Source: an uncultured Bacteroidota bacterium (GTDB lineage: Bacteria > Bacteroidota > Ignavibacteria > UBA10030 > UBA6906). Taken from it: a stretch of 64,000 nt of DNA. The notes under the pieces were generated by a model. That model ran no database searches and was not told the origin of the DNA. It saw only the letters and a list, made by a program, of their open reading frames with translations. Made by a program: the position numbers and the translations under genes. Shown piece after piece: positions 1 through 64,000 of the stretch. Positions within the stretch are counted from its first letter, which is position 1. Each line of letters starts with the position of its first letter. The DNA lies in the NCBI GenBank assembly GCA_963809695.1, contig CAWEKI010000001.1:21018-85017 (forward strand), read 5' to 3'.

Positions 1-1168
1 GGATACGGCGTATGCAAGAACGGAGTGGGCTGCAAACTCGTACTATCAGCTGGGGCTGCTGTACGAGACCCGCGTCGGACTCTACGATTCGGCCCGGGTT
101 GCTTACAACAAGGGGAGGATGGAAGCTGGCCCGGCTTTGACCGTGACGCCATTGCTTGCCAAGCGCGCAGACTACATGAACAGGTATGCGGGCTTCGCTC
201 TTGAAATCCGGAACATGGACAGCCTGCGCACCTTCTGGCTCACGCCGCGCGATACCGCCATGGTCTCCGCGGACACCGTTGCGCAGGACACGGCCCGGGG
301 GAAAAAGGTGGCTGCGGCAGACAGCGGAAAGGCCAAGCTTCCCCCGCGGCCTCCGTTGCCCCTGGACAGCGTTCTCGTTCGCATGGCATCCGCCAAGAGC
401 GAGCTTGCAACCCTGTTCTACACAACCATCGGCAGGACAGACTCGGCACTGTTCTGGTATCACAAACTCATCCAGGATCACCCGCTGAGCCCGCTTGTGC
501 CTCGGGCATTGTTCAGCATAGCTCAGATCTACAGCCAGGATACAACCGTGGCGAGGCAGGGGGTGGATTCACTCTACCGCCAGCTGGTGGAGCAGTACCC
601 TCAATCGCTGTATGCCGCAGAGGCGCGGCGGTTGCTCGGCTTGCCGGCCGTAACGGTGTCCCCGGATACGGCAGAGACCCTCTATCATCAGGCCGAACAG
701 GCAATCCTTGCCGGGCGGAACGAACATGCAATCGATACCTTGAGGCTGATCGTTGAAGCGTACCCATCTTCCGTCTTCGCTCCGCGCGCAGAGTATGCCG
801 CGGGCTGGTTGTACGAGCAGGTGCTCGACCAGCCGGACAGTGCGATCGCAAACTACCAGCGGCTGAGGGCCAAATACCCTTCTTCGTTGTATGCGGCCCG
901 GGTGCAGCCGAAGCTCATCGAAGTGGAGATGAGGAACAAGGCAGCCGCAGCGGCGGCCGACTCTGCGGCTCAGAAACAAAATCCTGTTCCGGAGGTGACC
1001 CAAAAGAAGGCAATCGCTGACACCGTATCGCCCGTCCGGCAACCGATGCAGGAAACAGGCGGCGGCCCTGACTCAACGGTCGTCCCGACGAACCGTCCCC
1101 CGGACACGACGGATGCTCGCCGGGAATTGCCCCCTATCTCAAATCAGGAAGAGCAGAAAAAAGAATGA
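1..1168 (+). CDS. TPR-repeat protein (5' end outside window; frame is open from position 2, first in-window Met at 119)
   Basis: The frame-2 ORF has no stop from the window start. Repeated TPR-like LYxxxxxYxxLG / YPxSxxAxxA motifs are present. Low-complexity Pro/Thr-rich C-terminus. Confidence 0.55.
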   Translation, partial: DTAYARTEWAANSYYQLGLLYETRVGLYDSARVAYNKGRMEAGPALTVTPLLAKRADYMNRYAGFALEIRNMDSLRTFWLTPRDTAMVSADTVAQDTARGKKVAAADSGKAKLPPRPPLPLDSVLVRMASAKSELATLFYTTIGRTDSALFWYHKLIQDHPLSPLVPRALFSIAQIYSQDTTVARQGVDSLYRQLVEQYPQSLYAAEARRLLGLPAVTVSPDTAETLYHQAEQAILAGRNEHAIDTLRLIVEAYPSSVFAPRAEYAAGWLYEQVLDQPDSAIANYQRLRAKYPSSLYAARVQPKLIEVEMRNKAAAAAADSAAQKQNPVPEVTQKKAIADTVSPVRQPMQETGGGPDSTVVPTNRPPDTTDARRELPPISNQEEQKKE

Positions 1169-1932
1169 TCCAGGAGTGCTGCCCCGTCAGGGGAGTGCGT
1201 GAGGTCGCAGAGAACGTGTATGTGCTTGCGTTCCAATCTCCCTTGATTAGCAACGAGGTGCGGCCTGGGCAATTTCTCAACATCAAGGTGGTGGAAGGAT
1301 CAGAACCGCTTCTGCGGCGCCCGTTCAGCGTGTACAACGTCGATGGCGAGAATCTCGAGATCGTGTTCAACGTGATCGGGCGCGGGACCGCGGTGCTCCG
1401 GACGAAGCAGCCTCATGAGTGCATTGATGTCATCGGGCCGTTGGGAAGGCCGTTCTCGTTTGCGGGGGAGGATTTCGATACGGGGATCATGCTGGCCGGG
1501 GGGCTCGGTGTTGCACCGATACCTATGCTGACGCGGGGGCTTCGGAGAGCGGGCAAGGAGGTGGTGACCTTCCTCGGGGCGCGCACGCGCAAGGCGGTGA
1601 CGCCGTTCTACCTTGAAAACCTGCACATTGCCACCGACGATGGGAGCGAAGGGCATCACGGCACGGTCGTTGACCTTGCCCGTCGCACGCTCGGGCACAT
1701 GGCGCTCCGTCGGCCAAAACTTTTCGCCTGCGGACCGACAGCGATGCTCCGTGCGGTCGCGGCACTCGCGGAAGAAACCGGATTTCCCTGTGAGGTCTCC
1801 CTCGAAGGTCCCATGGCATGTGGTTTCGGCATCTGCCAGGGGTGCCCCGTGGAGCTGAACGGCCAGGAGAAGAAATACGCCCTCATGTGCAAGGATGGAC
1901 CGGTGTTCGACGTGCGTACTATACGACTCTGA
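1165..1932 (+). CDS. pyrK: dihydroorotate dehydrogenase (class 1B) electron-transfer subunit PyrK
   Basis: FAD/NAD ferredoxin-reductase-like fold. C-terminal 2Fe-2S motif MACGFGICQGCPV. Start overlaps upstream stop (ATGA). Directly followed by pyrD. Confidence 0.8.
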   Translation: MIQECCPVRGVREVAENVYVLAFQSPLISNEVRPGQFLNIKVVEGSEPLLRRPFSVYNVDGENLEIVFNVIGRGTAVLRTKQPHECIDVIGPLGRPFSFAGEDFDTGIMLAGGLGVAPIPMLTRGLRRAGKEVVTFLGARTRKAVTPFYLENLHIATDDGSEGHHGTVVDLARRTLGHMALRRPKLFACGPTAMLRAVAALAEETGFPCEVSLEGPMACGFGICQGCPVELNGQEKKYALMCKDGPVFDVRTIRL

Positions 1933-1934
1933 CC

Positions 1935-2879
1935 ATGGCTCATACAGCGTTCACACTCGCCGGCGTCCACTTCAAGAACCGCGTCCTCGTAGCCTCCGGC
2001 ACCTACGGCTACGGCGATGATTGTCTCGAGCTTGCAGACGTCAACAAGCTCGGAGCGATCGTCACCAAATCGCTTTCTCTGAAACCGCGCGACGGGAACC
2101 CTCCCACGAGAATTGTCGGGACGCCGAGCGGAATGCTGAACTCGATCGGTCTCGCCAACATCGGGGTGTCGAGGTTCATCCAGGAGAAACTCCCGTTCCT
2201 GCGGACGGTCGACACGACCGTCATCGTGAACATCGCAGCCGGAACGGTGGAAGAGTACTGTGCGGTGCTCGAGCTTCTGGAACAACAGGAGGGGGTCGAC
2301 GGGTATGAGATCAATGTCTCTTGCCCGAATGTGAGGGAAGGGGGATTGAGTTTCGGCACAAGCTGTCCAATGACCGCAGACATTACCAGGAGGCTCCGGC
2401 GGCTGACCACGAAGCCCTTGATCATCAAACTGACACCCAATGTCACGCACATCTCCGAGTTTGCCAGGGCGGTGGAGGGGGAAGGGGCGGATGCGGTGTC
2501 AGTCATCAACACCCTCATCGGCATGGCAGTCGACGTGAGATCACGGAAGCCGGTCCTCTCGACGGTGACTGGCGGGCTCTCCGGACCGGCGATCAAGCCG
2601 GTCGCCCTGGCCAAGGTGTACGAGGTGGTGCGCTCGGTGAAAATACCCGTGATCGGCATTGGAGGGATTTGCAGCACCACCGATGCGCTCGAGTTCCTGA
2701 TCACCGGGGCGACGGCCGTCCAGGTGGGAACTGCCAACTTTGTCGATCCTGCCGCGGGCATCAAGATCGCTGCGGGGATCGAGCAGTATTGTGACGAACA
2801 GCATATCGAGGATACGGCCAAGCTCGTAGGTTCTCTCGACGCGAAGGAGGGTGTTTCCGTGGTGGAGAGCTGGCTGTAG
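1935..2879 (+). CDS. pyrD: dihydroorotate dehydrogenase catalytic subunit PyrD (class 1B)
   Basis: N-terminus MAHTAFTLAGVHFKNRVLVASGTYGYG; NSIGLAN and IGIGGI motifs typical of class 1 DHODH. The ORF track extends it artificially upstream to 1818; ATG at 1935 lies right after the pyrK stop. Confidence 0.85.
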   Translation: MAHTAFTLAGVHFKNRVLVASGTYGYGDDCLELADVNKLGAIVTKSLSLKPRDGNPPTRIVGTPSGMLNSIGLANIGVSRFIQEKLPFLRTVDTTVIVNIAAGTVEEYCAVLELLEQQEGVDGYEINVSCPNVREGGLSFGTSCPMTADITRRLRRLTTKPLIIKLTPNVTHISEFARAVEGEGADAVSVINTLIGMAVDVRSRKPVLSTVTGGLSGPAIKPVALAKVYEVVRSVKIPVIGIGGICSTTDALEFLITGATAVQVGTANFVDPAAGIKIAAGIEQYCDEQHIEDTAKLVGSLDAKEGVSVVESWL

Positions 2880-3024
2880 GCTGACCTCCGGTGTATTCCC
2901 AATTCATTGGTTCCCAAATCTTCATTGACCGGTTCCTCGTTCGCGATTTGCTGTTCGAACAGCTCATGATCAACGGGAACTGCTAATGAGGATTTGGGAA
3001 CCATTGAATTAAGAACTAACACCC

Positions 3025-4335
3025 GTGGCCCCACAAATCAGAAACTCAAGAACTCTCTCCTACCTCTACTCCCTGCAGTGGCGCGGGATGAAGTTCGGGC
3101 TCCGCAACATCCGGGTGCTCATGAAATACGCCGGACATCCGGAGCGTCGCTTTCCCTCTATCCACATTGCAGGAACCAATGGCAAGGGCTCCACGGCTTC
3201 CTTCGTGGCTTCGATCGCCATGGAAGGAGGATACAAGACAGGGCTCTATACATCGCCGCATCTGCTCCATTTCACGGAGCGAATAAAAATCGATGGGGTG
3301 GAACTTTCTGAGAAAAGACTGGTTTATTATGTCGAGGCCCTCCGCCCAGCCATAGAAGCCTCCCGCGCTACATTTTTCGAGGCTACTACCGCGGTCGCGT
3401 TCCTCTATTTTGCGGATGAGGATGTGGATTTGGCCGTCATTGAAACAGGCCTGGGCGGGCGGTTCGATGCTACCAATATTATTGTGCCGCTTGTCAGTGT
3501 CATCACGAACGTCGCACTCGACCACACAGAACACCTTGGCAACACAATCCCGAAGATCGCACGAGAAAAAGGGGGAATTATTAAGGCGGGCGTCCCTGTT
3601 ATCACTGGTACAGGGGACCGGCAGGTACTCGATGTGTTTCGCAGGATTGCACGGCGGAAGAAAACGCACGCGTTTCACATTGACCACATCGCCAGAACGG
3701 AGCATGTTCCCGAAGTTCATGGAGGGCGCGGTGTTCGTCTGACCACAGGCTTGATGCGAGGCGAAAAAATTTTCCCGGGGTTGCCCGGTGAGCATCAGGT
3801 GACGAACGCCCGGGTGGCGGTTGCGGCGTGCGATCTGCTGCTGCGGACAACGAAGAAGAAGTTTTCCGGGATAACCCCGGGAGCCATCAAGCGGGGGCTT
3901 GCGCGGGTGGTCCGCAACACCGGGCTGCGCGGGAGGCTGGAGAAGGTGAACTGGCAAGGAAGGTATCTCCTCGATGTTGCCCACAACCCGGCAGGAATCC
4001 AAACCTTGATGCGGTCTCTCCCCCCGTCTGCCGGCAGGCCGGAGGTCGCCGTTTTCGGTGTCATGAAGGATAAGGACTACGGCAGGATGTTGGAAGCGCT
4101 CTCGGAGACAGTTCCAGCGATTGTGGCTGTTGCGCCGAAGATCGGACGGGCTCTATCGGTTTCATTGTTGTTACGGGAGGCAAGAAAAACGGGCACGAAG
4201 GTGAGGCGTGGCGGAAGTGTCGATGCCGGCCTGAAAGCGGCCCGTCGCATCGCCGGCCGTACCGGGACGGTTCTGGTAACCGGATCGCATTATGTGGTCG
4301 CGGAAGCGCTGGAACTGATGCAAAAGAGAACTTGA
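3025..4335 (+). CDS. folC: bifunctional folylpolyglutamate synthase / dihydrofolate synthase FolC
   Basis: P-loop HIAGTNGKGST; Mur ligase family architecture. N-terminus LSYLYSL resembles the E. coli FolC N-terminus (WLSYLENL). Confidence 0.8.
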   Translation: MAPQIRNSRTLSYLYSLQWRGMKFGLRNIRVLMKYAGHPERRFPSIHIAGTNGKGSTASFVASIAMEGGYKTGLYTSPHLLHFTERIKIDGVELSEKRLVYYVEALRPAIEASRATFFEATTAVAFLYFADEDVDLAVIETGLGGRFDATNIIVPLVSVITNVALDHTEHLGNTIPKIAREKGGIIKAGVPVITGTGDRQVLDVFRRIARRKKTHAFHIDHIARTEHVPEVHGGRGVRLTTGLMRGEKIFPGLPGEHQVTNARVAVAACDLLLRTTKKKFSGITPGAIKRGLARVVRNTGLRGRLEKVNWQGRYLLDVAHNPAGIQTLMRSLPPSAGRPEVAVFGVMKDKDYGRMLEALSETVPAIVAVAPKIGRALSVSLLLREARKTGTKVRRGGSVDAGLKAARRIAGRTGTVLVTGSHYVVAEALELMQKRT

Positions 4336-4565
4336 CAATACTCAAGATTTGGAGTATATTGGGGAGGCTAATCCTGGCATATTTAGCCGGCAAATCTCTA
4401 CCGAAGTACCACCTGTTCGAGACTCATCGAAAAATCTCGGGTACCACCCAACCAACACTTCTTAGCTCGTCTCCATCGCCTTTGTCCGGCCTTTATCCTT
4501 AAGCCCCTGGCGATCAGGAGCCGTTTAAAGATGTCATTTTTCCCACGTTGAAAGGTTTTTCATCA

Positions 4566-5819
4566 ATGGCGATGGACATTGCAGAGCTCAAGTCCAAAAA
4601 GATTGCAGAGCTCAACCAAATAGCCAAGGATTTGAACATCTCCGGTTACAGCGACCTGCGAAAGCAGGAACTGATCTTCAAGATCCTTGAAGCTCAGACC
4701 GAGCAAGGAGGATTGACCTTCAGCCGCGGGGTGCTCGAAGTGCTTCCGGACGGCTATGGGTTCCTGCGCTCGGTAGATTACAATTATCTGCCCTCGCCCG
4801 ACGATATTTACGTTTCCCCGTCGCAGATCAAGAAATTCAATCTGCGGACAGGGGACACGGTGAGCGGACAGGTGCGACCCCCGAAGGAGGGGGAACGGTT
4901 CTTTGCGCTCCTGCGTGTGGAGGCGGTCAACGACGAGAACCCGGAAACCATCCGCGAGCGGGTGTTGTTCGACAACCTGACCCCGCTCTATCCGAACGTT
5001 CCGTTGAAGCTGGAGACGGCGCCGGGCGAATATGCGATGCGGATCATGGATCTGCTCGCCCCCATTGGCAAGGGGCAGCGCGGCATGATCGTGTCGCCGC
5101 CAAAGGCAGGAAAGACCATCCTCCTCCAGAAGATCGCGAACAGCATCACGCGGAACCACCCGGAGGTGAAGCTCATCGTGCTCCTGATCGATGAGCGCCC
5201 CGAGGAGGTGACCGACATGGAGCGCTCGGTGAATGCCGAGGTGGTCAGCTCCACGTTCGACGAGCCGCCGGAGCGCCACGTGCAGGTCTCCGACATGGTG
5301 CTGGAGAAGGCGAAACGTCTTATTGAAGCAAAGAAGGACGTTGTGATCCTGCTGGACAGCATCACGCGTCTGGCCCGTGCACATAATACAGTGGTCCCGC
5401 ACTCCGGCAAGATCCTCTCGGGAGGCGTGGACGCCAACGCGCTGCACAAGCCGAAGCGCTTCTTTGGCGCGGCCCGGAACATCGAAGAGGGAGGAAGCCT
5501 GACGATCGTGGCGACAGCCCTTGTGGAGACCGGCAGCCGTATGGACGAAGTGATCTTCGAGGAGTTCAAGGGAACGGGCAACATGGAAATCATCCTCGAC
5601 CGGAAGCTGAGCGACAAGCGCATTTTCCCGGCGATGGATATCAACCGGTCCGGGACCCGCAAGGAGGAGCTGCTGATCGATGCCGACGACCTGAACCGCA
5701 TCTGGATCCTGCGGAAGCTGCTGTCGGAGTTCAACACCGTGGACGCGATGGAGTTCATGCTGGAGAAGATGCGCGGCACAAAATCGAACAAGGAATTCCT
5801 CAAGTCGATGTCGAGCTGA
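4566..5819 (+). CDS. rho: transcription termination factor Rho
   Basis: Near-colinear similarity to E. coli Rho: N-terminal domain [22 protein letters not shown]-binding [15 protein letters not shown], Walker [29 protein letters not shown] track starts at TTG 4548; first ATG is 4566. A 210-bp structured leader lies upstream. Confidence 0.9.
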
Positions 5820-5838
5820 TGCACACAGAGACCCGCGC

Positions 5839-7020
5839 ATGAATGATGTTGTCATAGCCAGTGGCTGCAGGACGCCGATCGGCAGTTTCCGCGGGGCCCT
5901 GAGTTCCATCCCGGCACCGCGCCTTGGTGCCCTTGTCATACAAGAGGCGCTTCGTCGGGCAAACGTCCCGCCGGAGCAAGTCGATGAAGTGATCATGGGC
6001 AATGTGATCTCCGCGGGCCTCGGGCAGGCTCCTGCCAGGCAGGCGGCGATCTTCGCGGGACTCCCGACCTCCGTGGAGTGCATGACCGTGAACAAGGTCT
6101 GCGGTTCGGGGCTGAAGGCGGTGATGCTTGCGGCGCAGGCGGTGGCGCTGGGAGACGCGGAGGTGGTGGTAGCCGGCGGCATGGAAAGCATGTCGAACGC
6201 TCCCTACCTGCTGGACAAGGCGCGCGAGGGGTACCGGATGGGCAACGGCGAGCTCCTTGATGCCTTGATCAAGGACGGCCTGCTCGATGTGTACAACAAC
6301 TACCTGATGGGCAACGCGGCCGAAGTCTGTGCCCGGGAGTGCCAGGTGCCGCGCGAGGCGCAGGATGACTTTGCGATCATGAGTTACACGCGCGCGCAGG
6401 CTGCCCAGCGTGAAGGAAGATTTCGCAAAGAGATTGTCGGCGTCGAGGTGCGGGGGCCGAAGGGAGATCCCGTGAGCGTGCTCGACGACGAAGACGTTAC
6501 CAGGACGAATTTCGAGAAAATCCCCAAGCTCAAACCGGCGTTCATCAAGGATGGAACGGTGACCGCCGCCAACGCATCCAAGGTCAGCGATGGCGCCGCA
6601 GCCCTCGTCGTCACCTCCGCGCAAAAAGCGCGCGCGCTTGGCTTGACGCCTCTCGCCCGAATTATCGCCTACTGCTCCCACGCAAAGGACCCCGTGCACT
6701 TCACCACCGCCCCGGCCGATGCGATCACGAAAGTGCTATCCCGCGCAGGCCTGGACCGAAAAGACATTGACCTCTTTGAGGTCAACGAAGCGTTCGCCGT
6801 GGTCGCCCTGGCCGTGAACAAGCTGGTCGGGCTGGACCCTGCCAACGTGAACGTGAACGGGGGCGCGATTGCGCTGGGGCATCCCCTTGGCGCCAGCGGC
6901 GCGAGGATTCTCGTGACGCTTCTTCACGCACTGGAGCAGCGGAATGTGCGGCGCGGCCTGGCAACCCTCTGCATCGGCGGCGGGGAAGCGAGTGCCATCA
7001 TCGTGGAGCGTTTGCACTAG
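5839..7020 (+). CDS. acetyl-CoA C-acetyltransferase (thiolase II)
   Basis: Thiolase signature [11 protein letters not shown] (active-site Cys). C-terminal [11 protein letters not shown]-like motif. Length 393 aa. Confidence 0.85.
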
Positions 7021-7110
7021 ATGATGCAAGCTCTGTTCCCATGAATCGGGAGCCGGCGTGAATGTTCATTGAGGGATTTTCACCTTCATCCACAATGCGG
7101 GACTGCACCC

Positions 7111-7986
7111 GTGGAAATCAGGAACGTTACTGTCATTGGCGCAGGGACCATGGGGAACGGCATCGCCCACACCTTTGCGCAGAGCGGCTATGATGTGGTC
7201 CTGAACGATGTCTCGCATGAGGCCGCCGCAAAAGGGCTCGCAACGATCGGCGCAAACCTGGAGCGCCAGATCAAAAAGGGGGCGATCACCGGCGTTGAAA
7301 AGGATGCGGCGCTTGCCAGGATCAGCCTGAACCCCGACCTGGGGCGCGCCGCGGCTTCCGCCGATCTTGTTGTTGAGGCCGCGACGGAGAACCAGAAGAT
7401 CAAGAACGAGATCTTCCGGATCGTCGATGCCTCCTGCGCCGCACACACCATCATTGCCTCGAACACTTCCTCCATCTCCATCACTGAACTCGCTTCCACC
7501 ACCAGCCGCCCGGACAAGGTGATCGGCATGCACTTCATGAATCCGGTCCCGGTGATGAAGCTCGTGGAAATCGTCCGCGGACTCGCGACCTCGGATGAGA
7601 CCACTGCCGTTATCAGGGCGGTGTGCGAAAAGCTCGGGAAAGTCCCGGTCGAGGTCAACGATTATCCCGGATTCGTTTCCAACCGGATCCTGCTGCCCAT
7701 GCTGAACGAAGCGATGTACTGCGTCATGGAAGGCGTGGCCACGCCCGAGGCGATCGACCAGGTGATGAAACTCGGGATGAACCATCCCATGGGTCCGCTC
7801 ACCCTGGCGGATTTTATCGGGCTGGATGTCTGTCTCGCCATCATGGGCGTTCTCCATGATGGACTGGGCGATCCGAAGTATCGTCCCTGTCCGCTCCTGA
7901 AAAAGATGGTAGCCGCCGGATATCTTGGCCGGAAGTCTGGCAGAGGTTTCTACGATTACACTGACTCAAAAGCGGCACCACGATAG
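7111..7986 (+). CDS. hbd: 3-hydroxyacyl-CoA (3-hydroxybutyryl-CoA) dehydrogenase
   Basis: Rossmann [15 protein letters not shown]; 3HCDH N- and C-domains. ORF track starts at TTG 7069; GTG at 7111 gives the canonical (M)[12 protein letters not shown]-terminus. Confidence 0.8.
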
Positions 7987-8060
7987 CGGGTGCAACGCCC
8001 CCTGACACCGGCACTTACAGCCCAGATAGTTTTTCAGCACTTCCAGAGAAAGACCCGCGC

Positions 8061-9200
8061 ATGGAATTCAGCTTCTCGGAGACCCAACAGCTTATCCGCG
8101 ACACAGCGAGGAAATTTGCCGAAGAGCAGCTTGCTCCCGGGACCATTGAGCGGGACGAGAAAGAGGAATTCCCCTACGAGGCCGTCCAGGCAATGGGTGA
8201 ACTCGGCTTCATGGGCATGATGGTCCCCGAGCAATGGGGCGGTGCAGGCCTCGATACGACCAGCTACGTCCTGGCAATGGCGGAGATCTCCCGCGTCGAC
8301 GCGTCGTGCGGCGTCATCATGTCGGTGAACAACTCGCTCGTCTGCTACGGCATCAACCAGTATGGCACGGAAGATCAGAAGAAGCGCTACCTGTGGGACC
8401 TGGCATCCGGAAAAAAGCTCGGTGCGTTCGCGCTCTCCGAGCCGGAAGCCGGAAGCGATGCCTCCAACCAGAGGACGACCGCAGCTCGGGACGGCGATTT
8501 CTACGTGCTGAACGGGACCAAGAACTGGATCACGAACGGGTCGACGGCGGACCTGGTCCTCGTCATGGCCTCCACGGACCGCTCCAAAGAGGCAAAGGGG
8601 ATCAGCACGTTCATTGTGGAGAAAGGGACGCCCGGATTCAACGTTGCCAAGAAGGAGAGGAAGCTGGGTATCAGGAGCTCGGACACAGTGTCGCTCTCGT
8701 TCCAGGATTGCCGCGTTCCCGCGATCAACAGGATCGGGGCGGAAGGAGAGGGGTTCAGGTTTGCCATGAAGACCCTTGAAGGAGGGCGCATCGGGATTGC
8801 CGCGCAGGCATTGGGAATCGCGCAGGCATGCCTGGACGCATCCGTCCGTTATGCAAAAGAGCGAAAGGCGTTTGACCGGCCGATCGCCGAATTGCAGGCG
8901 ATCCAGTTCAAAATTGCTGACATGGCGACGAACGTCGACGCGGCACGGATGCTCACGCTGAAGGCGGCGACGTTGAAAGACGCCGGAAAACCGTTCGGGC
9001 GAGAGGCTGCCATGGCGAAATTGTTTGCCTCCAAGATTGCCGTGCAGGCGGCGCTCGAGGCGATCCAGATCCATGGTGGTTATGGCTATGTGCGCGAGTA
9101 CCTGGTCGAACGCTACCTGCGTGACGCGAAGATCACCGAGATCTACGAAGGGACGTCAGAGATTCAGAGGGTGGTGATCGCGCGATCCTTGCTTAAATGA
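8061..9200 (+). CDS. acyl-CoA dehydrogenase (short-chain / butyryl-CoA dehydrogenase-like)
   Basis: 379 aa. ACAD N/M/C domains and a YEGTSEIQR catalytic-Glu motif near the C-terminus. Confidence 0.85.
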   Translation: MEFSFSETQQLIRDTARKFAEEQLAPGTIERDEKEEFPYEAVQAMGELGFMGMMVPEQWGGAGLDTTSYVLAMAEISRVDASCGVIMSVNNSLVCYGINQYGTEDQKKRYLWDLASGKKLGAFALSEPEAGSDASNQRTTAARDGDFYVLNGTKNWITNGSTADLVLVMASTDRSKEAKGISTFIVEKGTPGFNVAKKERKLGIRSSDTVSLSFQDCRVPAINRIGAEGEGFRFAMKTLEGGRIGIAAQALGIAQACLDASVRYAKERKAFDRPIAELQAIQFKIADMATNVDAARMLTLKAATLKDAGKPFGREAAMAKLFASKIAVQAALEAIQIHGGYGYVREYLVERYLRDAKITEIYEGTSEIQRVVIARSLLK

Positions 9201-9265
9201 GTCCGCTTTCATAGATTGGCTACTGCCGTTTCAAAAAACCATATGATCATTAGGAGGAGGTCCTG

Positions 9266-9805
9266 ATGAAACAATTGCTGATTGCACTTGTCTTTCTGCT
9301 TCTCGCGTGCGGTATCCTGACCAACAGTGCCCAGTCCCAGACGCGCTGGATTGTTGGAGGAAGGCTTGGCATGTCACTCTATACCGTCAGCAGCTCGGCC
9401 CCGAACTATTATTATTACTATTATGGCACACCAACATCCACCTCGACGACTTCGGCGGGCCTTCAGATCGGACCGATGGGCGAAGTGATATTTGACAAGA
9501 AGTATGCGATCGGAACGGAATTCAACATCAACACGCAGGCAGGGACCCCGATCCAATGGGCGAGCTACTTCAAAATGTACTTCAACATTTCCGGATCGAC
9601 TATCAAGCCGTATGCGGATGCCGGGTTCTCCCTGTTTTTCGTTACCGGCGGGCCCTATTTCGGCATTCAAGCCGGCGGCGGCGCGATGTTTGAGATCACC
9701 AAGAACCTGTACATCCCGGCCGACATCGAGCTCGGCCCGGTGTTCCTGACAGGGACGACCGGATTCTATCTTGCGGTGACGAGCGGCATCCGCTACATAA
9801 TTTGA
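9266..9805 (+). CDS. small outer-membrane beta-barrel protein (paralog 1 of 4)
   Basis: Signal peptide MKQLLIALVFLLLACG; alternating hydrophobic beta-strand pattern; aromatic C-terminal residues. Poly-Tyr/Ser/Thr loop (YYYYYYGTPTSTSTTS). Confidence 0.5.
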   Translation: MKQLLIALVFLLLACGILTNSAQSQTRWIVGGRLGMSLYTVSSSAPNYYYYYYGTPTSTSTTSAGLQIGPMGEVIFDKKYAIGTEFNINTQAGTPIQWASYFKMYFNISGSTIKPYADAGFSLFFVTGGPYFGIQAGGGAMFEITKNLYIPADIELGPVFLTGTTGFYLAVTSGIRYII

Positions 9806-9854
9806 GCTGCAAATTAGTCCTCAGGGTAAAACGAATTCACATAAAGGAGTACGT

Positions 9855-10556
9855 ATGAAACGTGTTGCAACTGCATGTCTCGTCTCCCTCTTATTGCTAC
9901 TCGTTGCCAGCCAGGGAGCCGATTCGCAAATGCGGTTCGGCGTCGGACTCCGGACCGGAATGAACTTTGCCAGCATGTCCTTTGACCCCGAGTTGTTTGC
10001 GGGCAACACTCAGATCACACAGGGGGGGCGGACGTTGTTCATGGTAGGTGCAGCGGGAGAGATGTTCTTTACCAGTATGTTTGGGGCGGAGATAGACTTC
10101 CTGTACGTGGGAAAAGGAGCGGAGTTCACGCGAAGCACGGACCAGGCAAGCCAGACGATCAAACTGAGCGAGCTTGAGATCCCCATTCTCTTCAAAGCGA
10201 AATTCCTCACCGGGAAAATTCATCCCTACGGATTTGTCGGTCCAAGCATCGGAATCGTGACCAGCGCGAGTGCCGTGACCGAGATCCCGGGACAGCCTGT
10301 TCAAGATATCGACCTGAAGAGCAACCCGGGCGGAACTCAGGTCAGCGGCATGGACTTCTCGCTCCAATTCGGCGGCGGCGCTGAGTACCTTGTGACGCGC
10401 GAGATCGGTCTCTTCCTGGACCTCCGCTATGTCCTTGGCTTGAGCAACATCTATGACACCTCCCAGCAACAACAGATCCCCGGGCAGCAGACCGTTACGC
10501 AAACGTGGCACACGAGAGGGTTCATGATCCAGCTCGGGGGGATGTACCACATTTAG
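9855..10556 (+). CDS. small outer-membrane beta-barrel protein (paralog 2)
   Basis: Signal peptide; amphipathic beta strands; ends ...QLGGMYHI. Terminator hairpin follows. Confidence 0.5.
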   Translation: MKRVATACLVSLLLLLVASQGADSQMRFGVGLRTGMNFASMSFDPELFAGNTQITQGGRTLFMVGAAGEMFFTSMFGAEIDFLYVGKGAEFTRSTDQASQTIKLSELEIPILFKAKFLTGKIHPYGFVGPSIGIVTSASAVTEIPGQPVQDIDLKSNPGGTQVSGMDFSLQFGGGAEYLVTREIGLFLDLRYVLGLSNIYDTSQQQQIPGQQTVTQTWHTRGFMIQLGGMYHI

Positions 10557-10600
10557 TATCGCTTCAAGTATGCTGTCGCTAATGGGCAGCGAGATCTTCA

Positions 10601-10640
10601 AAGGGAACCCGTAGGTTCCCTTTGTTGTCATCGGGTTTTT
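10601..10640 (+). terminator. rho-independent terminator after OMP paralog 2
   Basis: aagggaacc-cgta-ggttccctt hairpin followed by a T-rich run. Confidence 0.55.
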
Positions 10641-10671
10641 GATTGTATAGGTGTGACTTCAATATCACAAG

Positions 10672-11259
10672 ATGGAGGAAACTATGAAGCAACTATTGCT
10701 TCTCCTATTCCTGCCGGCAGTCTGTATGGCTCAGTCAACGTACGGGACAGGCAAAAACACCGCTGGTCGGTTCTCTCTGGGCGCAGGCGTGGATTTTGTC
10801 CTGCCCGTCACTACAGGGTTCAAAGACGCGTATAGCATCGGGTTTGGCGGGACCGTGAGGGGCGAATACGCCTTCACCAATGATCTCTCGGGCATGCTGA
10901 CCGCAGGGTACATCACGTTCACCGGGAAGGACCTTGGGAACGGGATCACACTGGATAATGGCTCAATGATCCCTGTGGTCGCAGGCGTGAAGTATTACTT
11001 CGTGCCGGGTACTCTGCGGTTTTACGGAGCATTTGATCTGGGAATCACTTCCTTTACGACATCTACTGCACCTGTCAACATTCCTGGCGTGAGTACGGGA
11101 TCGGTGTCTGCAACGGCCTCGGAGTTCACCTGGGAGCCACAGCTGGGTGTCCTGGGCTACTTCTCCAACACTGCAGCATTCGACCTGAGTGTGCGTTGGA
11201 TCGGTATTTCGGATGCGAATTCCCTTGGAATTCGTTTTGGCGTCCTTTTTGATCTCTGA
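10672..11259 (+). CDS. small outer-membrane beta-barrel protein (paralog 3)
   Basis: Signal peptide MKQLLLLLFLPAVCMAQ; beta-strand periodicity; C-terminal FGVLFDL. Confidence 0.5.
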   Translation: MEETMKQLLLLLFLPAVCMAQSTYGTGKNTAGRFSLGAGVDFVLPVTTGFKDAYSIGFGGTVRGEYAFTNDLSGMLTAGYITFTGKDLGNGITLDNGSMIPVVAGVKYYFVPGTLRFYGAFDLGITSFTTSTAPVNIPGVSTGSVSATASEFTWEPQLGVLGYFSNTAAFDLSVRWIGISDANSLGIRFGVLFDL

Positions 11260-11492
11260 TGGGGGCCCTTTCTTCTATTTTTATGAGCCGAAGGGGTTGT
11301 CACCCATCCTGGCATCGCGTTCCCCCCGGACTGGTCGAAAAGGCATGTGTCGGCCGTCACAATTGTGCTCACGGATACTAATCCGAATGCCGTGCTATTG
11401 ACAAAGCGAATTGAATTTCGTAAAATTATGGATATTTGTGCTGGGGGGAGTGGGAACCAGATATCAACAACAACCTTTTATGGAGATGCTCA

Positions 11493-12056
11493 ATGAAGAA
11501 GGCCTTCTGCCTTGCCATGCTTCTTCTGCTGGCAGCCTCGATGGTTAGCACGTCGGCGGTTGCACAGACGACCATGTTTCACGAAAAAGATATGCTCATT
11601 TCCGCTGGTATAGGATTCGGCGGGTACGGCTACTACGGCGGGTCTCCGAGCCCCCCGATCTTTGGGATGTTTGAAATGGGTGTTGCACCGAAGATCAGCG
11701 TTGGCGCCATGGTCGGATATTCCGGATCCTCAGAAGACTTTGGATGGGGGAAGTACTCCTATTCGTATATTCCCTTCACCATCCGCGGCTCCTATCACTT
11801 CCTTGAGGGGCAGAAGAACATGGACGCATACGCCGGAGCCGGACTTGGCTTCAGCATTGTCTCAAGCTCGGCAGAGTACAAAGATCCGGCGCTCCAGCAG
11901 TTTGCATACGCCACGACGGCAAGCGGAAGCTACATGTACTTTGATCTGCATGTCGGCGGCCGGTACTTCTTTTCTCCCAAGTTCGCGGCATTGGCTGAGA
12001 TCGGTTACAGCGCCCTGGGCTTTGCCCGCATTGGCATCACCTATAAGCTCCAATAG
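11493..12056 (+). CDS. small outer-membrane beta-barrel protein (paralog 4)
   Basis: Internal ATG at 11493 gives signal peptide MKKAFCLAMLLLLAASMVSTSAVAQ; Gly/Tyr-rich strands; terminator downstream. Confidence 0.5.
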   Translation: MKKAFCLAMLLLLAASMVSTSAVAQTTMFHEKDMLISAGIGFGGYGYYGGSPSPPIFGMFEMGVAPKISVGAMVGYSGSSEDFGWGKYSYSYIPFTIRGSYHFLEGQKNMDAYAGAGLGFSIVSSSAEYKDPALQQFAYATTASGSYMYFDLHVGGRYFFSPKFAALAEIGYSALGFARIGITYKLQ

Positions 12057-12105
12057 TGACATCTACCGGGTTCCCCGTAGGGCTTGCCTGGAAAGTGTAC
12101 GATTC

Positions 12106-12137
12106 GAGGGGAGACGCAACACGTCTCCCCTTTTCTA
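12106..12137 (+). terminator. rho-independent terminator after the OMP array
   Basis: gaggggagacg-caaca-cgtctcccc hairpin followed by ttttct. Confidence 0.55.
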
Positions 12138-12193
12138 TATACCATCACCTTTCGCAAAAGGATGCTTCCATTCCTTAATGTGAACAGTAAACT

Positions 12194-13186
12194 ATGTTGA
12201 CGCTTTGCCTTAGTGCCAGCTTGCTTTTTGCGCAAGGTGTCGAGGGGGACAGCGCCGAGGGAGCCCCCTGTGTTTTGCGTTTTGGGGGGGATTGTCTCCT
12301 TGCCGGTCACTATGAGGAGGCAGTGGGCGAAAAGGGGGATTGGGCGTTCTCCGGTTTTGATCTCCTCAGCACGGCAGACCTCTCCGTGGTGAACCTTGAA
12401 TGTCCGGTCACTGCACGGGGAGAAAAGGTCAAGAAGCCGTTCAATTTCAGAATGAATCCCGCCTTCTTGAGCGCCCTTACCGGAGCCGGAATTGACGTTG
12501 CAAGCATTGCCAACAACCATATCTTCGACTACGGGAAGCAAGGACTTTTCGACACAATTTCGTATCTTGATTCTGTAGGGATCTGGCACGTCGGAGCAGG
12601 GCGGACTCAGGAGGAAGCGGCAACGCCCGTCATTGTGCAGGCCGGGCAACGGCGCATTGGCATCCAGGGCTACTATGGAGGGGGAGAGGCACCGGCGGCA
12701 GCCGGACAGAACCCCGGCGTTGTCGCAAGGAGCCTCCCCGTGATTCTTGCTGATATCGACAGGCTTCACAAGCGAGACTCCGTGGACTACGTCGTTGTGA
12801 TCCTCCACTGGGGGACAGAGAAAGCCACAATGCCTGATGACGGCCAGATACAATTCGCCCATGCGCTGATCGACGGAGGCGCTGACGCAGTGATTGGCCA
12901 CCATCCCCATGTGCTTCAGGGAATTGAGCTGTACAAATCAGGAGTCATCGTGTATTCGCTTGGGAATCTGGTTTTCGGGGGTAATTCAAGGGATACTTAC
13001 GACACAGGGCTGTTTGAGATTGCACTGGGGACGCGCTCTGTCAATTATCAGTTCATTCCCATCCGGCTGGAGGGGTGGAAGCTCACGACTCTTTCAGGTC
13101 GCGGAGCTGAGGAAGTGAGGAGCCGTATGGCCGAACGTTCTTCCATCTTTCCTCAAAGCATATTCACCACGAAGGAGACGCGATGA
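12194..13186 (+). CDS. CapA / PGA_cap family metallophosphatase-like protein
   Basis: Short signal peptide; NLECPVT...ANNH(I/V)FDYG...HWGTE..GHHPH metallophosphoesterase-like motifs characteristic of the CapA family. Confidence 0.65.
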   Translation: MLTLCLSASLLFAQGVEGDSAEGAPCVLRFGGDCLLAGHYEEAVGEKGDWAFSGFDLLSTADLSVVNLECPVTARGEKVKKPFNFRMNPAFLSALTGAGIDVASIANNHIFDYGKQGLFDTISYLDSVGIWHVGAGRTQEEAATPVIVQAGQRRIGIQGYYGGGEAPAAAGQNPGVVARSLPVILADIDRLHKRDSVDYVVVILHWGTEKATMPDDGQIQFAHALIDGGADAVIGHHPHVLQGIELYKSGVIVYSLGNLVFGGNSRDTYDTGLFEIALGTRSVNYQFIPIRLEGWKLTTLSGRGAEEVRSRMAERSSIFPQSIFTTKETR

Positions 13187-13782
13187 AATCACGCGGATGT
13201 CTGGTTGCACTGATTATCGTTGGAGTGATCGCCGTCGGTCTGGCCATGTGGGGCATGGGCGTGTATAATTCTTTGGTCGGCCTCGACGAGGGTGTCCGCT
13301 CCGCCTGGAGCCAGGTAGAAAGCCAATACCAGAGAAGGGCGGATCTTATACCCAACCTGGTGAACACCGTCAAAGGGTATGCCCAACAGGAAAAGGACGT
13401 GCTTCTGGGAGTGACAGAGGCGCGTGCACGGGTCGGTCAACTCACGGTGACCAAGGATGTGCTGGAAGACCCTGATGCCTTCTCCAAGTTCCAGGCGGCA
13501 CAGGATCAGCTTTCGGGAGCCCTCTCGCGATTGCTGGCTGTCGCTGAAAATTACCCCAACCTGAAATCGAACGAGAACTTCCTCGCATTGCAAACGCAGT
13601 TGGAAGGGACGGAGAACAGGATCACGGTGGAACGGCAGCGCTATAACCAGACTGTCCAGACATACAACACGACGATCCGGAGATTTCCGGGCTCCCTGAT
13701 CGCCAGCTTCACAGGCTTCCGGGACAAGCAGTATTTCAAAGCCAAGGAAGGTGCTGAGAACGTGCCGGAAGTGAAATTCTGA
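13183..13782 (+). CDS. LemA family protein
   Basis: N-terminal TM helix then YNSLV...W..VESQYQRRADLIPNLV...NYPNLK motifs typical of LemA. Overlaps the capA stop by 4 nt. Confidence 0.8.
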   Translation: MKSRGCLVALIIVGVIAVGLAMWGMGVYNSLVGLDEGVRSAWSQVESQYQRRADLIPNLVNTVKGYAQQEKDVLLGVTEARARVGQLTVTKDVLEDPDAFSKFQAAQDQLSGALSRLLAVAENYPNLKSNENFLALQTQLEGTENRITVERQRYNQTVQTYNTTIRRFPGSLIASFTGFRDKQYFKAKEGAENVPEVKF

Positions 13783-14528
13783 TGCATTCCAGCCGCCGAC
13801 TTCTTGCCGTCACACTGACGGTCCTCATTGTACACGCCCTCGTGCTTGCGCAGGAGCCGGCCGTTCCCACGCTGACGCGGCACGTGACGGATCTGAGCGG
13901 CACGCTGTCGCCACAGCAGGTGGAGTTGCTCGACGCCAAGCTGCGGTCCTTTGAAGACAGCACGTCCAACCAGATCGTGGTGCTCATGATCCCCACGATC
14001 GGTTCGGCATCCCTTGAGGATTTCTCACTGCGGGTGGCCGAGGCAAATCGCATCGGCGTGAAAGGACGGGACAATGGTGCGCTCCTGTTCATCGCCAAAG
14101 ACGACAGGCTGGCGAGGATCGAGGTTGGCTATGGATTGGAAGGCGCTCTTCCGGACATTCTCTCAGGACAGATCATCCGGAGAGAGCTGGGGCCTCATTT
14201 CAAGAACGGCGAATACTACGAGGGGATTGACGCCGCCGTCGATGCCATGATGGCTGCGACGAAGGGGGAGTACAAGGCGGAGAAAAAGGAGAGTTCGCCG
14301 GCCGGCCTGGTGCCATTGCTGATTGTTCTGTTCATCATATTTATGATCGTCCGCAATACATTCCAAGGTCCGCGGGGGCTCTTCGGCGGCAGGCGGTCTT
14401 ACTGGGGAGGCGGTCCTTTCATGGGAGGAGGATTTGGCGGGGGTGGTTTTGGTGGAGGCGGAGGTGGGGGCGGATTCTCAGGTGGCGGCGGGTCCTTTGG
14501 TGGCGGAGGGGCAAGCGGGAGTTGGTAG
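13782..14528 (+). CDS. TPM-domain (YgcG-like) protein with C-terminal TM segment and Gly-rich tail
   Basis: Signal peptide; TPM/phosphatase-like core (VTDLSGTLSPQQ...IVVLMIPT...EVGYGLEG); TM helix; GGGFGGGGFGGGGGGGGFSGGGG tail. A LemA-TPM pair is a conserved arrangement. Confidence 0.7.
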   Translation: MHSSRRLLAVTLTVLIVHALVLAQEPAVPTLTRHVTDLSGTLSPQQVELLDAKLRSFEDSTSNQIVVLMIPTIGSASLEDFSLRVAEANRIGVKGRDNGALLFIAKDDRLARIEVGYGLEGALPDILSGQIIRRELGPHFKNGEYYEGIDAAVDAMMAATKGEYKAEKKESSPAGLVPLLIVLFIIFMIVRNTFQGPRGLFGGRRSYWGGGPFMGGGFGGGGFGGGGGGGGFSGGGGSFGGGGASGSW

Positions 14529-14577
14529 GGAAAAGAATATCCGTCATCTGATATGGCATGGTTGATTTCCGTGTACT

Positions 14578-17500
14578 ATGAACAATCTGGTGAAATCAGC
14601 GGTACCAGTTTTGACATCCGCGGAAGATCTCCATGCTCTCCTGAAGGCTGGGGATCGTCTCGTGCTGGCGCTTCCGGCGGGGAGCAACCTTCTGCGTTCG
14701 CTCGGCGCGGCGCTCGCCCAGACCGTCCCGCACCCGCAGAAAAGCGCCTTAGTCACGGGAGAATCAGAACCACCAATCTCATCACTTCGCGTCATATCTC
14801 TTTCAGACACGAAGAGCCTGAATGAAGCTCTGACAAGGGTGCGTCGCCATGCCAAGGTACACACCCTTCTCGTGCAGGGGGGGTGCCACTTCGGTGCATG
14901 GGAGAAGAAGCCCGCACATCTGCGCGAGTTCTTCGAAAAGGTCTCCCGGGTGCTTTCACGGTCCCGCAACCGGGCCATCTGGCTGTTGGAGCGGGATCGG
15001 CTCCCTGAGGATGCATGGGCGTGGATAAAAGATGACGTGGAGTTCTTTGCCACTGCACACTCCGCCGGATCCGTGACGCTTCTTCAATTCCTTTCTGCAA
15101 AAGGGATTTTCTCTCCTGAGTTCTTCCTTCCGCGACGGGTCACTCCAGACGGGACTGACTTCAGATTCGAGGAGCCGTCGGTCCCGGCCACCGGGCCGGA
15201 GGGACAGCCGATTGACCTCCTTCAGGAACCATACCGCCGGGCATTTGGAGCAGCGGGAGACGGGATTATCCTGTTCGATCTGAAGGGGACGTACCGCGAG
15301 CCCAATGAACGCGCGTGCGAGATTCTGGGATACCCCGATGCCGACCTCCGGTCGGCGCCGATCCGCAGTCTCGTTGCACCGTCCTCCTACCGGGCCGTCT
15401 TGCGGGCAGTGCTCGTGCTCCGCAGGAAGGGAAGGACCGCATTGGACGTGCTCTGCAGGCGGAAGAGCGGGAGGGAAGTCACGATTGCGGTAAGCGCATC
15501 GAACGCCGGGTATGGGCAAATCATCCTGATACTCCGGGATGTCACTGCCGAAAGGCGGGCGCAGGATGATCTGCGCGAAGAGAGAGTGGCGCTCCGGGCA
15601 CGCCTCGATGCCGTGCCGTACCCGCAAGCGCTGTTTGCGGGGAAAAAACTCGTCTCTGCAAATCAGGCCCTTCGACGGAAGTTTCCCTGGGCGGCGCCGG
15701 ATGAGGCGGCGCCCACGCTGCTTCAATTCTTCGGCAAGCAAAACCAGGACGTTGCACGTGATCTTGCCCGTGTGCTTGATCAGACGGAACCTCCTTTCAC
15801 GGAAAAGCGGAGTATTCGACTGCGAGCCCCCGATGGCGCCAGGATGGATCTGGACCTTACAGTCGATGCGGTCAAGGCCGATGGGAGGACAGAAGCATGC
15901 CTGACGTTCGTGGAGACAACGGATTTCCTGAATGCGGTCAGGCGGCATGAAGACACCGCGCTGAACTTCAAGGGATTGATCGAGAGCAATGCCGTCGCTC
16001 TCGCGGTGATCCGTGACGGTCGCTGCCTCTTTGTCAACCGCGGGTTCCTGGCGGTCCTGGGGCGTTCGACGGCGGATGAACTGATCGGTCAGGAATTTTC
16101 CGCCTCTGTCGCATCGCGCGATCGGAAGAGCGTGTTGCACAAGCTGACTGCGGCAGCGCCCGCGCCGGGTGAGATCCATTCCTTCGAGTTTTCCGCGATG
16201 CGAAAGGATGGTTCGCAAACCAGGATCGATGCGACCTGCGCCTCTGTGGATTACGAGAGGCAGTCCGCGATACTGATGTCTTGCAGAGACGTGGGTGGAA
16301 CGCTCAAGTCCACCGAGGAAGTGCGGCGCCGGTTGGATGACGCGGAAGCCGTGGAGAGGATCGCGGACAGCGTCCGGTATCTCCTGGATCCCGCCGCGGT
16401 GGCAACCACGGCGCTCGACGCCGCCCTGAAGATGCTTGGCTTTGAAGCAGGAGGGATGTATCTTCCCGCCGCGGACAAGACCACTCTTGCCTTTGTGGAC
16501 CATCGGGCCCTGAGCGAGAACGCGCTCAAAGCGATAGGCATCCAGAGCACGCTGGAAGGGGTGACGGGCTTCATCGCGAAAACGCTCGAGCCGCAGGTCC
16601 TGAGCATCCAGAACTATCCTGCCCACCTGCCATACAAGTCGCTGTTTGAAGAGGAGCACTTTGCCACCGTCGTCTATCTGCCCCTGGTTGCCGGTGACGA
16701 GCTCGAGGGAATACTGCTGCTCTGTTCGGCGAAGCGGATTGATGCCGGGGACTTTGGGCGAACGCTCCTTCCGTCCGTGGGGAAAGTGCTCGGCAGCGCG
16801 CTGCGCAATGCGTCGGCCTACCACCTGACCGCCGAGTCCGAGCAGCGCTTCCGTTCAACGTTCGAGGGGATTCCTGACACGGTGTATGTCGCTTCTCCCA
16901 CCGGGGCGTTTCTATTCATTGCGCCTCAGGTGGAAGAGATGTCCGGCTTCAAGGCAAGGGACTTTGAGGGCAACCCGGAACTCTGGAGAAATTCGCTCCA
17001 CCCGGATGACCGGGTGAAATACTCCGAGCGCATCTCGAACCAGCATCTGGGCCTCGAGCGGCACGAGACGTTCTACCGCCTCCTTCCGAAAGGCAAGGCG
17101 GCGTACCGATGGATACGGGACGCGTACCGCTACCTCCGTGACGGAAACGGGACCATCGTTTCGATAGACGGGGTTCTTTCGGATGTGACCGAACGGATGG
17201 AAAAGGGAGCCGGGGTTTCCGGAGAAGCCGGCCTGCCGCAGGATGTTCTCGAGAGCGTACAGGAGGGAGTTCTTGTCCTGGACAAAGATCTCCAGTTCAT
17301 GGTCTGGAACAACGCGATGGTGGAGCTCACAGGCGTGCTGCGGGACGAGGTGATCGGCAGAAAAGCGTCAGAGCTTCCTCCCGGCCATCCCGTGGAAGTC
17401 CTGCGCAAGCTGCTTGACCGCGCGCTGGACGGAGACCAGGTGAGCCAGGACGATCTCTCCTTTGTGCGAGGCGACGAGACCCGGTACATCTGGGGCCGAT

Positions 17501-20500
17501 GTTCGCCGCTTCGGGACGGGAGCGGTGCCATCGTCGGAGTTGCGGGGACAGTCACCGATGTGACCGGAAGGAGAAACCTCGAGCACGAACTGCGCGAATC
17601 AGAAGAGACGTTACGCAACGTGATCGACGGGATGGGCGATGCCCTCATGATTTCGGATCTGCAGGGGAAGATCTGGGAAGTGAACCGGGAGTTTTCCCAC
17701 ATTACCGGCTATCCGCGCGGAGAAGTGTTGAGGATGGAGTTCCCGTATCCGTGGATCGTGGACGAGGAGATGGCAAATTTCGTGGCATGGATCGCCGCCT
17801 TGCGGGAAAAGAAATCGTTGCGCGATTTCGACATGATGTGGAAGCGGAAAGACGGGCATAAAGTCTCGATCAGCCTGAGCACCACGCTGCTGCGGACGGC
17901 AACCGGGGAGCCAATGGCGATGTTGAACCTGGCGCGGGACATCTCCGAGCGCAAGCAGCTTGCCAATGAGTTGTCGGCCAAGAACCGCCAGATCGAGATG
18001 TTGAACCGGATCATCAGCAAGGCGAACACGACGGTGGACTTCGGGACGATATTCGACATTATTGCCGTGGAAGTCCTGAACCTGCTCGCTTACGACCAGA
18101 TCGATGTTACGCTCCTTGCGGACGACGAGCAGAATGTCCGGTTGTTGGCCTGCATGAGTCCCGGGAGGCCTGATATGCCTGTTGGCCAGGTTATCCCGCT
18201 GAGCCGTTCGGTTTCGAAGGTGGCGATTGGCTCAAAAGGTCCTGCCGTCGTGGGGGACATCACTTCCGATCACCGGTTCGCAGCCGATTTGTTCACGCCG
18301 GTCGCGGGGTTGAAATCCCTGATCAGCATTCCAATCGTTCTGAACGATCGTATCCTGGGTGCCTTCAACGTGGCGACCGTTGTGGAGAACGCGTTCAGCG
18401 GGAGCGAGCTTGCCATTTTGCAGCCCATTGCCGACCAGATCGGGGCGTTGATCGACCGCACCCAGTTGTTCCAGCGGGTCAGCGATGACAGCAAGTATAT
18501 CCACACGCTCCTCAACTCCATTGACAGCGTGGTGTTGACGGTGGATCCCGGGCTTCACATACGGGAGGCCAACAAGGCCTGGCGCGAGTTTGCGGTGCTC
18601 CTCGGGCTGGACGAAATGGAGGAAGAATCGTCGATCATCGGGCGGGGGGCGGAGGAAATCCTTCTCGTCCCCGGCCTGTGGGAAGAGATGCACGGCGTCG
18701 TGCCCCGGCTCTTCGAACAGACCCTGGAAAACGTGACCCGGGAATTCAATCTGGAACGGGAAGGCGCCATGCGGACCTTCCAGCTCACCGTGACGCCGAT
18801 GTTGATCGGCGAGAAGGTGACCGGCCTGGTGTTCACGATCACCGATATCACCGAAAGCAAGAAGACCGAAGCGGAGATCAAGCAGCGGAACCGGGAGCTG
18901 CTCGCGCTGAATGCGGTAAACACGTCCATCACCAAATCGCTTAACATGGACGACGTCCTCAGCGTGGCGCTCGAGTCCATCAAGGACATTGCCGGTGCGG
19001 AATTGGTTCTCTGCTACCTGCGCGATGCGCAGCCGGGCAAGCTCCGCCTCGCCCGGTCGGTGGGCCTGCCGGACGACCTTGCGGCCGAAGTCCAGATCCT
19101 GGACGAATCCGCGAGCGCATTCGGGGGGGTCATTCGGCAGCGCCAGCCCCTCCTGATCAATGATCGTCCGTCGCTTGACCAGCGCCTGACCCAGGCCGGG
19201 CGGCGCGTCCTGGAGTCCCTGACAACGCAAAGCTTCATGGCGTTTCCGCTCCTCTCCAAAGAGCGTGTACTCGGAACGCTGGGCGTGGGATTTGGTCACG
19301 GACGTCCGTTCACCGATCAGGAGCAGTCGTTCCTGATGTTGATCGGGAGCCAGCTTGGCGCGGCGATCGAGAATGCACAGCTGTATGCGGAAATCCAGGC
19401 GCAGGTTCAGCGCATCACATCGCTCTACGAACTCGGCAAGGGACTCAGCGGAGCGATTGACACCCGCAGCGTGCTCGAAGTAGTCCATGGTGAGGCTGTA
19501 AAGGCTATTCCTTTTGATCTCTTCACGTATGATCTCTTCCATGAAGCTCCGGAGCGCTTCGAGCGGGTCTTCGCAGTGGGAGCGGACACAGGTGACGCGC
19601 ACAACCATGCGGATCCGGAACTACGCGCGTCCATCCAGAAGGTGGTGATGCAGAGGGCGTCATACATCGGTAACACGGAAGAGAGAGGGTCGATCATGGC
19701 CGTGCCGGTGCTCTCCAAGGAGAAGATCCTCGGAGTCCTCAGCGTCTGCAGGCGACCGGCGCACAGCTACAATGAGACTCACTTGCGTCTCTTGGAAAGT
19801 ATTGCTAATTTGACAGGAATCGCCGTTGATCGGGCTGTCCTCTATGAGGATACCGTGGCAAAGTCGATTGAGATCGAGAACCGCAATAAAGAGCTGGACG
19901 ACTTCACGTATGTAGTCTCGCACGATCTCAAGGAGCCGTTGATCACGATCGAGGGGTACAGCAAGATCGTCCTGAAGGAGTATCAGGAACGGATCGACCA
20001 GGAGGGAAAGGCATATCTCTCGGCGGTCGTTCAGTCCACGGCGAGGATGAAGAGCCTGATCGACGATTTGCTCACGCTCTCGCGTCTGGGACGGCTTGCG
20101 GAAGCCCCCCACGCCGTGTCGGTCAAGGCCATCCTGGCGGATGTTCTTCATGATTTCGAGTTCACGCTCCGCGAGAAGAATGCGGTGGTGGCCGTGCCGG
20201 AGATGCTTCCCGAAGTGATCTACGACGAAACGCAGCTGAGCATGGTCTTCCGGAATCTGATCTCGAATGCGATCAAGTTCAACGAGGGGCCGGAGCCGCG
20301 GGTCCAGATAGGAGTGAAGGACGAGGACAAGGAGTTTGTTTTCTCGGTGGCAGACAACGGCATCGGGATTGAGCCGCAGCATTTTGAGAAGATCTTCGTG
20401 ATCTTCCAGCGGCTGCATCGCAGCGAGGAATACCACGGCACCGGTGCAGGGCTGACGATCGTCAAGAAGATTATTGAACGCCATCACGGAAGAATCTGGG

Positions 20501-20553
20501 TGGAGTCGGCGGTAGGGAAGGGGACGACCTTCTTCTTCACTGTTCCCAAATAG
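14578..20553 (+). CDS. giant (1991 aa) multi-PAS/GAF sensor histidine kinase
   Basis: Several PAS-like segments and at least two GAF-like segments. HisKA H-box FTYVVSHDLKEPL. HATPase_c N/G boxes (NAIKFN..., DNGIGIEPQHFEKIF, GTGAGLTIVKKIIERHHGRIWVES). The N-terminal ~200 aa has no domain I can recognise. Confidence 0.85.
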   Translation: MNNLVKSAVPVLTSAEDLHALLKAGDRLVLALPAGSNLLRSLGAALAQTVPHPQKSALVTGESEPPISSLRVISLSDTKSLNEALTRVRRHAKVHTLLVQGGCHFGAWEKKPAHLREFFEKVSRVLSRSRNRAIWLLERDRLPEDAWAWIKDDVEFFATAHSAGSVTLLQFLSAKGIFSPEFFLPRRVTPDGTDFRFEEPSVPATGPEGQPIDLLQEPYRRAFGAAGDGIILFDLKGTYREPNERACEILGYPDADLRSAPIRSLVAPSSYRAVLRAVLVLRRKGRTALDVLCRRKSGREVTIAVSASNAGYGQIILILRDVTAERRAQDDLREERVALRARLDAVPYPQALFAGKKLVSANQALRRKFPWAAPDEAAPTLLQFFGKQNQDVARDLARVLDQTEPPFTEKRSIRLRAPDGARMDLDLTVDAVKADGRTEACLTFVETTDFLNAVRRHEDTALNFKGLIESNAVALAVIRDGRCLFVNRGFLAVLGRSTADELIGQEFSASVASRDRKSVLHKLTAAAPAPGEIHSFEFSAMRKDGSQTRIDATCASVDYERQSAILMSCRDVGGTLKSTEEVRRRLDDAEAVERIADSVRYLLDPAAVATTALDAALKMLGFEAGGMYLPAADKTTLAFVDHRALSENALKAIGIQSTLEGVTGFIAKTLEPQVLSIQNYPAHLPYKSLFEEEHFATVVYLPLVAGDELEGILLLCSAKRIDAGDFGRTLLPSVGKVLGSALRNASAYHLTAESEQRFRSTFEGIPDTVYVASPTGAFLFIAPQVEEMSGFKARDFEGNPELWRNSLHPDDRVKYSERISNQHLGLERHETFYRLLPKGKAAYRWIRDAYRYLRDGNGTIVSIDGVLSDVTERMEKGAGVSGEAGLPQDVLESVQEGVLVLDKDLQFMVWNNAMVELTGVLRDEVIGRKASELPPGHPVEVLRKLLDRALDGDQVSQDDLSFVRGDETRYIWGRCSPLRDGSGAIVGVAGTVTDVTGRRNLEHELRESEETLRNVIDGMGDALMISDLQGKIWEVNREFSHITGYPRGEVLRMEFPYPWIVDEEMANFVAWIAALREKKSLRDFDMMWKRKDGHKVSISLSTTLLRTATGEPMAMLNLARDISERKQLANELSAKNRQIEMLNRIISKANTTVDFGTIFDIIAVEVLNLLAYDQIDVTLLADDEQNVRLLACMSPGRPDMPVGQVIPLSRSVSKVAIGSKGPAVVGDITSDHRFAADLFTPVAGLKSLISIPIVLNDRILGAFNVATVVENAFSGSELAILQPIADQIGALIDRTQLFQRVSDDSKYIHTLLNSIDSVVLTVDPGLHIREANKAWREFAVLLGLDEMEEESSIIGRGAEEILLVPGLWEEMHGVVPRLFEQTLENVTREFNLEREGAMRTFQLTVTPMLIGEKVTGLVFTITDITESKKTEAEIKQRNRELLALNAVNTSITKSLNMDDVLSVALESIKDIAGAELVLCYLRDAQPGKLRLARSVGLPDDLAAEVQILDESASAFGGVIRQRQPLLINDRPSLDQRLTQAGRRVLESLTTQSFMAFPLLSKERVLGTLGVGFGHGRPFTDQEQSFLMLIGSQLGAAIENAQLYAEIQAQVQRITSLYELGKGLSGAIDTRSVLEVVHGEAVKAIPFDLFTYDLFHEAPERFERVFAVGADTGDAHNHADPELRASIQKVVMQRASYIGNTEERGSIMAVPVLSKEKILGVLSVCRRPAHSYNETHLRLLESIANLTGIAVDRAVLYEDTVAKSIEIENRNKELDDFTYVVSHDLKEPLITIEGYSKIVLKEYQERIDQEGKAYLSAVVQSTARMKSLIDDLLTLSRLGRLAEAPHAVSVKAILADVLHDFEFTLREKNAVVAVPEMLPEVIYDETQLSMVFRNLISNAIKFNEGPEPRVQIGVKDEDKEFVFSVADNGIGIEPQHFEKIFVIFQRLHRSEEYHGTGAGLTIVKKIIERHHGRIWVESAVGKGTTFFFTVPK

Positions 20554-20555
20554 AG

Positions 20556-21236
20556 ATGGATGACCACACTACCATAAAAGTCCTCCTCATCGAGGACAAC
20601 CGGGACTTCGCCAATCTGGTGGAGTTATTTCTCAGGAAGCACGAACCAGATCGGTTTCACGTCCTGTGGAAGGAGAACGGCCAGGAGGCGCTCGCGGAAC
20701 TCGCGACCAATAAGGCGTTCGACGTTATCCTGATGGACTATTTCCTTCCGGGGCAGAATGGCCTGGAAGTGACCCGCGCCATCCAGCAAATGGGAGTGTC
20801 GGTGCCGGTGATCTTCCTCACGGTGAACAAGGATTTCGACCTTGCCGTGGAGGTGATGAAATTGGGAGTGGAGGACTATCTGGTGAAGGAGGAAGTGTCG
20901 ACGCCCGTCCTTCCCAAGACGATCCTGAATGTCATCGAGCGCCGGCAATTGCGTGCGCAACTGACCGCCCTCGAGATCACGCAAAAGCGGCTCGAGGCCA
21001 TTCAGGAAATGGTCATGAAAATCACGCAGGAGATCAGGCTCCCGCTGGACGGCATGCGTTCGGGGGTGGACGCGCTGATCGGGGACCATGAGAACGACCA
21101 TCTCAAGACCTACCTGATCATCATCCGCGACAATTTGATCCGTATCGACAAGAAGATCTCGCAGTTGAAGGAGATGAAGACGGACAAGACGGTCCCGTAT
21201 ATCAGGGATATTCGGATGCTTGATCTCTCGGATTGA
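20556..21236 (+). CDS. response regulator: REC domain fused to a degenerate HisKA/DHp-like helix (His replaced by Gln), no ATPase domain
   Basis: REC motifs (LLIEDN..., DVILMDYFLPGQNGLEV, PVIFLTV). The C-terminus KRLEAIQEMVMKITQEIRLPLDGMRS aligns to the HisKA H-box (aHEiRnPLtaI) with Q in place of the phospho-accepting His. Starts 3 nt after the kinase stop. Confidence 0.7.
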   Translation: MDDHTTIKVLLIEDNRDFANLVELFLRKHEPDRFHVLWKENGQEALAELATNKAFDVILMDYFLPGQNGLEVTRAIQQMGVSVPVIFLTVNKDFDLAVEVMKLGVEDYLVKEEVSTPVLPKTILNVIERRQLRAQLTALEITQKRLEAIQEMVMKITQEIRLPLDGMRSGVDALIGDHENDHLKTYLIIIRDNLIRIDKKISQLKEMKTDKTVPYIRDIRMLDLSD

Positions 21237-21246
21237 TGCCACCGGC

Positions 21247-22107
21247 ATGAACTTCACCATCGCTCTTGCTCAGATCGATCCCGTGCTCGGGGATCTGGCG
21301 CGGAACATTGACAAGCACCTGGAATTTGTCGAGAAGGCGCGCGCGGCCGGTGCCGCACTCGTGCTCTTTCCAGAACTCAGTCTGTCGGGGTACTCGGTGC
21401 GAGACCTGCACTGGGACCTTGCCGTGAATGTCCGGAAGCTTCCGTCGGTGTTCGATCCGCTCCTGAAAGCAAGTCACGGCCTTTTGATCCTTGCCGGGGG
21501 AGTGGAGGAAGGCCCATCGTATGCCCTTCATAATGCCGCGTTTCTCTTTGAAGACGGGAACGTGCGCACCGTCCATCGCAAGGCGTATCCTCCTACCTAC
21601 GGGATGTTTGAGGAGCTCCGGTATTTCAGCCCCGGTTCTTCCGTACGGGCATTTGACACATCCCTGGGCCGGATCGGCGTTCTGATCTGTGAAGATCTCT
21701 GGCATCCGTCCTTGCCTTACATCCTTGCGCAGGACGGGGCGGAGTTGATCGCCACGCTTGTTGCAAGTCCCACGCGTGTCACCGGCGCGGAGGAGCGGCT
21801 CCAGATGGCCTCTTTGAACACCGAGAACCACAAGGCATACGCTCGGCTGCTGTCAACGTACATCGCCTTCTGCAACAGGGTGGGATACGAAGACGGGGTG
21901 AACTTCTGGGGAGGGTCGGAAGTGGTTGGCCCGGGGGGCAGTGTCATCGTGTCGGCACCTCTCTTTGACGAGAACCTGATCCTTGCACGCATTGAGGAGG
22001 AGGAGATCAGGCGTGCCCGGCGTCTGTCGAGGCATTTTCTGGACGAGAACCCGGATCTGGTTATGCGGGAGTTGGAAAGGATTAGGAAAAGGCGAGAGGA
22101 GCGCTAG
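21247..22107 (+). CDS. carbon-nitrogen hydrolase (nitrilase superfamily) protein
   Basis: E-K-C triad context: LVLFPELSLSGY, HRKAYPP, GVLICEDLWH. ATG at 21247 lies just after the response-regulator stop; the ORF-track start at 21220 overlaps. Confidence 0.75.
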   Translation: MNFTIALAQIDPVLGDLARNIDKHLEFVEKARAAGAALVLFPELSLSGYSVRDLHWDLAVNVRKLPSVFDPLLKASHGLLILAGGVEEGPSYALHNAAFLFEDGNVRTVHRKAYPPTYGMFEELRYFSPGSSVRAFDTSLGRIGVLICEDLWHPSLPYILAQDGAELIATLVASPTRVTGAEERLQMASLNTENHKAYARLLSTYIAFCNRVGYEDGVNFWGGSEVVGPGGSVIVSAPLFDENLILARIEEEEIRRARRLSRHFLDENPDLVMRELERIRKRREER

Positions 22108-22240
22108 GAAAAAGACGTACACAGCCCTTCGGCTCGCCTCAACACAGCACGATGGGGCTCGCTCAGGGTTACTTCGATTGATATTATCAAGGGTTGCAGG
22201 TACGTTCACATTTTCGTATTTTATACATCCAGATTTTCAC

Positions 22241-22313
22241 GGGCGCGTAGCTCAGGGGTAGAGCATCTGCCTTTTAAGCAGAGGGTCGTTGGTTCGAAGC
22301 CAACCGCGCTCAC
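22241..22313 (+). tRNA. tRNA-Lys (anticodon UUU)
   Basis: Cloverleaf folds by eye: acceptor GGGCGCG/CGCGCTC, D-arm GCTC..GAGC, anticodon stem TCTGC/GCAGA with loop CTTTTAA, T-arm GTTGG-TTCGAAG-CCAAC. Confidence 0.85.
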
Positions 22314-22328
22314 AATACCCCCCAGCAT

Positions 22329-22370
22329 TCAGACCGGGGTCTGACCCTGGTCTGACCCTGGTCTGTCCCT
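22329..22370 (+). repeat. REP-like palindromic repeat cluster (left), ggtctgaccc units
   Basis: tcagaccggggtctgaccctggtctgaccctggtctgtccct; contains a cagacc/ggtctg hairpin. A near-identical cluster lies at 23057-23116. Confidence 0.6.
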
Positions 22371-22598
22371 CAACCGCGGCGAGCTTTCCTGCGATTTTCC
22401 ATCTCTTCTAAAGCATTCCAGATTTTTCTCGCCTCTGGGGAAAGAAATGCCTGAGCTGACTCCGGGTCAGCGGTATTAAACTCCTGAAAGAAGTTGGCAT
22501 ATTTCGCAGGCCCTCCCACAAGAGACCATAGCAAGGAACGCTTGTCCGGGACTGTATCCGCTTTGTTGACGTACTCGCTGCAACTTGAGTACCGCCAT

Positions 22599-22961
22599 TT
22601 AATGCGAGAGGCGCAGAAGACTCTCTGGATCCGGCACAACTACTCCGCCATAGCGACCCTGGAAAACGTGCCCGCTTCTGTTCAGGCGTCTGTTGAGCCA
22701 CTGGGCATACGACTGGGTCACCTTCTTCATGAAACGTGAGATCGCATACGGCTCATGCTGCTGCACAATCAAATGAACATGATTGGGCATGAGCGAGTGG
22801 ACCAGCAGAGAGACAGCGATCGCCTTTTGTGCATCCAGCAGGAACTCCATGTACCGATCATACTCGCGACTGCAGTGAAAGAGTTGACCGCGGTTGACGC
22901 CCCGGTTGAAGGCGTGGACGATGATATTTGGAACGACAAGATAATCTCTGTTGCTTCGCAT
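22599..22961 (-). CDS. RAYT / IS200-like Y1 (HUH) transposase (REP-associated tyrosine transposase-like), 120 aa
   Basis: HUH motif PNHVHLIVQQ and catalytic-Tyr motif HVFQGRY (WQxR[Y/F] type, ~43 aa after HUH as in E. coli YafM-type RAYTs). N-terminal NIIVHAFNRGVNRGQLF. The ORF track runs the frame on to 23996 only because no stop occurs; ATG is at 22961. Confidence 0.65.
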   Translation of the reverse strand: MRSNRDYLVVPNIIVHAFNRGVNRGQLFHCSREYDRYMEFLLDAQKAIAVSLLVHSLMPNHVHLIVQQHEPYAISRFMKKVTQSYAQWLNRRLNRSGHVFQGRYGGVVVPDPESLLRLSH

Positions 22962-23056
22962 GGTGGCTATCTCCTTCTCGTTAGACTGCCCATATAGATA
23001 TACAACGGACGAGGCGTTTTTTCGAACAGGAATGAAGAAAAAGTCGTCGTCGTCTT

Positions 23057-23116
23057 TGGGGTCAGACCGGGGTCTGACCCTGGTCTGGCCCTGACCTGTC
23101 CCTGGTCTGACCCTCG
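23057..23116 (+). repeat. REP-like palindromic repeat cluster (right)
   Basis: ggggtcagaccggggtctgaccctggtctggccctgacctgtccctggtctgaccct; gggtcagacc/ggtctgaccc is a perfect hairpin; same family as 22329-22370. Confidence 0.6.
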
Positions 23117-23231
23117 TGGATGAAGGTAGAAAGTGCCATCCCTTGCGAAAAGCATTGGTTTTCGATATCTTGCTTCCTCCATCGCGTGATTTGCAGCAGC
23201 GGATCCCACTCCCAGCCGGAGGTACCCAACT

Positions 23232-25112
23232 GTGCATCTCGAGCTCATCGATTGGATCATTGTCGCGGTCTCTTTGATCGTTTGTTTCTTTCCAGCGCTT
23301 TTCTTTGGAAAGCGTGCGGGGAAGAACACCACCGAGTTCTTCGCTTCCGGTCGATCGGTCCCCTGGTGGCTCGCCGGCGTCTCCATGGTAGCCACGACGT
23401 TCAGCAGCGACACGCCAAACCTCGTGACGGATATCGTGAGACGCAACGGGGTAGCGGGCAACTGGGTCTGGTGGGCATTTGTGCTGACAGGTGTTGCGAC
23501 CGTCTTCTTCTATGCCCGCCTCTGGCGAAGGTCGGGCGTGATGACCGACCTTGAGTTCTATGAGATCCGCTATTCGGGCAAGGCCGCCAGCTTCGTCCGC
23601 GGCTTTCGCTCCGTCTATCTCGGACTCTTCTTTAACTGCATGATCATGGCCTCGGTGAACCTGGCCGCCTGCAAGATTGCGGGGGTGCTCTTTGGGCTGG
23701 ATCGATGGCAGACGCTTCTGTTTGTCGGAGTCCTGAACGTGGTCTTTGCCACCCACTCCGGCCTCTGGGGCGTGCTGGTGATCGACATGGTCCAGTTCGT
23801 TATCAAAATGACGGCGGTGATCGCGGCGGCCTATTTCGCGGTGAAACTTCCGCAGATCGGGGGGCTGACGGGCCTGGTGGACAAGCTCTCTGCACTTCCC
23901 GGACCGGGCGGATTGAATTACCTGAATATGCTCCCTGATTTTACCAACAATTGGGATCTTGCCGTCGCTGTATTCGTCATGCCAATCGCCGTGCAATGGT
24001 GGGCCGTCTGGTATCCCGGCGCGGAGCCGGGAGGAGGTAGTTACATCGCGCAGCGGATGCTGGCATCAAAGTCTGAAAAAGACTCGCTCGGTGCCGTCCT
24101 CTTCTTCAACATTGCTCATTACGTTCTGCGTCCCTGGCCCTGGATTCTTGTGGGGCTCTGCTCGCTGATCATTTACCCGCAACTCTCGGATATCCAGGCG
24201 GCATTTCCTCATCTCGACCCGACACTCATCGGCCATGATACCGCCTACCCGGCCATGCTCAAGTTTCTTCCGGTCGGGTTCATCGGCCTGATGGTCGGCG
24301 GCCTCATCGCTGCAAATTCTTCGACCATCCTGACTCATCTGAACTGGGGTGCGTCCTATCTGGTGCATGATTTTTACAGGCGATTCTGGAAGAAGAATGA
24401 AACGGAAAAACATTACGTCATGGCGGGCAGATTGGTGACCGTAGGGCTCTTCTTCTGCGCATCAGGGACGGTCTACCTGCTTGACACCGCGAAGGACACG
24501 TTCGATATCATTCTCCAGGTAGGCGCCGGGACCGGTCTGCTCTACCTCGTGCGATGGTTCTGGTGGCGCGTGAATGCCTGGGCAGAAGTGGTCGCAATGC
24601 TCTCTTCGTTTGCCGTCTCCGTGCTGATCCTCATCCTCAATAAGAATGGAGCCGGGATCAGCAGCCATAGCGCACTGCTCATCACGATTGCGTGCACGAC
24701 GATCTGCTGGGTAAGCGTGACGTTATGGGGCCCTCAGACCGACCGTCAGGTGTTGATCGACTTCTATAAGAAAGTGCGCCCCTTTGGCCCCGGTTGGACG
24801 CGCATCCGCAAAGAAGCCGGCATTTCCGTCAAAGATGCCGAGACGGGGGGACAGAATATCCCGCTCGCGCTTCTCGGTTGGTTTGCGGGGTGTGCGGTCA
24901 TTTGGTCAGCACTCTTCACTGTGGGGAACTTCCTGTACGGGCGCACGGGTATGGCCCTGCTGTTGCTCGGCGTTTTTATCGTAACCGGTCTGGTCCTTCT
25001 GTATGTGATCAACAGGGTCTGGGCGGACAGCACGATCTACGCCGCTGACCAGGCCAGACGCGAGAAACTCGAGTCTGGAGAAAAGGCCAACGGCAGCAGC
25101 GAGCCCGATTAG
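23232..25112 (+). CDS. sodium:solute symporter family (SSF) transporter
   Basis: 626 aa. Many TM helices; SSF signature region GRSVPWWLAGVSMVATTFSSDTPNLVTD. GTG start. Confidence 0.8.
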   Translation: MHLELIDWIIVAVSLIVCFFPALFFGKRAGKNTTEFFASGRSVPWWLAGVSMVATTFSSDTPNLVTDIVRRNGVAGNWVWWAFVLTGVATVFFYARLWRRSGVMTDLEFYEIRYSGKAASFVRGFRSVYLGLFFNCMIMASVNLAACKIAGVLFGLDRWQTLLFVGVLNVVFATHSGLWGVLVIDMVQFVIKMTAVIAAAYFAVKLPQIGGLTGLVDKLSALPGPGGLNYLNMLPDFTNNWDLAVAVFVMPIAVQWWAVWYPGAEPGGGSYIAQRMLASKSEKDSLGAVLFFNIAHYVLRPWPWILVGLCSLIIYPQLSDIQAAFPHLDPTLIGHDTAYPAMLKFLPVGFIGLMVGGLIAANSSTILTHLNWGASYLVHDFYRRFWKKNETEKHYVMAGRLVTVGLFFCASGTVYLLDTAKDTFDIILQVGAGTGLLYLVRWFWWRVNAWAEVVAMLSSFAVSVLILILNKNGAGISSHSALLITIACTTICWVSVTLWGPQTDRQVLIDFYKKVRPFGPGWTRIRKEAGISVKDAETGGQNIPLALLGWFAGCAVIWSALFTVGNFLYGRTGMALLLLGVFIVTGLVLLYVINRVWADSTIYAADQARREKLESGEKANGSSEPD

Positions 25113-25117
25113 CGACG

Positions 25118-26197
25118 ATGACGCCACGAACACTCCGTCTCTCGACTCCAGGCCGGGTATGCCTGTTCGGGGAGCATCAAGACTACCTCGCGCTGCCGGT
25201 CGTGCCCTGCGCGATCTCTTTGCGCGTCGGCATTGAAGGGAAAAAGCGCGGGGATCGATTGGCAGTCCTGGACCTGCCCGACATCGGCAGGCGCGAGACA
25301 TTTTCGCTGGAAACACCGCTTTCGTACGGAGCCGAACGGGATTACCTCCGTAGCTCCGTGAACGTCTTGCTCCGGCACGGGTTCACCTTCTCGCACGGCG
25401 TCGAGTGTACCGTGCATGGCAACATTCCGATCAACTCCGGAACTTCGAGCTCATCCGCCCTGATCATTACATGGGTCAATTTCTTGACGCGCATGAGCGA
25501 CCAGGAAGAGCAGGTGGGGGAAAAAAGACTGGCGGAGCTCGCGCACGAAGCCGAGGTGGTTGAGTTCGGGGAGCCGGGGGGGATGATGGACCACTACTCC
25601 ACCGCCTACGGCGGCGTGCTCGCCATAGATTTTTATCCGGCGATCACGGTGGAAAGGATCAATGTCACGACGGGGACGTTTGTCCTTGGTGATTCAGGGG
25701 AGCCGAAAGACACTACAACGATTCTCGGGAGAGTAAAAGGGGGGGTTCTCAACGCAGCCCGAAAGCTCGCCGAGTCCCGGCCGCAATTTACCCTCCAGAC
25801 GGCCACTGACGAGGAGATTGATGAGTTGAGCGGACATCTGTCGGCAACCGAGGTGGAATTGCTCCATGGCACCCTTCGCAATCGGAACTTCACCCGGGAA
25901 GCGCGGCTGATGTTGCAGCAATCCCCGTTGGATCACCGACGTTTGGGAAGGTTGCTCGGCGAACATCATGCCGTGCTCAGGGACGTTCAGGGTATTTCGA
26001 CGCGGAAGATCGAGCGCATGATGAATGCGGCTCTTGCCGCAGGAGCCTATGGTGGGAAGATCAACGGATCAGGGGGAGGAGGCTGCATGTTCGTTTACGC
26101 GCCGGAGAACCCGGAGGCGGTGGCCGCCGCGATTGAGCGAGAAGGAGGCAAAGCATATGTGGTGCATGCCGATGAAGGCACCCGGGTTGAGGAGTGA
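25118..26197 (+). CDS. GHMP kinase, galactokinase-like sugar 1-kinase
   Basis: Galactokinase signature PGRVCLFGEHQDYL (GRVNLIGEHTDY-like). GHMP ATP motif PINSGTSSSSAL. C-terminal GHMP domain with GSGGGG. Confidence 0.75.
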   Translation: MTPRTLRLSTPGRVCLFGEHQDYLALPVVPCAISLRVGIEGKKRGDRLAVLDLPDIGRRETFSLETPLSYGAERDYLRSSVNVLLRHGFTFSHGVECTVHGNIPINSGTSSSSALIITWVNFLTRMSDQEEQVGEKRLAELAHEAEVVEFGEPGGMMDHYSTAYGGVLAIDFYPAITVERINVTTGTFVLGDSGEPKDTTTILGRVKGGVLNAARKLAESRPQFTLQTATDEEIDELSGHLSATEVELLHGTLRNRNFTREARLMLQQSPLDHRRLGRLLGEHHAVLRDVQGISTRKIERMMNAALAAGAYGGKINGSGGGGCMFVYAPENPEAVAAAIEREGGKAYVVHADEGTRVEE

Positions 26198-26312
26198 ACC
26201 GGTCCAAGGATAGGTTTGGAACAAAACCCTCTCAGCACGATAAGCACACGTAGCTTGTCGTCCTTACATGCTCTTCGTCAGGACCCATCGGAGGTCTGAA
26301 GAAGAAAAGCCC

Positions 26313-27176
26313 ATGGAACCCAACCTCGTGATCCTCGCAGGCGGAATTTCCTCCCGGATGAGAAAAGCCGGTCCACCTGCGCTCGAACCGCGTCTTATGA
26401 AGGATGCCGATACCAAGTCGAAGTCGATGATCGGACTCGGGTCCGAAGGGCGTCCTTTTCTGGATTATCTTCTTTTCAGCGCATGGAAGGGAGGACACCG
26501 CGACGTGGTCATCGTGGTGTCGGAGAGCGATACATCCATTCGTTCTTACTACGCCGATCCGAAGCGAACGGCCAGCCTCACCGATGTCCGGATTACGTTT
26601 GCTGTCCAACTCATTCCATCCGGTCGCACAACACCGCTTGGAACGGCAGATGCGCTCCTGCAAGGGCTCCATGCTCGTCGTGATTGGCGGGGGCAGCATC
26701 TTACCGTCTGCAACAGTGATAACCTGTATTCCTCCCGCGCGTTCAAAATGATGTTGGAAGACCCATCGGGGTGTGCGATGGCGGATTATGATCGTGATGC
26801 GCTGGCGTTCGCTCGGTCGAGGGTTGAGCAGTTTGCAGTGGTTGTGAAGGATGAAAAGGGGGCAGTGCTGGGCATCATCGAGAAGCCGAGGGCCGAGGAA
26901 GTGCGGCGGGCGGCAGACAAGAATGGTCGGGTCGGGGTCAGCATGAATCTCTGGCGATTTCCGTATGACAGGATTTTACCGTGCCTGGAGGAGGTGCCGG
27001 CGCATCCCGTCCGCCGTGAGAAAGAGCTGCCCTCTGCGGTGCTCATGATGCTCCAACGATGGCCGGGGTCATTCGTCACGCTCCCAATATCGGAGCATGT
27101 GCCGGACCTGACGGACAGGGGAGACATTGAGATCGTCAGAGCGTACTTGGAAAGTGAATTCCCAGAAATGGGGTAA
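26313..27176 (+). CDS. sugar-phosphate nucleotidyltransferase (NTP_transferase family)
   Basis: N-terminal LVILAGGISSRM (GxGxR nucleotidyltransferase loop). Internal ATG 26313 preferred over ORF-track start 26268. Confidence 0.7.
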   Translation: MEPNLVILAGGISSRMRKAGPPALEPRLMKDADTKSKSMIGLGSEGRPFLDYLLFSAWKGGHRDVVIVVSESDTSIRSYYADPKRTASLTDVRITFAVQLIPSGRTTPLGTADALLQGLHARRDWRGQHLTVCNSDNLYSSRAFKMMLEDPSGCAMADYDRDALAFARSRVEQFAVVVKDEKGAVLGIIEKPRAEEVRRAADKNGRVGVSMNLWRFPYDRILPCLEEVPAHPVRREKELPSAVLMMLQRWPGSFVTLPISEHVPDLTDRGDIEIVRAYLESEFPEMG

Positions 27177-27420
27177 TGCCAGGTGCAAGACAAACACAAA
27201 GAACACGGAGGAAAGCGTATTAGTTTGGGAACAGCAAAAACAAAAGCAGAAACACGACATGTAGCTCCTGCGTCTGTTTATAAACTCTCTTTTCTAACTA
27301 CTCTTCCCCTCTGTGGCTCTTTGAGTCCTTTGGGTTCTCTCTGTTCGTCATGTACCAGAGAGTTCTCATTTTATCTTGCTTTTTTCTCCAAAATTTTCGA
27401 AATTCATACGCTCTTTCAAT

Positions 27421-27503
27421 GCGGAAGTGGCGAAATTGGCAGACGCACCATCTTGAGGGGGTGGCGCCCAAAAGGCATGCGGGTTCAAGTCCCGCCTTCC
27501 GCA
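27421..27503 (+). tRNA. tRNA-Leu (anticodon GAG), type II with long variable arm
   Basis: Acceptor GCGGAAG/CTTCCGC, anticodon stem CCATC/GGTGG with loop TTGAGGG, long variable arm, T-arm GCGGG-TTCAAGT-CCCGC. Confidence 0.85.
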
Positions 27504-27850
27504 CGAAAACGACCTCTCTAACCCCTTGTCAATCAAGGGGTTATTTGTTTTTCTCCCAGAAGGCGGGACTCTCTATGCGCCCCTGGTCCTGCCTCCGCAC
27601 GTGTCGGATCATCCAATCATTTCTCCGTCTAGGTCCTTTTCGTTCCCGCCATTCCTTCGTTGGGTCTTTGCTCCATGGGTGAGGGAAGGGAGACATCCGG
27701 TACGGCTCAACCAGTATGCTCGAGTGATTGCAGTAACGCCGGATCCCTGTCCACCTGTTACATGGCAGCCTCGGGCGACATGTTCATCGGCAGCGGGAGG
27801 TGATCGCTCGTAGGGCATCCTTGGAAAAGGTTCTGCACCGATACGAGCGA
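27481..27850 (+). repeat. tRNA-Leu 3'-end + terminator + ~350-bp flank module (copy A1)
   Basis: Diverged copies at 61684-62060 (A2), 46310-46410 (partial A3) and 62232-62300 (tRNA-3'/terminator-like). Shared motifs: ttcaagtcccgccttccgca, aaccccttgtcaatcaaggggttatttgttt, ctgtccacctgttacatgg, gctcgtagggcatcc. Confidence 0.6.
27520..27552 (+). terminator. rho-independent terminator after tRNA-Leu
   Basis: aacccctt-gtcaatc-aaggggtt hairpin followed by atttgttttt. Confidence 0.6.
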
Positions 27851-28514
27851 CGGCCGGGGATGATTGGGAACACGGGGTTGCTTCTATATCCCTAAGCGCT
27901 GGTCCTTATGTGGATAATGCCGACGTAGGGCCTCATCCTTGGTGCCTAAAGGCCAACGCAGCGTGGGTTGGCGGTCCATATCTCACATTTGCGGGTCCTA
28001 TTCCTGAAGAAGCTTGAACACCCCGCGTGCAAAGGCGCATCGCGTCGTTCCCTGGAGTATCTCCGCTTCTGCCCGGTAGGCATTACCATGCTTGTCTACG
28101 AACCAAGCGTTGACCGTGAGCGGTGTGAGTAGGGGTGTCGTGACGAAATAGCGAACATCCAACCTGCCCGTCAAAGGGTTGCCGCCGTACAGATCATGCA
28201 ACAGTCACACCATGGCGCTATCCAGGATTGTTGCCACGATCCCTCCCAGAGCGATGCCTTCATATCCTTTGAAGCGTTTGTCAATCGTAACCATGGTGGG
28301 CGCGGGTCTACGTGTGTTCGGGGTCTTTCTTGACCCCCGATTCTGCCGATTCATTCTCCAATTCCGCACCTGCACGACGTTTGCCTCTTTTCTCCCATTC
28401 CATTACCTTGGTGTACTTGCCTCGCCAAATGGCCCTATACATGATGGCCGCGCTGATCAACGGTCCAGCCGGTTCGTTGTAGCTGTTGCAGGCGAGAATA
28501 TAAGGAAAATCAGG

Positions 28515-30575
28515 ATGGACGTGACTCAACCAGGCGAATCAAAAGGCTCTCTCCCAGTCGTAAGTGATGACTTGTCGGCACGCAAGAAGGATCTGACCGG
28601 AGAAGACGAAAGGTCGACTGGATTGGAGGGGAGCCTGGAGGCGCGGCTGGAGTTTGAGATGTTGCTCACCGATCTTTCTGCCCGCTTTGTGAATATCCCC
28701 TCTGAGCGTATCGACAGTGAGATTGAGGATGCCGAGCGTCGCATTTGCGAATTCCTTGCCATTGATGTTGCGACGCTTTGGCAGTGGGAGGAAGTTGCGT
28801 CGGGTGCCTTCGCGTTGACCCACCTCTTCAACGCCAATGGAGATCAGGCCCCGCCAGAACGCAGGATTGATGCGATATATCCCTGGGCCCGGCAACAAAT
28901 GCTGCTCGGCCGCGTGGTTGCTTTTTCGTCTCCAAACGATCTGCCGCCCGAGGCAGCCCGCGACCGCGAATCCCTCCAACGTTTCGGCATCAAGTCAGGT
29001 TTGATACTTCCTCTCTCGGTAGGGGGTGGAGCGACCATCGGGATCTTCGGTCTTGAAACAGTGCGAGCGGAGCGTGACTGGCCGGACGATTTGAAAAAGC
29101 GGTTGCAGTTAGTTGCACAGGTCTTTGCTAATGCCCTGGCGCGAAAGCGCGCAGATCAGGCGTTGATTGACAGTGGCGAGCAATTGGCTCTGGCTGCCGA
29201 GGCAGGGGAAGTCGGCATCTGGGTGCGAGATTATACTCACAACCGAATCTTGGGATCGGAAAAATGGCATCGACTGTTCGGGTTTCCCCCTGGTTCCGAG
29301 GTGAGTCTCGACGATTTTATGCAGCGGATTCACGCAGATGACCATGAACAGGTGGAGCGGGCGATTCTACGCACTATGAAGGAGCGCGTTGATTATGCAG
29401 CAGAATTCCGCCTGGTTCTACCCGATGGAAGGATGCGTTGGATCATGTCCCGTGGGCGGATTCAGGAGGCCGCAAATGGGAAACCGCCCCGTATGTTGGG
29501 AGCAGCAATTGACATCACCGAACGCAAACTGTTGGAGGGACAGCTCATTGATCACCTCCAAGAGATCGAGGAGCTCAAGCAGCGCGTCGAACAAGAGAAC
29601 ACCTATCTGCAGGAAGAGATCGGGCTTCTGGTTGAACACGCGGATATTGTGGGGAAGAGTGCAGCTATCAAGCAGGTTCTCGTTCGGGCAAGCCAGGTGG
29701 CCGGGACAGATGCGACGGTCCTCCTGATGGGCGAGACCGGTACGGGAAAAGAACTACTCGCGAGGGCGATCCACAAGATGAGCCGCCGGAAAGAACGCAC
29801 CCTGGTGACAGTTAACTGCGCCTCGCTACCAGCCACACTGATCGAAAGCGAACTCTTTGGCCGTGAAAAGGGAGCCTACACGGATGCACTGACGAAAATG
29901 GTTGGGAGGTTCGAGCTTGCAGACGGGTCAACGCTTTTTCTCGATGAGATTGGCGAAGTTCCTCTTGAGGTACAGTCCAAGCTCCTGCGCGTCCTCGAGG
30001 AAGGACAGTTTGAACGATTGGGCTCCACAAAGACACTGCATGCGAACGTCCGCATCATTGCTGCCACAAACCGGGATCTCGGGCGGTTTGTGCAGGAAGG
30101 CAAATTTCGGCAAGACCTTTACTACAGGTTGAATGTTTTCCCCCTTGTCGTCCCACCGCTCCGCGAACGGCCGGAGGATATCCCGCTTCTGGTCTGGACC
30201 TTTGTCAGAGAGTTTGAGATGAAGATTGGCAAGCGGATCGATCGCATTTCCAGCAAGTCCATGGATTCCATGCAACGTTACCCCTGGCCGGGCAATGTCA
30301 GGGAATTGAGGAATATGATCGAACACGGGATGATTGTGAGCACCGGTAACACCCTCACGGTGAACTTGCCTCAAGATGACCTTTCAGGAAAAAACAAAGC
30401 TTCAGACCTTGACAGTATTGAACGAAGTCATATACTCAAGGTTCTGACAGGGTCCGGCTGGCGTATCGGCGGCAAAAGCGGGGCGGCAGAGGTCTTGGGA
30501 CTGCAAAGAACTACACTTCAGTCGCTGATGAAAAGACTCGGAATCAAACGTCCCCTCCCCGGGGGACGGCAATAA
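28515..30575 (+). CDS. sigma54-dependent transcriptional activator (enhancer-binding protein) with N-terminal GAF/PAS sensory domains
   Basis: AAA+ sigma54-interaction domain (GETGTGKE, ESELFGREKGAYT, GAFT-equivalent region). C-terminal Fis-type HTH. ATG 28515 chosen by colinearity with the paralog at 46943. Confidence 0.85.
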   Translation: MDVTQPGESKGSLPVVSDDLSARKKDLTGEDERSTGLEGSLEARLEFEMLLTDLSARFVNIPSERIDSEIEDAERRICEFLAIDVATLWQWEEVASGAFALTHLFNANGDQAPPERRIDAIYPWARQQMLLGRVVAFSSPNDLPPEAARDRESLQRFGIKSGLILPLSVGGGATIGIFGLETVRAERDWPDDLKKRLQLVAQVFANALARKRADQALIDSGEQLALAAEAGEVGIWVRDYTHNRILGSEKWHRLFGFPPGSEVSLDDFMQRIHADDHEQVERAILRTMKERVDYAAEFRLVLPDGRMRWIMSRGRIQEAANGKPPRMLGAAIDITERKLLEGQLIDHLQEIEELKQRVEQENTYLQEEIGLLVEHADIVGKSAAIKQVLVRASQVAGTDATVLLMGETGTGKELLARAIHKMSRRKERTLVTVNCASLPATLIESELFGREKGAYTDALTKMVGRFELADGSTLFLDEIGEVPLEVQSKLLRVLEEGQFERLGSTKTLHANVRIIAATNRDLGRFVQEGKFRQDLYYRLNVFPLVVPPLRERPEDIPLLVWTFVREFEMKIGKRIDRISSKSMDSMQRYPWPGNVRELRNMIEHGMIVSTGNTLTVNLPQDDLSGKNKASDLDSIERSHILKVLTGSGWRIGGKSGAAEVLGLQRTTLQSLMKRLGIKRPLPGGRQ

Positions 30576-30690
30576 GACCACGCTGCCGAAATGTCGGCAC
30601 GAGTCTGAAGTTATTCTCACTCTCCACGTTGCTCCCGCCATAAACACCCCCAAAGAGTGCGTTTTTCGTGCAGATCTCTCAGACCTTCTC

Positions 30691-30705
30691 TGGCATGATT
30701 CTCGC
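30691..30705 (+). promoter_or_regulatory. candidate sigma54 (-24/-12) promoter upstream of ABM gene 1
   Basis: TGGCAT-N5-TCGC with the GG-to-GC spacing of 12 expected for RpoN promoters; 75 bp upstream of the ABM start and downstream of the EBP gene. Confidence 0.4.
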
Positions 30706-30780
30706 CGCTTGGTCTCTAGTGTCGAGAGATAAGAGAAGGCTCTCCTTGGGGGAATTCTTCCTTCCCTTCCAGCAAACGAA

Positions 30781-31170
30781 ATGGTTCAATTGCGGTCAAC
30801 ATACCAGTTGGAAGCCAATCAAATGGTTCACACTACGATCAGGATGGAAATGTCTCCGGGAAAAGCAAGGGATGCATTGGAGGTCCTTCGCCCCCTGGCT
30901 GAACGAACCAGAGTCGAGCCCGGATGCATAAGTTGTAGGGTCTATCAAGACGTCCAGCAAGAACATACGATCATGATGGAGGAACTGTGGAGCACCCAGC
31001 AAGAGCTTCGCCGGCATCTCTGCTCTTCGGATTACCAGAGGATCCTCCTGGTGATCGAGATGGCAAAAGGGCAACCTGAGATTAGGTTCAATACGATTTC
31101 ACACTCAAGCGGTTTTGAAACCATAGCTGAGGCAAGAAATCACGATGTGATCGTGGCACACGGCCACTGA
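30781..31170 (+). CDS. ABM (antibiotic biosynthesis monooxygenase)-domain protein
   Basis: Pattern ...VEPGCISCRVYQDVQQEHTIMMEELWSTQQELRRHL... matches the ABM-domain consensus (EPGCL.Y........F...E.W.S.EA...H). Paralog at 49063. Confidence 0.65.
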   Translation: MVQLRSTYQLEANQMVHTTIRMEMSPGKARDALEVLRPLAERTRVEPGCISCRVYQDVQQEHTIMMEELWSTQQELRRHLCSSDYQRILLVIEMAKGQPEIRFNTISHSSGFETIAEARNHDVIVAHGH

Positions 31171-31222
31171 ATGAGAAACCGAATTCAACACACCGGAATA
31201 TAGATAAAGAGGAGAACACACA

Positions 31223-33643
31223 ATGGCACAAGCAAAGGCTGCAGAGAAGAGCTCCACAGGGCGCGTCAAGGCAGATAAAGCACGGATCGACCGGCTGAAA
31301 GAACAGCTCAGGAGCACGCCTGCCGAGGTCGATTTTGAACGCGTCAGGATTATGGCGGAGGTGTACGATGATGCTGCCGGCTATCAGACGATCATCTGTA
31401 GGGCCAAATTCATGGCAACCCTGCTTGAGAGGAAAAAGTTGTACATCGACGAAAATCTCTTTGTGGGCAGCATGGCAAGCACCGTCAATGGCATCTACAC
31501 CTATCCGGAATGGCAAGTGGATTGGATGATAGAGGAGAATACGATTGATGAGAAGTGTAAAACCCCGGAAGACAAGAAGGCCAACAAATGGGCGCTCGAA
31601 TACTGGGAAAAGCGTGCACTGAAGCCCCGCACGCTCGATATATTCGAAAGAAAATATGGTTTTGATCCGCGCCCTTCCTATGCTTCCGGCAATGTCGTTA
31701 GTTTCTTTGACTGGCCCGGTGGCGGAGGCAACCTGAACTATCCCCGGGTTTACAGGGAAGGGCTTGCCAGCATGATCAAAGAGGTAGAGGAGCGCGAGGC
31801 AGCCCTCGAAATGAGACTGCCGAATGCGGACAAGTTCGCCTTCTATGAAGCCAGTCTAATTGTCATGAGAGCCTTTATTCGCCTGGCTCACCGTTATGCT
31901 GAACTGGCAAGGGAGATGGCGGCTAAGGAAAAGGATGCAACCCGTAAGGCGGAGCTGATAGCAATTGCCGAAACCTGCGAATGGGTTCCTGAGCATCCGG
32001 CCCGCAATCTGCGGGAGGCTATGCAGTGCCATTTCTTCTGTCATATCGTTGCAGAAATAGAGCAGGTCGGTTGCGGCTATTCTGAGGCTTATCTGGGCCA
32101 GAATTTAGAGCCGTTCTATCAGGCTGACAAGGCTGCCGGTCTAATTGGATATGACGAGGCAGTCTATATGTTCGAGAACCTCGTCATCAAGCTGAACGAG
32201 ATCGGCTATTACTATGGCGAGAAGGTCGCCTTGCAGAACTCTGCCGACCTGGGTCAGAGCATCACGCTCGGTGGCTATACCGAAGATGGAGATGATGCCA
32301 CCGCTGAAATGGATTATGTGGTCCTGGATGCATGTAACTACCTTCACTTGCCACAGCCTCCACTGAGTTGCTGCTACACGGAGAGAATGAGCGGTAAATT
32401 CCTGGAGAAGGTCCTCGATGTAATAGGCACGGGTATCGGTATGCCTCAGTTCGTCAATGGCGAAGTGATGGTGAAGCGCGCCTTGAATCTCTTTGCAGAC
32501 TCCAAGAAGGGCCTCACACTCGAAAAAGCCAGACGCACCTGCATTGGCGCCTGCGTAGGTTCATACATTCCCTATGAGACAGGACACCCTGTTGAAGGGC
32601 AGCCCAACCTGGGGAAGGTCATCGAGTTGTTGATGAACAATGGCTTCGATCCCCGCACCAAGCAGCAGATCGGACCCAAGACCGGAGATCCCGAGACCTT
32701 CAAGACTTTCGAAGAACTATACGCTGCATTCCAAAAGCAGATCGATTTCAACGAGGAGGTTCTCCGCCGGGGTGCATGGATCGCCAGCATGTTGTGCGCG
32801 GACTTCCTGCCGACAACCTGGCGCTCGCTTCTTACCGGGGGCTGCATTGAAACCGGCACCGAGGTATGGAATGGCGGAGCCAATTACTACACAACTGCGC
32901 AAATCGTTGTCGGTGGTGTTGACGCCGCCAACTCGCTGATGGCGGTGAAAAAGTTGGTCTATGATGACAAAAAGATCACCATGGCCGAGCTGAAAAAGGC
33001 GCTGACTGCCAATTGGGTAGGATACGAGCATGTACGCAAGATGTGCTATGAAGCTCCCAAACATGGCAACGACATTCCTGAAATGAACAAGCTGACTCGT
33101 AAGGTGTTCAATAGTATCTATGAGGCTTTCCAAAAGGTAGATGGTGGTGGAAACTACATCAGCCAGGACATTAAATCAGCGCCTGATGCCTATACCAAGA
33201 GCATCCACAACCTGATGGGACTGGTGACGGGCGCGCTGCCGAACGGTAAATATGCCGGGGTTGCACTCACCGATGGAAGTCTGTCGGCCATGCCGGGAAC
33301 CGATGTCAATGGGCCTACCGCGTTGATTATGTCTGCAGCGAAGAGTCAGGATGCCATTAAGTATACAGCAACACACATGAACATGAAATTCCCGCCCGAT
33401 CAGCTGAAAACACGCAAGGGCCGGGATAACGTGCTGAATCTTATCAAGACCTATTTTGACAATGATGGCTATCACATTCAGTTTAATGTGCTCGATACCA
33501 ACATCCTGAGAGATGCACAGAAGCACCCTGAAAACTACCGTGACCTTGTGGTTCGGGTAGCTGGTTTCAGCGCTTTCTTCACCAAACTGGCCCCGGGTGT
33601 GCAGGAAGAGGTCATTGCCCGTACCTTGCAGAGTTTCAAATAA
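31223..33643 (+). CDS. glycyl radical enzyme (pyruvate formate-lyase fold), 806 aa, with non-canonical active-site loop
   Basis: C-terminal glycyl-radical motif VRVAGFSAFF. The C-terminal ~350 aa are colinear with E. coli PflB. The catalytic loop aligns as IGACVGSY against PflB IACCVSPM: a single Cys, neither the CC of PFL nor the CxE of the eliminases. Confidence 0.85.
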   Translation: MAQAKAAEKSSTGRVKADKARIDRLKEQLRSTPAEVDFERVRIMAEVYDDAAGYQTIICRAKFMATLLERKKLYIDENLFVGSMASTVNGIYTYPEWQVDWMIEENTIDEKCKTPEDKKANKWALEYWEKRALKPRTLDIFERKYGFDPRPSYASGNVVSFFDWPGGGGNLNYPRVYREGLASMIKEVEEREAALEMRLPNADKFAFYEASLIVMRAFIRLAHRYAELAREMAAKEKDATRKAELIAIAETCEWVPEHPARNLREAMQCHFFCHIVAEIEQVGCGYSEAYLGQNLEPFYQADKAAGLIGYDEAVYMFENLVIKLNEIGYYYGEKVALQNSADLGQSITLGGYTEDGDDATAEMDYVVLDACNYLHLPQPPLSCCYTERMSGKFLEKVLDVIGTGIGMPQFVNGEVMVKRALNLFADSKKGLTLEKARRTCIGACVGSYIPYETGHPVEGQPNLGKVIELLMNNGFDPRTKQQIGPKTGDPETFKTFEELYAAFQKQIDFNEEVLRRGAWIASMLCADFLPTTWRSLLTGGCIETGTEVWNGGANYYTTAQIVVGGVDAANSLMAVKKLVYDDKKITMAELKKALTANWVGYEHVRKMCYEAPKHGNDIPEMNKLTRKVFNSIYEAFQKVDGGGNYISQDIKSAPDAYTKSIHNLMGLVTGALPNGKYAGVALTDGSLSAMPGTDVNGPTALIMSAAKSQDAIKYTATHMNMKFPPDQLKTRKGRDNVLNLIKTYFDNDGYHIQFNVLDTNILRDAQKHPENYRDLVVRVAGFSAFFTKLAPGVQEEVIARTLQSFK

Positions 33644-33663
33644 TCTGAAGATCAAGGAAGCTC

Positions 33664-33702
33664 ATGTAAGGCATGGCACTTGGTCATGCCTTACATTTTG
33701 TT
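33664..33702 (+). terminator. rho-independent terminator after the GRE gene
   Basis: Perfect 12-bp inverted repeat atgtaaggcatg ... catgccttacat followed by tttgtt. Confidence 0.6.
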
Positions 33703-33704
33703 CC

Positions 33705-34045
33705 GTCAACACCCTTTCCTGTCCCGCCCAAGCGGGAGCCTTAGTTTCGGGGTTGACTAAGAAGCAGCAGTAGTCATTTCGGGAGAGCGAAGCGACGAAG
33801 CAGTCTCTTATCGGCTCTGGGGTTGCTTCGCCCCGCCAAGGCGGGGCTCGCAGTGACAGGAAAGCAGTCAGATTGTGCGCCAGAGGTTCATCCCTTGGGG
33901 GCTTCGGGCCCACAGGTCCGGTCCTTCGGACCGAGACTCTCGGTCTGAAAGGCCGGAGCAGGCTCGCAATGACAGTTGGAGGACTTTTGGGTCACTCCCG
34001 AAGAGTGTGATTTGAGCGCAACCGAACAGAAGTTAATCAAGGAGG
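33705..34045 (+). promoter_or_regulatory. repeat- and hairpin-rich structured leader upstream of the PFK-like gene (possible cis-regulatory RNA or clustered palindromic elements)
   Basis: Multiple GC-rich hairpins (tcccgc-ccaa-gcggga; ccccgcc-aa-ggcgggg; ggtcc-ttc-ggacc; ccgaga-c-tctcgg) and a twice-repeated ggctcgcaRtgacag motif (33845, 33961). Confidence 0.35.
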
Positions 34046-34051
34046 CACATT

Positions 34052-35224
34052 ATGAGTACGGAAATTGGTCATGGTAGTTTTCTCAGGCGCATTGCTATCA
34101 ATGTTGGCGCCGGCTACGTTCCTGGCATAAATGCCGTTATTACGGGTGCTGCGATGGCGGCCGGTAAAATGGGATGGGAGATGGTCGGTGTTTGCGATGG
34201 GTTTGAAGGTTTACTTCACCCCGAAAAATATCCTGAGGGTGGACTGGTTACACTCAGCCCTCGGCTGATAGAAAATCTTGATCCTTCTGCAGGGGGTATA
34301 CTTGGCCAATCGGTCCGGGTCGATCCGTTTCATGTCCGCACGGTAAACAAAGACGACATGGTGGAAGAAGTGGACATGTCCGATGATCTCTTGAAAAGGC
34401 TGAAGGAAGAAAAGATTGACGGATTGATTTCAGTGGTTGGCGGACTTGGGCTGAGTATTCTCTACAAGCTCCACCGCAAAGGGCTCAATGCGGTGTGCAT
34501 CCCAAGGTCGATCGATAATGATATCGCCTGTACTTCGGTGTCATTCGGATTCAACAGCGCCCTCACCTTCACCATCGAAATGCTGGACCGTGCCCGTCAG
34601 GCGGCCCAGTCTGCACGCAAAATTGCAGTAGTCGAGGTACAGGGAGAGCAGGCTGGATGGATTGCACTCCAGGCAGGTATAGCAGCTTGTGCTGATGTCA
34701 TCATGATCCCCGAGATCCCTGTTGATCTCAAGAATGTGGCACGGAGATTAAAAGATAAGATGTCACCCAGAAGGCCGTACGGGCTTGTTGTGGTGGCCCA
34801 GGGAGCGAAACTTATCAGTCAAACTAAGAAGGAAGGGGCCACATCCTCCCTAAAAGCTACTCTGTCGCCACTGGCTACCGGTGATTCCAGCAGTGAGCAC
34901 GTCATTCAGAGTTCTGGCCAGGCAGCAGAGACTGTGGCAAGAGAACTTCAGCTGCTGATAGCCGAGGAAACCTATCCGCTCGTCATCGGTCCCTGGGTCA
35001 GGGGTGGTACCCCAACTGCTGTCGACCGCCAACTGGGGATGGCGTACGGAGCCGGGGCATTGCAGGCGCTGAAAGCGGGGAAGAATGGAGTAATGGTTGC
35101 TTTTGTTCCTCCTGAAATCAGGTTCGTGCCGCTGGCAGAAGCAATCAACAAAGTCAGAACGGTGTCTGCGGACAGCGAATTCCTGAAGATTGCTCATTCA
35201 CTTGGCATTTATTGTGGAAAATAA
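34052..35224 (+). CDS. phosphofructokinase-fold protein with degenerate catalytic motifs (PFK-like)
   Basis: Colinear with ATP-PFK (PGINAVITGAAMAA ~ PGMNAAIRGVVRAA; IPRSIDNDI ~ LPGTIDNDI; KIAVVEVQG ~ RISVVEVMG). GGDGS is replaced by GGLGL. The MGR fructose-6-P arginine is replaced by QGE. The N-terminal SGGD is replaced by VGAG. Confidence 0.7.
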   Translation: MSTEIGHGSFLRRIAINVGAGYVPGINAVITGAAMAAGKMGWEMVGVCDGFEGLLHPEKYPEGGLVTLSPRLIENLDPSAGGILGQSVRVDPFHVRTVNKDDMVEEVDMSDDLLKRLKEEKIDGLISVVGGLGLSILYKLHRKGLNAVCIPRSIDNDIACTSVSFGFNSALTFTIEMLDRARQAAQSARKIAVVEVQGEQAGWIALQAGIAACADVIMIPEIPVDLKNVARRLKDKMSPRRPYGLVVVAQGAKLISQTKKEGATSSLKATLSPLATGDSSSEHVIQSSGQAAETVARELQLLIAEETYPLVIGPWVRGGTPTAVDRQLGMAYGAGALQALKAGKNGVMVAFVPPEIRFVPLAEAINKVRTVSADSEFLKIAHSLGIYCGK

Positions 35225-35236
35225 GGAGGAAGAATT

Positions 35237-36211
35237 GTGAACAATCAAACAATAAACCCAAGCGATATGACAGGGACGGTGCTGAATATCCAACGATACT
35301 GCAGCCACGACGGTCCGGGCATCCGCACTACCGTCTTCCTGAAGGGTTGCTCGCTGCGCTGCAAATGGTGCGGCAATCCTGAAAGCATCCGGATAAAACC
35401 GGAAATGTCCTACGATTCCAGGAAATGTACGGGCAAGAAGGCATGTGGAGTTTGCCTGAAGTCGCCCTTCCCGGAAGGCGCCTTCTATGTTGTGGAGGGC
35501 GACGATGACAAAGTAAAAGTCAACTGGCATCTGGCCATGGATTGCGACGAGACATTGACATCGCTCTGCCCGACAGGAGCGCTCGAAATGTTTGGCAAAA
35601 AGATGACAGTAAAAGAGGTGTTGGACGAGGTGGAGAAGGATGCTTCCTTTTACCGAAATACAGGGGGTGGAATGACATTGAGTGGCGGTGAGATCATGCT
35701 GCAGCCTGATTTCAGCGCAGGTTTGCTGAAGGAAGCGCACGATCGTGGCTTCAATACGGCCATAGAAACAGCGTGCAACGCTCCATGGCCTTTCCTGGAG
35801 AAGGTGCTGCCCCACGTTGATACGATGCTGCATGACCACAAGCTGACCATCCCGGAGAGGCACAAGAAATGGACCGGCGTGGACAACAAGCGTATACTCG
35901 AGAACTTCAAGAAAGCTTACGAGACGTTTCCCAACATTGACTTCATCGCCCGCACGCCGCTGATTCCCGGCATCAATGCCGATGAGGAACATATACGAGC
36001 AGTGCTGGCGTTCATTCGCCCTCACAAGAACGTGATTGACTATGAGCTGTTGCCGTATCACCGCTTCGGCCTGGGCAAGTACGAATACCTGGGCAAGGTG
36101 TATGAACTGGATGATTACAAAACGCCGTCTGATGAATTGGTTAAACATTTACAGGCCATCATCGACGAGGCCTTCGGCCGAAGTGCCCAGACAGCCGCGG
36201 TCGTGAAATAG
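35237..36211 (+). CDS. glycyl-radical enzyme activating enzyme (radical SAM, PflA family with extra ferredoxin-like Cys clusters)
   Basis: CSHDGPGIRTTVFLKGCSLRCKWCGNPES (PFL-AE signature with CxxxCxxC). Additional CxxCxxC clusters. GTG start preceded by an aaggagga SD-like sequence. Confidence 0.85.
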   Translation: MNNQTINPSDMTGTVLNIQRYCSHDGPGIRTTVFLKGCSLRCKWCGNPESIRIKPEMSYDSRKCTGKKACGVCLKSPFPEGAFYVVEGDDDKVKVNWHLAMDCDETLTSLCPTGALEMFGKKMTVKEVLDEVEKDASFYRNTGGGMTLSGGEIMLQPDFSAGLLKEAHDRGFNTAIETACNAPWPFLEKVLPHVDTMLHDHKLTIPERHKKWTGVDNKRILENFKKAYETFPNIDFIARTPLIPGINADEEHIRAVLAFIRPHKNVIDYELLPYHRFGLGKYEYLGKVYELDDYKTPSDELVKHLQAIIDEAFGRSAQTAAVVK

Positions 36212-36250
36212 GTTCGTGTTCGAGGTCGCAATCTAAGAACCGGGGTATTT

Positions 36251-37390
36251 ATGAGCAATGAGGACAAATCGTTAGATATATACGAACGACTGGCGGCGGC
36301 GCAGGAGGCGCTTCCGCATGGCTTCCCCAGGACGAAATCTGGGGTGGAAATACAGCTGATAAAGATGGCGTTCACACCCGAGGAAGTTTCGCTTGCGGGC
36401 CAGCTGACCCGCTTCCCGGAGACCGCAGCCGATATCGCGAAACGGGTTGGTATGGAGGAAGCCGATGTAACAGCCCTACTCGAGAGTCTGATACCACGAC
36501 GGCTGGTACGTCTCGACTCAAAGGGGATGGCAGCTCCCGGTATGGTGCCTACAGCCGAAGGCGAGAAAAAGTACCGGCTGGGTCCTTTTCTGGTTGGCTG
36601 GTACGAAGCCAATATGCGGCTGCTGGATAAGGAATTTGCGGAGCTCTTCGAGCAATTCGTGATCGAGGGCGGCGGGGAGAAGATCCTTGCGCCCCGGCCC
36701 GGCGTGCTGGGCGTTGTACCTGTGCGCGGCTCTCTGAAACCTGAGCTGATGGCGGCTATGGAGCCCCACCTGGATATCGATGCCCATTTCAAACGCCACG
36801 AGCGTTTTCTCGTGATCCCCTGTGTGTGCAAAAAGGAGCGGGAGGATCTGGGGCACTTCGACTGCAAGTTCCCCATGAAACGATGTGGGTTTGTAGGATT
36901 GCCACCTCACACCCCGCTCTCAGAAACCGTGCTTGACAGGGAGGAGGCGAACAAGCTCCTTTATGAACTTGAGGAGATGGGACACGTTCACCTTGCGTTT
37001 TACGGATACACAATGGGAGCGGATATACCTCAGTTTGTAGGCACCTGTAACTGCGATGGCTGTTGCTGTGGGGTATTGCACGGACAGAAACTCTCCGGCA
37101 TATCGGAAGGGGCGCAACGGTCGAACTACCGCGCTGTCATCGATCCAGAGAAGTGCATTTCCTGCGGCGTGTGCCAGGGGCGTTGCCCGGTGGACGCCAT
37201 CGCTGATGATGAGAATGGCAAGTCGAATGTGGAACGGGCAAAGTGCATCGGTTGTGGTGTGTGCGTGATCGGATGTGTAAGCGTTGCGATCGAGATGCTG
37301 CCGGTATCAAAGGAGGAGTGGTTCCATGTGCCTTCCAGCATGGCGGAATGGGAGGAGAGGCGCCTGGAGTATTTGGCAGCGCAGAAGTAG
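36251..37390 (+). CDS. Cys-rich iron-sulfur protein with two C-terminal 4Fe-4S ferredoxin motifs (possible GRE-associated electron-transfer / accessory protein)
   Basis: CISCGVCQGRCP and CIGCGVCVIGC ferredoxin motifs. Additional Cys clusters CVCKK...C..C and CNCDGCCCG. N-terminal helical, HTH-like region. Confidence 0.55.
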   Translation: MSNEDKSLDIYERLAAAQEALPHGFPRTKSGVEIQLIKMAFTPEEVSLAGQLTRFPETAADIAKRVGMEEADVTALLESLIPRRLVRLDSKGMAAPGMVPTAEGEKKYRLGPFLVGWYEANMRLLDKEFAELFEQFVIEGGGEKILAPRPGVLGVVPVRGSLKPELMAAMEPHLDIDAHFKRHERFLVIPCVCKKEREDLGHFDCKFPMKRCGFVGLPPHTPLSETVLDREEANKLLYELEEMGHVHLAFYGYTMGADIPQFVGTCNCDGCCCGVLHGQKLSGISEGAQRSNYRAVIDPEKCISCGVCQGRCPVDAIADDENGKSNVERAKCIGCGVCVIGCVSVAIEMLPVSKEEWFHVPSSMAEWEERRLEYLAAQK

Positions 37391-37449
37391 CGTGCGGGCC
37401 GGACCGGGAGAGCTCGATATCTCCCGAATCCTAAATTGATTTTCGATAA

Positions 37450-38202
37450 ATGAACGCCAGGTATAACTTTCATTTTATATGGTTAGTACTCTGTGTTCTA
37501 GTGAGTTCTGCAAGCAACAGCTATGCCCAAGATTCATCATTCGAATTATGGCCCGAAACGGATATTTGGTACAGGATAAACCCGTCCTGGCGGCTGTCAG
37601 CTTTTATTCCTATCACAAAATACCACGAAAGCCAAAACCGGGACTTGAATATATATCTGCAGGCCGATTATGCATGGGGCCGGACAACATTCTCCCTGTA
37701 CAGGAGGTTACGAGATGAAGAGAGAGCGGCGCAGATGAGATCTTGGTTACTGCGCTGGGGTTTCATGGAAGGATGGAGCCTGGGTGATAACCCAAGCAAC
37801 TATACGGAAGATATGCTCTTCGCCGAAATCCACAAAAGAGATCCTCTCATAGGAGGCATATTACTCTCGCATCGTATTCGTGTCGACCTCCGGTGGGTTG
37901 GCGAAGATCCGGACCTTTCTTATCGGTTCCGTTACCGTGTCATGCTTGAAAAGGAATATACCTCCGGCAATAGTTCGATTGTTCCTTATGTGAACATAGA
38001 ACCTTTCTGGGACTCGCGCTATGCAACTTTCAGTCGTGTGCGCATTATCGGAGGCGCTACCTTTTCCTGGGGACCACGCTGGGCGTTTGAAGGCAACCTG
38101 ACATATCAGTACGATTCACATTATGATACAAGCAATCTCTATGCGCTCAACCTGATCGTGCACTTGTTTTTTGAAGCAGAGAATGACGATGATACAAATT
38201 AA
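37450..38202 (+). CDS. hypothetical secreted protein (signal peptide; Trp/Tyr-rich)
   Basis: N-terminal signal peptide MNARYNFHFIWLVLCVLVSSASNSYAQ; no catalytic motif recognised. Confidence 0.4.
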   Translation: MNARYNFHFIWLVLCVLVSSASNSYAQDSSFELWPETDIWYRINPSWRLSAFIPITKYHESQNRDLNIYLQADYAWGRTTFSLYRRLRDEERAAQMRSWLLRWGFMEGWSLGDNPSNYTEDMLFAEIHKRDPLIGGILLSHRIRVDLRWVGEDPDLSYRFRYRVMLEKEYTSGNSSIVPYVNIEPFWDSRYATFSRVRIIGGATFSWGPRWAFEGNLTYQYDSHYDTSNLYALNLIVHLFFEAENDDDTN

Positions 38203-38249
38203 CCGGCTGCAGTAAGTCAACAGGGAACGCGAAATTCAGGAGGATATTC

Positions 38250-41030
38250 ATGGGCAAAAACGCTGAAGTAACACGACTTGACGAGGCCCGAACAAAGCGG
38301 GCTCTCTGGAAGAAATGGGGCCCCTACCTGAGCGAACGGCAGTGGGGGACTGTTCGGGAAGACTACAGCCACAGTGGCGACGCCTGGTCGTACTTCACAC
38401 ATGATCAGGCACGGTCGCGCGCATACCGCTGGGGTGAGGACGGACTTGCAGGGATCTCCGACGATCACCAGGTGCTCTGCTTCGCGCTTGCACTCTGGAA
38501 TGGAAAGGACCCGATCCTGAAGGAGCGAGCTTTCGGGTTGAGCAACGGAGAAGGAAATCATGGCGAAGACGTCAAGGAGTATTACTTCTACCTTGACAGT
38601 ACCCCCACGCATTCCTACATGAAATACCTCTACAAGTATCCGCAGGCAGCGTTCCCCTATGCCGATCTTGTTGAGACAAACCGCAGGCGCTCCAAGCAGG
38701 AACTTGAGTACGAGTTGCTGGACACCGGTATCTTTGATGGCGATCGGTACTTCGATGTGCTCGTTGAATATGCCAAGGGCGGCCCCGAAGACGTTCTCGT
38801 CAAGATCAGCGTGTCCAATCGCGGTCCGGAACCGGCCGAGCTCCATGTGCTCCCGACACTATGGTTTCGCAATACCTGGTCCTGGCAGGGCGGTGGTACC
38901 AAGCCCATGCTTGCACAAACTGATCATGCGGGTGGGAGCGTTATGTCAGCCCGTCATACTGACCCACTCTTTCAGCAGTTCATGTCAGACTACAAGCTCT
39001 TCTGCGAGGGGACGCCAGCTCTACTGTTCACTGAGAATGAGACCAACAACGAGAGGTTATTTGGCGGCACAAACGCTTCACCTTATGTCAAGGACGGCAT
39101 CAACAACTATGTGGTGCGCGGAGAGAAAGATGCGGTGAATCCCGCCAACAACGGAACAAAAGCCGCCGCACACTACCCGTTGACCATCAATGCTGGCGAG
39201 ACCAGGATTGTCCGATTGCGCCTTGCGAGGGCAGTGCCGGATGCGGAAGGCACCCCCTTCCGGGAATATGACGATATCTTCGACAAGCGGATTCGCGAAG
39301 CCGATGAGTTCTATGACGGCATTACTCCGCCTGCGGTCAAAGCCGCTCCTGATCGGGCCCGTGTGTTGCGTCAGGCGCTTGCCGGCATGCTGTGGAGCAA
39401 GCAGTACTATTACTATGATCTCCATACGTGGCTGAAAGAACACAATACCGGACCGGGGTCGACACCTGCTACGCGCGGCGACCAGCGCAACGGCGCGTGG
39501 TTCCATATGCTGAACGACGATATTTTCTCGATGCCAGATAAGTGGGAATACCCCTGGTATGCGGCGTGGGACCTCGCGTTCCACACGCTTCCTCTGGCGT
39601 CGGTGGACCCGGATTTTGCGAAGTCACAGCTGGGCCTTCTGCTGCGCAATGAGTATCTGCATCCGAACGGTCAGATACCAGCCTACGAGTGGAACTTCGG
39701 AGATGTCAATCCGCCTGTTCATGCCTATGCCACCATCCAGATCTATTTACAGGATAAGGCCAGGAACAACGGAAAAGGCGATATCGCATTCCTGAAGGCT
39801 GCATTCGAAAAACTCCTGCTGAACCACACCTGGTGGGTGAATCGGAAGGATCGTTACGGGAGTAACGTTTTCGAAGGAGGCTTTCTAGGTCTGGACAATA
39901 TCGGGGTCTTCGACCGGAGCGCTCCGCTACCGACAGGCGGGTATCTTGAGCAGGCAGACGGAACGGCCTGGATGGTCTTCTTCAGCCAGCAGATGGTTCG
40001 CATTGCCACGGAACTCGCGCTGCATGAGCCCCACTATGAGCAATTCGTCTCGAAGTTCGCCGAGAACACGATGTGGATCGCAGGGTCGATGGACCGGATC
40101 GGTGGGGGGAGTGAAGGGATGTGGGACGACGAGGATGGATTCTTCTATGACGTGCTGCGCCTTCCTGACGGTAACTCAATGCGGCTCAAAGTCCGGTCGA
40201 TGGTTGGTCTCCTGCCGCTTGCGGCGGTGGCCATATTCGAAGAGGACATCTTGAAACAGCTCCCGACATTCAGAAAATATGCTGCAAGGTTCATGGCCCG
40301 TCATCCGGAGCTTGCTGCGAATGTGCATATTCCTACAGAGCCGGGCATGGGTGGCAGGCGCATGCTTTCCATCCTCAATGAAGACAAACTGCGTCGCATC
40401 CTGGCGCGTATGTTGGATGAGAACGAGTTCCTCGGTCCCCATGGCATTCGCGCCCTTTCGCGTTATCACCTGGATCACCCGTTCATTTTCAGGCAGGGCG
40501 ACCAGGAGTTCAGTGTTTCGTATCTCCCGGCTGATTCCGACAGCGGTATGTTCGGCGGGAACTCCAACTGGAGAGGTCCTGTCTGGATGCCGGTGAACCT
40601 CATGTTGTACAACGCGCTTCTCCGGCTGGGTGCATACTATGGTGATTCATTCATGGTAGAGTGCCCGACCGGTTCCGGACGGCAGATGAACCTGATCGAG
40701 GTGGCGCACGAGCTTGCCGAGCGGCTGATCTCGACGTTCGAGCTGGATGGCGAGGGGCACCGGCCAGTCTTCGGCGGCATGGAGAAGTTCCGGAACGACC
40801 CGCTCTGGCGAGATTGCATACTGTTCAACGAGTATTTTCACGGCGACAACGGCGCTGGCATTGGCGCCAGCCATCAGACCGGCTGGACCGGCTGCATCGC
40901 CCGGATCATCCAGAGCAATGGGCTCATCACAAAAGAGATGGTGCAGGATAGTGATTTCGAGCGCAGGGTGTTGAAGGCCTCAGTGTCTGTTGAGTCTGAT
41001 TCGCACAAAGTGAAGGAAACGCGCATATGA
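38250..41030 (+). CDS. large (alpha/alpha)6-barrel glycoside hydrolase, GH63-like (mannosyl-/glucosyl-glycerate hydrolase or processing alpha-glucosidase-like)
   Basis: 926 aa. N-terminal [18 protein letters not shown]-type motif and a long Trp-rich C-terminal catalytic-domain pattern that I associate with GH63 / MGH-family enzymes. Assignment is from memory, not a search. Confidence 0.45.
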
Positions 41031-42076
41031 AGGCTATTACCGTAGAGCCCTTGAAACCGGGGACTGCTCAACTGGAGGAGATCCCGGAACCCGATGTTCA
41101 CCAGGGATCGGTTCTGGTCGAAGCAGTGGCGGTGGGCGTTTGTGGCACTGATGTCGAGATTGTGGAAGGAAAGTATGGCTGGGCTCCTCCAGGTAGGACC
41201 CGCCTCGTTCTCGGCCACGAATCTCTCGGCCGCGTGCTCGACCCGGGTCTGTCCGGCGGGCTGAAGAAGGGTGATCTCGTCGTGGGCATTGTCCGGCGTC
41301 CTGACCCCGTTCCGTGTCCCAATTGCGGAGTGGGGGAGTGGGACATGTGTCGCAATGGCCAGTACACCGAGAGGGGGATCAAACAGATTGACGGTTACAT
41401 GTCGGAGCGCTGGAGGATCGAACCCGAGTACGCGATGAAAGTAGATCCTACTCTGGGAATTCTCGGCGTGCTACTTGAACCGACAACAGTTGTGGCCAAG
41501 GCGTGGGAGATGGTCAAGGCGATAGGCCAGCGCTCTTTCTGGGAGCCGCAAAATGTGCTTGTAACAGGTGCTGGGCCTATTGGCCTGCTGGCGGCTCTCA
41601 TCGGGGTGCAAAAGGGGCTGGATGTCCATGTCCTGGATCGCGTCACATCGGGTCCCAAGGTGGAACTGGTGAAGGCTCTTGGTGCAACCTACCATTCGGG
41701 CTCTGTTAAGGACGTCGGCTTCGAGCCGGATATTATTGTCGAGTGTACCGGTGTGGGGCAAGTCGTCGCCGAATCCATACTTAAGGTGGGGGCCGGTGGA
41801 ATCGTATGTCTCACGGGTGTCGGAAGCGGTGGTGCGGCAGCGGGATCGGCCATTGCAGATGTTGCAGCGGGAGCTGTGCTGAGGAATAACGTAATCGTTG
41901 GAAGTGTGAATGCCAACAAGAGGCACTGGTACAAGGCCGGTCAAGCGTTGGCCCAGGCTGATCGGGCATGGCTGGCACGGCTCCTCACGAGACGCGAAAG
42001 ACCGGAGAATTTCAGCAAGGCTTTAAATCGACAACCCGATGACATCAAGGTTATCATTCAGTTCTCAGATCTGTAG
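41027..42076 (+). CDS. zinc-dependent medium-chain dehydrogenase, glucose (aldose) 1-dehydrogenase-like
   Basis: CGTD..I..G (catalytic Zn), GHE, second Zn site CPNCGVGEWDMC. Overall colinearity with archaeal glucose 1-dehydrogenases (MKAI.V.P...). Overlaps the upstream stop (ATGA). Confidence 0.7.
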   Translation: MKAITVEPLKPGTAQLEEIPEPDVHQGSVLVEAVAVGVCGTDVEIVEGKYGWAPPGRTRLVLGHESLGRVLDPGLSGGLKKGDLVVGIVRRPDPVPCPNCGVGEWDMCRNGQYTERGIKQIDGYMSERWRIEPEYAMKVDPTLGILGVLLEPTTVVAKAWEMVKAIGQRSFWEPQNVLVTGAGPIGLLAALIGVQKGLDVHVLDRVTSGPKVELVKALGATYHSGSVKDVGFEPDIIVECTGVGQVVAESILKVGAGGIVCLTGVGSGGAAAGSAIADVAAGAVLRNNVIVGSVNANKRHWYKAGQALAQADRAWLARLLTRRERPENFSKALNRQPDDIKVIIQFSDL

Positions 42077-42089
42077 TCGGCAACCGTGA

Positions 42090-42869
42090 ATGACAATGGA
42101 TAGCAGCACGCACAGGGCATTCCCGTGGCAGGTATACCTCTCAGAACTCATTGGTACAGCAGCCCTCCTTCTGGTGGGGCTGTCGCTGGTGATTGCCATG
42201 TTTGGAAGTGGCAGCCCGATCCCCGGGCTCATGCCGAACGATGCTCTGCGCCGGGCAATCACGGGATTTCTGTTCGGCACAACAGGGGCACTCATCGCGC
42301 TCTCTCCGGTCGGCAAGAGAAGCGGCGCACACATCAACCCGGTGGTCACCCTCGGATTCCGGCTCGCAGGAAAACTCGAATTGAATGTGGCGCTGGGGTA
42401 CATCGCTGCACAGCTTCTCGGCGGGATACTGGGCTGTATCCCACTTCTCCTCTGGGGAACGACCGGCCTCAGTGTTGCCTACGGAGCTACGTTACCCGGA
42501 GTGGGGTACAGTACATTGACCGTTGTGATGGGTGAAGTGGCGACGACCTTTGCGATGGTCTCCCTCCTGGTGCTGTTCCTGGCATTCCGGAAGATCCGCC
42601 GATTCACACCGGCCCTTTTTCCGCCCCTCTATTCGATCATGGTCTGGGCCGAGTCGCCGATATCGGGTACGAGTACCAATCCGGCCAGGAGCCTCGGTCC
42701 TGCTGTGGTCTCAGGACAGTGGGAGGGGTGGTGGATCTACTGGGTAGGACCGGTGCTCGGGGCACTTCTGGCGATGCTTGCGTGCAGTTTTCTTGTCAAG
42801 AAGATTGAGGTGGCAAAGCTTTATCATTTCGACAGTGATCGTGACAGACTATTTCGAAAATCTCAATAA
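42090..42869 (+). CDS. MIP-family channel (aquaporin / aquaglyceroporin)
   Basis: Two half-helix motifs: HINPVVT (NPV variant of the first NPA) and TNPARSLGPA (second NPA). Six TM segments. Confidence 0.8.
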   Translation: MTMDSSTHRAFPWQVYLSELIGTAALLLVGLSLVIAMFGSGSPIPGLMPNDALRRAITGFLFGTTGALIALSPVGKRSGAHINPVVTLGFRLAGKLELNVALGYIAAQLLGGILGCIPLLLWGTTGLSVAYGATLPGVGYSTLTVVMGEVATTFAMVSLLVLFLAFRKIRRFTPALFPPLYSIMVWAESPISGTSTNPARSLGPAVVSGQWEGWWIYWVGPVLGALLAMLACSFLVKKIEVAKLYHFDSDRDRLFRKSQ

Positions 42870-42881
42870 GGAGAATGTCCC

Positions 42882-44567
42882 ATGAAAGTCATCATCGTTG
42901 GTGGAGTAGCCGGGGGTGCGTCGTGTGCGGCGCGTCTGCGCAGACTGGAGGAGAAGGCTGAAATCGTCCTCGTGGAACGCGGACCGTATGTCTCATACGC
43001 GAACTGCGGCCTTCCGTACCATGTCGGGGGTTCGATCGAGCAAGAGGGGAGCCTCCTGGTGGCGACGGAGGAGATGTTCCGGGCAGTGTTCGCGGTTGAT
43101 TGCCGAACGAACTGCGAGGTGGTCGGGATCTCGGCAAAGGCGAAAACAGTGGACCTGAAGAACACCCAAACGGGTACAGTCACGACAGAGAAATATGACA
43201 AGCTTGTGCTTTCCCCCGGTGCGGCGCCGATCCGCCCGCCGCTTCCCGGTATCGACCTTCCGGGCGTGTTCTCTGTGAGAACCGTGCCTGACGCACGTGA
43301 GATCCGCCAGTGGCTTGACCGGGACTCGGACCGTTCCGTAGGGAATCCCTTCACAGGCGTCGACACGGTGTCGAAGCCAAAACATGCGGTAGTGGTCGGA
43401 GGAGGGTTCATTGGTCTGGAGATGGTCGAAAACTTCGTGGACCGCGGGCTTGGTGTCACGCTCTTGGAGAAGCTCGATCAGGTCATGCCGCCGCTCGATC
43501 CCGAAATGGCGCGCCTGGTGGAGCGCTACCTGGTCAGGCACGGCGTTCAGCTTGTGCTCAATGATGGTGTTGCCGGATTCCGTAAGCCGGCTGCCGGGGG
43601 GCTGGAAGTCATGACGGAATCAGGCAAGGCCTTCCCGGCGGACATCGTGATCCTGGCCATCGGTGTGCGTCCGGAAACCGCGCTGGCGAAGATGGCTGGC
43701 ATCGAGATCGGGAAGCGGGGCGGGATTCGGGTCGATGAGCAAATGCGTACGTCCGATCCGGATATCTTTGCCGTCGGCGATGCGGTGGAAGTCAAGGACT
43801 TTGTGACAGGACAGTGGACGCTCATCCCGCTCGCCGGGCCGGCAAATCGCCAAGGGCGGATTGTCGCTGACGTGATCGCCGGCCGCACATCCCGATTCCG
43901 GGGGACGCAGGGAACCTCGATCTGCAAGCTCTTCGATGCGGCGATCGCTCAGACCGGCGTCAGCGAGAAAATGCTGAAGCAGCTGGGTGACGCCGATTAC
44001 GAGAAGATCTATCTCTACCCGAACTCGCACGCGGGGTACTACCCGGGTGCCAAGCTGCTCCCCATGAAGGTCATATTCCGGAAGTCGAACGGTCGGCTCC
44101 TCGGGGCGCAAGTGCTTGGCGAGGATGGGGTCGCCAAACGGATCGATTCCTTTGCCATGGCGATCCAGATGGGGTGCACGATCTACGACCTGGAGGAATC
44201 GGAGTTGAGTTACGCGCCGCCGTTCGGCAGTGCCAAGGACCCGGTGAACTTCGCGGGCATGGTCGCGGCCGATATTCTCCGGGGCGACATGCCGATCACC
44301 CACTGGGAGTCGTTGAATGGCGCTTTCCTGCTTGATGTACGGAATCCGCAGGAAGTGGACGCTGAGGCGGTTCCTGGCGCGGTCAACATCCCGCTGCCTC
44401 AACTCCGCGCCCGCTTGGGTGACCTTCCCCGCGATCGGGAAATCAACATTATTTGTCGATCGGCGGTGCGAGCCTATTTTGCGACGCGGATTCTCCTGCA
44501 AAGTGGGTTCAAGGCAAAGAATATTTCCGGCGGCATGCTGGCACGGTCGCATTGTACCGGGGATTGA
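42882..44567 (+). CDS. CoA-disulfide reductase family flavoprotein with C-terminal rhodanese domain (CoADR-RHD / NADH-dependent persulfide reductase-like), copy 1
   Basis: FAD motif VIIVGGVAGGAS; redox Cys in SYANCGLPYHVGG; NAD(P) motif VVVGGGFIGLE; C-terminal rhodanese with active Cys (ICRSAVRAY). Confidence 0.8.
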   Translation: MKVIIVGGVAGGASCAARLRRLEEKAEIVLVERGPYVSYANCGLPYHVGGSIEQEGSLLVATEEMFRAVFAVDCRTNCEVVGISAKAKTVDLKNTQTGTVTTEKYDKLVLSPGAAPIRPPLPGIDLPGVFSVRTVPDAREIRQWLDRDSDRSVGNPFTGVDTVSKPKHAVVVGGGFIGLEMVENFVDRGLGVTLLEKLDQVMPPLDPEMARLVERYLVRHGVQLVLNDGVAGFRKPAAGGLEVMTESGKAFPADIVILAIGVRPETALAKMAGIEIGKRGGIRVDEQMRTSDPDIFAVGDAVEVKDFVTGQWTLIPLAGPANRQGRIVADVIAGRTSRFRGTQGTSICKLFDAAIAQTGVSEKMLKQLGDADYEKIYLYPNSHAGYYPGAKLLPMKVIFRKSNGRLLGAQVLGEDGVAKRIDSFAMAIQMGCTIYDLEESELSYAPPFGSAKDPVNFAGMVAADILRGDMPITHWESLNGAFLLDVRNPQEVDAEAVPGAVNIPLPQLRARLGDLPRDREINIICRSAVRAYFATRILLQSGFKAKNISGGMLARSHCTGD

Positions 44568-44630
44568 GTTCGCCCTGTACATGTCAGGGGCAGTTCTTCG
44601 CGTGATGGACTAAGCATACATTCAGGAGGA

Positions 44631-45569
44631 GTGATGCCCGAACCCGAGGTCCCGCAGGAAACACCCGACTTCTCACTGGTCCTGGGTGGTCCACTGTTTC
44701 AGCTGTTCCGACGGACACATCTGTCCGGAGCTGGATTGGAGCTGATGAAGCGGCGGATCGTGTTCATCGCTCTTTTCGCGTGGCTGCCGTTGCTGGTGTT
44801 GGCCTTACTGAGTGGGCGCGCTTTGGGTGGCGGAGTCAAAATCCCGTTCTTGTTCGACATCGAGACACATGCTCGATTCCTGATCGCACTGCCGGTATTA
44901 ATTGCAGCGGAAGTGATCGTCCACCGTCATATCCGACCGGTGGTTCAACAGTTCATGGCGCGGCGCATGATCGTCGCGGAGCAAGTTCCGAAATTTCATG
45001 CGGACATCAAGTCGGCAATGCGAGTGCGCAACTCGCCTGTGGTGGAATTGGCATTGCTTGTTTTCGTTTACACGCTAGGACATTGGACTTGGCGGGACGG
45101 GGTTGCAATGGAACAGGCAAGTTGGTATGCAATGCCGGACGGGAAGAGCCTCAATCTCACCTATGCCGGTTACTGGTTGGCCTTCGTCAGCGTACCGCTG
45201 TTTCAGTTTATCCTGTTGCGCTGGTATTTGCGGCTTTTGACCTGGTCCTGGCTCTTGTGGCGTATCTCGAAATTGAGCCTGCGGCTCACCCCTACTCACC
45301 CGGATCGGGCCGGCGGGCTGGGCTTTCTGGGTGATAGTGCCCACGCCTTCGCGCCGATCCTCTTTGCCCAGGGCGCACTTCTTGCAGGGTTGATCGCCAG
45401 CCGGATCTGCTACGACGGTCAGGCCTTGATGACATTCAAGGGAGAGGCCTTAGGGTTCGTGATCGTTTTTGTTCTCTTCATCCTGGGCCCACTCACGGTC
45501 TTTTCCGGCCATCTCGCACGAGCAAAGCGAAAGGGCTTGCGCGAGTACGGAATGCTCGCCAGCCGCTAG
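44631..45569 (+). CDS. hypothetical polytopic membrane protein, apparently frameshifted near 45560 (continues as the 45569-45823 frame)
   Basis: Several hydrophobic helices. The reading frame ends ...EYGMLASR* while the adjacent frame continues ...VQEFDDKWVQGG... with more TM-like sequence. This suggests a frameshift (pseudogene or sequencing error). Confidence 0.4.
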   Translation: MMPEPEVPQETPDFSLVLGGPLFQLFRRTHLSGAGLELMKRRIVFIALFAWLPLLVLALLSGRALGGGVKIPFLFDIETHARFLIALPVLIAAEVIVHRHIRPVVQQFMARRMIVAEQVPKFHADIKSAMRVRNSPVVELALLVFVYTLGHWTWRDGVAMEQASWYAMPDGKSLNLTYAGYWLAFVSVPLFQFILLRWYLRLLTWSWLLWRISKLSLRLTPTHPDRAGGLGFLGDSAHAFAPILFAQGALLAGLIASRICYDGQALMTFKGEALGFVIVFVLFILGPLTVFSGHLARAKRKGLREYGMLASR

Positions 45570-46133
45570 TGCAGGAATTTGATGATAAGTGGGTCCAGGG
45601 GGGTGCATCCGGTACTGAGGAACTCCTGGGGAGCGGCGATATTCAATCACTGGCCGATCTGGGAAACAGTATTGCGACCGTGCGTGGGATGCGCCTCGTG
45701 CCTTTCGGACCAAATGCCGTGATAACGCTGGCAGTAGTGACCGTGGCGCCTCTGCTCCCCCTGACGCTGACAATCTTCTCAGCTGAGGAGTTGCTGCTCA
45801 AGGTGATCCAGATACTATTGTGATCCAGCAAGTAGGGGGAAATATACACCGCCATCAAAGAAGCGGGAGATTTCGTTCAGACGCCCAAATTCTGCCTTAT
45901 CCGGTAGGGGAGGGTGATCGTCCGGACGCATCGTGGACACCTATTACAAATGCTCCAAGCTGAGCCGGAATCTTGTCCACCTGTTATCTGCAGCGATCGG
46001 CAATCTTCTGCCTCGGCAAAAGAAGACAATCATTTGTAGGGCGTCCTCGGAATAAATTCGGGCACTCAGAAAATTCAGACCGCGCATCTCTCACAGCGCG
46101 AGATTTGAACCACTTCATCACACGTCGGTGGAT

Positions 46134-46162
46134 AAAATCATGCGCCCTTATTGCGCCCTTGG
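46134..46162 (+). repeat. 29-bp exact repeat aaaatcatgcgcccttattgcgcccttgg (second copy at 61476-61504)
   Basis: Exact match between two noncoding regions; the motif itself contains a direct repeat gcgccctt x2. Confidence 0.7.
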
Positions 46163-46477
46163 TGCCGCCTTCTTCAGTGTTGATCATCTGCAATCACTTC
46201 AACGTCAAGACTTTTTTTGTTTCCTGCCGTTCCTTGACTGGACCGCGCTGCATGTTGGTGGTGGATGACGATCAGTTCGGTCGTGGATCCATGATGCATT
46301 CCTCTCATTGCGCCGGAACCTTGTCCACCTGTTATATGGCCTCCTCGGCTGACACATGGGGGGTCGGCTCCGGGAGATCACGGCTCGTGGTGCATCCTAG
46401 AAAGGGCCCCGAGCGAGCGAATTCTAGTGAGCGAGCCGAGGGACCTCGGAACCATGAATTTCACATGAGAACGAGTA

Positions 46478-46512
46478 GACTCGCCCCACCAAAACACAAG
46501 GTGGGGCGAGTC
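46478..46512 (+). repeat. hairpin repeat gactcgccccacc-loop-ggtggggcgagtc (homologous copy at 62535-62572, where it is followed by a T-run, terminator-like)
   Basis: Same 10-12 bp stem sequence in both copies, followed in both by ttggtgggg. Confidence 0.6.
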
Positions 46513-46670
46513 TATTTCCTTGGTGGGGAAGATGCGACTCGCTCAGGGCATTGCCCCGACCTTTGCCTCCGGGGAACTGGGCGAGCGGGAGGAGGGGTTG
46601 CGGCCTAAGCCCCTTTCGTTCTTCCGCGGGCCCGCCAAGCATTTGTAGCTACAGGAGCTCCCCGCAACTT

Positions 46671-46811
46671 ATAGACATTCCCCATTTTCCAGGAAAACTC
46701 TGTGGGTTTTCCTGAACACCTGGTGGAAGCAGGTTCCTGGAACCATCCTGGAACCTTCCTGGAACGTTCCTGGAACGATCTTGGAGCCACGTGCAAATGG
46801 GGAATGTCCAT
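46671..46811. mobile_element. MITE-like 141-bp element with ~15-bp terminal inverted repeats and 8-bp target-site duplication
   Basis: TIRs atagacattccccattt / aaatggggaatgtccat. Flanked by the direct repeat cgcaactt (46663-46670 and 46812-46819). Interior carries tandem tcctggaac repeats (46728-46780). Confidence 0.45.
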
Positions 46812-46942
46812 CGCAACTTCTTTTGCATCTCAAATGGATTTTGGATAATTTCCTGTTGACGCAATTTCTCGGGCGCCGAATCAGTCCCGGCAGCACCTCG
46901 GTAGCCCTTGCGATACCGACAACCCCATCATCTGAAGCAAGT

Positions 46943-48922
46943 ATGACAACATTCGCTCGGAGCGAGCCAGAGGAACTTACTTCAAGCCAGCTGAAGTTCG
47001 AGATGGTTCTGGCCGACATCGCTGCCCGATTCCTGAGAATGATCCCGCAGGATGTAAACGAAGAGATCGACCGCGCACTCGGGCAGATTCGCGAGTTTTT
47101 TGAATCCAACATGTGTGGCTTGTTCCGCGTCAACCCTCAGGCCGACGAGCTCATGCTGTCACACGTGGCTGTCACTGAAGCCATACGCATGATTCCGGAT
47201 AAAACGAACTATGCTCCTCGGTCTCCGTGGAGATTTCCCAAGGTGGTCCGGGGAGAAGTCGTTCTGGTGAACAACCTCGATGAGCTTCCGAAGGAAGCAG
47301 ATGTGGACCGGCGCTCAAGTGAGTCGCTGGGGATTCAAGCCTACTTGAGCATACCTGTACCAGTTGGAGGCGTCACGGCCTATCTTCTCCATCTGGCATT
47401 TACGCGGCCGGGACCAGCGTGGCTCGCTACGTATATTCCCAGATTACGCGTGCTTGCGGAAGTTCTGGTCACCGCACTGGAACGTAACAGGGAAATCGCA
47501 GCCCGGGAGGAGACGGAGGCCCGTCTCGAACTCGCGACGGGAATGGCCGGCGCCGGGATGTGGGATCTCGACCTGAGGACCAACGCCTTTTGGGGGACGG
47601 CCCGGGCGAGGGAACTCTACGGGATTGTCGAGGGCGAGAAGGTGAGCCTTGAGACGTTGTACAGCAAGATTCACGCTGATGACATCGAACGACTGAAGCG
47701 GGACCTGGAAGAATCCATGCAGACGGGGGCTTCCCTGGTAACCGAGTACCGAGTTGTACTGCCAGATGGAGGAATTCGATGGGTTGCGGTGCGGGGGGCC
47801 CGTTCTCCAAAACCCGTCCATGGCGGCGAGCACATCCTCGGCGTGTCCGTGGACGTCACGGAGCGGAAGAGCGCGGAAGAAAATACCAGACGTTCGCTTG
47901 AAGAGATCAAACGGCTGAAGGAGATGCTCGAAGTCGAGGCTCGCTTTCTTCGCAAGGAGATAGGCCTTTCGCACTCCCACCTTGACATCGTCGGCAAGAG
48001 CGAAGCAATCAGGATTGTGTTGCACCAGATCGAACAGGTGGCGCCGACTGACTCCACGGTCTTGATCGGGGGGGAGACCGGGACAGGGAAAGAGTTGGTG
48101 GCACGTGCGATTCATTCGCTGGGCAAGAGGAAAGACCGATTAATGGTCAAGGTCGATTGTGCATCCCTTCCGACCACGCTTATCGAAAGCGAGCTCTTTG
48201 GCCGGGAGCGCGGTGCCTACACCGGGGCGATTACCAAACAAGTTGGCCGTTTCCAGATTGCCGATAAGGGGACTGTCTTCCTGGATGAGATCGCTGAGCT
48301 GCCGAGAGAGACGCAGTCCAAGCTCCTCCGGGTCCTGCAGGACGGTTGTTTTGAAATTCTCGGCAGTCCCAAAACGGTGCTTGTGGATGTGCGCGTCATT
48401 GCGGCGACAAACCGTGATCTAGCCAAAGAAGTCAAGGAAGGTCGCTTTCGGGAGGATCTCTACTACCGGCTCAACGTTTTTCCCATCCAGGTTCCTCCGC
48501 TCAGGGAGCGAAAAGAGGACATTCCGATGCTGGTATGGCATTTTGTAGAATTCTTTGCAAAGGAAATGCGCAAGGACATCCGGCGCATCCCCAGGGAGAC
48601 TATGGATGCCCTGGTGAACTACCCCTGGCCGGGGAACGTCCGGGAGATGAAAAACCTCATCGAACAAGGATTCATTATCAGTTCGGATGATCGGTTAACC
48701 GTTCGATTGCCCCAATCCCCAATTGCCGCCTCACGTTCTCCTCAGACGCTCGAGGCGATCGAACGACAGCACATTCTGGATATCCTGAATCAGCAACAGT
48801 GGCGCATCAAGGGGGCAGGAGGGGCCGCCGCGCTACTCGGCATGAATCCTTCCAGCCTCTACTCGAAGATGAAACGCCTCGGTATTCCCACCAAACACAA
48901 AAAAGACGATAGTACAACCTAG
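46943..48922 (+). CDS. sigma54-dependent transcriptional activator with GAF/PAS domains (paralog of 28515-30575)
   Basis: GETGTGKE, ESELFGRERGAYT, C-terminal HTH. Colinear with the first EBP. ATG 46943 preferred over ORF-track start 46781. Confidence 0.85.
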   Translation: MTTFARSEPEELTSSQLKFEMVLADIAARFLRMIPQDVNEEIDRALGQIREFFESNMCGLFRVNPQADELMLSHVAVTEAIRMIPDKTNYAPRSPWRFPKVVRGEVVLVNNLDELPKEADVDRRSSESLGIQAYLSIPVPVGGVTAYLLHLAFTRPGPAWLATYIPRLRVLAEVLVTALERNREIAAREETEARLELATGMAGAGMWDLDLRTNAFWGTARARELYGIVEGEKVSLETLYSKIHADDIERLKRDLEESMQTGASLVTEYRVVLPDGGIRWVAVRGARSPKPVHGGEHILGVSVDVTERKSAEENTRRSLEEIKRLKEMLEVEARFLRKEIGLSHSHLDIVGKSEAIRIVLHQIEQVAPTDSTVLIGGETGTGKELVARAIHSLGKRKDRLMVKVDCASLPTTLIESELFGRERGAYTGAITKQVGRFQIADKGTVFLDEIAELPRETQSKLLRVLQDGCFEILGSPKTVLVDVRVIAATNRDLAKEVKEGRFREDLYYRLNVFPIQVPPLRERKEDIPMLVWHFVEFFAKEMRKDIRRIPRETMDALVNYPWPGNVREMKNLIEQGFIISSDDRLTVRLPQSPIAASRSPQTLEAIERQHILDILNQQQWRIKGAGGAAALLGMNPSSLYSKMKRLGIPTKHKKDDSTT

Positions 48923-49034
48923 GGACGGTATTAAACCCTTTCCCGGGCACGATCCAATTCTCAATTGTTCCAGCAATCGCCCCAACCTGTTGCTCCGCTG
49001 CAGATTCTCGATAACTCCTCCCATATCTGCAATG

Positions 49035-49049
49035 TGGCACGCGCAATGC
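49035..49049 (+). promoter_or_regulatory. candidate sigma54 promoter upstream of ABM gene 2
   Basis: TGGCAC-gcgca-aTGCg; GG/GC spacing 12; ~14 nt upstream of the ABM start codon (nearly leaderless). Confidence 0.45.
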
Positions 49050-49062
49050 GTACTTCTCAGGC

Positions 49063-49410
49063 ATGTTCCTCACCATCGTACGCATTTTTCCTCCTACTGC
49101 TGAACTAGAGGCGATCCGGGCTTACCTGTCGGGTTTCCTGGGACCAACCGGCGTTCAACCAGGTTGCCTGGGTTGCACGTTGGCTGAGGAGTCTGACCCG
49201 GAGGCGCTCGTCTATACGGAAACGTGGCAGACGGAGGAAGAATTCTTGTGTCGACTGCAATCAGGGAAATTCGCGAAGATACTTGAGATTTCCGAGATGT
49301 CCGTTGGGAGACCCGATGTCTGGATTTGCGAAGTCATCAATCAACAAGGGTTGGAGTTTGTCGATAAACTCAGAAAGGATCGCCCGGAGGAGACGCAATC
49401 AACGACATGA
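49063..49410 (+). CDS. ABM-domain protein (paralog of 30781-31170)
   Basis: ...VQPGCLGCTLAEESDPEALVYTETWQTEEEFLCRLQSGKF... matches the ABM consensus. Confidence 0.6.
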   Translation: MFLTIVRIFPPTAELEAIRAYLSGFLGPTGVQPGCLGCTLAEESDPEALVYTETWQTEEEFLCRLQSGKFAKILEISEMSVGRPDVWICEVINQQGLEFVDKLRKDRPEETQSTT

Positions 49411-50141
49411 GAGAGAAGACAATATTGACGATGTCACTGGCGGCGGGAATGTTGCTGCATGCCATGCCGGTGATTGCTCAGGAACAATCAAACGCTTGGA
49501 GGTTCCGGGTGACCCCTTACTTTGTGGGTGCGGCCATGAACGGCGACCTCACCATCCATGGCCGTACTGCGACGGTGGATGTCGGCTTTGACAAGATCCT
49601 GGAGAACCTCAAGTTTGCGGCTATGCTGCAACTTCAGGCACAGAAAGGCCGATGGAGCATCGGGTTGGATGGGATTTATATGGGGCTTGGTGCCACGGCA
49701 AGTAAGCCAGAGGCAGATGTCACCATGGATCAGTGGATGGTAGAGCTTTCGGGAGCCTATCAACTTGCACCCGGGATCGAGATGCTGGCTGGGGTGCGCT
49801 ACAATGCCTTGTCCAGCTCGATCACGTTTGAAAATCCCCGCCTCGCTGAGAAAAGTGGGAATGTGGATTGGTTCGATCCGGTAGTGGGCACGCGCCTGAC
49901 GGCTCGCCTGAGCACTCAGTGGACGCTGCGTGGCCGGGCAGATATCGGCGGATTTAATGTCGGGTCGTACATGACGTGGCAGGCTGCGGCCTATGTCGAT
50001 TTTCGGGCCAGTGATCTCATTGCTATCGTCGGGGGCTATCGTGCGTTGAGCAATAACTTTGAGACCGGCAGTGGAGACGAACTGTTTCGATATGACGTGA
50101 CCGTGTCCGGTCCAACGCTGGGAGTGTCGTTTGCCTTTTAA
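49407..50141 (+). CDS. outer-membrane beta-barrel protein
   Basis: Signal peptide; amphipathic strands; C-terminal ...LGVSFAF (terminal Phe). Confidence 0.5.
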   Translation: MREKTILTMSLAAGMLLHAMPVIAQEQSNAWRFRVTPYFVGAAMNGDLTIHGRTATVDVGFDKILENLKFAAMLQLQAQKGRWSIGLDGIYMGLGATASKPEADVTMDQWMVELSGAYQLAPGIEMLAGVRYNALSSSITFENPRLAEKSGNVDWFDPVVGTRLTARLSTQWTLRGRADIGGFNVGSYMTWQAAAYVDFRASDLIAIVGGYRALSNNFETGSGDELFRYDVTVSGPTLGVSFAF

Positions 50142-50186
50142 TAATCGAATTCAGCAATCGTGATCATCATACCAAAGGAGGCCCAC

Positions 50187-50717
50187 ATGATACGTAATCT
50201 CACCGCAATTCTTGCAGCTCTTGCTATCTGTCCGCTTCTGGCCTTCGCTCAGGGAGAACCAGGGTTCAGCAAGATGTCTCTCGGCGCAAACTTTGAGGTC
50301 TCTCTTCCCATGGGGGATTTCTCCGACTGGGCTGGCACCGGCTATGGCGGCAATGTCCGGTATCAGTATGGAACCGACTCGCGCACCGTCTTTACCGCCA
50401 CGGCGGGCTACCTTGCCTGGACGACAAAGGAGATGGCCGCCAATACCTCCTCCCAGCCCAAGGCCTTCAACATTTTTCTCGGGGGCAAATACTACCTGGC
50501 GCCGGGTTTCTACGGCAGCCTGGAAGGGGGACTGTATTTCATGACGTTCACCTACACCGGCAATGTGATCGGTGCAAAGGGGAATCAGACCTATTTCATG
50601 TTGCCCATCGGCCTGGGATTCCAGAAATCCGGTTTCGAGCTCGGCGTCCGCTATATGCTGTACTACCATGGCTTCAACTCATTCTCGTTCACTGCGGGGT
50701 ACAACTTCGCCCTGTAA
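50187..50717 (+). CDS. small outer-membrane beta-barrel protein (parent copy of the pseudogene at 57832-58160)
   Basis: SD aaggagg then ATG 50187; signal peptide MIRNLTAILAALAICPLLAFAQ; KAFNIFLGGKYY motif shared with the fragment at 58060. Confidence 0.5.
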   Translation: MIRNLTAILAALAICPLLAFAQGEPGFSKMSLGANFEVSLPMGDFSDWAGTGYGGNVRYQYGTDSRTVFTATAGYLAWTTKEMAANTSSQPKAFNIFLGGKYYLAPGFYGSLEGGLYFMTFTYTGNVIGAKGNQTYFMLPIGLGFQKSGFELGVRYMLYYHGFNSFSFTAGYNFAL

Positions 50718-50792
50718 GACGGCCGCTGCACTGCTCATGCTTCCTGTGGCTTTGCTGTTGAAATGCATCGATCGTTTTGAGGAGACAATACC

Positions 50793-52478
50793 ATGAAAGT
50801 CATTATAGTTGGTGGAGTGGCAGGCGGAGCCTCCTGTGCGGCGCGTCTGCGCAGATTGGATGAGAAGGCTGAAATCGTGCTCGTGGAACGCGGACCGTAT
50901 GTCTCATACGCGAATTGCGGCCTTCCGTACCATGTCGGGGGTTCGATAGAACAGGAATCCAGCCTCCTGGTGGCGACGGAACAGATGTTCCGTGCAGTAT
51001 TCGCGATCGATTGCAGGACAAGCTGCGAAGTAATCGGCATTTCAGCCAAAGAGAAAACAGTCAAGCTCAAGAATCACGCAAATGGTGAAGTGACCACTGA
51101 GAAATATGACAAACTGGTGCTTTCCCCCGGGGCGGCGCCGATCCGTCCGCCGCTTCCGGGGATTGATCTCCCGGGAATATTTTCTGTAAGAACAGTACCT
51201 GATGCGAGACATATGCGCGAATGGTTAGACCGTGATATATTAAATACCGGAATGAATGAATACAGCGGCGTTAACACAATTGCAAAACCCCTCAATGCAG
51301 TTGTCGTTGGAGGTGGATTCATAGGTCTGGAGATGGTTGAAAACTTAGTGCATCGCGGACTTAATGTAATATTGGTTGAAAAGTTAGATCAGGTTATGCC
51401 GCCGCTCGATCCTGAAATGGCTCTTGTAGTAAAACGTTATATGGAAAGACACGGCGTTAAAGTTGAACTTAATGATGGCGTTGCAGGATTTCGTAAATCT
51501 GATGATGGAATGATTGAAGTACGTACGGAATCAGGAAAAGTTTACCCTGCAGAAATTGTTATCCTTGCAATCGGTGTTAAGCCCGAAACAGAATTAGCGA
51601 AGATGGCAGGAATCGAACTCGGTAAAAGAGGAGGATTTAAAGTTGATGATCAGATGCGGACTTCAAACGCAGATATCTTTGCTGTTGGTGATGCAGTTGA
51701 AGTAAAAGATTTCGTTACCGGAGAAATGACTCTTATTCCCCTTGCAGGACCGGCAAACCGGCAAGGAAGAATTGTCGCTGATGTTCTTTGCGGTCGTAAT
51801 TCGCGCTATCGTGGTACACAGGGGACCTCAATCTGCAAAATATTTGATGCGGCAATTTCACAAACAGGTGTGAGTGAAAAAACACTTACAAGACTTGGTG
51901 TGACCGACTATGAAAAGATTTACACATATCCGAACTCGCACGCGGGATATTATCCCGGCGCAAAAATACTTGTTATAAAAACTCTGTTCCGCAAATCCGA
52001 CGGGAAAGTGCTTGGTGCCCAGGTGCTTGGTGAAGAGGGTGTTCCCAAAAGAATTGACTCTTTTGCAATGGCCATTCAGATGGGCTGCACTATTTACGAT
52101 CTGGAAGAATCAGAACTCTGTTACGCCCCGCCATTTGGTAGTGCCAAAGACCCGGTTAACTTTGCAGGCATGGTTGCAGGAGATATTCTGCGGGACGATA
52201 TGCCGATCATCCACTGGGATACGCTTGGTAACGGGTTCATTTTAGATGTGCGTAATCCGCAAGAACTTGAAGTAGAGTCTGTTCCCGGCGCTGTGAATAT
52301 CCCTTTGCCGCAACTTCGGTCCCGTCTGGGAGAACTTCCTCGTGATCGAGAAATCCATGTCCTTTGCCGTTCAGCTCAGCGAGCCTATTATGCCACTCGC
52401 ATACTTCTGCAAAATGGATTCACAGCAAAGAATATTTCCGGCGGAATGCTTGCGCGTTCACATCGTGCGGTGAGTTAG
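50793..52478 (+). CDS. CoADR-RHD flavoprotein, copy 2 (mosaic: high-GC 5' ~390 bp nearly identical to copy 1, remainder low-GC)
   Basis: Same motifs as copy 1. First ~390 nt are near-identical to 42882-43270 at nucleotide level. From ~51180 codon usage shifts to A/T-rich (tta, aaa, gat). Confidence 0.8.
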   Translation: MKVIIVGGVAGGASCAARLRRLDEKAEIVLVERGPYVSYANCGLPYHVGGSIEQESSLLVATEQMFRAVFAIDCRTSCEVIGISAKEKTVKLKNHANGEVTTEKYDKLVLSPGAAPIRPPLPGIDLPGIFSVRTVPDARHMREWLDRDILNTGMNEYSGVNTIAKPLNAVVVGGGFIGLEMVENLVHRGLNVILVEKLDQVMPPLDPEMALVVKRYMERHGVKVELNDGVAGFRKSDDGMIEVRTESGKVYPAEIVILAIGVKPETELAKMAGIELGKRGGFKVDDQMRTSNADIFAVGDAVEVKDFVTGEMTLIPLAGPANRQGRIVADVLCGRNSRYRGTQGTSICKIFDAAISQTGVSEKTLTRLGVTDYEKIYTYPNSHAGYYPGAKILVIKTLFRKSDGKVLGAQVLGEEGVPKRIDSFAMAIQMGCTIYDLEESELCYAPPFGSAKDPVNFAGMVAGDILRDDMPIIHWDTLGNGFILDVRNPQELEVESVPGAVNIPLPQLRSRLGELPRDREIHVLCRSAQRAYYATRILLQNGFTAKNISGGMLARSHRAVS

Positions 52479-52492
52479 AAAGGAGATCTTTC

Positions 52493-53371
52493 ATGAACGA
52501 AATCTTGGAGTTTTGTCAGTCTATATTTAATCCACTGGTAATTGTATTTACTGTTTCAAACCTCTTAAGCATGGGCCTTCAGGTTAACCTGGGCAAGATG
52601 TTCAAAAAAATTGGAGATCTGAAGTTCCTGGGACTTACGTTCGGATACGGCTGGGTGGTAGGCCCCGCTGTCGCTTATCTGATCACCTTGTTAATTCCAC
52701 TGGATTCAACATATGTAATCGTGTTGTTCATCGGTAGTCTGGCCCCGTGTGCACCATTTCTCCCACCGCTTCTCCCCAAAGCGCATGGAGACGTTGTCTT
52801 CGCAGGAGCCTTCATACCGGTTGCGGCGATCGGCACATCCGTGCTAATGCCACTATTTGCACCGTTCCTGGCAAAGGGCATAGAATTGAGCGTAATGTCG
52901 CTCCTGAAACCGCTCTTTATGACGGTGCTCGTACCTTTGCTGATTGGCGCTTTAATCAAGACTTATGCTAGTAAAGTGGTCGACAAAATCTTCCAGCCTG
53001 TAAAGAAACTGGCGGGCTTGGCTACGTTGTTGACAATTGTTTTCTGTCTTTTGCTCTATTACAAACAGATGTGGGCTACTGCCGGCAGCTTTGCAATGCT
53101 TTCGCTGACCATTTTTATGGTTGTGATGGCACTGCTCTCCTTTTATTTCGGATTCGGCCTTAAGCGGGGTGAGAGAATAGTCCTGTCACTGGGAATGGGC
53201 ACACGGAACATAGCCGCTGTCTTGATAGGAGTTCTTGCTATTCCGGATGTAAAACCAAATATGGTGGCGATGGTTATCATTTGGACGTTGTGGTCTTTCA
53301 TCCTCAGCGTAGTTGTTGCCCCGCTTATGGGTAAAAAGGATGGCAAGGCAGGCGAGGAAGTTAAAGCATGA
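52493..53371 (+). CDS. bile acid:sodium symporter (BASS/SBF)-like transporter
   Basis: ~290 aa polytopic membrane protein with BASS-like helix pattern. ATG 52493 sits after the upstream stop; the ORF-track start 52364 overlaps the CoADR gene. Low-GC. Confidence 0.5.
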   Translation: MNEILEFCQSIFNPLVIVFTVSNLLSMGLQVNLGKMFKKIGDLKFLGLTFGYGWVVGPAVAYLITLLIPLDSTYVIVLFIGSLAPCAPFLPPLLPKAHGDVVFAGAFIPVAAIGTSVLMPLFAPFLAKGIELSVMSLLKPLFMTVLVPLLIGALIKTYASKVVDKIFQPVKKLAGLATLLTIVFCLLLYYKQMWATAGSFAMLSLTIFMVVMALLSFYFGFGLKRGERIVLSLGMGTRNIAAVLIGVLAIPDVKPNMVAMVIIWTLWSFILSVVVAPLMGKKDGKAGEEVKA

Positions 53372-53456
53372 GCTCACCCGGTAAACAATGAAGACCATGA
53401 AAAGCTTATTAATGATTCGCCACGAAGGTAGAAGCGTATGAGGGCACAGGATATTT

Positions 53457-53770
53457 TTGGCATTGCTGCAATCCTCTACTGCGCCTATGTTACCCATTTT
53501 GATCAGGAAAGCCATGGCAGATATGGACGTCTCCGCCGCTATGATGCCCTTAGCGGTGGTAGGGACGGTGGTGTTGATGCCACTGATCGCACCCATGCTG
53601 ATTTCCAGGGTATCGGTCAGCAGTTTCGCGCTCGCCAAACAACTTGTTCTCACGGTGCTGCTGCCGCTTGTAGTCGGCGTTGTTATTAAGGTATATGCGA
53701 TCAAATTGGCAGATAAAATTTTGCCCTATTTCAAAAGACTCGCAGGCCTTACTTGTATTCAGGTGCAACT
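53457..53770 (+). pseudogene. duplicated fragment of the BASS-like gene (C-terminal half), fused in frame to the next gene
   Basis: ...AMMPLAVVGTVVLMPLIAPML...LLPLVVGVVIKVYAIKLADKILPYFKRLAGL parallels residues ~150-230 of the 52493 protein (...FIPVAAIGTSVLMPLFAPFLA...LVPLLIGALIKTYASKVVDKIFQPVKKLAGL). Confidence 0.45.
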
Positions 53771-53774
53771 AACA

Positions 53775-54581
53775 ATGAAACTAATCATCCTGTTGATCAG
53801 TATTTTCATTACCGTTTCTGCATTAGCACAGGAGGAACAAAAACCGGCATCAAATGATCCAGCAGAAATTGCCAAAGCACTGGCAAATCCTATTGGAGCA
53901 CTAATTAGTGTGCCCTTTCAGAATAATATGGACATAGGAATCGGAGAAACCAATGGTTCGCGAAACACACTTAACTTTCAACCAATCATTCCGTTTAGCC
54001 TAAGTGAAAAATTCAGTCTGATTACAAGATATATTCTACCTGTAATAGCACAATATGACATTACAGGCGAAGGCACTCAGCAAACTGGACTGGCTGATGC
54101 ACTGGTGAGTGGATGGATTTCTAATGCTGTAGTAAAAGATGGATTTGTATGGGGATTGGGCTCTGCATTTCTAATTCCCACTGCAACCAATGATATGTTA
54201 GGCACAACAAAGTTTGGTATTGGCCCAACTGCGATAGCTCTAAAACAAGCGAATGGCTGGACATATGGCGCGTTGATAAATCAAGTCTGGTCAGTTGCCG
54301 GCGATGAAAACAGAGCGGATGTTAACCAGATGTATTTGCAGCCTTTTGTAACTTATAACTGGAAAAGTGGAACGGGATTAACCGTGAACGCGGAATTAAC
54401 TCAAAACTGGCAGGCTAGTAGTACAACAGCTTTTATCAATATAGTGGCAGGGGGATTATTAAAGTTCGGTGAACAATTAATTCAATTCCAAGTTGGTCCA
54501 CGGCTACAGGTAGCCGCCCCTGAAGGAGGCAGATCTGATTTTGGTGTTAGGACTGCAGTGATATTTGTTTTTCCGAAGTAA
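53775..54581 (+). CDS. secreted / outer-membrane protein of unknown function
   Basis: Signal peptide MKLIILLISIFITVSALAQE; beta-rich; ends ...VIFVFPK. Lowest-GC gene in the window. Confidence 0.4.
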   Translation: MKLIILLISIFITVSALAQEEQKPASNDPAEIAKALANPIGALISVPFQNNMDIGIGETNGSRNTLNFQPIIPFSLSEKFSLITRYILPVIAQYDITGEGTQQTGLADALVSGWISNAVVKDGFVWGLGSAFLIPTATNDMLGTTKFGIGPTAIALKQANGWTYGALINQVWSVAGDENRADVNQMYLQPFVTYNWKSGTGLTVNAELTQNWQASSTTAFINIVAGGLLKFGEQLIQFQVGPRLQVAAPEGGRSDFGVRTAVIFVFPK

Positions 54582-54603
54582 TGAATATATATCTTAAACA
54601 CCT

Positions 54604-56406
54604 ATGAAAATGAATTCAATAGATGAAGCAGAAGGCAAAACGGGAAAGGCATCCCTGATGGGAGTGCTTAGGGGTTATTTGCCCATCCTTGATTGGGGAG
54701 CAAAATACACCAGCAAGACATTTACAAACGACATGATCGTTGCGCTGATTGTAACGATGATGTTGATCCCGCAGTCGCTGGCCTATGCGTTGCTTGCGGG
54801 GCTGCCGGCAGAGGTCGGACTGTATGCCTCGATGGCGCCGCTCGTGCTCTATGCGATCTTCGGCACATCCCGCACGCTCGCGGTCGGTCCCGTGGCGGTG
54901 GCCAGCCTCATGACCGCGGCAGCAGCCGGACAGCTCGCCTCCCAGGGAACACCGGAATATCTGGGGGCTGCCATCGCGCTCGCTATGGTCTCAGGTTTGT
55001 TGCTGCTCGCAATGGGGTTTCTGAAGCTTGGGTTTCTTGCAAATTTCCTCAGCCACCCCGTCATCTCGGGATTCATTACAGCTTCCGGTATTCAGATCGC
55101 TGCAGGTCAGCTCGGACCCGTTCTCGGGATACATGTTGAAGGAGAAAGTTTTCTGGATATTGTTATTTCGTTATGGCACACTATTACTCACATCCATCTC
55201 GCAACCGCAGCCATCGGTATCGGCTCTCTCATCTTTCTCTTCTGGGTTCGCAGCGGACTGAAGCCGCTTCTGGTCCACTTCGGACTGGGTGCGCGTGTCT
55301 CCGACATACTGGTTAAAGTTGGTCCTGTTGTGGCCATCATTGCAGCTATTCTCATAGTGTGGACCTTTGGTCTGTCTGATAAAGGGGTAAAAATTGTCGG
55401 AACGGTGCCCGGTGGTTTACCAAAACTTGCCATGCCGCCGATGGATATGGCACTCTGGATGAAGATCCTCGTGCCGGCGCTTCTGATCTCCATAATAGGC
55501 TATGTTGAGTCAATCTCGGTTGCTCTTACTCTTGCTGCCAAACGTCGTCATCGCGTCGACCCCGACCAGGAGTTGATCGCGCTTGGCATGTCCAACGTCG
55601 GTGCGGCCCTGTCGGGCGGATTTCCGGTGACGGGCGGCTTCGCTCGCTCGGTGGTAAACTTTGAAGCTGGCGCTGAGACGCCCGCTGCCGGGGCATTCAC
55701 GGCGGTCGGCATCGCTCTCACCACGATGTTTCTTACTCCGCTTCTGTTCTTTCTGCCGAACGCAACGCTCGCCGCCACCATTATCGTTGCGGTCCTGTCG
55801 CTGGTGAATCTCAGCGCGCTCAAGCTCACGTGGCACTATTCGTGGACCGATGGCGCGGCGATGGCCGCCACTATCCTCCTCACCTTGGTCGAGGGCGTGG
55901 AAGCGGGGCTGTTGGCGGGCGTGGGTCTCGCCATCTTCCTCCATCTTTACCAAACGTCGAAGCCGCATGTGGCGGTCGTGGGCCAGATCCCGGGCACCAT
56001 GAATTTCCGCAACGTGGCCCGGCATACGGTGGTGACTGATCCCGAGTTTCTATCGCTCCGGGTGGACGCCAGTCTCTATTTCCCGAACGCACGCTTCATC
56101 GAGGACTACATCAACGGGGCGGTTGCGGCCAACCCGACTGTCCGCCACGTCATCCTTGAATGCGCGGCGGTGAATGCGATTGACGCCTCGGCGCTGGAAA
56201 GCCTCGAGGCGATTAACCACCGGCTCAAGGATGGCGGAATTACCCTCCACCTCTCCGAGGTAAAGGGCCCAATCATGGACCGCCTGAAGCGGTCGCATTT
56301 CCTGGAAGAGCTGACCGGCAAAGTCCACCTTACCCAATATGATGCCGTTTCCAGTATCAAACCAGATTTGGCGTCGCATACGTTGGAAGCAAAGAGACCT
56401 TCATGA
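54604..56406 (+). CDS. SulP-family anion transporter with C-terminal STAS domain
   Basis: 600 aa; SulP TM core; C-terminal STAS region (...VILECAAVNAIDASALESLEAINHRLKDGGITLHLSEVKGP...). Confidence 0.85.
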   Translation: MKMNSIDEAEGKTGKASLMGVLRGYLPILDWGAKYTSKTFTNDMIVALIVTMMLIPQSLAYALLAGLPAEVGLYASMAPLVLYAIFGTSRTLAVGPVAVASLMTAAAAGQLASQGTPEYLGAAIALAMVSGLLLLAMGFLKLGFLANFLSHPVISGFITASGIQIAAGQLGPVLGIHVEGESFLDIVISLWHTITHIHLATAAIGIGSLIFLFWVRSGLKPLLVHFGLGARVSDILVKVGPVVAIIAAILIVWTFGLSDKGVKIVGTVPGGLPKLAMPPMDMALWMKILVPALLISIIGYVESISVALTLAAKRRHRVDPDQELIALGMSNVGAALSGGFPVTGGFARSVVNFEAGAETPAAGAFTAVGIALTTMFLTPLLFFLPNATLAATIIVAVLSLVNLSALKLTWHYSWTDGAAMAATILLTLVEGVEAGLLAGVGLAIFLHLYQTSKPHVAVVGQIPGTMNFRNVARHTVVTDPEFLSLRVDASLYFPNARFIEDYINGAVAANPTVRHVILECAAVNAIDASALESLEAINHRLKDGGITLHLSEVKGPIMDRLKRSHFLEELTGKVHLTQYDAVSSIKPDLASHTLEAKRPS

Positions 56407-56586
56407 AAGGAGACAAGAGACATTCAAGAGGATAGGGCAGTCCCTGTAACTTGACTTCCAAGTCGTCACACCATAGAACAGTTTTATCCACGCGATCGGT
56501 CACGGTTGAAGAGAAACCACCATCACTTCCGGTCCGGTGAGCGTCAACACAACATATCGCCACACATGTGAAAAGGAGACATTATC

Positions 56587-57774
56587 ATGACAGACGCAAA
56601 AGTGAAAGCGACGACGTTCGAAAATACGAAAATGAGCGTTGTCCCATTGAAATGGAACGAGGTGTATTACACCAACTGTCCGCTCGTGTCCGCCAGCAAT
56701 GTGGACCAGGAACTCGGCTGGACCAGAGAGGAGTTCAAGAAGATCGGCGTGAAGTACGCCTTTATGCGCTCCGCCCGCGAGAACGACTGGTACCCGCACT
56801 ACATCCATAACCTCGACAACCTCATTCGTTTCGGCGGTTTATTCCCGCCCATCCATGTTCACGCCGACATCCGCCGGACCAGGCTCCTGGGGGTGACGCA
56901 TGTATACGAAGGCGGCGTAATGCTGGTGCGCTCCAGGGACAAGATCTACCGGATGACCGATCTGAAAGGAAAGAAGATCGGCCTCTCGAAGAGCATGAAC
57001 ACCATCAAGACCGACTGGTGGCGCATCCAGGAGGAACAAGGCATCGAGCTTATGCTCATGATGAACGGCATGACCCGCAAGGACGTCGAGATCGTTGAGT
57101 TCCCCTACCCGGATGACTGGTACAACGATGCCAGGATGCTGGATCCTATGGAAAACCCATCTGAACTCTGGCTTAAGCGTGATCACAAGCGCGACCTGGC
57201 CTTCCGTCCATTGGAGACGGCCCTGGAAAAGGGCGTGGTCGATGCCGTCTATAGCCAAAGCAAAGTCTTGAGTGTTCTCTCAGAGGCAACAGGCAAGTTC
57301 AAGGCGATCGAGGACCTGTCCCGGTATCCGGACTGGACCCTGCAGGTGGCCAATGTCCCCGCCGTCATCACCTGTACGGACGTCATGGCCGAGAAACATC
57401 CCGAGCTGGTCGTCGCGTTCATGAAGGGCATGATTAAGGTGGGGCGCTGGGCCAACGAGAACAAGCACGCTGCGGCCGCGATCCTCGACAAGCAAACGTT
57501 CTATTTAGACGTCGAAGATACGTACAGAGGCATCAAAAACATCGACATGGTGCCCAACCTGTCGCCCCAGAACCTGGTCTCCGTTGAGATCGGGAAAGAC
57601 TTTATGCTGAGTCACGGATATATCAAGCACGACTTCGAAGTACAGAAGTGGGCCGCGCCGGAGTTCCTCGAACGGGCAGCCAGAGAATTGTTGGAAGAAC
57701 AATGGAAAAAGGTGACCACGTCAAAGCTTCCCGAGACGGCTTCGCCTCTGGCATCTGGAGATCGGCTCGGGTAG
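56587..57774 (+). CDS. SBP-fold protein (SsuA/NMT1/THI5-like), candidate DszB-type sulfinate desulfinase homolog
   Basis: No signal peptide. YTNCPLVSA (cf. DszB YSNCPVP with catalytic Cys), RFGGLFPPI (cf. RFGGEIPPL), RRTRLLGVT, C-terminal QKWAAPEFL (cf. DszB QWAAPEFL). Comparison is to DszB recalled from memory. Confidence 0.4.
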   Translation: MTDAKVKATTFENTKMSVVPLKWNEVYYTNCPLVSASNVDQELGWTREEFKKIGVKYAFMRSARENDWYPHYIHNLDNLIRFGGLFPPIHVHADIRRTRLLGVTHVYEGGVMLVRSRDKIYRMTDLKGKKIGLSKSMNTIKTDWWRIQEEQGIELMLMMNGMTRKDVEIVEFPYPDDWYNDARMLDPMENPSELWLKRDHKRDLAFRPLETALEKGVVDAVYSQSKVLSVLSEATGKFKAIEDLSRYPDWTLQVANVPAVITCTDVMAEKHPELVVAFMKGMIKVGRWANENKHAAAAILDKQTFYLDVEDTYRGIKNIDMVPNLSPQNLVSVEIGKDFMLSHGYIKHDFEVQKWAAPEFLERAARELLEEQWKKVTTSKLPETASPLASGDRLG

Positions 57775-57831
57775 TCAGGAGGAGACATGATGAGGAGGAA
57801 AACGATGAGACGGTCATGATGTGTTCTTGAG

Positions 57832-58160
57832 TTGTGTCTGTTGTTCATTCCCGTGATTACACTGACCCAGGGGGAGCCTGGGTGGGGCAAGATGTCCCTC
57901 GGCACGAGCGTCGAGCTGAATCTTCCTGTCGGAGATTTCAGCCCTATCGCAGGTACCGGGTACGGTGGCGACGTTCGATGCCGTATGGAAGCGATTCACG
58001 CACGGCCTTTGCGGCCACGGCAGAGTACCTTGTCTGGGGGAAGAAGGATTGGACGACCAATCCGTTGGTTCAGCCAAAGGCTTTCAACATTTTCCTCGGA
58101 GGGAAGTACTATTCAGATCGAGTGAATCCAAAGTCCAGGGAAATATCGTACAACCGGAGG
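57832..58160 (+). pseudogene. frameshifted, truncated copy of the OMP gene at 50187-50717
   Basis: Two overlapping frames each carry part of the OMP sequence (GEPGWGKMSLGTSVELNLPVGDFSPIAGTGYGGDVR / SRTAFAATAEYLVWGKKDWTTNPLVQPKAFNIFLGGKYY), then it terminates early. Confidence 0.55.
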
Positions 58161-58164
58161 ACGT

Positions 58165-58947
58165 ATGATGTACACGACCATGCTTGTGGGCGTGATTACA
58201 CTCGTCGGGCTCTTCCTGGGAATGATCATCTTCCTGGAGATCGGCCGCCGTCTCAGACAACGGTTATTGTCCCAGGATATCGAGAAGGTCAGCGGCGCTT
58301 TGAGCGTGGTGGAAGGGGCACTCTTCGGCTTGATGGGCCTGGTCATTGCGTTCACATTCTCGGGGGCGGCCTCTCGATTCGATGAGAGGCGGCATCTGAT
58401 AGTGGAGGAGGCCAATGACATCGGTACTGCGTACCTGCGTCTCGACGTACTTGCGAAAGAATCTCAGCCGCAGATTCGGGAGATGATGCGCCGGTACGTC
58501 GACGCCCGGATTCAAACCTACAGGGTATTGCCCGATTATGATGCGGCGCTCGTTCAGATCGCGAAGGCCAATGAAATCCAGCGGGAGATCTGGAATCACG
58601 CCGTCGGCGCTACGAGTGAAGCAACGAACCCGCAAGCGGCGATGATCCTCCTCCCTGCACTGAACGAAATGTTCGATATCGCGAACACACGTTTCTGGGC
58701 TGGCCAGATCCACCCCCCGCCGTTGATCTTTGGGCTCCTCGGCGTTCTCGCACTTGTCTGCGCACTCCTAGCCGGGTATGGCATGGCGGGAAGGACAACG
58801 CGGAGCTGGATCCATATCGTGGCCTTCGCCATCATCCTTACCCTCACTGTCTACGTCATCGTCGACATGGAGTACCCGCGTATGGGATTCATCCGAGTCG
58901 ACTCGTTTGACCAGGCCCTGGTGGACGTACGGGCAGCCATGCAGTGA
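58165..58947 (+). CDS. hypothetical membrane protein (TM segments at both termini)
   Basis: N- and C-terminal hydrophobic helices around a charged helical core; no motif recognised. Confidence 0.4.
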   Translation: MMYTTMLVGVITLVGLFLGMIIFLEIGRRLRQRLLSQDIEKVSGALSVVEGALFGLMGLVIAFTFSGAASRFDERRHLIVEEANDIGTAYLRLDVLAKESQPQIREMMRRYVDARIQTYRVLPDYDAALVQIAKANEIQREIWNHAVGATSEATNPQAAMILLPALNEMFDIANTRFWAGQIHPPPLIFGLLGVLALVCALLAGYGMAGRTTRSWIHIVAFAIILTLTVYVIVDMEYPRMGFIRVDSFDQALVDVRAAMQ

Positions 58948-59263
58948 GTCGCCGCCCCGGGGGTCCGGATGGCCTAGCTTGGACTGGAAATCCATTGAAC
59001 CTTGGAAACACAAAGAGAACAGGGGAGCAGCTGGAGAAAAGGATTCCTGCGTGGCTTTCTCCGCCGCTATTTCCCCATCCCGACATGGGGCGCTGAAAAC
59101 TAAGGCAGGACGTTCACGGTGCCCTATCGTTTACAGGAAATGATAGTTGATGGGGCATTAGATTCTCGAACACTCCACGATGCGCGAGGTCGGGGATTGT
59201 GGGCTCCGGATTCGCACACAACAACTCACAGACCAATTCCTGATCGGGAAGCTCGGAACGTTT

Positions 59264-60217
59264 ATGACCAGACTCTTCGAAGTGACCCGGACCGGTCTTG
59301 TTGAGCAGCGCCCGACCGGCCGCACGGGCTTCCATTTGCCCCGCAAGTCAGTCTCCTGGTTCCTCATTCGTCGCGCCGGCCCATCATGGGACATCATGCA
59401 GGAGGGGCTGCCGTTCGACGACGCCACGCTTGCATGGATCGCGGCCCCCGACCAGCGGCCGACATTTCGCGTAAAGGGGAATCTCGCGCTCGTGGATTTC
59501 GCACTATACAATGGAGCCAACGATGAGCACCCGGATTACGTGAGAATAGCAATCGGAAGGAACCTCCTCATCACTATCGGCTCAGCCGAGTCAAACATGC
59601 TCGATTCGATGGCCGAGGCGCTCGGGCAGATCACATCCCCCGTCCAGCCAGTCGTTGAGGACATCCTCTACAACCTTATCAATGCTATGATCGCCGCTCA
59701 TGCGGAGGCTGCAGCGAACGTGAGGCGGCTCGTGAATGACATTGCCCTGAAGGTGGACAGCGACATTTCCTCCGTGGAAGTCAGAGAAATCCTGAAGGCC
59801 AAGACGCGGCTCGACCGTCTCTCGTATGTTCTGGAGGAACAGTCCATCAGCATCGGATTCTCGCCCCACATACGGTGGCGAGGAAGATCGGACCGAGTAC
59901 GCATCGAGTTTGCGAACCTCCGGACCTCATTGCGATCGTTAGAGACCTCCATGGACAACACCAGGAGCCGCCTGGATACTATCCATCACCAGTACGAACT
60001 CGTACTCCAGGAAGCGTCCAATAAGCGGCTGAACGTGCTGACGATCGTGCAAACGATTTTCGTGCCGCTGACGTTCCTCGCCGGGATCTATGGGATGAAC
60101 TTCAGCTACATGCCCGGGCTGGAATGGCGGTACGGATACTTTGCCGCGCTGGGCGTCATGTTGTTGATCACAGCCTTCTCCCTCCGTTACTTCGCCCGCC
60201 GTGGGTGGTTCAAGTAG
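59264..60217 (+). CDS. corA: CorA-family divalent cation (Mg2+/Co2+) transporter
   Basis: C-terminal two-TM region with the signature LAGIYGMNF (GMN motif). ATG 59264 preferred over ORF-track start 59180. Confidence 0.8.
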   Translation: MTRLFEVTRTGLVEQRPTGRTGFHLPRKSVSWFLIRRAGPSWDIMQEGLPFDDATLAWIAAPDQRPTFRVKGNLALVDFALYNGANDEHPDYVRIAIGRNLLITIGSAESNMLDSMAEALGQITSPVQPVVEDILYNLINAMIAAHAEAAANVRRLVNDIALKVDSDISSVEVREILKAKTRLDRLSYVLEEQSISIGFSPHIRWRGRSDRVRIEFANLRTSLRSLETSMDNTRSRLDTIHHQYELVLQEASNKRLNVLTIVQTIFVPLTFLAGIYGMNFSYMPGLEWRYGYFAALGVMLLITAFSLRYFARRGWFK

Positions 60218-60226
60218 GCGCCATGC

Positions 60227-60712
60227 TCACCCGGACCCTGCTGACACCCAGGTGACGGGCCAGGACCGCCTGGCTATCTTGGCAAACCAGCCAAGGCGGT
60301 CAGGATTGTAGCGATCAAAGATGGGAACGTATGGTTTGATATCCAGCAGTGGCGTTCCGTCCAGGATATCCACGTCTTCGATCCAAAGCACCCGGCCTTT
60401 GACGCCTGTTAGTCTCACGACGGATATCCCAATGGGGTTGGGTCGTTCAGGCGCTCGTGTGGCAAAGATGCCGTGCGGGCGTTTGTCCAGGAAGGGCGTG
60501 ACCTCCAGAGAACACCTCGTGGTGCGATGGAAATGGTAAAGGAGGATGACATGTGACAGTCCCCGAATACCTTTCAGGCCTTTGGCATACTTTGCCTTCA
60601 GTTCTATTGTTCCTTTGACACCTTTTGCGCCCCGAGGTTGAATTGGCATCCCCTTGGGATCAGTAAAGGGTGAGCGGATAGTGCCGATTGGAGTGTACCG
60701 TATCTGTTTCAT
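60227..60712 (-). CDS. tsaA: tRNA (adenine37-N6)-methyltransferase TrmO/TsaA (YaeB family)
   Basis: MKQIRYTPIGTIRSPFTDPKGMPIQP...GLSHVILLYHFH...RPNPIGISVVRL...LDGTPLLDIKPY: TsaA-like fold motifs. ATG 60712 preferred over the longer ORF to 60820. Confidence 0.8.
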   Translation of the reverse strand: MKQIRYTPIGTIRSPFTDPKGMPIQPRGAKGVKGTIELKAKYAKGLKGIRGLSHVILLYHFHRTTRCSLEVTPFLDKRPHGIFATRAPERPNPIGISVVRLTGVKGRVLWIEDVDILDGTPLLDIKPYVPIFDRYNPDRLGWFAKIARRSWPVTWVSAGSG

Positions 60713-61067
60713 AGGGTTTCGGCGTATGATACGGGCCACATTTCTCACCACGAAGCATCTGGGACGAGCGGTCCGTGTTTCCTTGCCGGACAACATAGTA
60801 ATGGGAACCTGCACAGTCAAGCCATGGCGTGCCTGTCGCTACGACATCCGCGAAGTGTATAAGAGATTTCACGTGATTTGAAAGCGAAGAAATGTAGGAC
60901 GCCTGCATCCTGACGAATGGGTTCCAGATCCGCCGTCCTCAGTAAGCAAAAGGTGACGCATTACTGGGCCACCGTTTTCTTTTGCTCCGGAGCTCCGTGT
61001 CGCAGGGGGTAAGAGGTGAGTTGCCTGTCAACGACTAAACTTCCTATGGAGGTCCTGTAGTGATGGC

Positions 61068-61469
61068 ATGAGTGACCGCACGGGCACATGTCTTGCCATT
61101 GATGCATCAGGAACAGTCTACATGGGAAATTACAATGGCCTTTTTAGAACGCTCGAAACGACCTTCACTGAAATCCCCGTTTCTTCTACTGAGGTGCGGG
61201 CCGCCTCGTTCCAGCATTGCCCCAACTACTCCAATTATCCTTTCAACCTTACGACAATTATTCACTACGACCTGACGTATAGGTCATACGTGACCCTTGC
61301 GGGCTTCAATACGGTCGGGCAGCAGATGGTCACACTGGTCAACGGCGAGGGCGAGGAGGAGTACCATGAGGTCACATTCATTGCAGAAGGCCTAGCATCA
61401 GGGGTCTACTTCTACCGGATTCAGGCCAGTGGCTATACCCAGACGCGTAGGCTCTGCCCAATTCGGTAG
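61068..61469 (+). pseudogene. orphan 3' fragment encoding a T9SS C-terminal sorting domain (CTD)
   Basis: C-terminal ~80 aa match the T9SS CTD pattern (NYPNPFN.TT.I.Y.L......V.L..YN..G..V.TLVN......G.H.V.F.A..LASGVYFYR.QA..F..T.K). Only ~50 aa of cargo precede it, and the upstream frame is open but has no start. Confidence 0.55.
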
Positions 61470-61683
61470 GTTGAAAAAATCATGCGCCCTTATTGCGCCC
61501 TTGGCTGTGCAATACATGTAAGAGATGGAAGAGATGAACGTGGCGATCTGGCGAATACGGCCTAGATTTCGCTGATCGCCACATCCGTCTTTGGTCCCGG
61601 TCTCCGCCCGAGGGCGTAGACCGAGGATCCTCGTCCCGACATCGAAGTTAGCATCGGCCTCAGCCTCGCTAACTTCGGTCGGG

Positions 61684-61709
61684 ACGGGATTCAAGTCCCG
61701 CCTTCCGCA
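61684..61709 (+). other. fossil tRNA-Leu 3' fragment (T-arm + acceptor 3' strand), part of module copy A2
   Basis: cgggattcaagtcccgccttccgca matches the last ~23 nt of tRNA-Leu(27421-27503). Followed at 61734-61764 by a copy of the same terminator hairpin (aacccctt-gtcaatc-aaggggtt-atttgttt). Preceded by an 18-bp bulged hairpin (61635-61683). Confidence 0.55.
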
Positions 61710-62807
61710 CAAAACCTCTTCTCTAACCCCTTGTCAATCAAGGGGTTATTTGTTTGGCCCCCAGAAGTCCGGACTCTCTGTGCGCCCTTGATCCCGCCCT
61801 CCAAATCGTTACATCACGCAACCGCTTCTCCCTCGAGGTGATATTCCTATTGGCTGATCCTTCGTTCGGAATTTGCTGCATGGGCTATAGAAGGGAGACT
61901 CCTGAAGACTGAATCATCATCTGCAAGTGATTCCCATTGTTCCTGAACCATGTCCATCTGATAAACGGAATCCTTCGATGACATCCTCATCTGCCCGTGG
62001 AATCGGTCGCTTGTAGGGCATCGTCGGAAGAAATTCCGACTCCACGTGGCGACAGAAGAGCCGCCCGGCTCACGATGAACTGAGAGCACGAGCGGTCTTT
62101 GTGTTTCGACATCAATCGCTGCGTCCGTATCGGTACCTTGACGTGGGAAAGAGATGCATCAGATACAAGAGATGGAAGCTGCCATTTGGCGAAAGCCGGG
62201 AAATTCCGCTCCATGCGCAAATGATCTTTGGTTCGAGTCCTGCTCGCGGAGCGAGAATCCCCTTGGTAACACAAGGGGATTTTCATTTCTATTTCGGGGT
62301 GTACCCTTATCTGTACCCCTGACGTATCGACCTGTACCCTTCATTCGATTGATACAAACTGAAACGTACCAAATCCATTTAAAAAAGGCCAGATAAGGGT
62401 TCACCGACCGTTTCGCCGTCCCGATCCGAAGGATCGGGACGAGCCTCGTCCCTCCACCGAAGGTGGAGGGACGGGAGTCCGGCCTGCCCGCCGAAACTGA
62501 TTCACAAGTGCAGGCGGGCTCGCGGACCTGCTCGACTCGCCCCACCAAAGCCAATGGTGGGGCGATTTTTTTGGTGGGGCTCACTCGCGGCTCCTTCGGA
62601 ACCCCGCCACAATCCGATGTTGAGTACATCCTTCGCTATCATGTCATTATTACACTGATGGGTAAAAATGCCACCAGGGTATTGTTCACGGGGCATATTT
62701 CAGCCCTGTTGGTCCAAATCCGCATCTGGCATGAATCATGCGCTGTTCACAATGCCGAATAGGACAATAGTGCGGAAGGACATCTGAGAACAAAAGGACT
62801 CCGGGCA

Positions 62808-64000
62808 ATGAACCCCAAGAACTTGAGACACCTTGTCGCGCTATCGTTCCTCTCGCTGGCATTCATGCTGACCTCATATTCATTGTCCCCCGCACAGGCT
62901 CGGTTCCACAGTCAGGCCAGCGGTTCATGGAACACAGCAAGTACCTGGGTGATCGTGACGGGCTCTGATGCCGATGGCATACCGGACGCAGATGATACCG
63001 TTGAAGTCGGTGGAGGAACAACGGTCACTGTCGGATCGTCAGCTGTCGACTGTGCGATTCTCATCGTCTCACCAGCTGCGCAGTTGGACGTAAACGGTGC
63101 GGGCGATATAAGGGTCAACGGGAATCCCGGGTCGGCTTCGATCTCGGGGACGGTTACGCTGAGTGCAGGCGGTACGTTGAAGAAGCAGGGCGCCGGGACA
63201 AAATCAATCTCGGTCAGCAGTACCGGCAAGGTCACTATAAGCGCCGGTGCGGCTGGCCCCTCTTTCGACAACTACAGTCTTGATCCAAGTAGCACATTCG
63301 AGTATACCGCTTCAGCGAACCAAAACGTTCTCTCCGGTTTTCAATATGGAAATCTCACACTTGGAGGAAGCGGCACGAAGACCGTGTCACCTCTGCCCCC
63401 GGATACCGCATTCAGGTGCGCGGGTAAACTCTCCGTTGGCAGCGGAGCGATTTTCGATGTTTCGACAAATGTCCTTTGCATCTATTTCGGAGGAGATGTG
63501 GAGAACAGCGGAACAATTGACGCCTCCGTTGGGATCACGGTGGTTCGGATGAGCGGCGCGCACTGGATCAACAACGGCACATACCTCCCAAGCTCCACGC
63601 CGGGCTTTGGCTATCAACCAAAAACTACCTTCTCCAATTCCGAAATCAGCGGGACCCCCGTCTCCCAGTCATTCTACGACCTTGACTTTGAAGGAACAAC
63701 TACGGCGATGTGCAATCTTGTCGCCGGCCGCCACATCACGATTGCGCCAGGCGCGACGTTCAATGGCGGGACTGGACTCGTTCATCAGTTGGCCGGGAAT
63801 TGGACCAACTCGGGGACATTCAACTGCGGAACCTGCACCATCAGTCTCAAGGGCAGTGCGGCCGAAAGTACCAACGCATCGACATTCTACAATCTCGCCT
63901 TGGACAACCCGGGATCCATTAGCCTCGCCGGGAACATTGCGATTGCGCCTGGTGGAATCCTTACGATCAATAATGGAGCCCTTTCGACCGGTGCTTATTC
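62808..64000 (+). CDS. large secreted repeat protein, beta-helix / adhesin-like (3' end beyond window)
   Basis: Signal peptide MNPKNLRHLVALSFLSLAFMLTSYSLSPAQA. Gly/Thr/Ser/Asn-rich repetitive sequence (SGSWNTASTW...TVGS..V...I.V...A.L) with no stop to the window end. Absent from the ORF track because it has no in-window stop. Confidence 0.55.
   Translation, partial: MNPKNLRHLVALSFLSLAFMLTSYSLSPAQARFHSQASGSWNTASTWVIVTGSDADGIPDADDTVEVGGGTTVTVGSSAVDCAILIVSPAAQLDVNGAGDIRVNGNPGSASISGTVTLSAGGTLKKQGAGTKSISVSSTGKVTISAGAAGPSFDNYSLDPSSTFEYTASANQNVLSGFQYGNLTLGGSGTKTVSPLPPDTAFRCAGKLSVGSGAIFDVSTNVLCIYFGGDVENSGTIDASVGITVVRMSGAHWINNGTYLPSSTPGFGYQPKTTFSNSEISGTPVSQSFYDLDFEGTTTAMCNLVAGRHITIAPGATFNGGTGLVHQLAGNWTNSGTFNCGTCTISLKGSAAESTNASTFYNLALDNPGSISLAGNIAIAPGGILTINNGALSTGAY

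Follow-up and report, generated by a model that had tools for sequence, protein, structure and literature searches.

The 64,000-nt stretch of DNA analysed here (the window) carries two genes for sigma-54 activators, EBP1 and EBP2, each followed by a small gene for an ABM-fold protein. The locus raises the question of whether each pair forms a regulatory unit and, if so, whether the ABM protein belongs to the regulator or to the genes under its control. We consider it likely that both modules are self-contained sigma-54 switches, each with the ABM gene first and exchangeable cargo genes after it.

Table 1. Features of the two modules and their surroundings, in window coordinates.
Feature	Coordinates	Strand	Description	Basis
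tRNA-Leu(gag) and first repeated-junction copy	27421..27850	+	outside the switch	
EBP1	28515..30575	+	sigma-54 activator, GAF-PAS_3-AAA+-HTH_8	Pfam
Candidate UAS, module 1	30564..30599	.	two tandem dyads at the EBP1 stop	
Sigma-54 promoter, module 1 (predicted)	30691..30706	+	TGGCATGATTCTCGCC; GG 30692-3, GC 30704-5	
ABM1	30781..31170	+	ABM-fold protein; likely start ATG 30823	Pfam ABM, 50.9 bits
GRE	31223..33643	+	glycyl radical enzyme, probably transcribed second in module 1	Pfam
Terminator-like hairpin	33664..33696	+	14-bp stem, 3' of GRE; putative terminator	
PFK-family protein	34052-35224	+		Pfam
GRE activase	35237-36211	+		Pfam
Fer4 protein	36251-37390	+		Pfam
Further segment 1 genes	37450..45569	+	DUF2490 outer-membrane protein, GH63/MGH1-like hydrolase, glucose-dehydrogenase-like Zn-ADH, MIP channel	Pfam, NCBIfam
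CoADR-RHD1	42882-44567	+	in segment 1	
X312 membrane protein	44631-45569	+	in segment 1	
EBP2	46943..48922	+	sigma-54 activator, EBP1 paralogue	Pfam, alignment
Candidate UAS, module 2	48904..48938	.	AGACGATAGTACAACC 48904-19, GGACGGTATTAAACCC 48923-38, flanking the EBP2 stop	
Sigma-54 promoter, module 2 (predicted)	49035..49050	+	TGGCACGCGCAATGCG; GG 49036-7, GC 49048-9	
ABM2	49063..49410	+	ABM-fold protein, 115 aa; start codon abuts the promoter	Pfam ABM, 29.9 bits
Likely module 2 cargo	49407..57774	+	putative operon extent	
Y244 outer-membrane beta-barrel	49407-50141	+	start overlaps the ABM2 stop	
OMP beta-barrel	50160-50717	+		
CoADR-RHD2	50793-52478	+		
SBF	about 52364-53371	+	start uncertain	
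SBF-like	53457-54581	+		
SulP-STAS	54604-56406	+		
NMT1/SsuA-like	56587-57774	+		

EBP1 and EBP2 share one Pfam domain set (GAF, PAS_3, Sigma54_activat, AAA_lid_14 and HTH_8) and align colinearly at 46% identity across 640 residues, sensor domains included. This bears out the view of the initial annotation that the window holds two paralogous EBP-ABM modules, with colinear EBP N-termini and an ABM gene after each. Both proteins cover the whole profile of the AAA+ sigma-54 interaction domain (PF00158; 5e-69 for EBP1 and 2e-67 for EBP2). Against a Pfam cut-off of 22 bits, HTH_8 scores 32.4 bits in EBP2 and falls short at 19.6 bits in EBP1, where the alignment with EBP2 still reaches the C-terminus. 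The sensors correspond to no named equivalog, as all NCBIfam matches lie below cut-off and are confined to the AAA+ part, and the pairwise alignment contains no cysteine aligned between the two sensor regions. The sigma-54 contact loop, expected to read GAFTGA, is GAYTGA in EBP2 and GAYTDA in EBP1, the latter form being found also in L022 and L057; among 61 family members we counted GAYTGA 53 times, GAFTGA four times, GAYTDA three times and GSYTGA once. The scanned ORFs of the window include no rpoN.

A -24/-12 promoter candidate precedes each ABM gene. The cores, TGGCATGATTCTCGC in module 1 (30691-30705) and TGGCACGCGCAATGC in module 2 (49035-49049), have GG and GC 10 nt apart in a TGGCAC-N5-TTGC-like context, and the GG-GC spacing of 12 that had been given for the candidates at 30691 and 49035 is true of both. 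When the whole window was scanned with a rough RpoN weight matrix, the module 1 site ranked first (13.7 bits), but the module 2 site came only thirteenth (11.1 bits); several matches with equal scores fall inside genes, and about 0.02 are expected per intergenic region. Within the window alone, the sites are statistically undistinctive and constitute weak evidence for promoters. They rise above chance because they are conserved in related loci: of 71 distinct metagenomic loci, 51 have a site 95-150 nt ahead of the ABM start, where chance would give about 0.011 per locus; the commonest distance is 135 nt and the consensus is YGGCACGTATTTGGCA. The module 1 position is also kept in six loci anchored on a GRE gene (L010, L015, L022, L070, L071 and L079), at 86-112 nt before provisionally extrapolated ABM starts, to which distances the aligned ATG adds about 42 nt; module 1 of the window itself gives 133 nt. 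The proposed location of the candidates in the EBP-ABM intergenic regions is a fixed position conserved in orthologous loci. Taking sigma-54 transcripts to begin about 11-13 nt past the GC, we predict transcription starts near 30717 for module 1 and near 49061, 2 nt ahead of the ATG, for module 2.

UAS palindromes had been anticipated, typically 80-150 bp upstream of -24, and there are indeed tandem 16-bp dyads at about 125-150 bp ahead of the predicted starts. The first of the module 1 dyads, GGACGGCAATAAGACCA (30564-30580), is degenerate and overlaps the stop codon of EBP1; the second, TGCCGAAATGTCGGCA (30584-30599), is perfect and occurs only once in the window. Measured from the predicted start, their centres are at about -145 and -125. 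We found the same two-dyad layout in about 60 orthologous loci, with symmetric covariation of the arms (TGCCA..TGGCA, TGTCG..CGACA, TGGCA..TGCCA and TGTCC..GGACA). Such covariation fits enhancer sites, and we infer that the EBPs bind these dyads. In module 2, the centres lie at about -150 and -130 and the right half-sites are weak. There the dyads were assigned by position and by analogy to the GGACG-N6-CGTCC dyads that L164 and L030 have at their EBP stop, and the module 2 enhancer is a candidate only, the weakest part of the model; an exact copy of GGACGGYAWTAA is present at the stop codons of both EBP genes.

Palindromes at the 3' end of a gene could also form hairpins in the RNA, serving to terminate the EBP transcript or to stabilise it, and a conserved stem would covary symmetrically too. 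We judge this very unlikely. The stems are short, have AT-rich centres and lack a U-tract, and the plus-strand terminator scan did not flag them. Moreover, enhancers of the NifA/NtrC type classically take the form of TGT-N10-ACA-like dyads, and the arrangement as two neighbouring 16-bp units, of which one is imperfect, at a constant distance from a sigma-54 promoter speaks for enhancers rather than stems.

A further possibility is that the -24/-12 matches are non-functional, the ABM and downstream genes being served by a sigma-70 promoter or by transcripts that continue from the EBP gene, while the EBPs work independently of sigma-54, as TyrR, DhaR and Rhodobacter NtrC do. The non-canonical EBP1 loop, the equal-scoring matches inside genes and the failure of the terminator scan to find a terminator between EBP and ABM speak for this reading. 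It is nonetheless highly improbable in our view, given that position and GG/GC core are kept over dozens of divergent loci while the flanks vary, that GAYTGA dominates the family and that the dyads stand at the classic enhancer distance. In addition, a tyrosine at the loop position is reported to be tolerated, with GAYTDA and GAYTGA both among the tolerated loop variants of Desulfovibrio EBPs (PMC4641369). We therefore retain functional promoters, which would be sigma-54-dependent in vivo.

The position of the module 2 promoter bears on how ABM2 is translated. For module 1, the predicted leader measures about 105 nt and includes a Shine-Dalgarno sequence, which in the leadered class reads AAGGAG. 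In module 2, the -12 GC lies 13 nt from the ATG, and exactly 13 nt separate the two in L161, L162/3 and L164-6 (three distinct sequences), although the sequence within the gap diverges. A GC-start codon gap of 12-15 nt was found in six of seven other loci with a short ABM N-terminus, and the 12-15-nt gaps of module 2-type loci contain no Shine-Dalgarno or GGAGG-like sequence. All of the short-N-terminus loci start with ATG except L077, whose GTG is a poor start for leaderless translation. Since the promoter abuts the ATG and a Shine-Dalgarno sequence is missing, we predict leaderless sigma-54 mRNAs for module 2 and its relatives, the module 2 mRNA starting 0-3 nt before its AUG. With a predicted 5' end within 3 nt of the AUG and no Shine-Dalgarno sequence, module 2 resembles leaderless bacterial mRNAs, although the examples known to us have promoters of the sigma-70 type. 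A literature search found no description of leaderless sigma-54 transcripts, which may still exist elsewhere.

If module 2 were not leaderless, its transcript would start elsewhere, or a longer read-through mRNA would be translated in a non-canonical way, and the tight spacing would be incidental. The leaderless start is a prediction, L077 has its GTG, and the terminator-free gap between EBP2 and ABM2 makes a read-through mRNA possible. Such a reading leaves unaccounted for a 13-nt gap that stays invariant while its sequence diverges, the similar gaps of the other short-N-terminus loci, and the lack of a Shine-Dalgarno sequence that is strong in the leadered class; we regard it as unlikely and keep to the leaderless prediction.

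Both ABM ORFs exceed the cut-off of the Pfam ABM family (PF03992, 23.1 bits), and their products are 28% identical. Because an alignment with 13 orthologues places the start of ABM1 at ATG 30823 (M15, with GGAAG ahead of it), this codon rather than 30781 is probably the true start; from there ABM1 has 115 aa, equal to ABM2. Conservation in the ABM2 group begins at M1, in keeping with the leaderless layout, with M1, T4, R7 and a CxxC motif invariant across 18 sequences. Cys35 of ABM is invariant too. An AF2 model of ABM2 (pLDDT 74) has the ABM fold, of the ferredoxin-like beta-alpha-beta kind, plus a C-terminal helix. Its top Foldseek matches are ABM dimers, LsrG ranking third, and the closest solved ABM relatives are structural-genomics proteins without assigned function. 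As modelled, the protein resembles a generic ABM dimer, and neither sequence nor model appears to favour a regulatory over an enzymatic role.

The genes behind the two ABM genes differ in kind. The suggestion that module 1 also drives GRE is plausible: the 52-nt gap between ABM1 and GRE contains no terminator-like hairpin, and GRE directly follows ABM in at least seven other loci. The GRE protein carries a PFL-like domain (PF02901, 5e-144) and a C-terminal Gly_radical domain (PF01228, 2e-29), with a radical-SAM activase encoded nearby. Its best solved relative is HypD (3e-125), but it scores below every NCBIfam equivalog cut-off (482 bits for HypD, against 1100), and by these scores it falls in no characterised equivalog and represents an uncharacterised subfamily. 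GRE, PFK-family, activase and Fer4 genes form a conserved core cluster, with the order GRE-PFK-activase in nearly all of 80 GRE-anchored loci. The 14-bp hairpin after GRE is strong, and most transcripts of module 1 may stop there, which leaves it uncertain how far the operon extends. The genes at 37450..45569, whose kinds reappear as cargo behind EBP-ABM in other loci, are possibly part of it.

On the module 2 side, the terminator scan found no strong plus-strand terminator ahead of about 61.7 kb. The paralogy of the modules takes in a third gene, for a CoA-disulfide-reductase/rhodanese protein (CoADR-RHD; Pyr_redox_2, Pyr_redox_dim and a C-terminal rhodanese), the two copies of which are 81% identical. 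CoADR-RHD is assigned at the subfamily level only, because TIGR03385 scores 464 bits, under its 579-bit cut-off.

The initial annotation had also placed a long noncoding region with a shared motif upstream of each EBP gene. Exact copies of this 13-mer, tgtccacctgtta, are indeed found there (27748, 45974 and 46322), and a two-mismatch copy lies at 61951, but the DNA is a repeated junction beside tRNA-Leu and not part of the switch. In the first junction copy, a block of about 100 nt carries the 13-mer, and long upstream regions bearing it are missing from all 160 related loci (L001-L160). These regions are probably unrelated to regulation.

The distribution of ABM genes across loci bears most directly on their role. 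Among the 80 GRE-anchored loci we found 16 ABMs and 15 EBPs, with both in 14 loci and no ABM in 64; the two ABM-only cases lie at contig edges. EBP lies upstream of ABM in all 14 assessable cases, and 139-149 nt upstream in every ABM2 orthologue context. The arrangement, described as recurrent at the outset, is so indeed: it occurs in 14/14 GRE-anchored cases, in nearly all metagenomic ABM loci and in 890 ABM protein clusters. GRE loci without the EBP-ABM cassette have regulator genes of other kinds upstream, and one locus (L057) has a related EBP without ABM. The genes behind ABM vary (porins, DUF3300 proteins, sulfatases, MlaEF, GH63), CoADR-RHD being the commonest direct neighbour (about 17 loci). 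ABM travels with EBP and not with the downstream genes, from which we infer that it is part of the switch itself.

It could still be argued that ABM is the first enzyme or accessory protein of the regulated pathway, with no regulatory role, performing a step needed by every cargo set, for example as a cofactor-free redox enzyme that acts on a quinone or sulfur substrate or together with CoADR-RHD. The ABM members of known function are enzymes (ActVA-Orf6, IsdG, YgiN, LsrG), the model shows a generic ABM fold, and Cys35 and, in the ABM2 group, CxxC are invariant; the frequent position of CoADR-RHD directly behind ABM would suit this as well. Yet most GRE loci and many CoADR-RHD genes do without ABM, the cargo is diverse, and ABM occurs essentially only where EBP is, EBP without ABM being rare. 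We find this alternative doubtful, though it deserves serious consideration, and favour ABM as a component of the switch.

The EBPs share an N-terminal GAF/PAS sensor, an AAA+ sigma-54 domain and a C-terminal Fis-type HTH with activators of the NifA, FhlA and NorR type, and the TGN-N10-NCA dyads, standing over 100 bp ahead of a GG-N10-GC promoter, recall the TGT-N10-ACA enhancers of NifA. They differ from that type in an enhancer that overlaps the activator's own stop codon, in the GAYTGA/GAYTDA loop and in an ABM gene as first target. A similar layout has been described for DVU2275 and DVU2827 of Desulfovibrionales, which are predicted to regulate 'pyruvate formate-lyase' (GRE) operons through sigma-54 (Kazakov et al. 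2015, PMC4641369): the EBP gene adjoins an operon for GRE and activase, and both a palindromic enhancer and a conserved sigma-54 promoter are present. The GRE subfamilies differ, however, the EBPs are likened by gene layout and not by orthology, and the ABM gene has no occurrence in that paper.

The recurrent cargo includes CoADR-RHD, rhodanese, SulP, SBF and SsuA-like proteins, sulfatases and a molybdopterin oxidoreductase, and this sulfur-related content suggests that the inducing signal is tied to sulfur compounds, a guess made from the cargo alone. FisR, a sulfide/persulfide-responsive sigma-54 activator of Cupriavidus and Acinetobacter whose targets are persulfide-metabolising enzymes and a putative sulfite exporter (PMC7315123), likewise adjoins an operon that handles sulfur species, but it is divergently transcribed and controls PDO, SQR and TauE rather than ABM or CoADR-RHD. 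We considered a FisR-type persulfide-sensing EBP and rejected it: EBP1 and EBP2 have no aligned sensor cysteine, their cargo includes no PDO or SQR, and the resemblance is thematic only.

Our findings suggest the following mechanism. The EBP would be a one-component regulator that combines a GAF-PAS sensor, an AAA+ ATPase and a Fis-type HTH in one protein. It would bind the two tandem dyads at its own stop codon and, on signal, remodel sigma-54 RNA polymerase waiting at the -24/-12 promoter. ABM would be transcribed first and the cargo next: in module 1, GRE and, by read-through, possibly the PFK-like, activase and ferredoxin genes and beyond; in module 2, outer-membrane barrels, the CoA-disulfide-reductase/rhodanese enzyme, and SBF and SulP transporters. 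The ABM protein may make or remove the effector, as LsrG, a small ABM-fold enzyme encoded within the lsr operon, converts the effector of that operon's regulator, phospho-AI-2; LsrG is only about 15% identical in sequence, and LsrR is a repressor and not an EBP. Alternatively, ABM may be a partner that modulates the EBP. This would resemble systems where a protein encoded beside the activator, or under its control, feeds back on it, such as PspF-PspA, NifA-NifL and DhaR-DhaK/DhaL, of which DhaR too has a GAF-PAS sensor; in fold, ABM bears no relation to PspA, NifL or DhaK/DhaL, and an ABM-EBP interaction is hypothetical. Together, these results point to a widespread, previously undescribed switch, present here in two copies, in which an EBP would act on ABM as its first target and then on changing sets of sulfur-related and GRE genes.

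The region of sigma-54 activator (enhancer-binding protein, EBP) and ABM-fold genes, all on the plus strand, consists of two segments, each with an EBP gene followed by a gene for a small ABM protein (Table below). We call EBP1, ABM1 and the glycyl radical enzyme (GRE) gene module 1, and EBP2 and ABM2 module 2. The initial annotation described the modules as paralogous and their EBPs as alike in architecture, and both points hold: each EBP has the order GAF-PAS_3-AAA+-HTH_8, with 46% identity over 640 residues. ABM1 and ABM2 are 28% identical, and the two CoA-disulfide-reductase/rhodanese (CoADR-RHD) proteins are 81% identical, indicating that the paralogy spans at least three genes. The EBP1 frame is open for 112 codons 5' of ATG 28515, from TTG 28179 (window 28179-28514), and the EBP2 alignment starts at residue 43 of the form that begins at ATG 28515. 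Homology of the DUF2490 protein to Y244, one of the segment 2 outer-membrane barrels, was considered and dropped, as BLASTP gave it no support and Pfam only a faint hint.

Features of the two EBP-ABM segments and their junctions (window positions)
Feature	Position	Strand	Segment	Remark
tRNA-Leu(gag)	27421-27504			
Repeated junction region	27421-27850			
EBP1	28515-30575	+	1	
Degenerate dyad	30564-30580		1	overlaps EBP1 stop codon
Perfect dyad TGCCGAAATGTCGGCA	30584-30599		1	only copy in window
ABM1	30781/30823-31170	+	1	
GRE	31223-33643	+	1	
PFK-family protein, GRE activase, ferredoxin-like protein		+	1	
DUF2490 outer-membrane protein, GH63/MGH1-like hydrolase		+	1	
Glucose-dehydrogenase-like Zn-ADH, MIP channel		+	1	
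CoADR-RHD1	42882-44567	+	1	
Membrane protein		+	1	last in segment, after CoADR-RHD1
Repeated junction region	45951-46530			
EBP2	46943-48922	+	2	
Candidate dyads	48904-48938		2	~130 and ~150 bp from predicted start; weak right half-sites
ABM2	49063-49410	+	2	
Two outer-membrane barrels		+	2	between ABM2 and CoADR-RHD2
CoADR-RHD2	50793-52478	+	2	
Two SBF-type transporters, SulP-STAS, SsuA/NMT1-like protein		+	2	
Repeated junction region	61466-62580			

The segments are bounded by repeated DNA. A second copy, 73% identical, of the tRNA-Leu 3' end with its terminator hairpin and ~320 nt of following DNA lies at 61687-62029, where only a 3' fragment of the tRNA is present. In addition, a ~100-nt block carrying the 13-mer tgtccacctgtta (TGTCCACCTGTTA) occurs in four copies, all in one orientation, at 27737, 45963, 46311 and 61940, and other short pieces are common to the 46-kb and 62-kb regions. 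These repeats define three junctions that delimit the two EBP-ABM segments, an arrangement that would fit two adjacent acquisitions at tRNA-Leu; an integrase is absent. The 13-mer had been noted upstream of both EBP genes. We rejected it as a regulatory motif of these genes and as part of the switch, since it belongs to the repeated tRNA-Leu junction DNA and is missing from 160 of 160 related loci (L001-L160). On the reverse strand the block shows a weak peptide similarity that is interrupted by stop codons. Near 62229 there is another tRNA-3'-like piece. Outside the segments, tRNA-Lys (22241-22313) precedes two arrays of tandem 11-nt GGTCTGACCCT repeats, at 22318-22381 and 23051-23125, which lie near a minus-strand ORF (22599-23996) with an IS200-like Y1 transposase domain.

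Both -24/-12 motifs that the initial annotation proposed between EBP and ABM genes are present, at 30691 and 49035, each with a GG-GC spacing of 12. When the window was scanned with a rough RpoN weight matrix, the 30691 site ranked first, whereas the 49035 site ranked only 13th; because equal-scoring matches lie inside genes, the window on its own is weak proof of promoters. We therefore rely on two sets of related loci: 80 found by scanning a genome collection with GRE, picked irrespective of ABM or EBP, and 80 further metagenomic loci found by a scan with an ABM alignment (A2). Six GRE-anchored loci have a -24/-12 element, 86-112 nt 5' of the ABM start as first extrapolated, a distance to which ~42 nt must be added to reach the aligned ATG. 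Among 71 distinct metagenomic loci, 51 have a sigma-54 site of at least 10 bits 95-150 nt 5' of the ATG, against 0.011 expected per locus; the commonest distance is 135 nt, and the consensus is YGGCACGTATTTGGCA. For ABM1, the most likely start judged from the orthologue alignment is ATG 30823, with GGAAG 9-13 nt 5', which would place the module 1 promoter 133 nt 5', within the conserved range. A shared sigma-54 site ahead of the PFK or CoADR genes was considered and dropped, since no site in those gaps reached 9 bits in the weight-matrix scan of the window. A third good sigma-54-like site, TGGCATGAATCATGCG (13.0 bits, intergenic, 62727-62742), lies 82 nt before an ORF that starts at 62809, encodes a signal-peptide protein and continues past the window end; no EBP gene adjoins it.

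Upstream activating palindromes had been anticipated some 80-150 bp upstream of the -24 element, and candidate dyads are found in both modules. Across related loci, two adjoining 16-bp dyads, of typical forms TGCCGAATTAACGTCT and TGCCAATATATTGGCA, are conserved at or just after the EBP stop codon. The second covaries symmetrically (TGTCG..CGACA, TGGCA..TGCCA, TGTCC..GGACA, TGTCA..TGACA), a pattern that co-evolution of a dimeric HTH with its binding site would produce, and we infer that the dyads would be bound by the EBP. In module 1 the dyad centres are ~125 and ~145 bp from the predicted transcription start; the relatives of module 2 have clean GGACG-N6-CGTCC dyads at the position of its weaker candidates. 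The 12-mer GGACGGYAWTAA occurs as an exact copy at each EBP stop codon and has no other exact copy, so cross-talk between the modules is possible. The metagenomic loci (L081-L160) have a conserved A/T-rich stretch, ttgacaatataatcg, in the interval from enhancer to promoter, the expected place for an IHF site.

Most family members have GAYTGA as their sigma-54 contact loop, and GAYTDA is the form in EBP1 and at two related loci (L022, L057); GAYTDA is among the variants expected to keep function, and sigma-54 EBPs have been predicted for GRE operons in Desulfovibrionales (Kazakov et al., PMC4641369). No rpoN gene was found among the ORFs scanned in the window. The proposal that module 1 also drives GRE is supported by an ABM1-GRE gap of 52 nt without a hairpin, but read-through beyond GRE is uncertain: GRE is followed by a 14-bp hairpin with a T-run, and a 400-nt gap precedes the PFK gene, making ABM1-GRE the safe minimal unit. 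In module 2, the ABM2 stop overlaps the start of the next gene, and no strong plus-strand terminator was found before ~61.7 kb.

The window contains two promoter layouts. In the leadered class, a leader of ~118 nt ends in AAGGAG; in module 2, only 13 nt separate the -12 GC (49048-9) from ATG 49063. Upstream of this ATG the ABM2 frame has a stop codon and no other start codon, and the protein is conserved from M1 on, the residue with which strand beta-1 begins in the AF2 model. Orthologues of ABM2 in other metagenomes, with 53-61% identity and all with an EBP 139-149 nt upstream, have promoters of the form TGGTAC-N5-nTGC exactly 13 nt from the ATG; this gap differs in sequence among them and contains no Shine-Dalgarno motif. 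At seven other loci with short-N-terminus ABM proteins, mostly labelled Acidobacteriota, the GC-to-ATG gap is 12-15 nt in six. Sigma-54 transcription normally starts 11-13 nt past the GC, and with a gap of 12-15 nt the predicted 5'-UTR is 0-4 nt. By this geometry, module 2-type sigma-54 transcripts are predicted to be leaderless. We found no published case of a leaderless sigma-54 transcript in the literature, an absence that is not thereby proven.

A structured leader or riboswitch in the ~118-nt 5'-UTR was also considered and rejected, as RNAalifold gave no consensus structure for 41 leaders; an Rfam scan of the window returned two tRNAs only. Conservation of the leader is at the level of sequence, within one clade. 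Conserved sequence without a consensus RNA fold suggests that the leader may be a second protein-binding region. In the main long-leader ABM clade (L081-L160) the leader is strongly conserved (e.g. tttACGTGACgttgaaaacagccgtcaattattctcgacaagg), and one cluster member of this clade is labelled Acidobacteriia.

ABM goes with the EBP and not with the cargo, that is, the genes downstream of ABM. Of the 80 GRE-anchored loci, 16 have an ABM of this family and 15 an EBP; 14 have both and 63 neither. The two loci with ABM only are at contig edges, and a single locus (L057) has an EBP without ABM. In the metagenomic set, an EBP lies directly 5' of ABM wherever upstream DNA is present. The cassette is missing from some GRE clusters with up to 94% identity to that of the window, and in those examined its place upstream is taken by genes for LuxR-type, MalT-like or two-component regulators; many CoADR-RHD genes are likewise without ABM. 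At three GRE loci (L001 5353-5895, L005 5263-5805, L013 5304-5846), a divergent LuxR-type regulator replaces the EBP, and a conserved 180-aa protein (MAELTAKLFRDFFGGSWSGK...) directly before GRE occupies the slot held by ABM in the sigma-54 version. On one metagenomic contig (L129), two ABM genes of this family lie at 145-480 and 1317-1739, separated by ~0.9 kb; a long N-terminal extension marks the product of the second, after which come genes for a membrane protein and a sulfatase.

The cargo itself varies: CoADR-RHD follows ABM at ~17 loci and GRE clusters at 7, with Zn-ADH, GH63, porins, DUF3300, MlaEF, SBF, SulP-STAS, molybdopterin oxidoreductase, rhodanese with an SsuA-like protein, and an MBL-fold protein with arylsulfatase elsewhere. 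Since sulfur-related cargo recurs often, our guess is that the inducing signal is sulfur-linked. From linkage alone, we infer that ABM is part of the switch, a role with precedents in LsrG, which converts an effector, and in PspA and DhaK/DhaL, which act by partner control.

Judged by fold search and an AF2 model, the ABM protein has the build of a generic ABM dimer, to which a C-terminal helix is added. Naming its function from structure failed: PDB sequence and fold searches returned generic ABM proteins only, none of the solved relatives having a transferable function. A CxxC motif (PGCLGC, ABM2 residues 35-38, window 49165-49176) is invariant in 18 of 18 ABM2-orthogroup sequences (alignment A4) and recurs in ABM1 (PGCISC). 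We rejected it as a defining redox motif, as it occurs in no more than roughly half of the wider family and its first Cys is found in ABM proteins generally. The motif lies in the least confident internal stretch of the AF2 model.

The observation in the initial annotation is confirmed, with firmer support than that annotation could draw on. Our results describe a sigma-54 operon under EBP control, a device of an ordinary kind whose form here is undescribed and very widespread. Its two unusual features, as read from sequence, would be the obligatory ABM first gene and the predicted leaderless variant. Carriers are MAGs labelled Acidobacteriota, Planctomycetota, Bacteroidota, Chloroflexi, Verrucomicrobiota and Proteobacteria. 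Metagenomes of soil, wetland and sediment commonly contain the cassette, and one ABM clade alone comprises 890 protein clusters. We found no description of the EBP-ABM cassette or its GRE cluster in the literature. Tentatively, and as a reading that is rather unlikely to hold in full, EBP and ABM may form a two-protein sensory cassette in which ABM serves the GAF-PAS activator as a co-sensor, as an anti-activator or as an enzyme that converts its effector; activator, stop-codon enhancer, sigma-54 promoter and ABM would then be a portable switch, horizontally placed before varied cargo operons, with one lineage obligately leaderless.

The GRE, PFK-family and activase cluster (31223-37390; L001-L080) has 72-94% protein identity across MAGs labelled as many phyla; it often includes a second PFK and a Fer4 protein, and the PFK-like link is constant. 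The GRE falls below the cut-off for all NCBIfam equivalogs, its best solved relative being HypD (3e-125). This uncharacterised GRE system is apparently horizontally mobile. The cassette would control genes of likely biogeochemical weight, including the GRE cluster, persulfide-reductase-like enzymes and sulfur-compound transporters. With the candidate promoter and enhancer and the activator known, an inducible reporter could reveal the signal and thereby the GRE substrate. If leaderless sigma-54 mRNAs are confirmed, enhancer-dependent promoters would be coupled directly to leaderless translation, and the invariant 13-nt geometry would be open to dissection. Should ABM turn out to belong to the switch, a new type of partner would be added to those of sigma-54 activators.

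Follow-up and report, generated by a model that had tools for sequence, protein, structure and literature searches.

We report here a three-gene radical-enzyme module, consisting of a glycyl radical enzyme (GRE), a PFK-fold pseudo-kinase and a GRE activase, which very likely represents a GRE family that is new, is not of the eliminase kind and has a pseudo-PFK as its obligate partner. In this genome an ABM protein is added before the module and a winged-helix/Fe-S protein after it, and the whole lies within a 34-kb island inserted at a tRNA-Leu gene. The window, namely the whole stretch of 64,000 nt analysed, is counted apart from the 82 related GRE loci surveyed, 48 of which are counted as intact for gene order. 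A preliminary description had proposed an undescribed GRE system with a non-canonical active-site loop and unusual, non-adjacent partners. All the elements it listed are recovered in place, and its central claim is supported, because no curated model is passed, identity to known GREs does not exceed 30-33%, the 2026 GRE review (PMC13450708) holds no class with a GACVGS-type loop or a PFK-like partner, and the gene order is conserved. No description of a GRE/pseudo-PFK system was found in the literature searched. The features are as follows.

27481..27508, + strand: tRNA-Leu 3' end, left direct-repeat copy, island boundary
28179..30575, + strand: sigma54-dependent activator (bEBP) with GAF, PAS, AAA+ and C-terminal DNA-binding region
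30588..30603, + strand: candidate upstream activator site, palindrome TGCCGAAATGTCGGCA, ~100 nt upstream of the -24 element
30691..30706, + strand: predicted sigma54 -24/-12 promoter, TGGCATGATTCTCGCC, GG-N10-GC spacing correct
30781..31170, + strand: ABM-domain protein, first operon gene (PF03992, E 2e-13; start may be 30823)
31223..33643, + strand: GRE, 806 aa, Gly781 radical site, Cys444 thiyl site
33664..33696, + strand: conserved RNA stem-loop between cistrons, 20 nt past the GRE stop codon, 14-bp stem with an invariant GGC...GCC core
33697..34051, + strand: genome-specific spacer, contains additional GC-rich hairpins and GGCTCGCARTGACAG twice
34052..35224, + strand: PFK-fold pseudo-kinase, 390 aa, conserved partner (PF00365, E 2e-62)
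35237..36211, + strand: GRE-activating radical SAM enzyme, 324 aa (TIGR02494, 320 bits, cut-off 174; CX3CX2C)
36251..37390, + strand: winged-helix Cys-rich 2x[4Fe-4S] protein, 379 aa, dicluster ferredoxin domain at residues 295-349
42882..44567, + strand: CoA-disulfide-reductase-like (CoADR-like) flavoprotein fused to rhodanese (Pyr_redox_2, Pyr_redox_dim, Rhodanese)
50793-52478: second copy of the CoADR-rhodanese
52364-53371 and 53457-54581, + strand: SBF/BASS-type transporters, recurrent neighbours (SBF in 35/82 loci)
54604-56406, + strand: SulP-STAS anion transporter, recurrent neighbour (SulP in 24/82 loci)
56587..57774, + strand: DszB-like (sulfinate desulfinase-like) protein, 395 aa (PDB 2de2, DszB, E 1e-10, both halves)
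61687..61714, + strand: tRNA-Leu 3'-end right copy, 93% identical, right boundary of the 34-kb island

The GRE, an oxygen-sensitive kind of radical enzyme, is genuine and under strong selection, with domains, motifs and fold all present. Its full-length, intact reading frame carries PF02901 at residues 20-639 (E 5e-144) and PF01228 at 686-787 (E 2e-29), with Gly781 held in VRVAGFSAFF and Cys444 in IGACVGSY. Invariant positions make up 41% of the protein among 51 sequences from many phyla, and more than 500 database clusters are 77-90% identical to it. Source annotations give HypD or glycerol/diol dehydratase names. None of the NCBIfam models, equivalog or subfamily, is passed by the protein: it scores 478 bits against a cut-off of 678 for the PFL2-3 subfamily, 482 against 1100 for HypD, 82 against 994 for TIGR01255, 435 against 1100 for IAD and 349 against 1150 for HPAD. 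The best solved structure is HypD, with 30% identity (422 bits, E 3e-125); AAD gives 336 bits, BssA/MasD 273-278 and PFL 76, and no solved or characterised GRE was found above 30-33% identity. HypD, PD and GD can be superposed on the AF2 model over its full length (TM 0.78-0.80, 30% identity); the model has a mean pLDDT of 64, with values below 50 at residues 164-170, 282-285 and 440-460.

The Cys loop of this GRE, GACVGS, is neither CC nor CxE. Independent HMMER alignments place ACVG opposite GCVE of HypD, glycerol dehydratase and PDB 9rco, and likewise opposite GCVL of AAD, an arylacetate decarboxylase, and opposite ACMS of MasD; a register shift restoring CxE or CC is therefore excluded. 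Neither outcome named beforehand as a refutation, a shifted register or more than 60% identity to a characterised GRE with the same loop, was found. The loop [IV]GACVGSY.PYETGHPVEGQPN is unchanged across 51 intact family members, and the family signatures are WPGGGGNLNY (164-173), QVGCGYS (C284), GACVGSY (442-448) and Lys659, the last invariant. Residues of HypD map to the GRE as H160 to G169, D278 to C284, E436 to G446, Y450 to Q460 and T645 to K659; H160, D278 and E436 of HypD are each essential (PMC7077986), and Asp278 contacts the substrate. Gly169 therefore stands at the eliminase His position, and an invariant cysteine (51 members) at that of Asp278. Loops without the Glu are known in characterised GREs, CxS in PFL and BSS and CxQ in PhdB (PMC7079210); AAD has CxL by alignment, and many uncharacterised relatives carry other residues at the Glu position. 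So the loop by itself is not unique, and the earlier statement that it matches no GRE class holds only in part, while the reading of a single Cys was incomplete, for C284 had been missed. The distinctive trait of the family is Gly at both the Glu and the His position together with the second invariant Cys. This second Cys is confined to the closest relatives (P0241, P0242, P0244, P0245 and P0246); it is ambiguous in P0247, the seventh sequence, and absent from more distant ones. From sequence alone we infer that the enzyme is likely neither an eliminase nor a formate lyase. The proximity of C284 and C444 is inferred only by homology, since the AF2 model is unreliable in both regions.

Bacteria from soil and sediment carry the module, and they belong to more than a dozen phyla. 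The neighbourhood search suggested by the preliminary description finds the PFK-like gene beside the GRE in 76 of 82 loci, the activase in 71 and the Fe-S protein gene in 33. Many phyla share the order GRE, PFK-like, activase, which is kept in 45 of 48 intact loci. We infer an uncharacterised, horizontally spread GRE class. Tight co-evolution of GRE and PFK-like protein is not supported, with pairwise identities giving r = 0.10 over 21 loci. The PFK-like protein scores under every NCBIfam PFK cut-off. Among 82 family members, D12 is replaced by F/Y/H, D103 by G/N/M/A and never D, R171 by E/A, R243 by Y/F and H249 by P, from which we infer that the catalytic, Mg/ATP-site and 6-phosphate-binding residues are gone family-wide; the earlier view of a catalytically degenerate PFK fold thus holds. 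A role as non-catalytic ligand sensor or scaffold is possible, though only a guess. Other PFK-family subunits that have lost catalysis, such as the regulatory alpha subunit of PPi-PFK in plants, likewise keep the fold as a non-catalytic partner after residue loss, but they pair with an active PFK, whereas here the pairing is with a radical-enzyme system and no active PFK is encoded adjoining the gene. The activase start overlaps or abuts the PFK-like stop, with a median gap of -4 nt in 45 loci. In the Fe-S protein, nine further Cys are invariant or near-invariant, and the N-terminal ~90 residues are well modelled and match MarR/SmtB-type wHTH domains (whole-model pLDDT 61). It may be the electron donor for the activase, or a redox sensor. 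The earlier assignments of a PFL-AE-type activase and a Cys-rich dicluster ferredoxin protein are confirmed by TIGR02494 and by the domain at 295-349.

Transcription of the module is assigned to a sigma54 promoter under the GAF-PAS enhancer-binding protein, the promoter evidence being from sequence only, without expression data. The activator, already recognised as a PAS/GAF protein, shows Sigma54_activat (E 7e-69), PAS_3, GAF and AAA_lid_14 by Pfam; no NCBIfam equivalog is passed, and its true start is likely near 28512. Homologues lie upstream in 11 loci, with partial matches in further loci. In 13 of 82 loci ABM immediately precedes the GRE, each time with a sigma54 activator also present, and in other phyla DosS/DosR-like GAF-kinase/LuxR pairs or PAS-LuxR regulators take the place of the bEBP. 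The site TGGCAT-N5-TCGCC has GG and GC correctly spaced and three mismatches to TGGCAC-N5-TTGCW. Taken singly it is not above chance, though sites with at least 8 of 11 matches are present upstream of ABM in all 12 regions (11 loci and the window; chance ~0.05 per region), and on this ground the promoter proposed before ABM is upheld as a conserved prediction. Palindromes at -106 to -116 from the -24 element are seen in 5 of 12 ABM-bearing regions; that TGCCGAAATGTCGGCA is an activator site is possible, a suggestive reading only.

The earlier notion of a tRNA-Leu-proximal accessory block is strengthened by the right copy of the tRNA 3' end, which bounds the island. The genes upstream of tRNA-Leu (27421-27504) are core housekeeping genes, and the right copy is followed by ~400 nt that are 75% identical to the sequence following tRNA-Leu. 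Among the island genes, the DszB-like protein is the commonest neighbour outside the core (46 of 82 loci, ~74% identity) and often adjoins the module; Cys27, His60, Arg70 and Gly73 of DszB align to identical residues in it. The CoADR-rhodanese occurs in 39 of 82 loci, in L002 immediately before the GRE, and scores below the TIGR03385 cut-off (464 against 579 bits). The SulP protein is also below cut-off for the C4-dicarboxylate carrier DauA model (168 bits). Two close GRE relatives, both Glu-less with the second Cys, have sulfur-related contexts as well: P0242 (45% identity) is flanked by an SsuA-family sulfonate ABC transporter (190.9 bits, cut-off 163.5) and a bona fide HpsG (1370 against 1000), and P0244 (40%) adjoins a TauE sulfite-exporter gene and a sigma54 activator. 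Three lines tie the GRE clade to organosulfur, namely the neighbour genes with DszB-like catalytic residues kept and the contexts of P0242 and P0244. Against this reading, a mobile 'anoxia island' may carry the sulfur-related neighbours as co-regulated cargo without their forming a pathway, and it is further limited in that sequence does not reveal what the SBF and SulP proteins transport. The regulators belong to the GAF/PAS, redox- or oxygen-sensing type and not to the sulfur-starvation type (CysB, SsuR).

Overall, the best explanation is an anoxia-induced, base-independent GRE acting on an anionic organosulfur substrate, and we regard it as no more probable than its failure. Its parts differ in strength: induction by anoxia or redox is mildly favoured, an organosulfur substrate, inferred and not shown, falls slightly on the doubtful side, and any specific substrate named now would very probably be wrong. 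Chemistry, substrate and induction are all inferred, no biochemical or expression data existing for any member. In this view, the GAF-PAS sensor would turn the operon on at low oxygen or under reducing conditions. The activase would cleave SAM and place the radical on Gly781, with electrons probably from the dedicated Fe-S protein. The stem-loop past the GRE stop codon would end or stabilise the GRE message, leaving the GRE in excess over the PFK-like protein and the activase, which may be translationally coupled. The radical would be handed from Gly781 to Cys444, which would then attack the substrate. As the Glu and His serving as acid/base in GRE eliminases and isomerases are both Gly, no ketyl-type 1,2-elimination is expected; the pocket, with invariant C284, invariant K659 and a glycine-rich loop, would suit a small anionic substrate and a base-independent step, for which radical beta-scission, thiyl addition and a two-cysteine redox step are candidates. 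The substrate would be a sulfonate or sulfinate without the hydroxyl that CxE enzymes need, and the sulfur would leave as sulfite or sulfinate, to be handled by the DszB-like desulfinase, the CoADR-rhodanese and the anion transporters. The PFK-like protein would be a non-catalytic partner, ligand-sensing or scaffolding, of the activase and/or the GRE.

Known GRE systems share parts of this picture. HypD, PD and GD have the same 10-stranded barrel, RVAGxS Gly loop, Cys-loop place and TIGR02494-type dedicated activase, but identity is ~30%, the CxE Glu, its His partner and Asp278 are Gly446, Gly169 and Cys284 here, a PFK-like gene sits between GRE and activase, and all curated cut-offs failed. 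Pyruvate formate-lyase/TdcE is, as inferred for ours, a GRE needing two cysteines, anoxia-induced and in facultative organisms; its cysteines are adjacent (CC), whereas in our GRE 160 residues separate the one on the beta1 strand from the one in the Cys loop (76 bits). The C-S lyases IslA/IseG and HpsG belong to organosulfonate loci with sulfite handling, and HpsG shares a locus with P0242, yet they keep CxE, act on hydroxy-sulfonates and are 25-28% identical; the presence of their sulfonate clamp (two Arg and one Gln) in our GRE is not established. AAD and PhdB have Glu-less loops (CxL, CxQ), and AAD works without a small subunit, but they differ in the residue at the Glu position, the missing second Cys, lower similarity and genomic context. 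Benzylsuccinate and alkylsuccinate synthases also lack the Cys-loop Glu and have non-catalytic accessory subunits controlling activation; these are small and Fe-S/rubredoxin-like in contrast to a 390-aa PFK fold, and the loop is CMS (273-278 bits).

Several alternatives are to be weighed against the organosulfur reading. A PFL-like 2-oxoacid lyase, by which soil aerobes would survive anoxia through fermentation, would have Cys444 relay the radical to C284, in the role of PFL Cys418, for carbonyl addition, with the acyl group carried to CoA and the CoA-disulfide-reductase neighbour keeping CoA reduced. It is favoured by the two invariant cysteines within the predicted active site, a very slow rate of evolution and a broad distribution such as central-metabolism enzymes typically show, hypoxia-sensing-type regulators, the CoADR-like gene in 39 of 82 loci including L002, and Lys659 with the Gly-rich loop, which could bind a carboxylate. 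However, similarity to PFL is distant (76 bits against 422 for HypD; TIGR01255 82 against 994), the cysteines do not adjoin each other, the recurrent neighbours include no formate channel, formate dehydrogenase, phosphotransacetylase or acetate kinase, and the DszB-like, rhodanese and TauE/sulfonate contexts are left unexplained, so this lyase is unlikely. We consider improbable also a two-cysteine reductase akin to class III ribonucleotide reductase, in which a C284-C444 disulfide or a thiol cosubstrate would pay and the NAD(P)H-dependent CoADR-rhodanese would regenerate the thiol. An invariant second Cys opposite the thiyl Cys, absent acid/base residues and a pyridine-nucleotide disulfide oxidoreductase in 39 of 82 loci, duplicated in the window, fit it, and sulfonate-to-sulfinate reduction, if so, would feed the DszB-like desulfinase; but PFL-like GRE reductases are unknown (PMC13450708), the C284-C444 distance is not known with the AF2 model unreliable there, and half of the loci lack the CoADR-like gene.

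An AAD/PhdB-type decarboxylase, removing CO2 from an aryl- or alkyl-acetate, would need no Cys-loop Glu, as AAD (GCVL) and PhdB (CxQ) prove; for the Cys-loop segment AAD ranks second among the PDB matches, and like our GRE it has no small subunit, Lys659 could hold the carboxylate, and relatives of DszB and ABM are known to act on aromatic substrates. This too is unlikely, for the IAD and HPAD models failed widely (435 against 1100, 349 against 1150), similarity to eliminases exceeds that to AAD (422 against 336 bits), known decarboxylases have no second Cys, genes for aromatic amino-acid fermentation are absent nearby, and the pseudo-PFK is unexplained. Weaker still is an X-succinate-synthase-like (XSS-like) enzyme that would join a hydrocarbon or other C-H substrate to fumarate, the PFK-like protein standing in for the small accessory subunits. 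XSS enzymes also lack the Glu (CxS) and need accessory subunits, and SulP relatives include DauA (168 bits, below cut-off), but BssA and MasD reach only 273-278 bits, the MasD segment with the sole Arg shortly past the catalytic Cys, which we take to be the fumarate-binding Arg, is an insertion absent from the GRE in the alignment, neither small Fe-S subunits nor succinate-adduct beta-oxidation genes are among the neighbours, and the hosts are not hydrocarbon degraders; this reading is very unlikely. Finally, a Hyp/glycerol/diol dehydratase beside a working, coincidental PFK has the top HMM and PDB matches and the source annotations on its side, yet the HypD model gives 482 against 1100, and none of the essential Glu, His and Asp is retained. 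Since the PFK-like gene is kept in 76 of 82 loci across phyla and D103, D12, R171, R243 and H249 are lost family-wide, it is neither a coincidence nor a working glycolytic kinase, and the reading is refuted on sequence grounds and all but excluded.

Below the GRE, the element first described as a strong terminator is corrected to a module-wide conserved RNA stem-loop, often without a U-tract in GC-rich hosts. Of 79 sequences, 58 carry its core motif no more than 250 nt past the GRE C-terminus; elsewhere in 1.58 Mb the motif matches just 6 times, and no Rfam family matches the element. In 41 sequences 95.5% of cells pair and 10 of 14 pairs have compensatory changes, a level reached by 0 of 500 shuffles. 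The remaining ~350 nt of what had been called a hairpin-rich leader of ~340 bp are genome-specific, the median spacer between GRE and PFK-like gene elsewhere being 112 nt. The 408-nt spacer here folds better than shuffles (z = -4.7), and positions 33697..34051 may be inserted palindromic repeat elements, which is our own reading, no such element having been identified. Stabilising or attenuating hairpins, such as that of the Rhodobacter puf operon and REP elements, likewise are stable stem-loops that separate an upstream gene in high demand from downstream genes required at a low level. In contrast to those, the element here goes with a single gene family, and different phyla share its stem sequence GGCRTGRC...GYCAYGCC.

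The region from 28.2 to 45.6 kb of the window is an uninterrupted series of plus-strand genes with small gaps. The genes concerned, together with the nearby tRNA gene, are as follows.

Genes of the series and the nearby tRNA gene
27421-27504: tRNA-Leu
28179-30575, +: sigma54 enhancer-binding protein with GAF, PAS and AAA+ domains
30781-31170, +: ABM-domain protein
31223-33643, +: glycyl radical enzyme (GRE), 806 aa
34052-35224, +: PFK-fold protein (PFK-like), 390 aa
35237-36211, +: GRE activase
36251-37390, +: Fe-S protein, 379 aa
37450-44567, +: DUF2490, GH63/MGH1-like hydrolase, glucose-dehydrogenase-like protein, MIP channel and CoA-disulfide-reductase-rhodanese (CoADR-rhodanese) fusion

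By its domains, motifs, fold and nearby activase, the enzyme is a genuine GRE of the PFL-like division, while the formation of the glycyl radical and an oxygen-sensitive activity are inferred. PF02901 (PFL-like) covers residues 20-639 and PF01228 (Gly_radical) residues 686-787 (E 2e-29), and Gly781, lying within VRVAGFSAFF (motif RVxG[FWY]), is invariant across the family of close homologues. A phmmer search against all PDB chains returns HypD at the top (E 3e-125), followed by glycerol/diol dehydratases, CutC and N-methyl-hydroxyproline dehydratases, with PFL at just 76 bits. The AF2 model superposes end to end on GRE structures (Foldseek, TM 0.78-0.80, 25-30% identity); it is a modest model from a shallow alignment (mean pLDDT 64), too poor at the active site for geometric arguments, and is used for fold assignment only. 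The GRE scores below every NCBIfam equivalog cut-off and also below the broad PFL2-3 subfamily model (478 vs 678 bits).

Cys444, within IGACVGSY, is aligned with the catalytic Cys of HypD, GD, AAD, 9rco and MasD, and the loop ACVG faces GCVE in HypD, GD and 9rco, GCVL in the arylacetate decarboxylase AAD and ACMS in MasD. The preliminary description had claimed from sequence alone that this loop contains neither the CC of formate lyases nor the CxE of eliminases, and had proposed a proper alignment as the check for a shifted register. We ran this check with whole-protein PDB alignments and a separate search using the loop segment, and no shift is found; five independent HMMER alignments are concordant, therefore the register is certain, a shift recovering CxE or CC is ruled out, and the claim holds.

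The active site deviates even more than was seen at first, at Gly169, C284 and K659 besides the loop. The residues of HypD that contact the substrate or are essential, known from structure and mutagenesis (PMC7077986), were transferred to the GRE through the HypD-GRE alignment.

HypD residues and their counterparts in the GRE
His160: Gly169, the final Gly of the invariant WPGGGGNLNY
Asp278 (beta1): Cys284, inside the invariant QVGCGYS
Ser334: Ser340
Asp339 and Phe340: deleted
Glu436: Gly446
Tyr450: Gln460
Thr645 (beta8): Lys659

Given these replacements, the GRE is without the general base and without its His partner, and the alignment to HypD suggests that a second cysteine and a lysine would occupy the pocket instead. 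Across the 51 intact family members, C284, K659 and the 20 residues that follow Cys444 (PYETGHPVEGQPN) never vary, and 41% of all GRE positions are invariant. None of the solved GREs carries Cys where the present enzyme has C284. Loops without Glu are already known, namely CxS in PFL and BSS and CxQ in PhdB (PMC7079210), and by alignment the loop of AAD is CxL (CVL); across the 134 cluster representatives (50% identity) nearest to the GRE, the Glu position is also highly variable. The second Cys, on the other hand, is limited to the family and its nearest relatives P0241 (52%), P0242 (45%) and P0244, P0245 and P0246 (about 40%), and the Cys-loop Glu is missing from all five. As a separate observation, the cluster representative P0272, 36% identical to the window GRE, has Ala aligned with the radical Gly. 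Relatives of GREs with a different residue at this position have been described as aminoacyl radical enzymes (2024 paper), and P0272 is perhaps a member of the alanyl radical enzymes, a group described recently.

We then present an overall view of the family. A survey of one genome per GTDB species gives 130 matches, 80 of which are retained (72-94% identical to the GRE), and two loci from exact look-ups bring the number to 82. The MAGs are labelled as Bacteroidales, Chloroflexia, Acidobacteriota, Holophagales, Planctomycetes/Pirellulales, Verrucomicrobiota, Kiritimatiellia, Actinomycetes, Nitrospiraceae, Ignavibacteriota, Calditrichia, Hydrogenedentes, and alpha-, beta-, gamma- and delta-proteobacteria, and the retained loci come mainly from Danish soil and sediment, lakes and activated sludge. 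A supposed 'sister clade' of GREs at 53% identity, likewise next to PFK-like genes (loci L074, L079 and L081), is rejected, being frameshifted long-read assemblies of the same family with identical motifs. The partners were counted by tblastn with the window proteins over the 82 loci.

Partners of the GRE, number of loci out of 82
PFK-like: 76
activase: 71
Fe-S protein: 33
ABM: 13
sigma54 activator, full-length: 11

Where PFK-like or activase is missing, the contig is mostly truncated or frameshifted. Of the 48 intact loci, 45 keep the order GRE, PFK-like, activase, with a median gap of 112 nt between GRE and PFK-like and of -4 nt between PFK-like and activase, so that the stop codon of the former overlaps the start codon of the latter. 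That GRE and activase are not adjacent, which had been pointed out as atypical, is thus confirmed and turns out to be a family trait, and the gaps show PFK-like to be linked more closely with the activase than with the GRE. The activase ORF (35237-36211) reaches 320 bits with TIGR02494 (cut-off 174) and contains the CX3CX2C motif. Compared pairwise over the same loci, the GREs have a median identity of 76%, the PFK-like proteins of 65% and the activases of 75%, showing the GRE to be slower-evolving than its partners; pairwise identities are uninformative on co-evolution of GRE and PFK-like (r = 0.10, 21 loci). Right upstream of the GRE, a 180-aa protein without Pfam or NCBIfam match is encoded in L007 (9263-9805), in 12 other Bacteroidales-type loci and in L001 (9335-9925), filling the slot held by the ABM gene in sigma54-controlled loci.

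The most constant partner has a PFK fold (PF00365 over the entire profile, E 2e-62; PDB PFKs, E 2e-32) and belongs to a family of 3207 matches usually annotated as 6-phosphofructokinase, but it falls below all NCBIfam PFK cut-offs (244 vs 431; 225 vs 253). We aligned 82 members to E. coli PfkA (from NC_000913). In 82/82 members the Mg-binding Asp103 is replaced by G, N, M or A and is never D, Asp12 becomes F, Y or H, Gly104 Q, R or K, and Arg171 E or A; Gly124 becomes R or K, Arg243 Y or F, and His249 P, and the effector-site Arg21, Arg25 and Arg54 are replaced throughout. Taking the GGD and GGDG/DS motifs with the Mg Asp103, plus Arg171, as the criterion for a PFK, PFK-like does not meet it. 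The family keeps the GxGxxPGxN loop, Arg72, Ser/Thr125, Asp/Glu127, Asn128, Asp129 and Arg252, and has Lys at position 162 (Arg in PfkA), so that the ligands of the F6P 6-phosphate (R162, R243, H249, R252) and the base D127 are partly kept and partly replaced. According to the alignment, the sugar-side pocket is thus retained in part, as is the glycine-rich loop in the family, and it is possible that some ligand site survives. Judged from the residue losses, canonical phosphoryl transfer is very unlikely, and the sequence makes ligand binding or scaffolding a likely role, with both the ligand and the target (GRE or activase) unassigned.

The Fe-S protein belongs to a large family, 72-91% identical, with eight ferredoxin cysteines and nine more, invariant or near-invariant, in the middle. 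Its N-terminal ~90 residues are well modelled by AF2 and match a MarR/SmtB-type winged helix; the model, of pLDDT 61 as a whole, is otherwise poor, with the Cys-rich region unusable for geometry, and serves for fold assignment only. A redox-sensing regulator is the alternative reading, while we infer that the protein is probably a dedicated low-potential electron donor to the activase.

Immediately after the GRE stop codon lies a hairpin with a 14-bp stem (33664-33696). When the GRE-to-PFK-like spacers of 39 loci are folded, a strong hairpin just past the stop codon appears in nearly all (median z = -4.6), and a perfect stem of >=10 bp is present in 55 of 76 loci. The core GGCRYGNC-N3-9-GNCRYGCC occurs <=250 nt past the RVAGFSA codons in 58 of 79 sequences, with only 6 occurrences elsewhere in 1.58 Mb. 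When 41 copies are aligned, 95.5% of the cells are paired and compensatory changes are seen at 10 of the 14 pairs; doubly changed cells number 78 vs 26 +/- 4 in shuffles (0 of 500 shuffles reach 78), and sliding the partner columns abolishes pairing. The copies were picked for forming the hairpin, which inflates the percentage paired and leaves covariation and positional specificity unaffected. One position often has G-U pairs, an indication of a sense-strand RNA and not a DNA operator. Neither hairpin nor spacer has an Rfam match at E up to 1. The 'strong terminator' of the preliminary description is therefore only partly upheld: the hairpin is real, but it is conserved at many loci, and the U-tract is missing from many of the GC-rich versions. 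In our reading, the stem-loop may be an intra-operon attenuator or 3'-end stabiliser giving a high GRE:activase ratio.

The remaining ~350 nt of the 408-nt spacer in the window are highly structured too (z = -4.7), and are made up of additional GC hairpins and two copies of a 15-mer, all missing from other loci. Here a ~340-bp hairpin-rich leader had been claimed; the hairpins are present, but the reading as a riboswitch or conserved leader is rejected, as the sequence is Rfam-negative, the usual spacer is ~112 nt and the extra part is genome-specific. It looks inserted, and we consider it likely to be a genome-specific palindromic repeat insertion. Between 33697 and 34051, GC-rich hairpins and two copies of GGCTCGCARTGACAG are observed, and an antisense ORF over the spacer (33662-33913, minus strand) encodes ...DCFVASLSRND..., which we take to be typical of translated palindromic repeat elements.

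Upstream of the ABM gene, a sigma54 site (TGGCAT-N5-TCGCC, 30691-30706) has the correct GG/GC spacing and is a weak match with 3 mismatches. A strict consensus scan of the window shows no enrichment of matches (up to 2 mismatches), so the predicted promoter is supported only because it is conserved across loci: all 12 ABM-bearing regions (11 loci and the window) have a GG-N10-GC site with >=8/11 matches <=200 nt upstream of ABM, where ~0.05 per region is expected by chance. With the enhancer-binding protein gene directly upstream, site and activator meet the criteria of a sigma54-dependent operon, as had been predicted; the transcription start and RpoN dependence are inferred. Five of the 12 regions have a palindrome a further 106-116 nt upstream of the site (in the window TGCCGAAATGTCGGCA, 30588-30603). 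Loci without the sigma54 set have GAF-histidine-kinase/LuxR pairs or PAS-LuxR regulators instead, and the nearest outgroup P0241 is likewise preceded by a sigma54 activator. The sensors are of redox, oxygen or small-ligand type, consistent with induction by anoxia, which is what an oxygen-labile enzyme would require.

Below we report the recurrent same-strand neighbours, obtained by clustering all flanking ORFs and by searches using the window's island genes.

Recurrent neighbours, number of loci out of 82
~400-aa DszB-like protein (~74% identity): 46
CoADR-rhodanese: 39
SBF/BASS transporters: 35
SulP: 24
stand-alone rhodanese: 12-25
GH63 with glucose-dehydrogenase-like: 14
SAM synthetase: 11-14

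The DszB-like protein is the commonest neighbour of the module (GRE, PFK-like and activase), is conserved across phyla and immediately adjoins the module in several loci. DszB is the 2'-hydroxybiphenyl-2-sulfinate desulfinase. For the window member (56587-57774) it is the sole PDB match (E 1e-10, both halves covered), and DszB Cys27, His60, Arg70 and Gly73 are identical (YYTNCP; PHY...RFGG), showing a complete DszB-type desulfinase catalytic set on a periplasmic-binding-protein fold, from which the activity is inferred. We found no characterisation of this family, which is apparently uncharacterised. Two relatives independently support a link to sulfur. P0242 occurs as two tandem copies, with an activase gene on one side and on the other an ABC transporter whose binding protein passes the SsuA aliphatic-sulfonate model, with a GRE beside the transporter passing the HpsG equivalog (1370 vs 1000 bits); P0244 adjoins a TauE sulfite-exporter gene and a sigma54 activator; the neighbourhood of P0246 is uninformative on a sulfur link. 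The link is guilt by association, but three separate branches of the Glu-less second-Cys clade accompany sulfonate, sulfinate or sulfite genes.

Two side observations concern these neighbourhoods. On metagenome contigs, L085 (836-12199) and L086 present a sulfonate locus with three GREs and two activases, the GREs being two tandem 790-aa Glu-less enzymes (CVS loop, second Cys, 45% to the window GRE) and a genuine HpsG, flanking an SsuA-type ABC transporter; the tandem pair is another uncharacterised GRE family. In the window, the GH63/MGH1-like hydrolase, the glucose-dehydrogenase-like MDR protein and the MIP channel form one run (38250-42869), and the hydrolase and glucose-dehydrogenase-like genes are near the module in ~14 other loci. 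The run is conceivably a glycoside catabolic unit (glucosyl- or sulfoquinovosyl-glycerol/glycerate?).

What is shown, then, comprises the parts and their conservation, the loss of residues characteristic of eliminases, formate lyases and kinases, the stem-loop with its covariation, the conserved sigma54 site and the recurrent neighbours. In the mechanism we propose, anoxia would induce the module, the Fe-S protein would supply electrons and the stem-loop would control stoichiometry; Lys659 and the Gly-rich loop would hold an anionic substrate, base-independent thiyl chemistry would involve C284, and an organosulfur substrate would lose its sulfur as sulfite or sulfinate. A bolder reading, which we regard as unlikely, is that the GRE founds a new mechanistic class with two Cys and no acid/base, an obligate pseudo-PFK subunit, and oxygen-independent C-S cleavage of abundant soil organosulfur without the hydroxyl on which the known CxE sulfo-lyases act; if true, more than a dozen phyla would possess a route for direct desulfonation under anaerobic conditions. 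In one attractive variant of this reading, the pseudo-PFK would be re-used to bind a 6-sulfo-sugar (sulfofructose or sulfoquinovose) instead of fructose 6-phosphate. Tyr/Phe and Pro take the place of the phosphate-binding Arg243 and His249, sugar-side residues stay, and the GH63, glucose-dehydrogenase-like and MIP genes beside the module (window and ~14 other loci) would then feed the pathway.

Several rivals should be weighed against the proposed mechanism. An ordinary dehydratase would agree with HypD as top structural match; however, all GRE 1,2-eliminases and isomerases (HypD, GD, PD, CutC, IslA, HpsG, HplG, YbiW, PflD) retain CxE (comprehensive 2026 GRE review), whereas the GRE has CVG with Gly446 invariant in the 51 members and does not meet this criterion. 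Moreover, the His of the eliminase N-terminal strand (GD His164, HypD His160) is Gly169 here, HypD 'APGH' standing opposite 'GGGG', and the scores are below the curated cut-offs (HypD 482 vs 1100, HpsG 422 vs 1000, CutC 391 vs 1050). As for a PFL-like acyl-enzyme lyase, formate lyases (PFL, TdcE) have two adjacent Cys where the GRE has Ala443-Cys444, and TIGR01255 gives 82 bits (cut-off 994). For an RNR-like reductase working with two Cys, the GRE does possess the invariant pair Cys444 and C284, the latter without counterpart in solved GREs.

An XSS-like adder would, like the GRE, do without the Glu, yet X-succinate synthases have a CxS loop and the GRE CVG. These synthases also have a fumarate-binding Arg ~15 residues past the Cys and small beta/gamma subunits; the MasD segment holding the Arg is an insertion missing from the GRE, and no small Fe-S subunit genes of this type are among the recurrent neighbours of the GRE loci. 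Decarboxylases (HPAD, IAD, PhdB, AAD) have CxE with a second Glu, CxQ or CxL loops, none of which the GRE matches, and the models fail (IAD 435 vs 1100, HPAD 349 vs 1150), though decarboxylase-like chemistry remains possible. Identity with the acidobacterial toluene-forming PhdB is rejected, as PhdB has CxQ, Cys482 and Gly815.

The GRE fold, its activation and sigma54 control are of already known kinds; apparently undescribed are the active-site make-up, the pseudo-PFK as conserved partner and the gene-specific conserved stem-loop. The family is unmentioned in the literature we searched (GRE+PFK, Acidobacteria, soil similarity networks, sulfonate, desulfinase, PhdB, HypD), including the 2026 review and the 2024 aminoacyl radical enzyme paper, and to our knowledge no dead phosphofructokinase has been reported as partner of any radical enzyme. 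GREs carry out chemistry otherwise impossible without oxygen, and each assigned class opened a pathway (choline, hydroxyproline, isethionate, anhydroglucitol). The present family has a very wide distribution across soils, sediments and activated sludge, occurs in lineages mostly regarded as aerobic (Acidobacteriota, Chloroflexota, Planctomycetota, Verrucomicrobiota, Bacteroidota, Nitrospirota and several proteobacterial classes), and is extremely conserved, yet violates the active-site rules of its own clade. The organosulfur link, if true, would mean oxygen-independent mineralisation of part of the large soil organic sulfur pool. Should the link be wrong, the module is still a clearly delimited target of three genes, equipped with its own regulatory RNA element, and a concrete case for how non-catalytic partners govern glycyl radical installation.

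The module had also been placed in a tRNA-Leu-proximal accessory block, and this holds. The last 28 nt of the tRNA-Leu (27481-27508) are repeated 34 kb downstream (61687-61714, 93% identity), the ~400 nt past each copy (27506-27900; 61711-62100) are 75% identical, and a third partial copy lies near 46.1-46.5 kb (46100-46520), just ahead of a second sigma54 activator (46781-48922). The genes that precede the tRNA have housekeeping functions (rho, Mur ligase, dihydroorotate dehydrogenase, thiolase, acyl-CoA dehydrogenase), and GC is slightly lower in the island than in the core (0.50-0.59 vs 0.55-0.60). The 27.5-61.7 kb region therefore looks like an old tRNA-linked island, possibly composite, and agrees with the cross-phylum distribution of the module; the repeats may be its att-type boundaries, and no integrase domain is found in the scanned ORFs of the island. 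Two paralogous CoADR-rhodanese genes, 7.9 kb apart (42869-43635; 50780-51546), have 83% nucleotide identity over the first 300 nt and 70% beyond, and represent a duplication within the island. The core region ahead of the island encodes a sensor histidine kinase of 1991 aa carrying several PAS and GAF domains (14578-20553) and, next to it, a response regulator (20556-21236). An 11-nt unit (GGTCTGACCCT-like) forms arrays at 22318-22381, immediately after tRNA-Lys (22241-22313), and again 730 nt further on at 23051-23125.

Follow-up and report, generated by a model that had tools for sequence, protein, structure and literature searches.

A phosphofructokinase-fold protein devoid of phosphoryl-transfer residues is encoded next to the activase in an uncharacterised clade of glycyl radical enzymes

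The activation of glycyl radical enzymes (GREs) is usually described as a two-protein event, involving the GRE and its activase and fed by a generic flavodoxin or ferredoxin. The locus described here raises the question of what a protein related to a glycolytic enzyme is doing in such a system. It lies in a stretch of 64,000 nucleotides, hereafter the window, from an uncultured Bacteroidota bacterium (contig CAWEKI010000001.1, positions 21,018 to 85,017), and the protein, a phosphofructokinase (PFK)-like protein, is called PFKL. The original prediction regarded it as a neofunctionalised or non-catalytic member of the PFK family, perhaps a sugar-phosphate-binding regulatory or scaffold subunit. 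The genes and elements of the cluster are the following:

28179..30575, + strand: sigma-54-dependent activator (GAF-PAS-AAA+-HTH_8), upstream of the cluster (profile searches)
30781..31170, + strand: ABM-domain protein, first gene of the cluster, also found in L001 and L170
31223..33643, + strand: GRE of an uncharacterised clade, with PFL-like and Gly_radical domains (Pfam/NCBIfam)
33664..33696, + strand: terminator-like hairpin with a 14-bp stem and a T tract, 20 nt past the GRE stop, in the 408-nt spacer
34052..35224, + strand: PFKL, 390 aa, PFK fold without the catalytic residues
35237..36211, + strand: GRE activase, radical SAM (TIGR02494, 320 bits, cut-off 174)
36251..37390, + strand: FdX, RnfB-like polyferredoxin, 379 aa (profile searches)
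42882..44567, + strand: CoA-disulfide-reductase-like flavoprotein with a C-terminal rhodanese domain, a recurrent cluster neighbour (neighbourhood comparison)

The PFKL gene is thus located between a GRE gene and an activase gene, as had been predicted. Its ATG lies 6 nt downstream of an AGGAGG (34040-34045), and the activase, with a CX3CX2C motif at its residues 38-45, starts 12 bp past the PFKL stop. The GRE has the Gly loop RVAGFS and the Cys loop GACVGSY (C-V-G), without the Glu of the CxE eliminases. FdX comprises an N-terminal winged-helix-like region, the motifs CxC...C...C and CNCDGCCCG, and a C-terminal 2x[4Fe-4S] domain. The ferredoxin part was recognised by profile searches (Pfam, NCBIfam and PDB profiles), which over the first 290 aa gave weak HTH hints only; the AF2 model of FdX (pLDDT 55.8) is too poor for fold comparison.

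The fold of PFKL can be assigned with confidence. Pfam PF00365 (PFK) matches the protein over the full profile (1-277 of 277; E 1.7e-62, 211.7 bits), the AF2 model has a pLDDT of 87.3, and Foldseek aligns this model to the B. stearothermophilus PFK (6pfk) with a target-normalised TM of 0.93 and an rmsd of 2.7 Å. The best solved-structure matches are 9cir, the PPi-PFK of Ca. Prometheoarchaeum, and the bacterial ATP-PFKs 1zxx and 6pfk. Both the profile alignment and the structure prediction therefore bear out the colinearity with ATP-PFK that had been read from the DNA. PFKL falls under the curated cut-off of all 11 NCBIfam PFK models, the top scores being those of TIGR02483 (243.6 bits, cut-off 430.55) and NF002872 (224.7, cut-off 253). 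Members of the family are labelled '6-phosphofructokinase' by JGI and NCBI.

The residues were mapped by HMMER alignments to solved PFKs and by MAFFT alignment with the E. coli and B. stearothermophilus PFKs; canonical positions follow the E. coli PfkA numbering. The relevant segments of PFKL are:

34106..34126, + strand: N-terminal nucleotide loop GAGYVPG (residues 19-25), canonical SGGDAPG, with D12 replaced by Y
34439..34453, + strand: GGLGL (residues 130-134), canonical GGDGS, with the Mg-ATP Asp103 missing
34496..34522, + strand: C149 and the former catalytic-base loop P-R-S-I-D-N-D (151-157) (alignment, family conservation)
34640..34648, + strand: QGE (residues 197-199), canonical MGR, with Arg171 replaced by E
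34814..34915, + strand: inserted loop, about residues 255-288, with the motif SLKA[ST]LSPLATG (AF2 pLDDT, motif conservation)

The predicted alteration of the nucleotide loop and the predicted losses in GGDGS and MGR were all upheld by these alignments: D12, D103 and R171 are missing, and no substitute is present at a shifted site. There is no Asp inside the GGLGL loop and no Arg within 5 residues of QGE; the Asp nearest to GGLGL, D123 of KIDGL, corresponds to the conserved GID of canonical PFKs. Further substitutions are R162 to K, E222 to Q, R243 to Y and H249 to P. The fructose-6-phosphate phosphate site R162/R243/H249/R252 consequently reads K/Y/P/R, with R252 alone retained. Since two of the three 6-phosphate arginines and His249 are gone (R243 is Y or F in the family), the suggested sugar-phosphate binding finds no support. 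R72 is also retained. In the catalytic-base loop, where PGTIDND has become PRSIDND, G124 is R and T125 is S, and both D127 and D129 are kept. The predicted survival of SIDND holds for the window protein but not family-wide: this form is typical of close relatives only and most members have S-I-E-N-D.

How these sites behave across the family was determined by comparing 40 activase-adjacent PFKL members with the 26 nearest canonical PFKs. Positions 12, 103/104, 171 and 243 show entropies of 1.4-2.2 bits in the 40 PFKLs, against a family mean of 1.12, and are invariant in 25-26 of the 26 canonical relatives. Position 12, which is D in 26/26 of these relatives, is Y, F or H in PFKL (1.39 bits; family pattern G[AGS]G[YFH]); the GGDG site, whose Asp103 is, like Asp12, kept in 25-26 of 26 relatives, is a variable GG[QRKHL]G (about 1.9 bits); and position 171 may be E, A, G, S, K or Q (2.21 bits). 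Grouped by site, the ATP-site residues (1.20 bits) and the F6P-site residues (0.97 bits) are not more conserved than the average of the protein (1.12 bits). The phosphoryl-transfer residues have thus been lost and freed from constraint. Other positions have been kept, among them the loop P[RK]S[IV][DE]ND, in which position 127 is Glu in 30/40 members, S125 (37/40), D129 (35/40), G170 (40/40), R252 (39/40) and, mostly, R72. C149, the only conserved Cys, is invariant in PFKL (40/40), and the same site is mostly Gly in the canonical relatives (22/26). The conservation of S-I-[DE]-N-D, of R252 and mostly of R72 means that residual or altered catalysis, or ligand binding, may be possible.

PFKL is not a decaying gene. 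Its dN/dS is about 0.08 (0.07-0.09) at unsaturated dS, which denotes strong purifying selection, more than 120 clusters of at least 80% identity exist, and intact orthologs occur in Acidobacteriota, Alpha- and Gammaproteobacteria, Bacteroidales, Verrucomicrobia, Planctomycetes, Flavobacteriaceae and Chloroflexota. Drifting catalytic sites in a protein that is strongly selected as a whole indicate that PFKL is a working protein. The neofunctionalised or non-catalytic character of the original prediction is thereby supported, apart from its sugar-phosphate-binding part.

The linkage of PFKL to GRE systems is strict and exclusive. All 19 genome loci with a PFKL at least 56% identical have an adjacent GRE and/or activase, whereas neither gene occurs at any of the 64 loci of canonical PFKs (at most 43% identical), so that the co-occurrence of orthologs with GRE genes is confirmed. 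In the reverse search, PFKL was found downstream of 19/19 GREs at least 69% identical that have enough downstream sequence, and GREs at most 48% identical have an activase and no PFKL. The PFKL-linked GRE clades carry unusual Cys loops, either ARRTC[IV]GACVGSY or GCCE. Among the multidomain PFK hits, P0158, P0173, P0199, P0210 and P0130 are canonical PFKs to which unrelated extensions are joined. A seeming GRE-PFK fusion, P0190, was left out: its Gly_radical match ends before the Gly, and the fusion most likely arises from a frameshift or an error in gene calling.

Within these systems, PFKL is coupled more tightly to the activase than to the GRE. The distance from the PFKL stop to the activase start is -13 to +40 bp in 38/38 loci (median -4, a 4-bp overlap), as against a median gap of about 130 bp between GRE and PFKL, with 22 to 6922 bp from the GRE stop to PFKL residue 11. 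PFKL lies directly upstream of the activase even when the GRE is elsewhere (L012, L015), downstream (L016) or separated by an intervening gene (L164), and in L170 the order is GRE-FdX-PFKL-activase with 4-bp overlaps at both the FdX-PFKL and the PFKL-activase junctions; the complete genome OW818685.1 has this gene order. Pairwise divergences over 15 loci correlate strongly between PFKL and activase (r 0.89; Mantel 0 of 2000), compared with r 0.35 between PFKL and GRE and r 0.38 between activase and GRE. In addition, a second GRE type with the GCCE Cys loop, only 29-31% identical, has the same module, its activase being 64-65% and its PFKL 48-57% identical; the two GRE types sit in differing neighbourhoods (AcnX/CoA-transferase, epimerase, GH63). 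The earlier idea of a regulatory or scaffold subunit in the GRE operon therefore stands as regards linkage to the GRE system, but order, spacing and co-divergence point to the activase, together with the polyferredoxin, and not to the GRE as the partner. It should also be considered that an activase of a sister GRE clade without PFKL (L109) is 53% identical and has an equally reduced ferredoxin insert. Since sister clades run with similar activases and no PFKL, such activases do not generally need it. This ferredoxin insert has 4 of its 8 Cys left in the C-V-G clade and all 8 in the PFKL-linked GCCE-type activases. The idea that PFKL substitutes for a lost auxiliary Fe-S cluster of the activase was rejected as a general explanation, because the GCCE type keeps its 8 Cys and the L109 activase, without a PFKL, is reduced in the same way.

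The surroundings of the PFKL genes add further elements. The 408-nt spacer between GRE and PFKL is highly structured (z = -4.68), and its hairpin region is conserved in L104, L001 and L006; an Rfam search of the spacer gave nothing, and a sigma-54 consensus scan of the intergenic spacer showed no enrichment. The same family of sigma-54 activator is found upstream in L001 and L170. No canonical PFK is present in the 64-kb window or adjoining PFKL in the other loci. Sulfur- or sulfonate-related neighbours comprise SulP and SBF-like transporters, rhodaneses, the CoADR-rhodanese protein and an SsuA/NMT1-like binding protein, and several loci have neighbours of sugar type (a GH63/MGH1-like hydrolase, a glucose-dehydrogenase-like ADH and an MIP channel). 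Genes that supply activation, namely SAM synthetase, small ferredoxins and FNR-like reductases, also recur near PFKL. The neighbourhood as a whole is of sulfur/sulfonate and sugar character, short of assigning a substrate to the GRE.

Another distinctive feature of PFKL is the inserted loop. Residues 258-286 have a pLDDT below 50 and are predicted to be disordered, and L271-S272-P273 is near-invariant in activase-adjacent PFKLs (L and P in 40/40, S in 39/40). The LSP motif is missing from canonical PFKs and from a set of PFKL paralogs, here called B-type, that lack the loop and are 58-68% identical. In L006 and L011 the B-type paralog is followed by an FdX homolog 13-20 bp apart; FdX homologs also come after PFKL paralogs in L003, L091 and L096, at a distance that is larger or unmeasured. 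Where L003, L006 and L011 have additional genes of the PFK family, these are as degenerate as PFKL.

Several explanations can be considered for these observations. PFKL might be an ordinary ATP- or PPi-dependent PFK that is in the operon by chance, as its database name implies. The PF00365 match and the presence of D127, D129, R72 and R252 in the window protein agree with such an enzyme, but the scores below every NCBIfam PFK cut-off, the unconstrained loss of D12, D103, R171, R243 and H249, and the absence of PFKL outside GRE/activase clusters, as against 64/64 canonical relatives located outside them, make this explanation extremely improbable; PFKL is very probably not a PFK. A rather unlikely but more serious alternative is a neofunctionalised enzyme that uses S-I-[DE]-N-D, R72, R252 and Cys149 to convert the GRE pathway's substrate or product, for instance by transferring a phosphoryl group from some donor that is not Mg-ATP or in a reaction on a sulfonated sugar akin to fructose 6-phosphate. 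The conserved S125, D129, G170, R252 and C149 would fit an active site of this kind, the less basic phosphate-site residues (R162 to K, R243 to Y/F, H249 to P) might suit a mono-anionic sulfonate, the sulfur/sulfonate and sugar-type neighbours would provide a context, and SqiK, a PfkA-family sulfofructose kinase, offers a precedent (PMC9594981). On the other hand, sites 103, 171 and D12 drift with no conserved alternative, the ATP- and F6P-site groups are of average conservation, and the B-type paralogs pair with a ferredoxin. Moreover, a metabolic enzyme would be expected to track the GRE or its substrate, and PFKL tracks the activase over two GRE types of about 30% identity.

It is less likely still that PFKL is a structural or regulatory subunit of the GRE, like the beta and gamma subunits of benzylsuccinate synthase (BSS) or the gamma subunit of 4-hydroxyphenylacetate decarboxylase (HPAD), which could stabilise an open Gly-radical domain for activation or modulate substrate access. 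Other GREs do have extra subunits, the PFKL gene is usually immediately 3' of the GRE gene, and PFKL is confined to the GRE clades with unusual Cys loops. However, the terminator-like hairpin and the variable gap between both genes would argue against equal expression, PFKL and activase stay together where the GRE lies as much as 6.9 kb off or downstream, the divergence of PFKL follows the activase and not the GRE, GREs of about 30% identity share one PFKL-activase module, and PFKL lacks an Fe-S motif like those of the BSS/HPAD small subunits.

Because the fold is conserved, the kinase machinery is lost and the gene always precedes that of the activase, PFKL probably assists activation as a new kind of non-catalytic helper and does not work in glycolysis. 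The best explanation, to which we would give about an even chance, is that it serves, without catalysis of its own, as an adaptor or regulator for the activase/ferredoxin module that activates a new, sulfur-linked GRE clade. According to this proposal, PFKL would be an inactive descendant of a group-III ('mixed-substrate') PfkA-type PFK, recruited as a dedicated partner of the activase, and translational coupling would fix the PFKL:activase ratio. We infer a physical interaction, an adaptor or gating role and ligand binding: PFKL may bind the activase and/or FdX and act as the adaptor or gate of the module, for example by keeping electron donor and activase together; a small anionic ligand in the remnant PFK clefts may condition activation; and the LSP loop is a candidate contact with the activase. 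Some observations speak against an adaptor. The close spacing of PFKL and activase and their parallel divergence might in part be due to recombination as one unit, with the GRE-PFKL spacer as its boundary; it is not obvious what chemistry a PFK fold would contribute when paired with Fe-S proteins; S-I-[DE]-N-D, R252 and mostly R72 stay conserved; and the sister GRE clades use similar activases without PFKL. In its fullest form, which is considerably more doubtful, the adaptor proposal would make PFKL the founder of a class of GRE activation factors: a pseudo-PFK in complex with the activase and an RnfB-like polyferredoxin, contacting the activase through the LSP loop and needed, possibly in a ligand-gated manner, for installing the radical in an uncharacterised, sulfur-linked GRE family that is widespread among bacteria of soil and sediment.

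A third component, dedicated to the system, strictly conserved and built on the fold of a glycolytic enzyme, would be a new element in radical-enzyme activation and could explain failed laboratory reconstitutions of some environmental GREs. PFKL also marks a large, multi-phylum GRE clade with a C-V-G Cys loop, no catalytic Glu and neighbourhoods of sulfur/sulfonate type. Thousands of '6-phosphofructokinase' entries in this family are probably misannotated, which can distort the metabolic reconstruction of uncultured soil and sediment bacteria by introducing a spurious glycolytic step. A full-text search of the literature, incomplete in coverage and thus no proof of absence, found no paper tying a PFK-family protein to a GRE or activase.

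Non-catalytic modules with a PFK fold have been described, namely the alpha (regulatory) subunit of the plant PPi-PFK and the C-terminal half of the eukaryotic PFK-1. Like them, PFKL has a PFK fold with substituted catalytic residues and is under selection, which in those modules serves a regulatory or ligand-binding role. They regulate a catalytic PFK subunit or domain, whereas the PFKL cluster contains no catalytic PFK, its indicated partners being a radical SAM activase plus an Fe-S protein. GRE systems, in turn, have accessory proteins for assembly, activation or repair, such as BSS beta/gamma, HPAD gamma, the BssE-type AAA+ proteins and GrcA; in BSS and HPAD, the small subunits are GRE-binding Fe-S proteins of small size. 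PFKL resembles these accessories in being extra, system-specific and encoded in the GRE operon, and differs from them in its unrelated fold, its 390 aa with one conserved Cys and the coupling of its gene to that of the activase.

Within its own family, PFKL can be compared with SqiK, the sulfofructose kinase (PF00365, PfkA family) of the sulfo-EMP2 pathway (PMC9594981), by description only. Both are PfkA-family members, SqiK being tied to organosulfonate metabolism and PFKL to clusters of sulfonate/sulfur character. However, SqiK is active as a kinase and its gene lies with those for a sulfoquinovosidase, an isomerase and an aldolase, while PFKL lacks the phosphoryl-transfer residues and has no sulfoquinovosidase, SQ isomerase or SF-1-P aldolase among its recurrent neighbours. 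The group III ('mixed-substrate') PfkA PFKs (TIGR02483) are colinear with PFKL and share its fold at 33-40% identity, the 360-390 aa length class, an insertion after the E222 strand, a basic residue at position 124 (K there, R in PFKL) and the motifs AGW[IL]AL, IPE and DR-L. Unlike them, PFKL lacks D12, D103, R171, R243 and H249, has Ser in place of T125 and mostly Glu in place of D127, and has gained the invariant Cys149 and the LSP loop; its gene always adjoins that of a GRE activase or a polyferredoxin and never has a glycolytic context.

The phosphofructokinase (PFK)-like protein PFKL (390 aa) starts at an ATG located 6 nt downstream of an AGGAGG ribosome-binding site. As the original prediction had it, the gene lies between those of a glycyl radical enzyme (GRE) and its radical SAM activase (AE), which are followed by that of an RnfB-like polyferredoxin (FdX):

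31223-33643, GRE, directly 5′ of PFKL
33664-33696, terminator-like hairpin (14 bp plus T tract) at the start of the GRE-PFKL spacer (33644-34051)
34052-35224 (+), PFKL
35237-36211, AE, 3′ of PFKL
36251-37390, FdX, 379 aa, with a winged-helix-like N-terminus and a C-terminal 2x[4Fe-4S] domain

The predicted membership of the PFK family is well founded, since the whole Pfam profile PF00365 spans the protein (E 1.7e-62) and its AlphaFold2 model (mean pLDDT 87.3, confident save for residues 1-9 and 258-286) can be overlaid on bacterial PFKs (target-normalised TM-score 0.93, rmsd 2.7 Å). All curated NCBIfam PFK models score under their cut-offs, the top one being TIGR02483 'PFK_mixed' (243.6 vs 430.55 bits). 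Alignments to solved PFKs and to the E. coli and B. stearothermophilus enzymes bore out the anticipated changes of GGDGS to GGLGL and MGR to QGE, the altered N-terminal loop and the surviving SIDND, and added further substitutions. Residue-by-residue comparison with the solved PFKs shows no displaced Asp or Arg that could compensate.

PFK motifs and residues (E. coli numbering) and their counterparts in PFKL
SGGDAPG; GAGYVPG, residues 19-25; D12 replaced by Y
GGDGS; GGLGL, residues 130-134; Asp103 absent
PGTIDND; PRSIDND, residues 151-157; G124 to R and T125 to S, D127 and D129 retained
MGR; QGE, residues 197-199; R171 replaced by E
R162, E222, R243, H249; K190, Q250, Y308, P314; most sugar-phosphate contacts gone
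R72, R252; R89, R317; retained

PFKL is one of a large family: it shares 80-94% identity with more than 120 sequence clusters, and in an exhaustive HMMER search the degenerate clade reaches down to about 41% identity; D12 and D103 are missing in every member and R171 almost always. At 43% identity or less there is an abrupt switch to canonical PFKs with GGGD, GGDG, PKTIDND and MGR. When 40 activase-adjacent PFKLs were compared with their 26 nearest canonical relatives, the entropy within PFKL was 1.39 bits at position 12, about 1.9 at 103/104, 2.21 at 171 and 1.65 at 243 (family mean 1.12), while 25-26 of the 26 relatives agree at each of these positions. Grouped values (ATP site 1.20, fructose-6-phosphate site 0.97 bits) indicate a conservation no better than the protein average. 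Since the former catalytic positions drift in PFKL and are invariant in canonical PFKs, selection on phosphoryl transfer is lost, without having shifted to another, newly fixed residue. Purifying selection on the whole protein is strong: the most similar pairs give dN/dS of 0.077-0.087 at an unsaturated dS of about 0.35. Conserved residues, retained or new, include G19, S153, D157, G198, R317, R182 (E. coli R154) and D215. Among them, S153, D157 and R317 of the old active site, and R182 and D215, with R241, of the old effector site, are better conserved than in the canonical relatives; C149 is invariant among PFKLs and is Gly in 22 of the 26 relatives. A further signature is the LSP loop (L271 and P273 in 40/40 PFKLs, S272 in 39/40), found within an insertion of about 35 residues that is predicted to be disordered and that, judging from the sequence, would leave just past the E222 strand, at the rim of what was the sugar site. 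The motif is missing from canonical PFKs.

The search for orthologs co-occurring with GRE genes, proposed in the original prediction, was made by a genome scan: all 19 loci with a PFKL at least 56% identical carry a GRE just 5′ and/or an activase just 3′, and neither gene was found in the 64 scanned loci of canonical PFKs (43% identity or less). Conversely, in the metagenome scan PFKL comes next in 19/19 GREs at least 69% identical with enough 3′ sequence, followed by the activase where the contig permits, and about 45 GREs at most 48% identical have an adjacent activase and lack PFKL. The linkage is thus exclusive to GRE systems and strict in both directions. One GRE of 73% identity (locus L099), with a different Cys loop (GGCVPCF), shows no PFKL within the available 719 bp. 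The carriers, known from metagenome-assembled genomes, spread over Acidobacteriota, Alpha- and Gammaproteobacteria, Bacteroidales, Verrucomicrobia, Planctomycetes, Flavobacteriaceae and also Chloroflexota, which implies that the module has moved by horizontal transfer.

Within the module, PFKL is coupled to the activase. The distance from PFKL stop to activase start, extrapolated from alignments, is -13 to +40 bp in 38/38 loci, and its median of -4 corresponds to an overlapping stop/start, as typical of translational coupling. The GRE-to-PFKL gap has a median of about 130 bp, and the GRE stop lies 22 to 6922 bp from PFKL residue 11. In every rearranged locus PFKL is directly 5′ of the activase: in L012 and L015 the GRE lies far away or beyond the contig and AcnX, CoA-transferase and other genes intervene, L016 has the order PFKL-AE-GRE, and L164 the order GRE-epimerase-PFKL-AE. 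Pairwise divergence across the 15 loci with all three genes complete and a GRE of the C-V-G clade (named after its Cys loop) gave r = 0.89 for PFKL-activase (0/2000 Mantel permutations at or above the observed value), 0.35 for PFKL-GRE (34/2000) and 0.38 for activase-GRE, or 0.91, 0.69 and 0.59, respectively, with L164 added; these values are descriptive, concern related sequences, and could also be explained by a recombination block. The 408-nt GRE-PFKL spacer is strongly structured (MFE -176 kcal/mol, z = -4.68), its hairpin region is conserved in three other loci (L104, L001 and L006), and Rfam contains nothing that matches it. A possible role is to fix how strongly the GRE is expressed relative to the activation genes.

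Several loci contain one or two extra paralogs (B type), 58-68% identical and equally degenerate, that lack the LSP loop of the activase-adjacent A type:

L003, 6229-7422; FdX homolog about 230 bp 3′, possibly across a frameshift
L006, 10425-11552 and 12822-14033 (the latter with a divergent loop retained); FdX homolog 13-20 bp 3′ of each, in place of the activase
L011, 7760-8662; likewise, 13-20 bp
L091 and L096; FdX homolog 3′

The complete genome OW818685.1 has the genes arranged as GRE-FdX-PFKL-AE, and at both junctions the overlap is 4 bp. From this spacing and gene order, A type with activase and B type with FdX, it follows that PFKL-family proteins pair with Fe-S redox proteins. FdX itself is highly conserved (more than 120 clusters at least 72% identical) and is rich in Cys at two motifs, IPCVCK...C...C and GTCNCDGCCCG. 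Its first 290 aa lie outside every Pfam and NCBIfam model, and its AlphaFold2 model is poor (pLDDT 55.8). The genomes indicate the activase, plus the polyferredoxin, as the partner of PFKL, and not the GRE.

The Cys loop of the PFKL-linked GRE clade is invariant, ARRTC[IV]GACVGSYIPYETGH (residues 436-455 of the window GRE). It reads C-V-G and lacks the Glu of the C-x-E motif present in the dehydratase/lyase GREs HypD, glycerol dehydratase, CutC and IslA. The best NCBIfam match of the window GRE is HypD (482 bits vs a cut-off of 1100). A second GRE type (L016 10156-11737; L164 4405-6897), 29-31% identical and with the loop ISGCCE[SN]RL, shares the PFKL-activase module: the activases are still 64-65% and the PFKLs 48-57% identical. 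Among its neighbours are an NAD-dependent epimerase/dehydratase, an FNR-like reductase and an SBF-like transporter. In the window activase, the ferredoxin-like insert (residues 60-115) keeps four of the usual eight Cys (C64, C70, C73 and C112), pointing to a single auxiliary [4Fe-4S] cluster rather than a pair; the reduced set recurs in the PFKL-free activase of L109 and not in the PFKL-linked activases of the GCCE type. In L167, a stand-alone gene (880-1674) encodes a 264-aa 'PFL-like' fragment that matches GRE residues ~452-628, and it shares 4 bp with the start of a divergent PFKL (P0126, 47% identical), an arrangement also present on a second contig; the gene may encode a truncated GRE or may be an artefact of assembly or gene calling.

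Genes that recur near the cluster encode a sigma-54 activator (sensor domains GAF and PAS), an ABM-domain protein, CoA-disulfide-reductase (CoADR)-like flavoproteins fused to rhodanese, single rhodaneses, SulP and SBF-like transporters and an NMT1/SsuA-like binding protein. SAM synthetase, small ferredoxins and FNR-like reductases also recur, and fit a cluster that provides its own means of activation. Since a sister GRE clade without PFKL (L109) sits amid SsuA/TauA-type ABC transporter genes, the context points to a sulfur or sulfonate compound as the GRE substrate, and to nothing more specific. In several lineages, the window included, a GH63/MGH1-like hydrolase, a glucose-dehydrogenase-like ADH and an MIP channel lie near the cluster; the GH63 and ADH genes accompany it in L001, L003, L004, L013, L017 and L167. 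The surroundings in the window are as follows:

22241-22312 and 27421-27503, tRNA genes (Rfam RF00005, 68.8 and 48.9 bits)
23232-27176, 5′ of the cluster, genes of sugar type: SSF symporter, GHMP (galacto/mevalonate-type) kinase and sugar-1-phosphate nucleotidyltransferase
27183-27521, mechanical ORF, probably not a gene, since the second tRNA sits inside it
30691-30705 (TGGCATGATTCTCGC) and 49035-49050 (TGGCACGCGCAATGC), sigma-54-type promoter-like sequences (GG-N10-GC) 5′ of both ABM-like genes
38250-42869, 3′ of the cluster, again of sugar type: DUF2490, the GH63/MGH1-like hydrolase (926 aa), ADH and MIP channel
46781-56406, 3′ of the cluster, paralogous set of regulatory and transport genes, the second in the window: sigma-54 activator with 46% identity to the first one, ABM-like ORF (49147-49374), CoADR-rhodanese protein (50793-52478), two SBF-like transporters and a SulP transporter (54604-56406)

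The promoter-like sequences are candidates only, because a consensus scan of the whole window gave no enrichment over chance. In L170 the second-set gene families form one operon directly 5′ of GRE-FdX-PFKL-AE.

The most likely reading, at about even odds, makes PFKL a pseudoenzyme that takes no catalytic part in the activation module and serves it as adaptor or regulator. We infer binding, gating and any ligand along these lines: PFKL and the activase would be produced at a fixed ratio; PFKL would bind to the activase, to FdX or to both, for which the LSP loop is the candidate contact, and may sense an anionic ligand via remnants of the PFK clefts. An enzyme that has acquired a new function, on a metabolite of the pathway, would account for the conserved S-I-[DE]-N-D loop and C149, would suit the sulfonate context, and has a precedent in SqiK, a sulfofructose kinase of the PfkA family (PMC9594981); it is unlikely, however, given that the catalytic positions drift and that PFKL tracks the activase across different GREs and neighbourhoods. 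Gene spacing, the rearranged loci and the co-divergence all speak against a GRE-bound subunit, which appears quite improbable. Least credible by far is an ordinary PFK, even though databases label the family '6-phosphofructokinase': the defining catalytic features of that enzyme are missing from PFKL.

No NCBIfam model covers the PFKL family, and no account of a PFK-family protein tied to a GRE or its activase turned up in full-text literature searches. There is a fair chance, though less than even, that PFKL defines a new component of GRE activation. By descent it is a member of the PfkA superfamily, where the group-III 'mixed-substrate' enzymes are its nearest relatives. Non-catalytic PFK-fold modules are found in the plant PFP alpha subunit and in the C-terminal half of eukaryotic PFK-1; PFKL is alike in kind, but its partner is not a PFK. 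It is also unlike all of the GRE accessory proteins BSS beta/gamma, HPAD gamma, BssE and GrcA. What would be new in PFKL, compared with these systems, is a PFK-fold pseudoenzyme with a novel partner.
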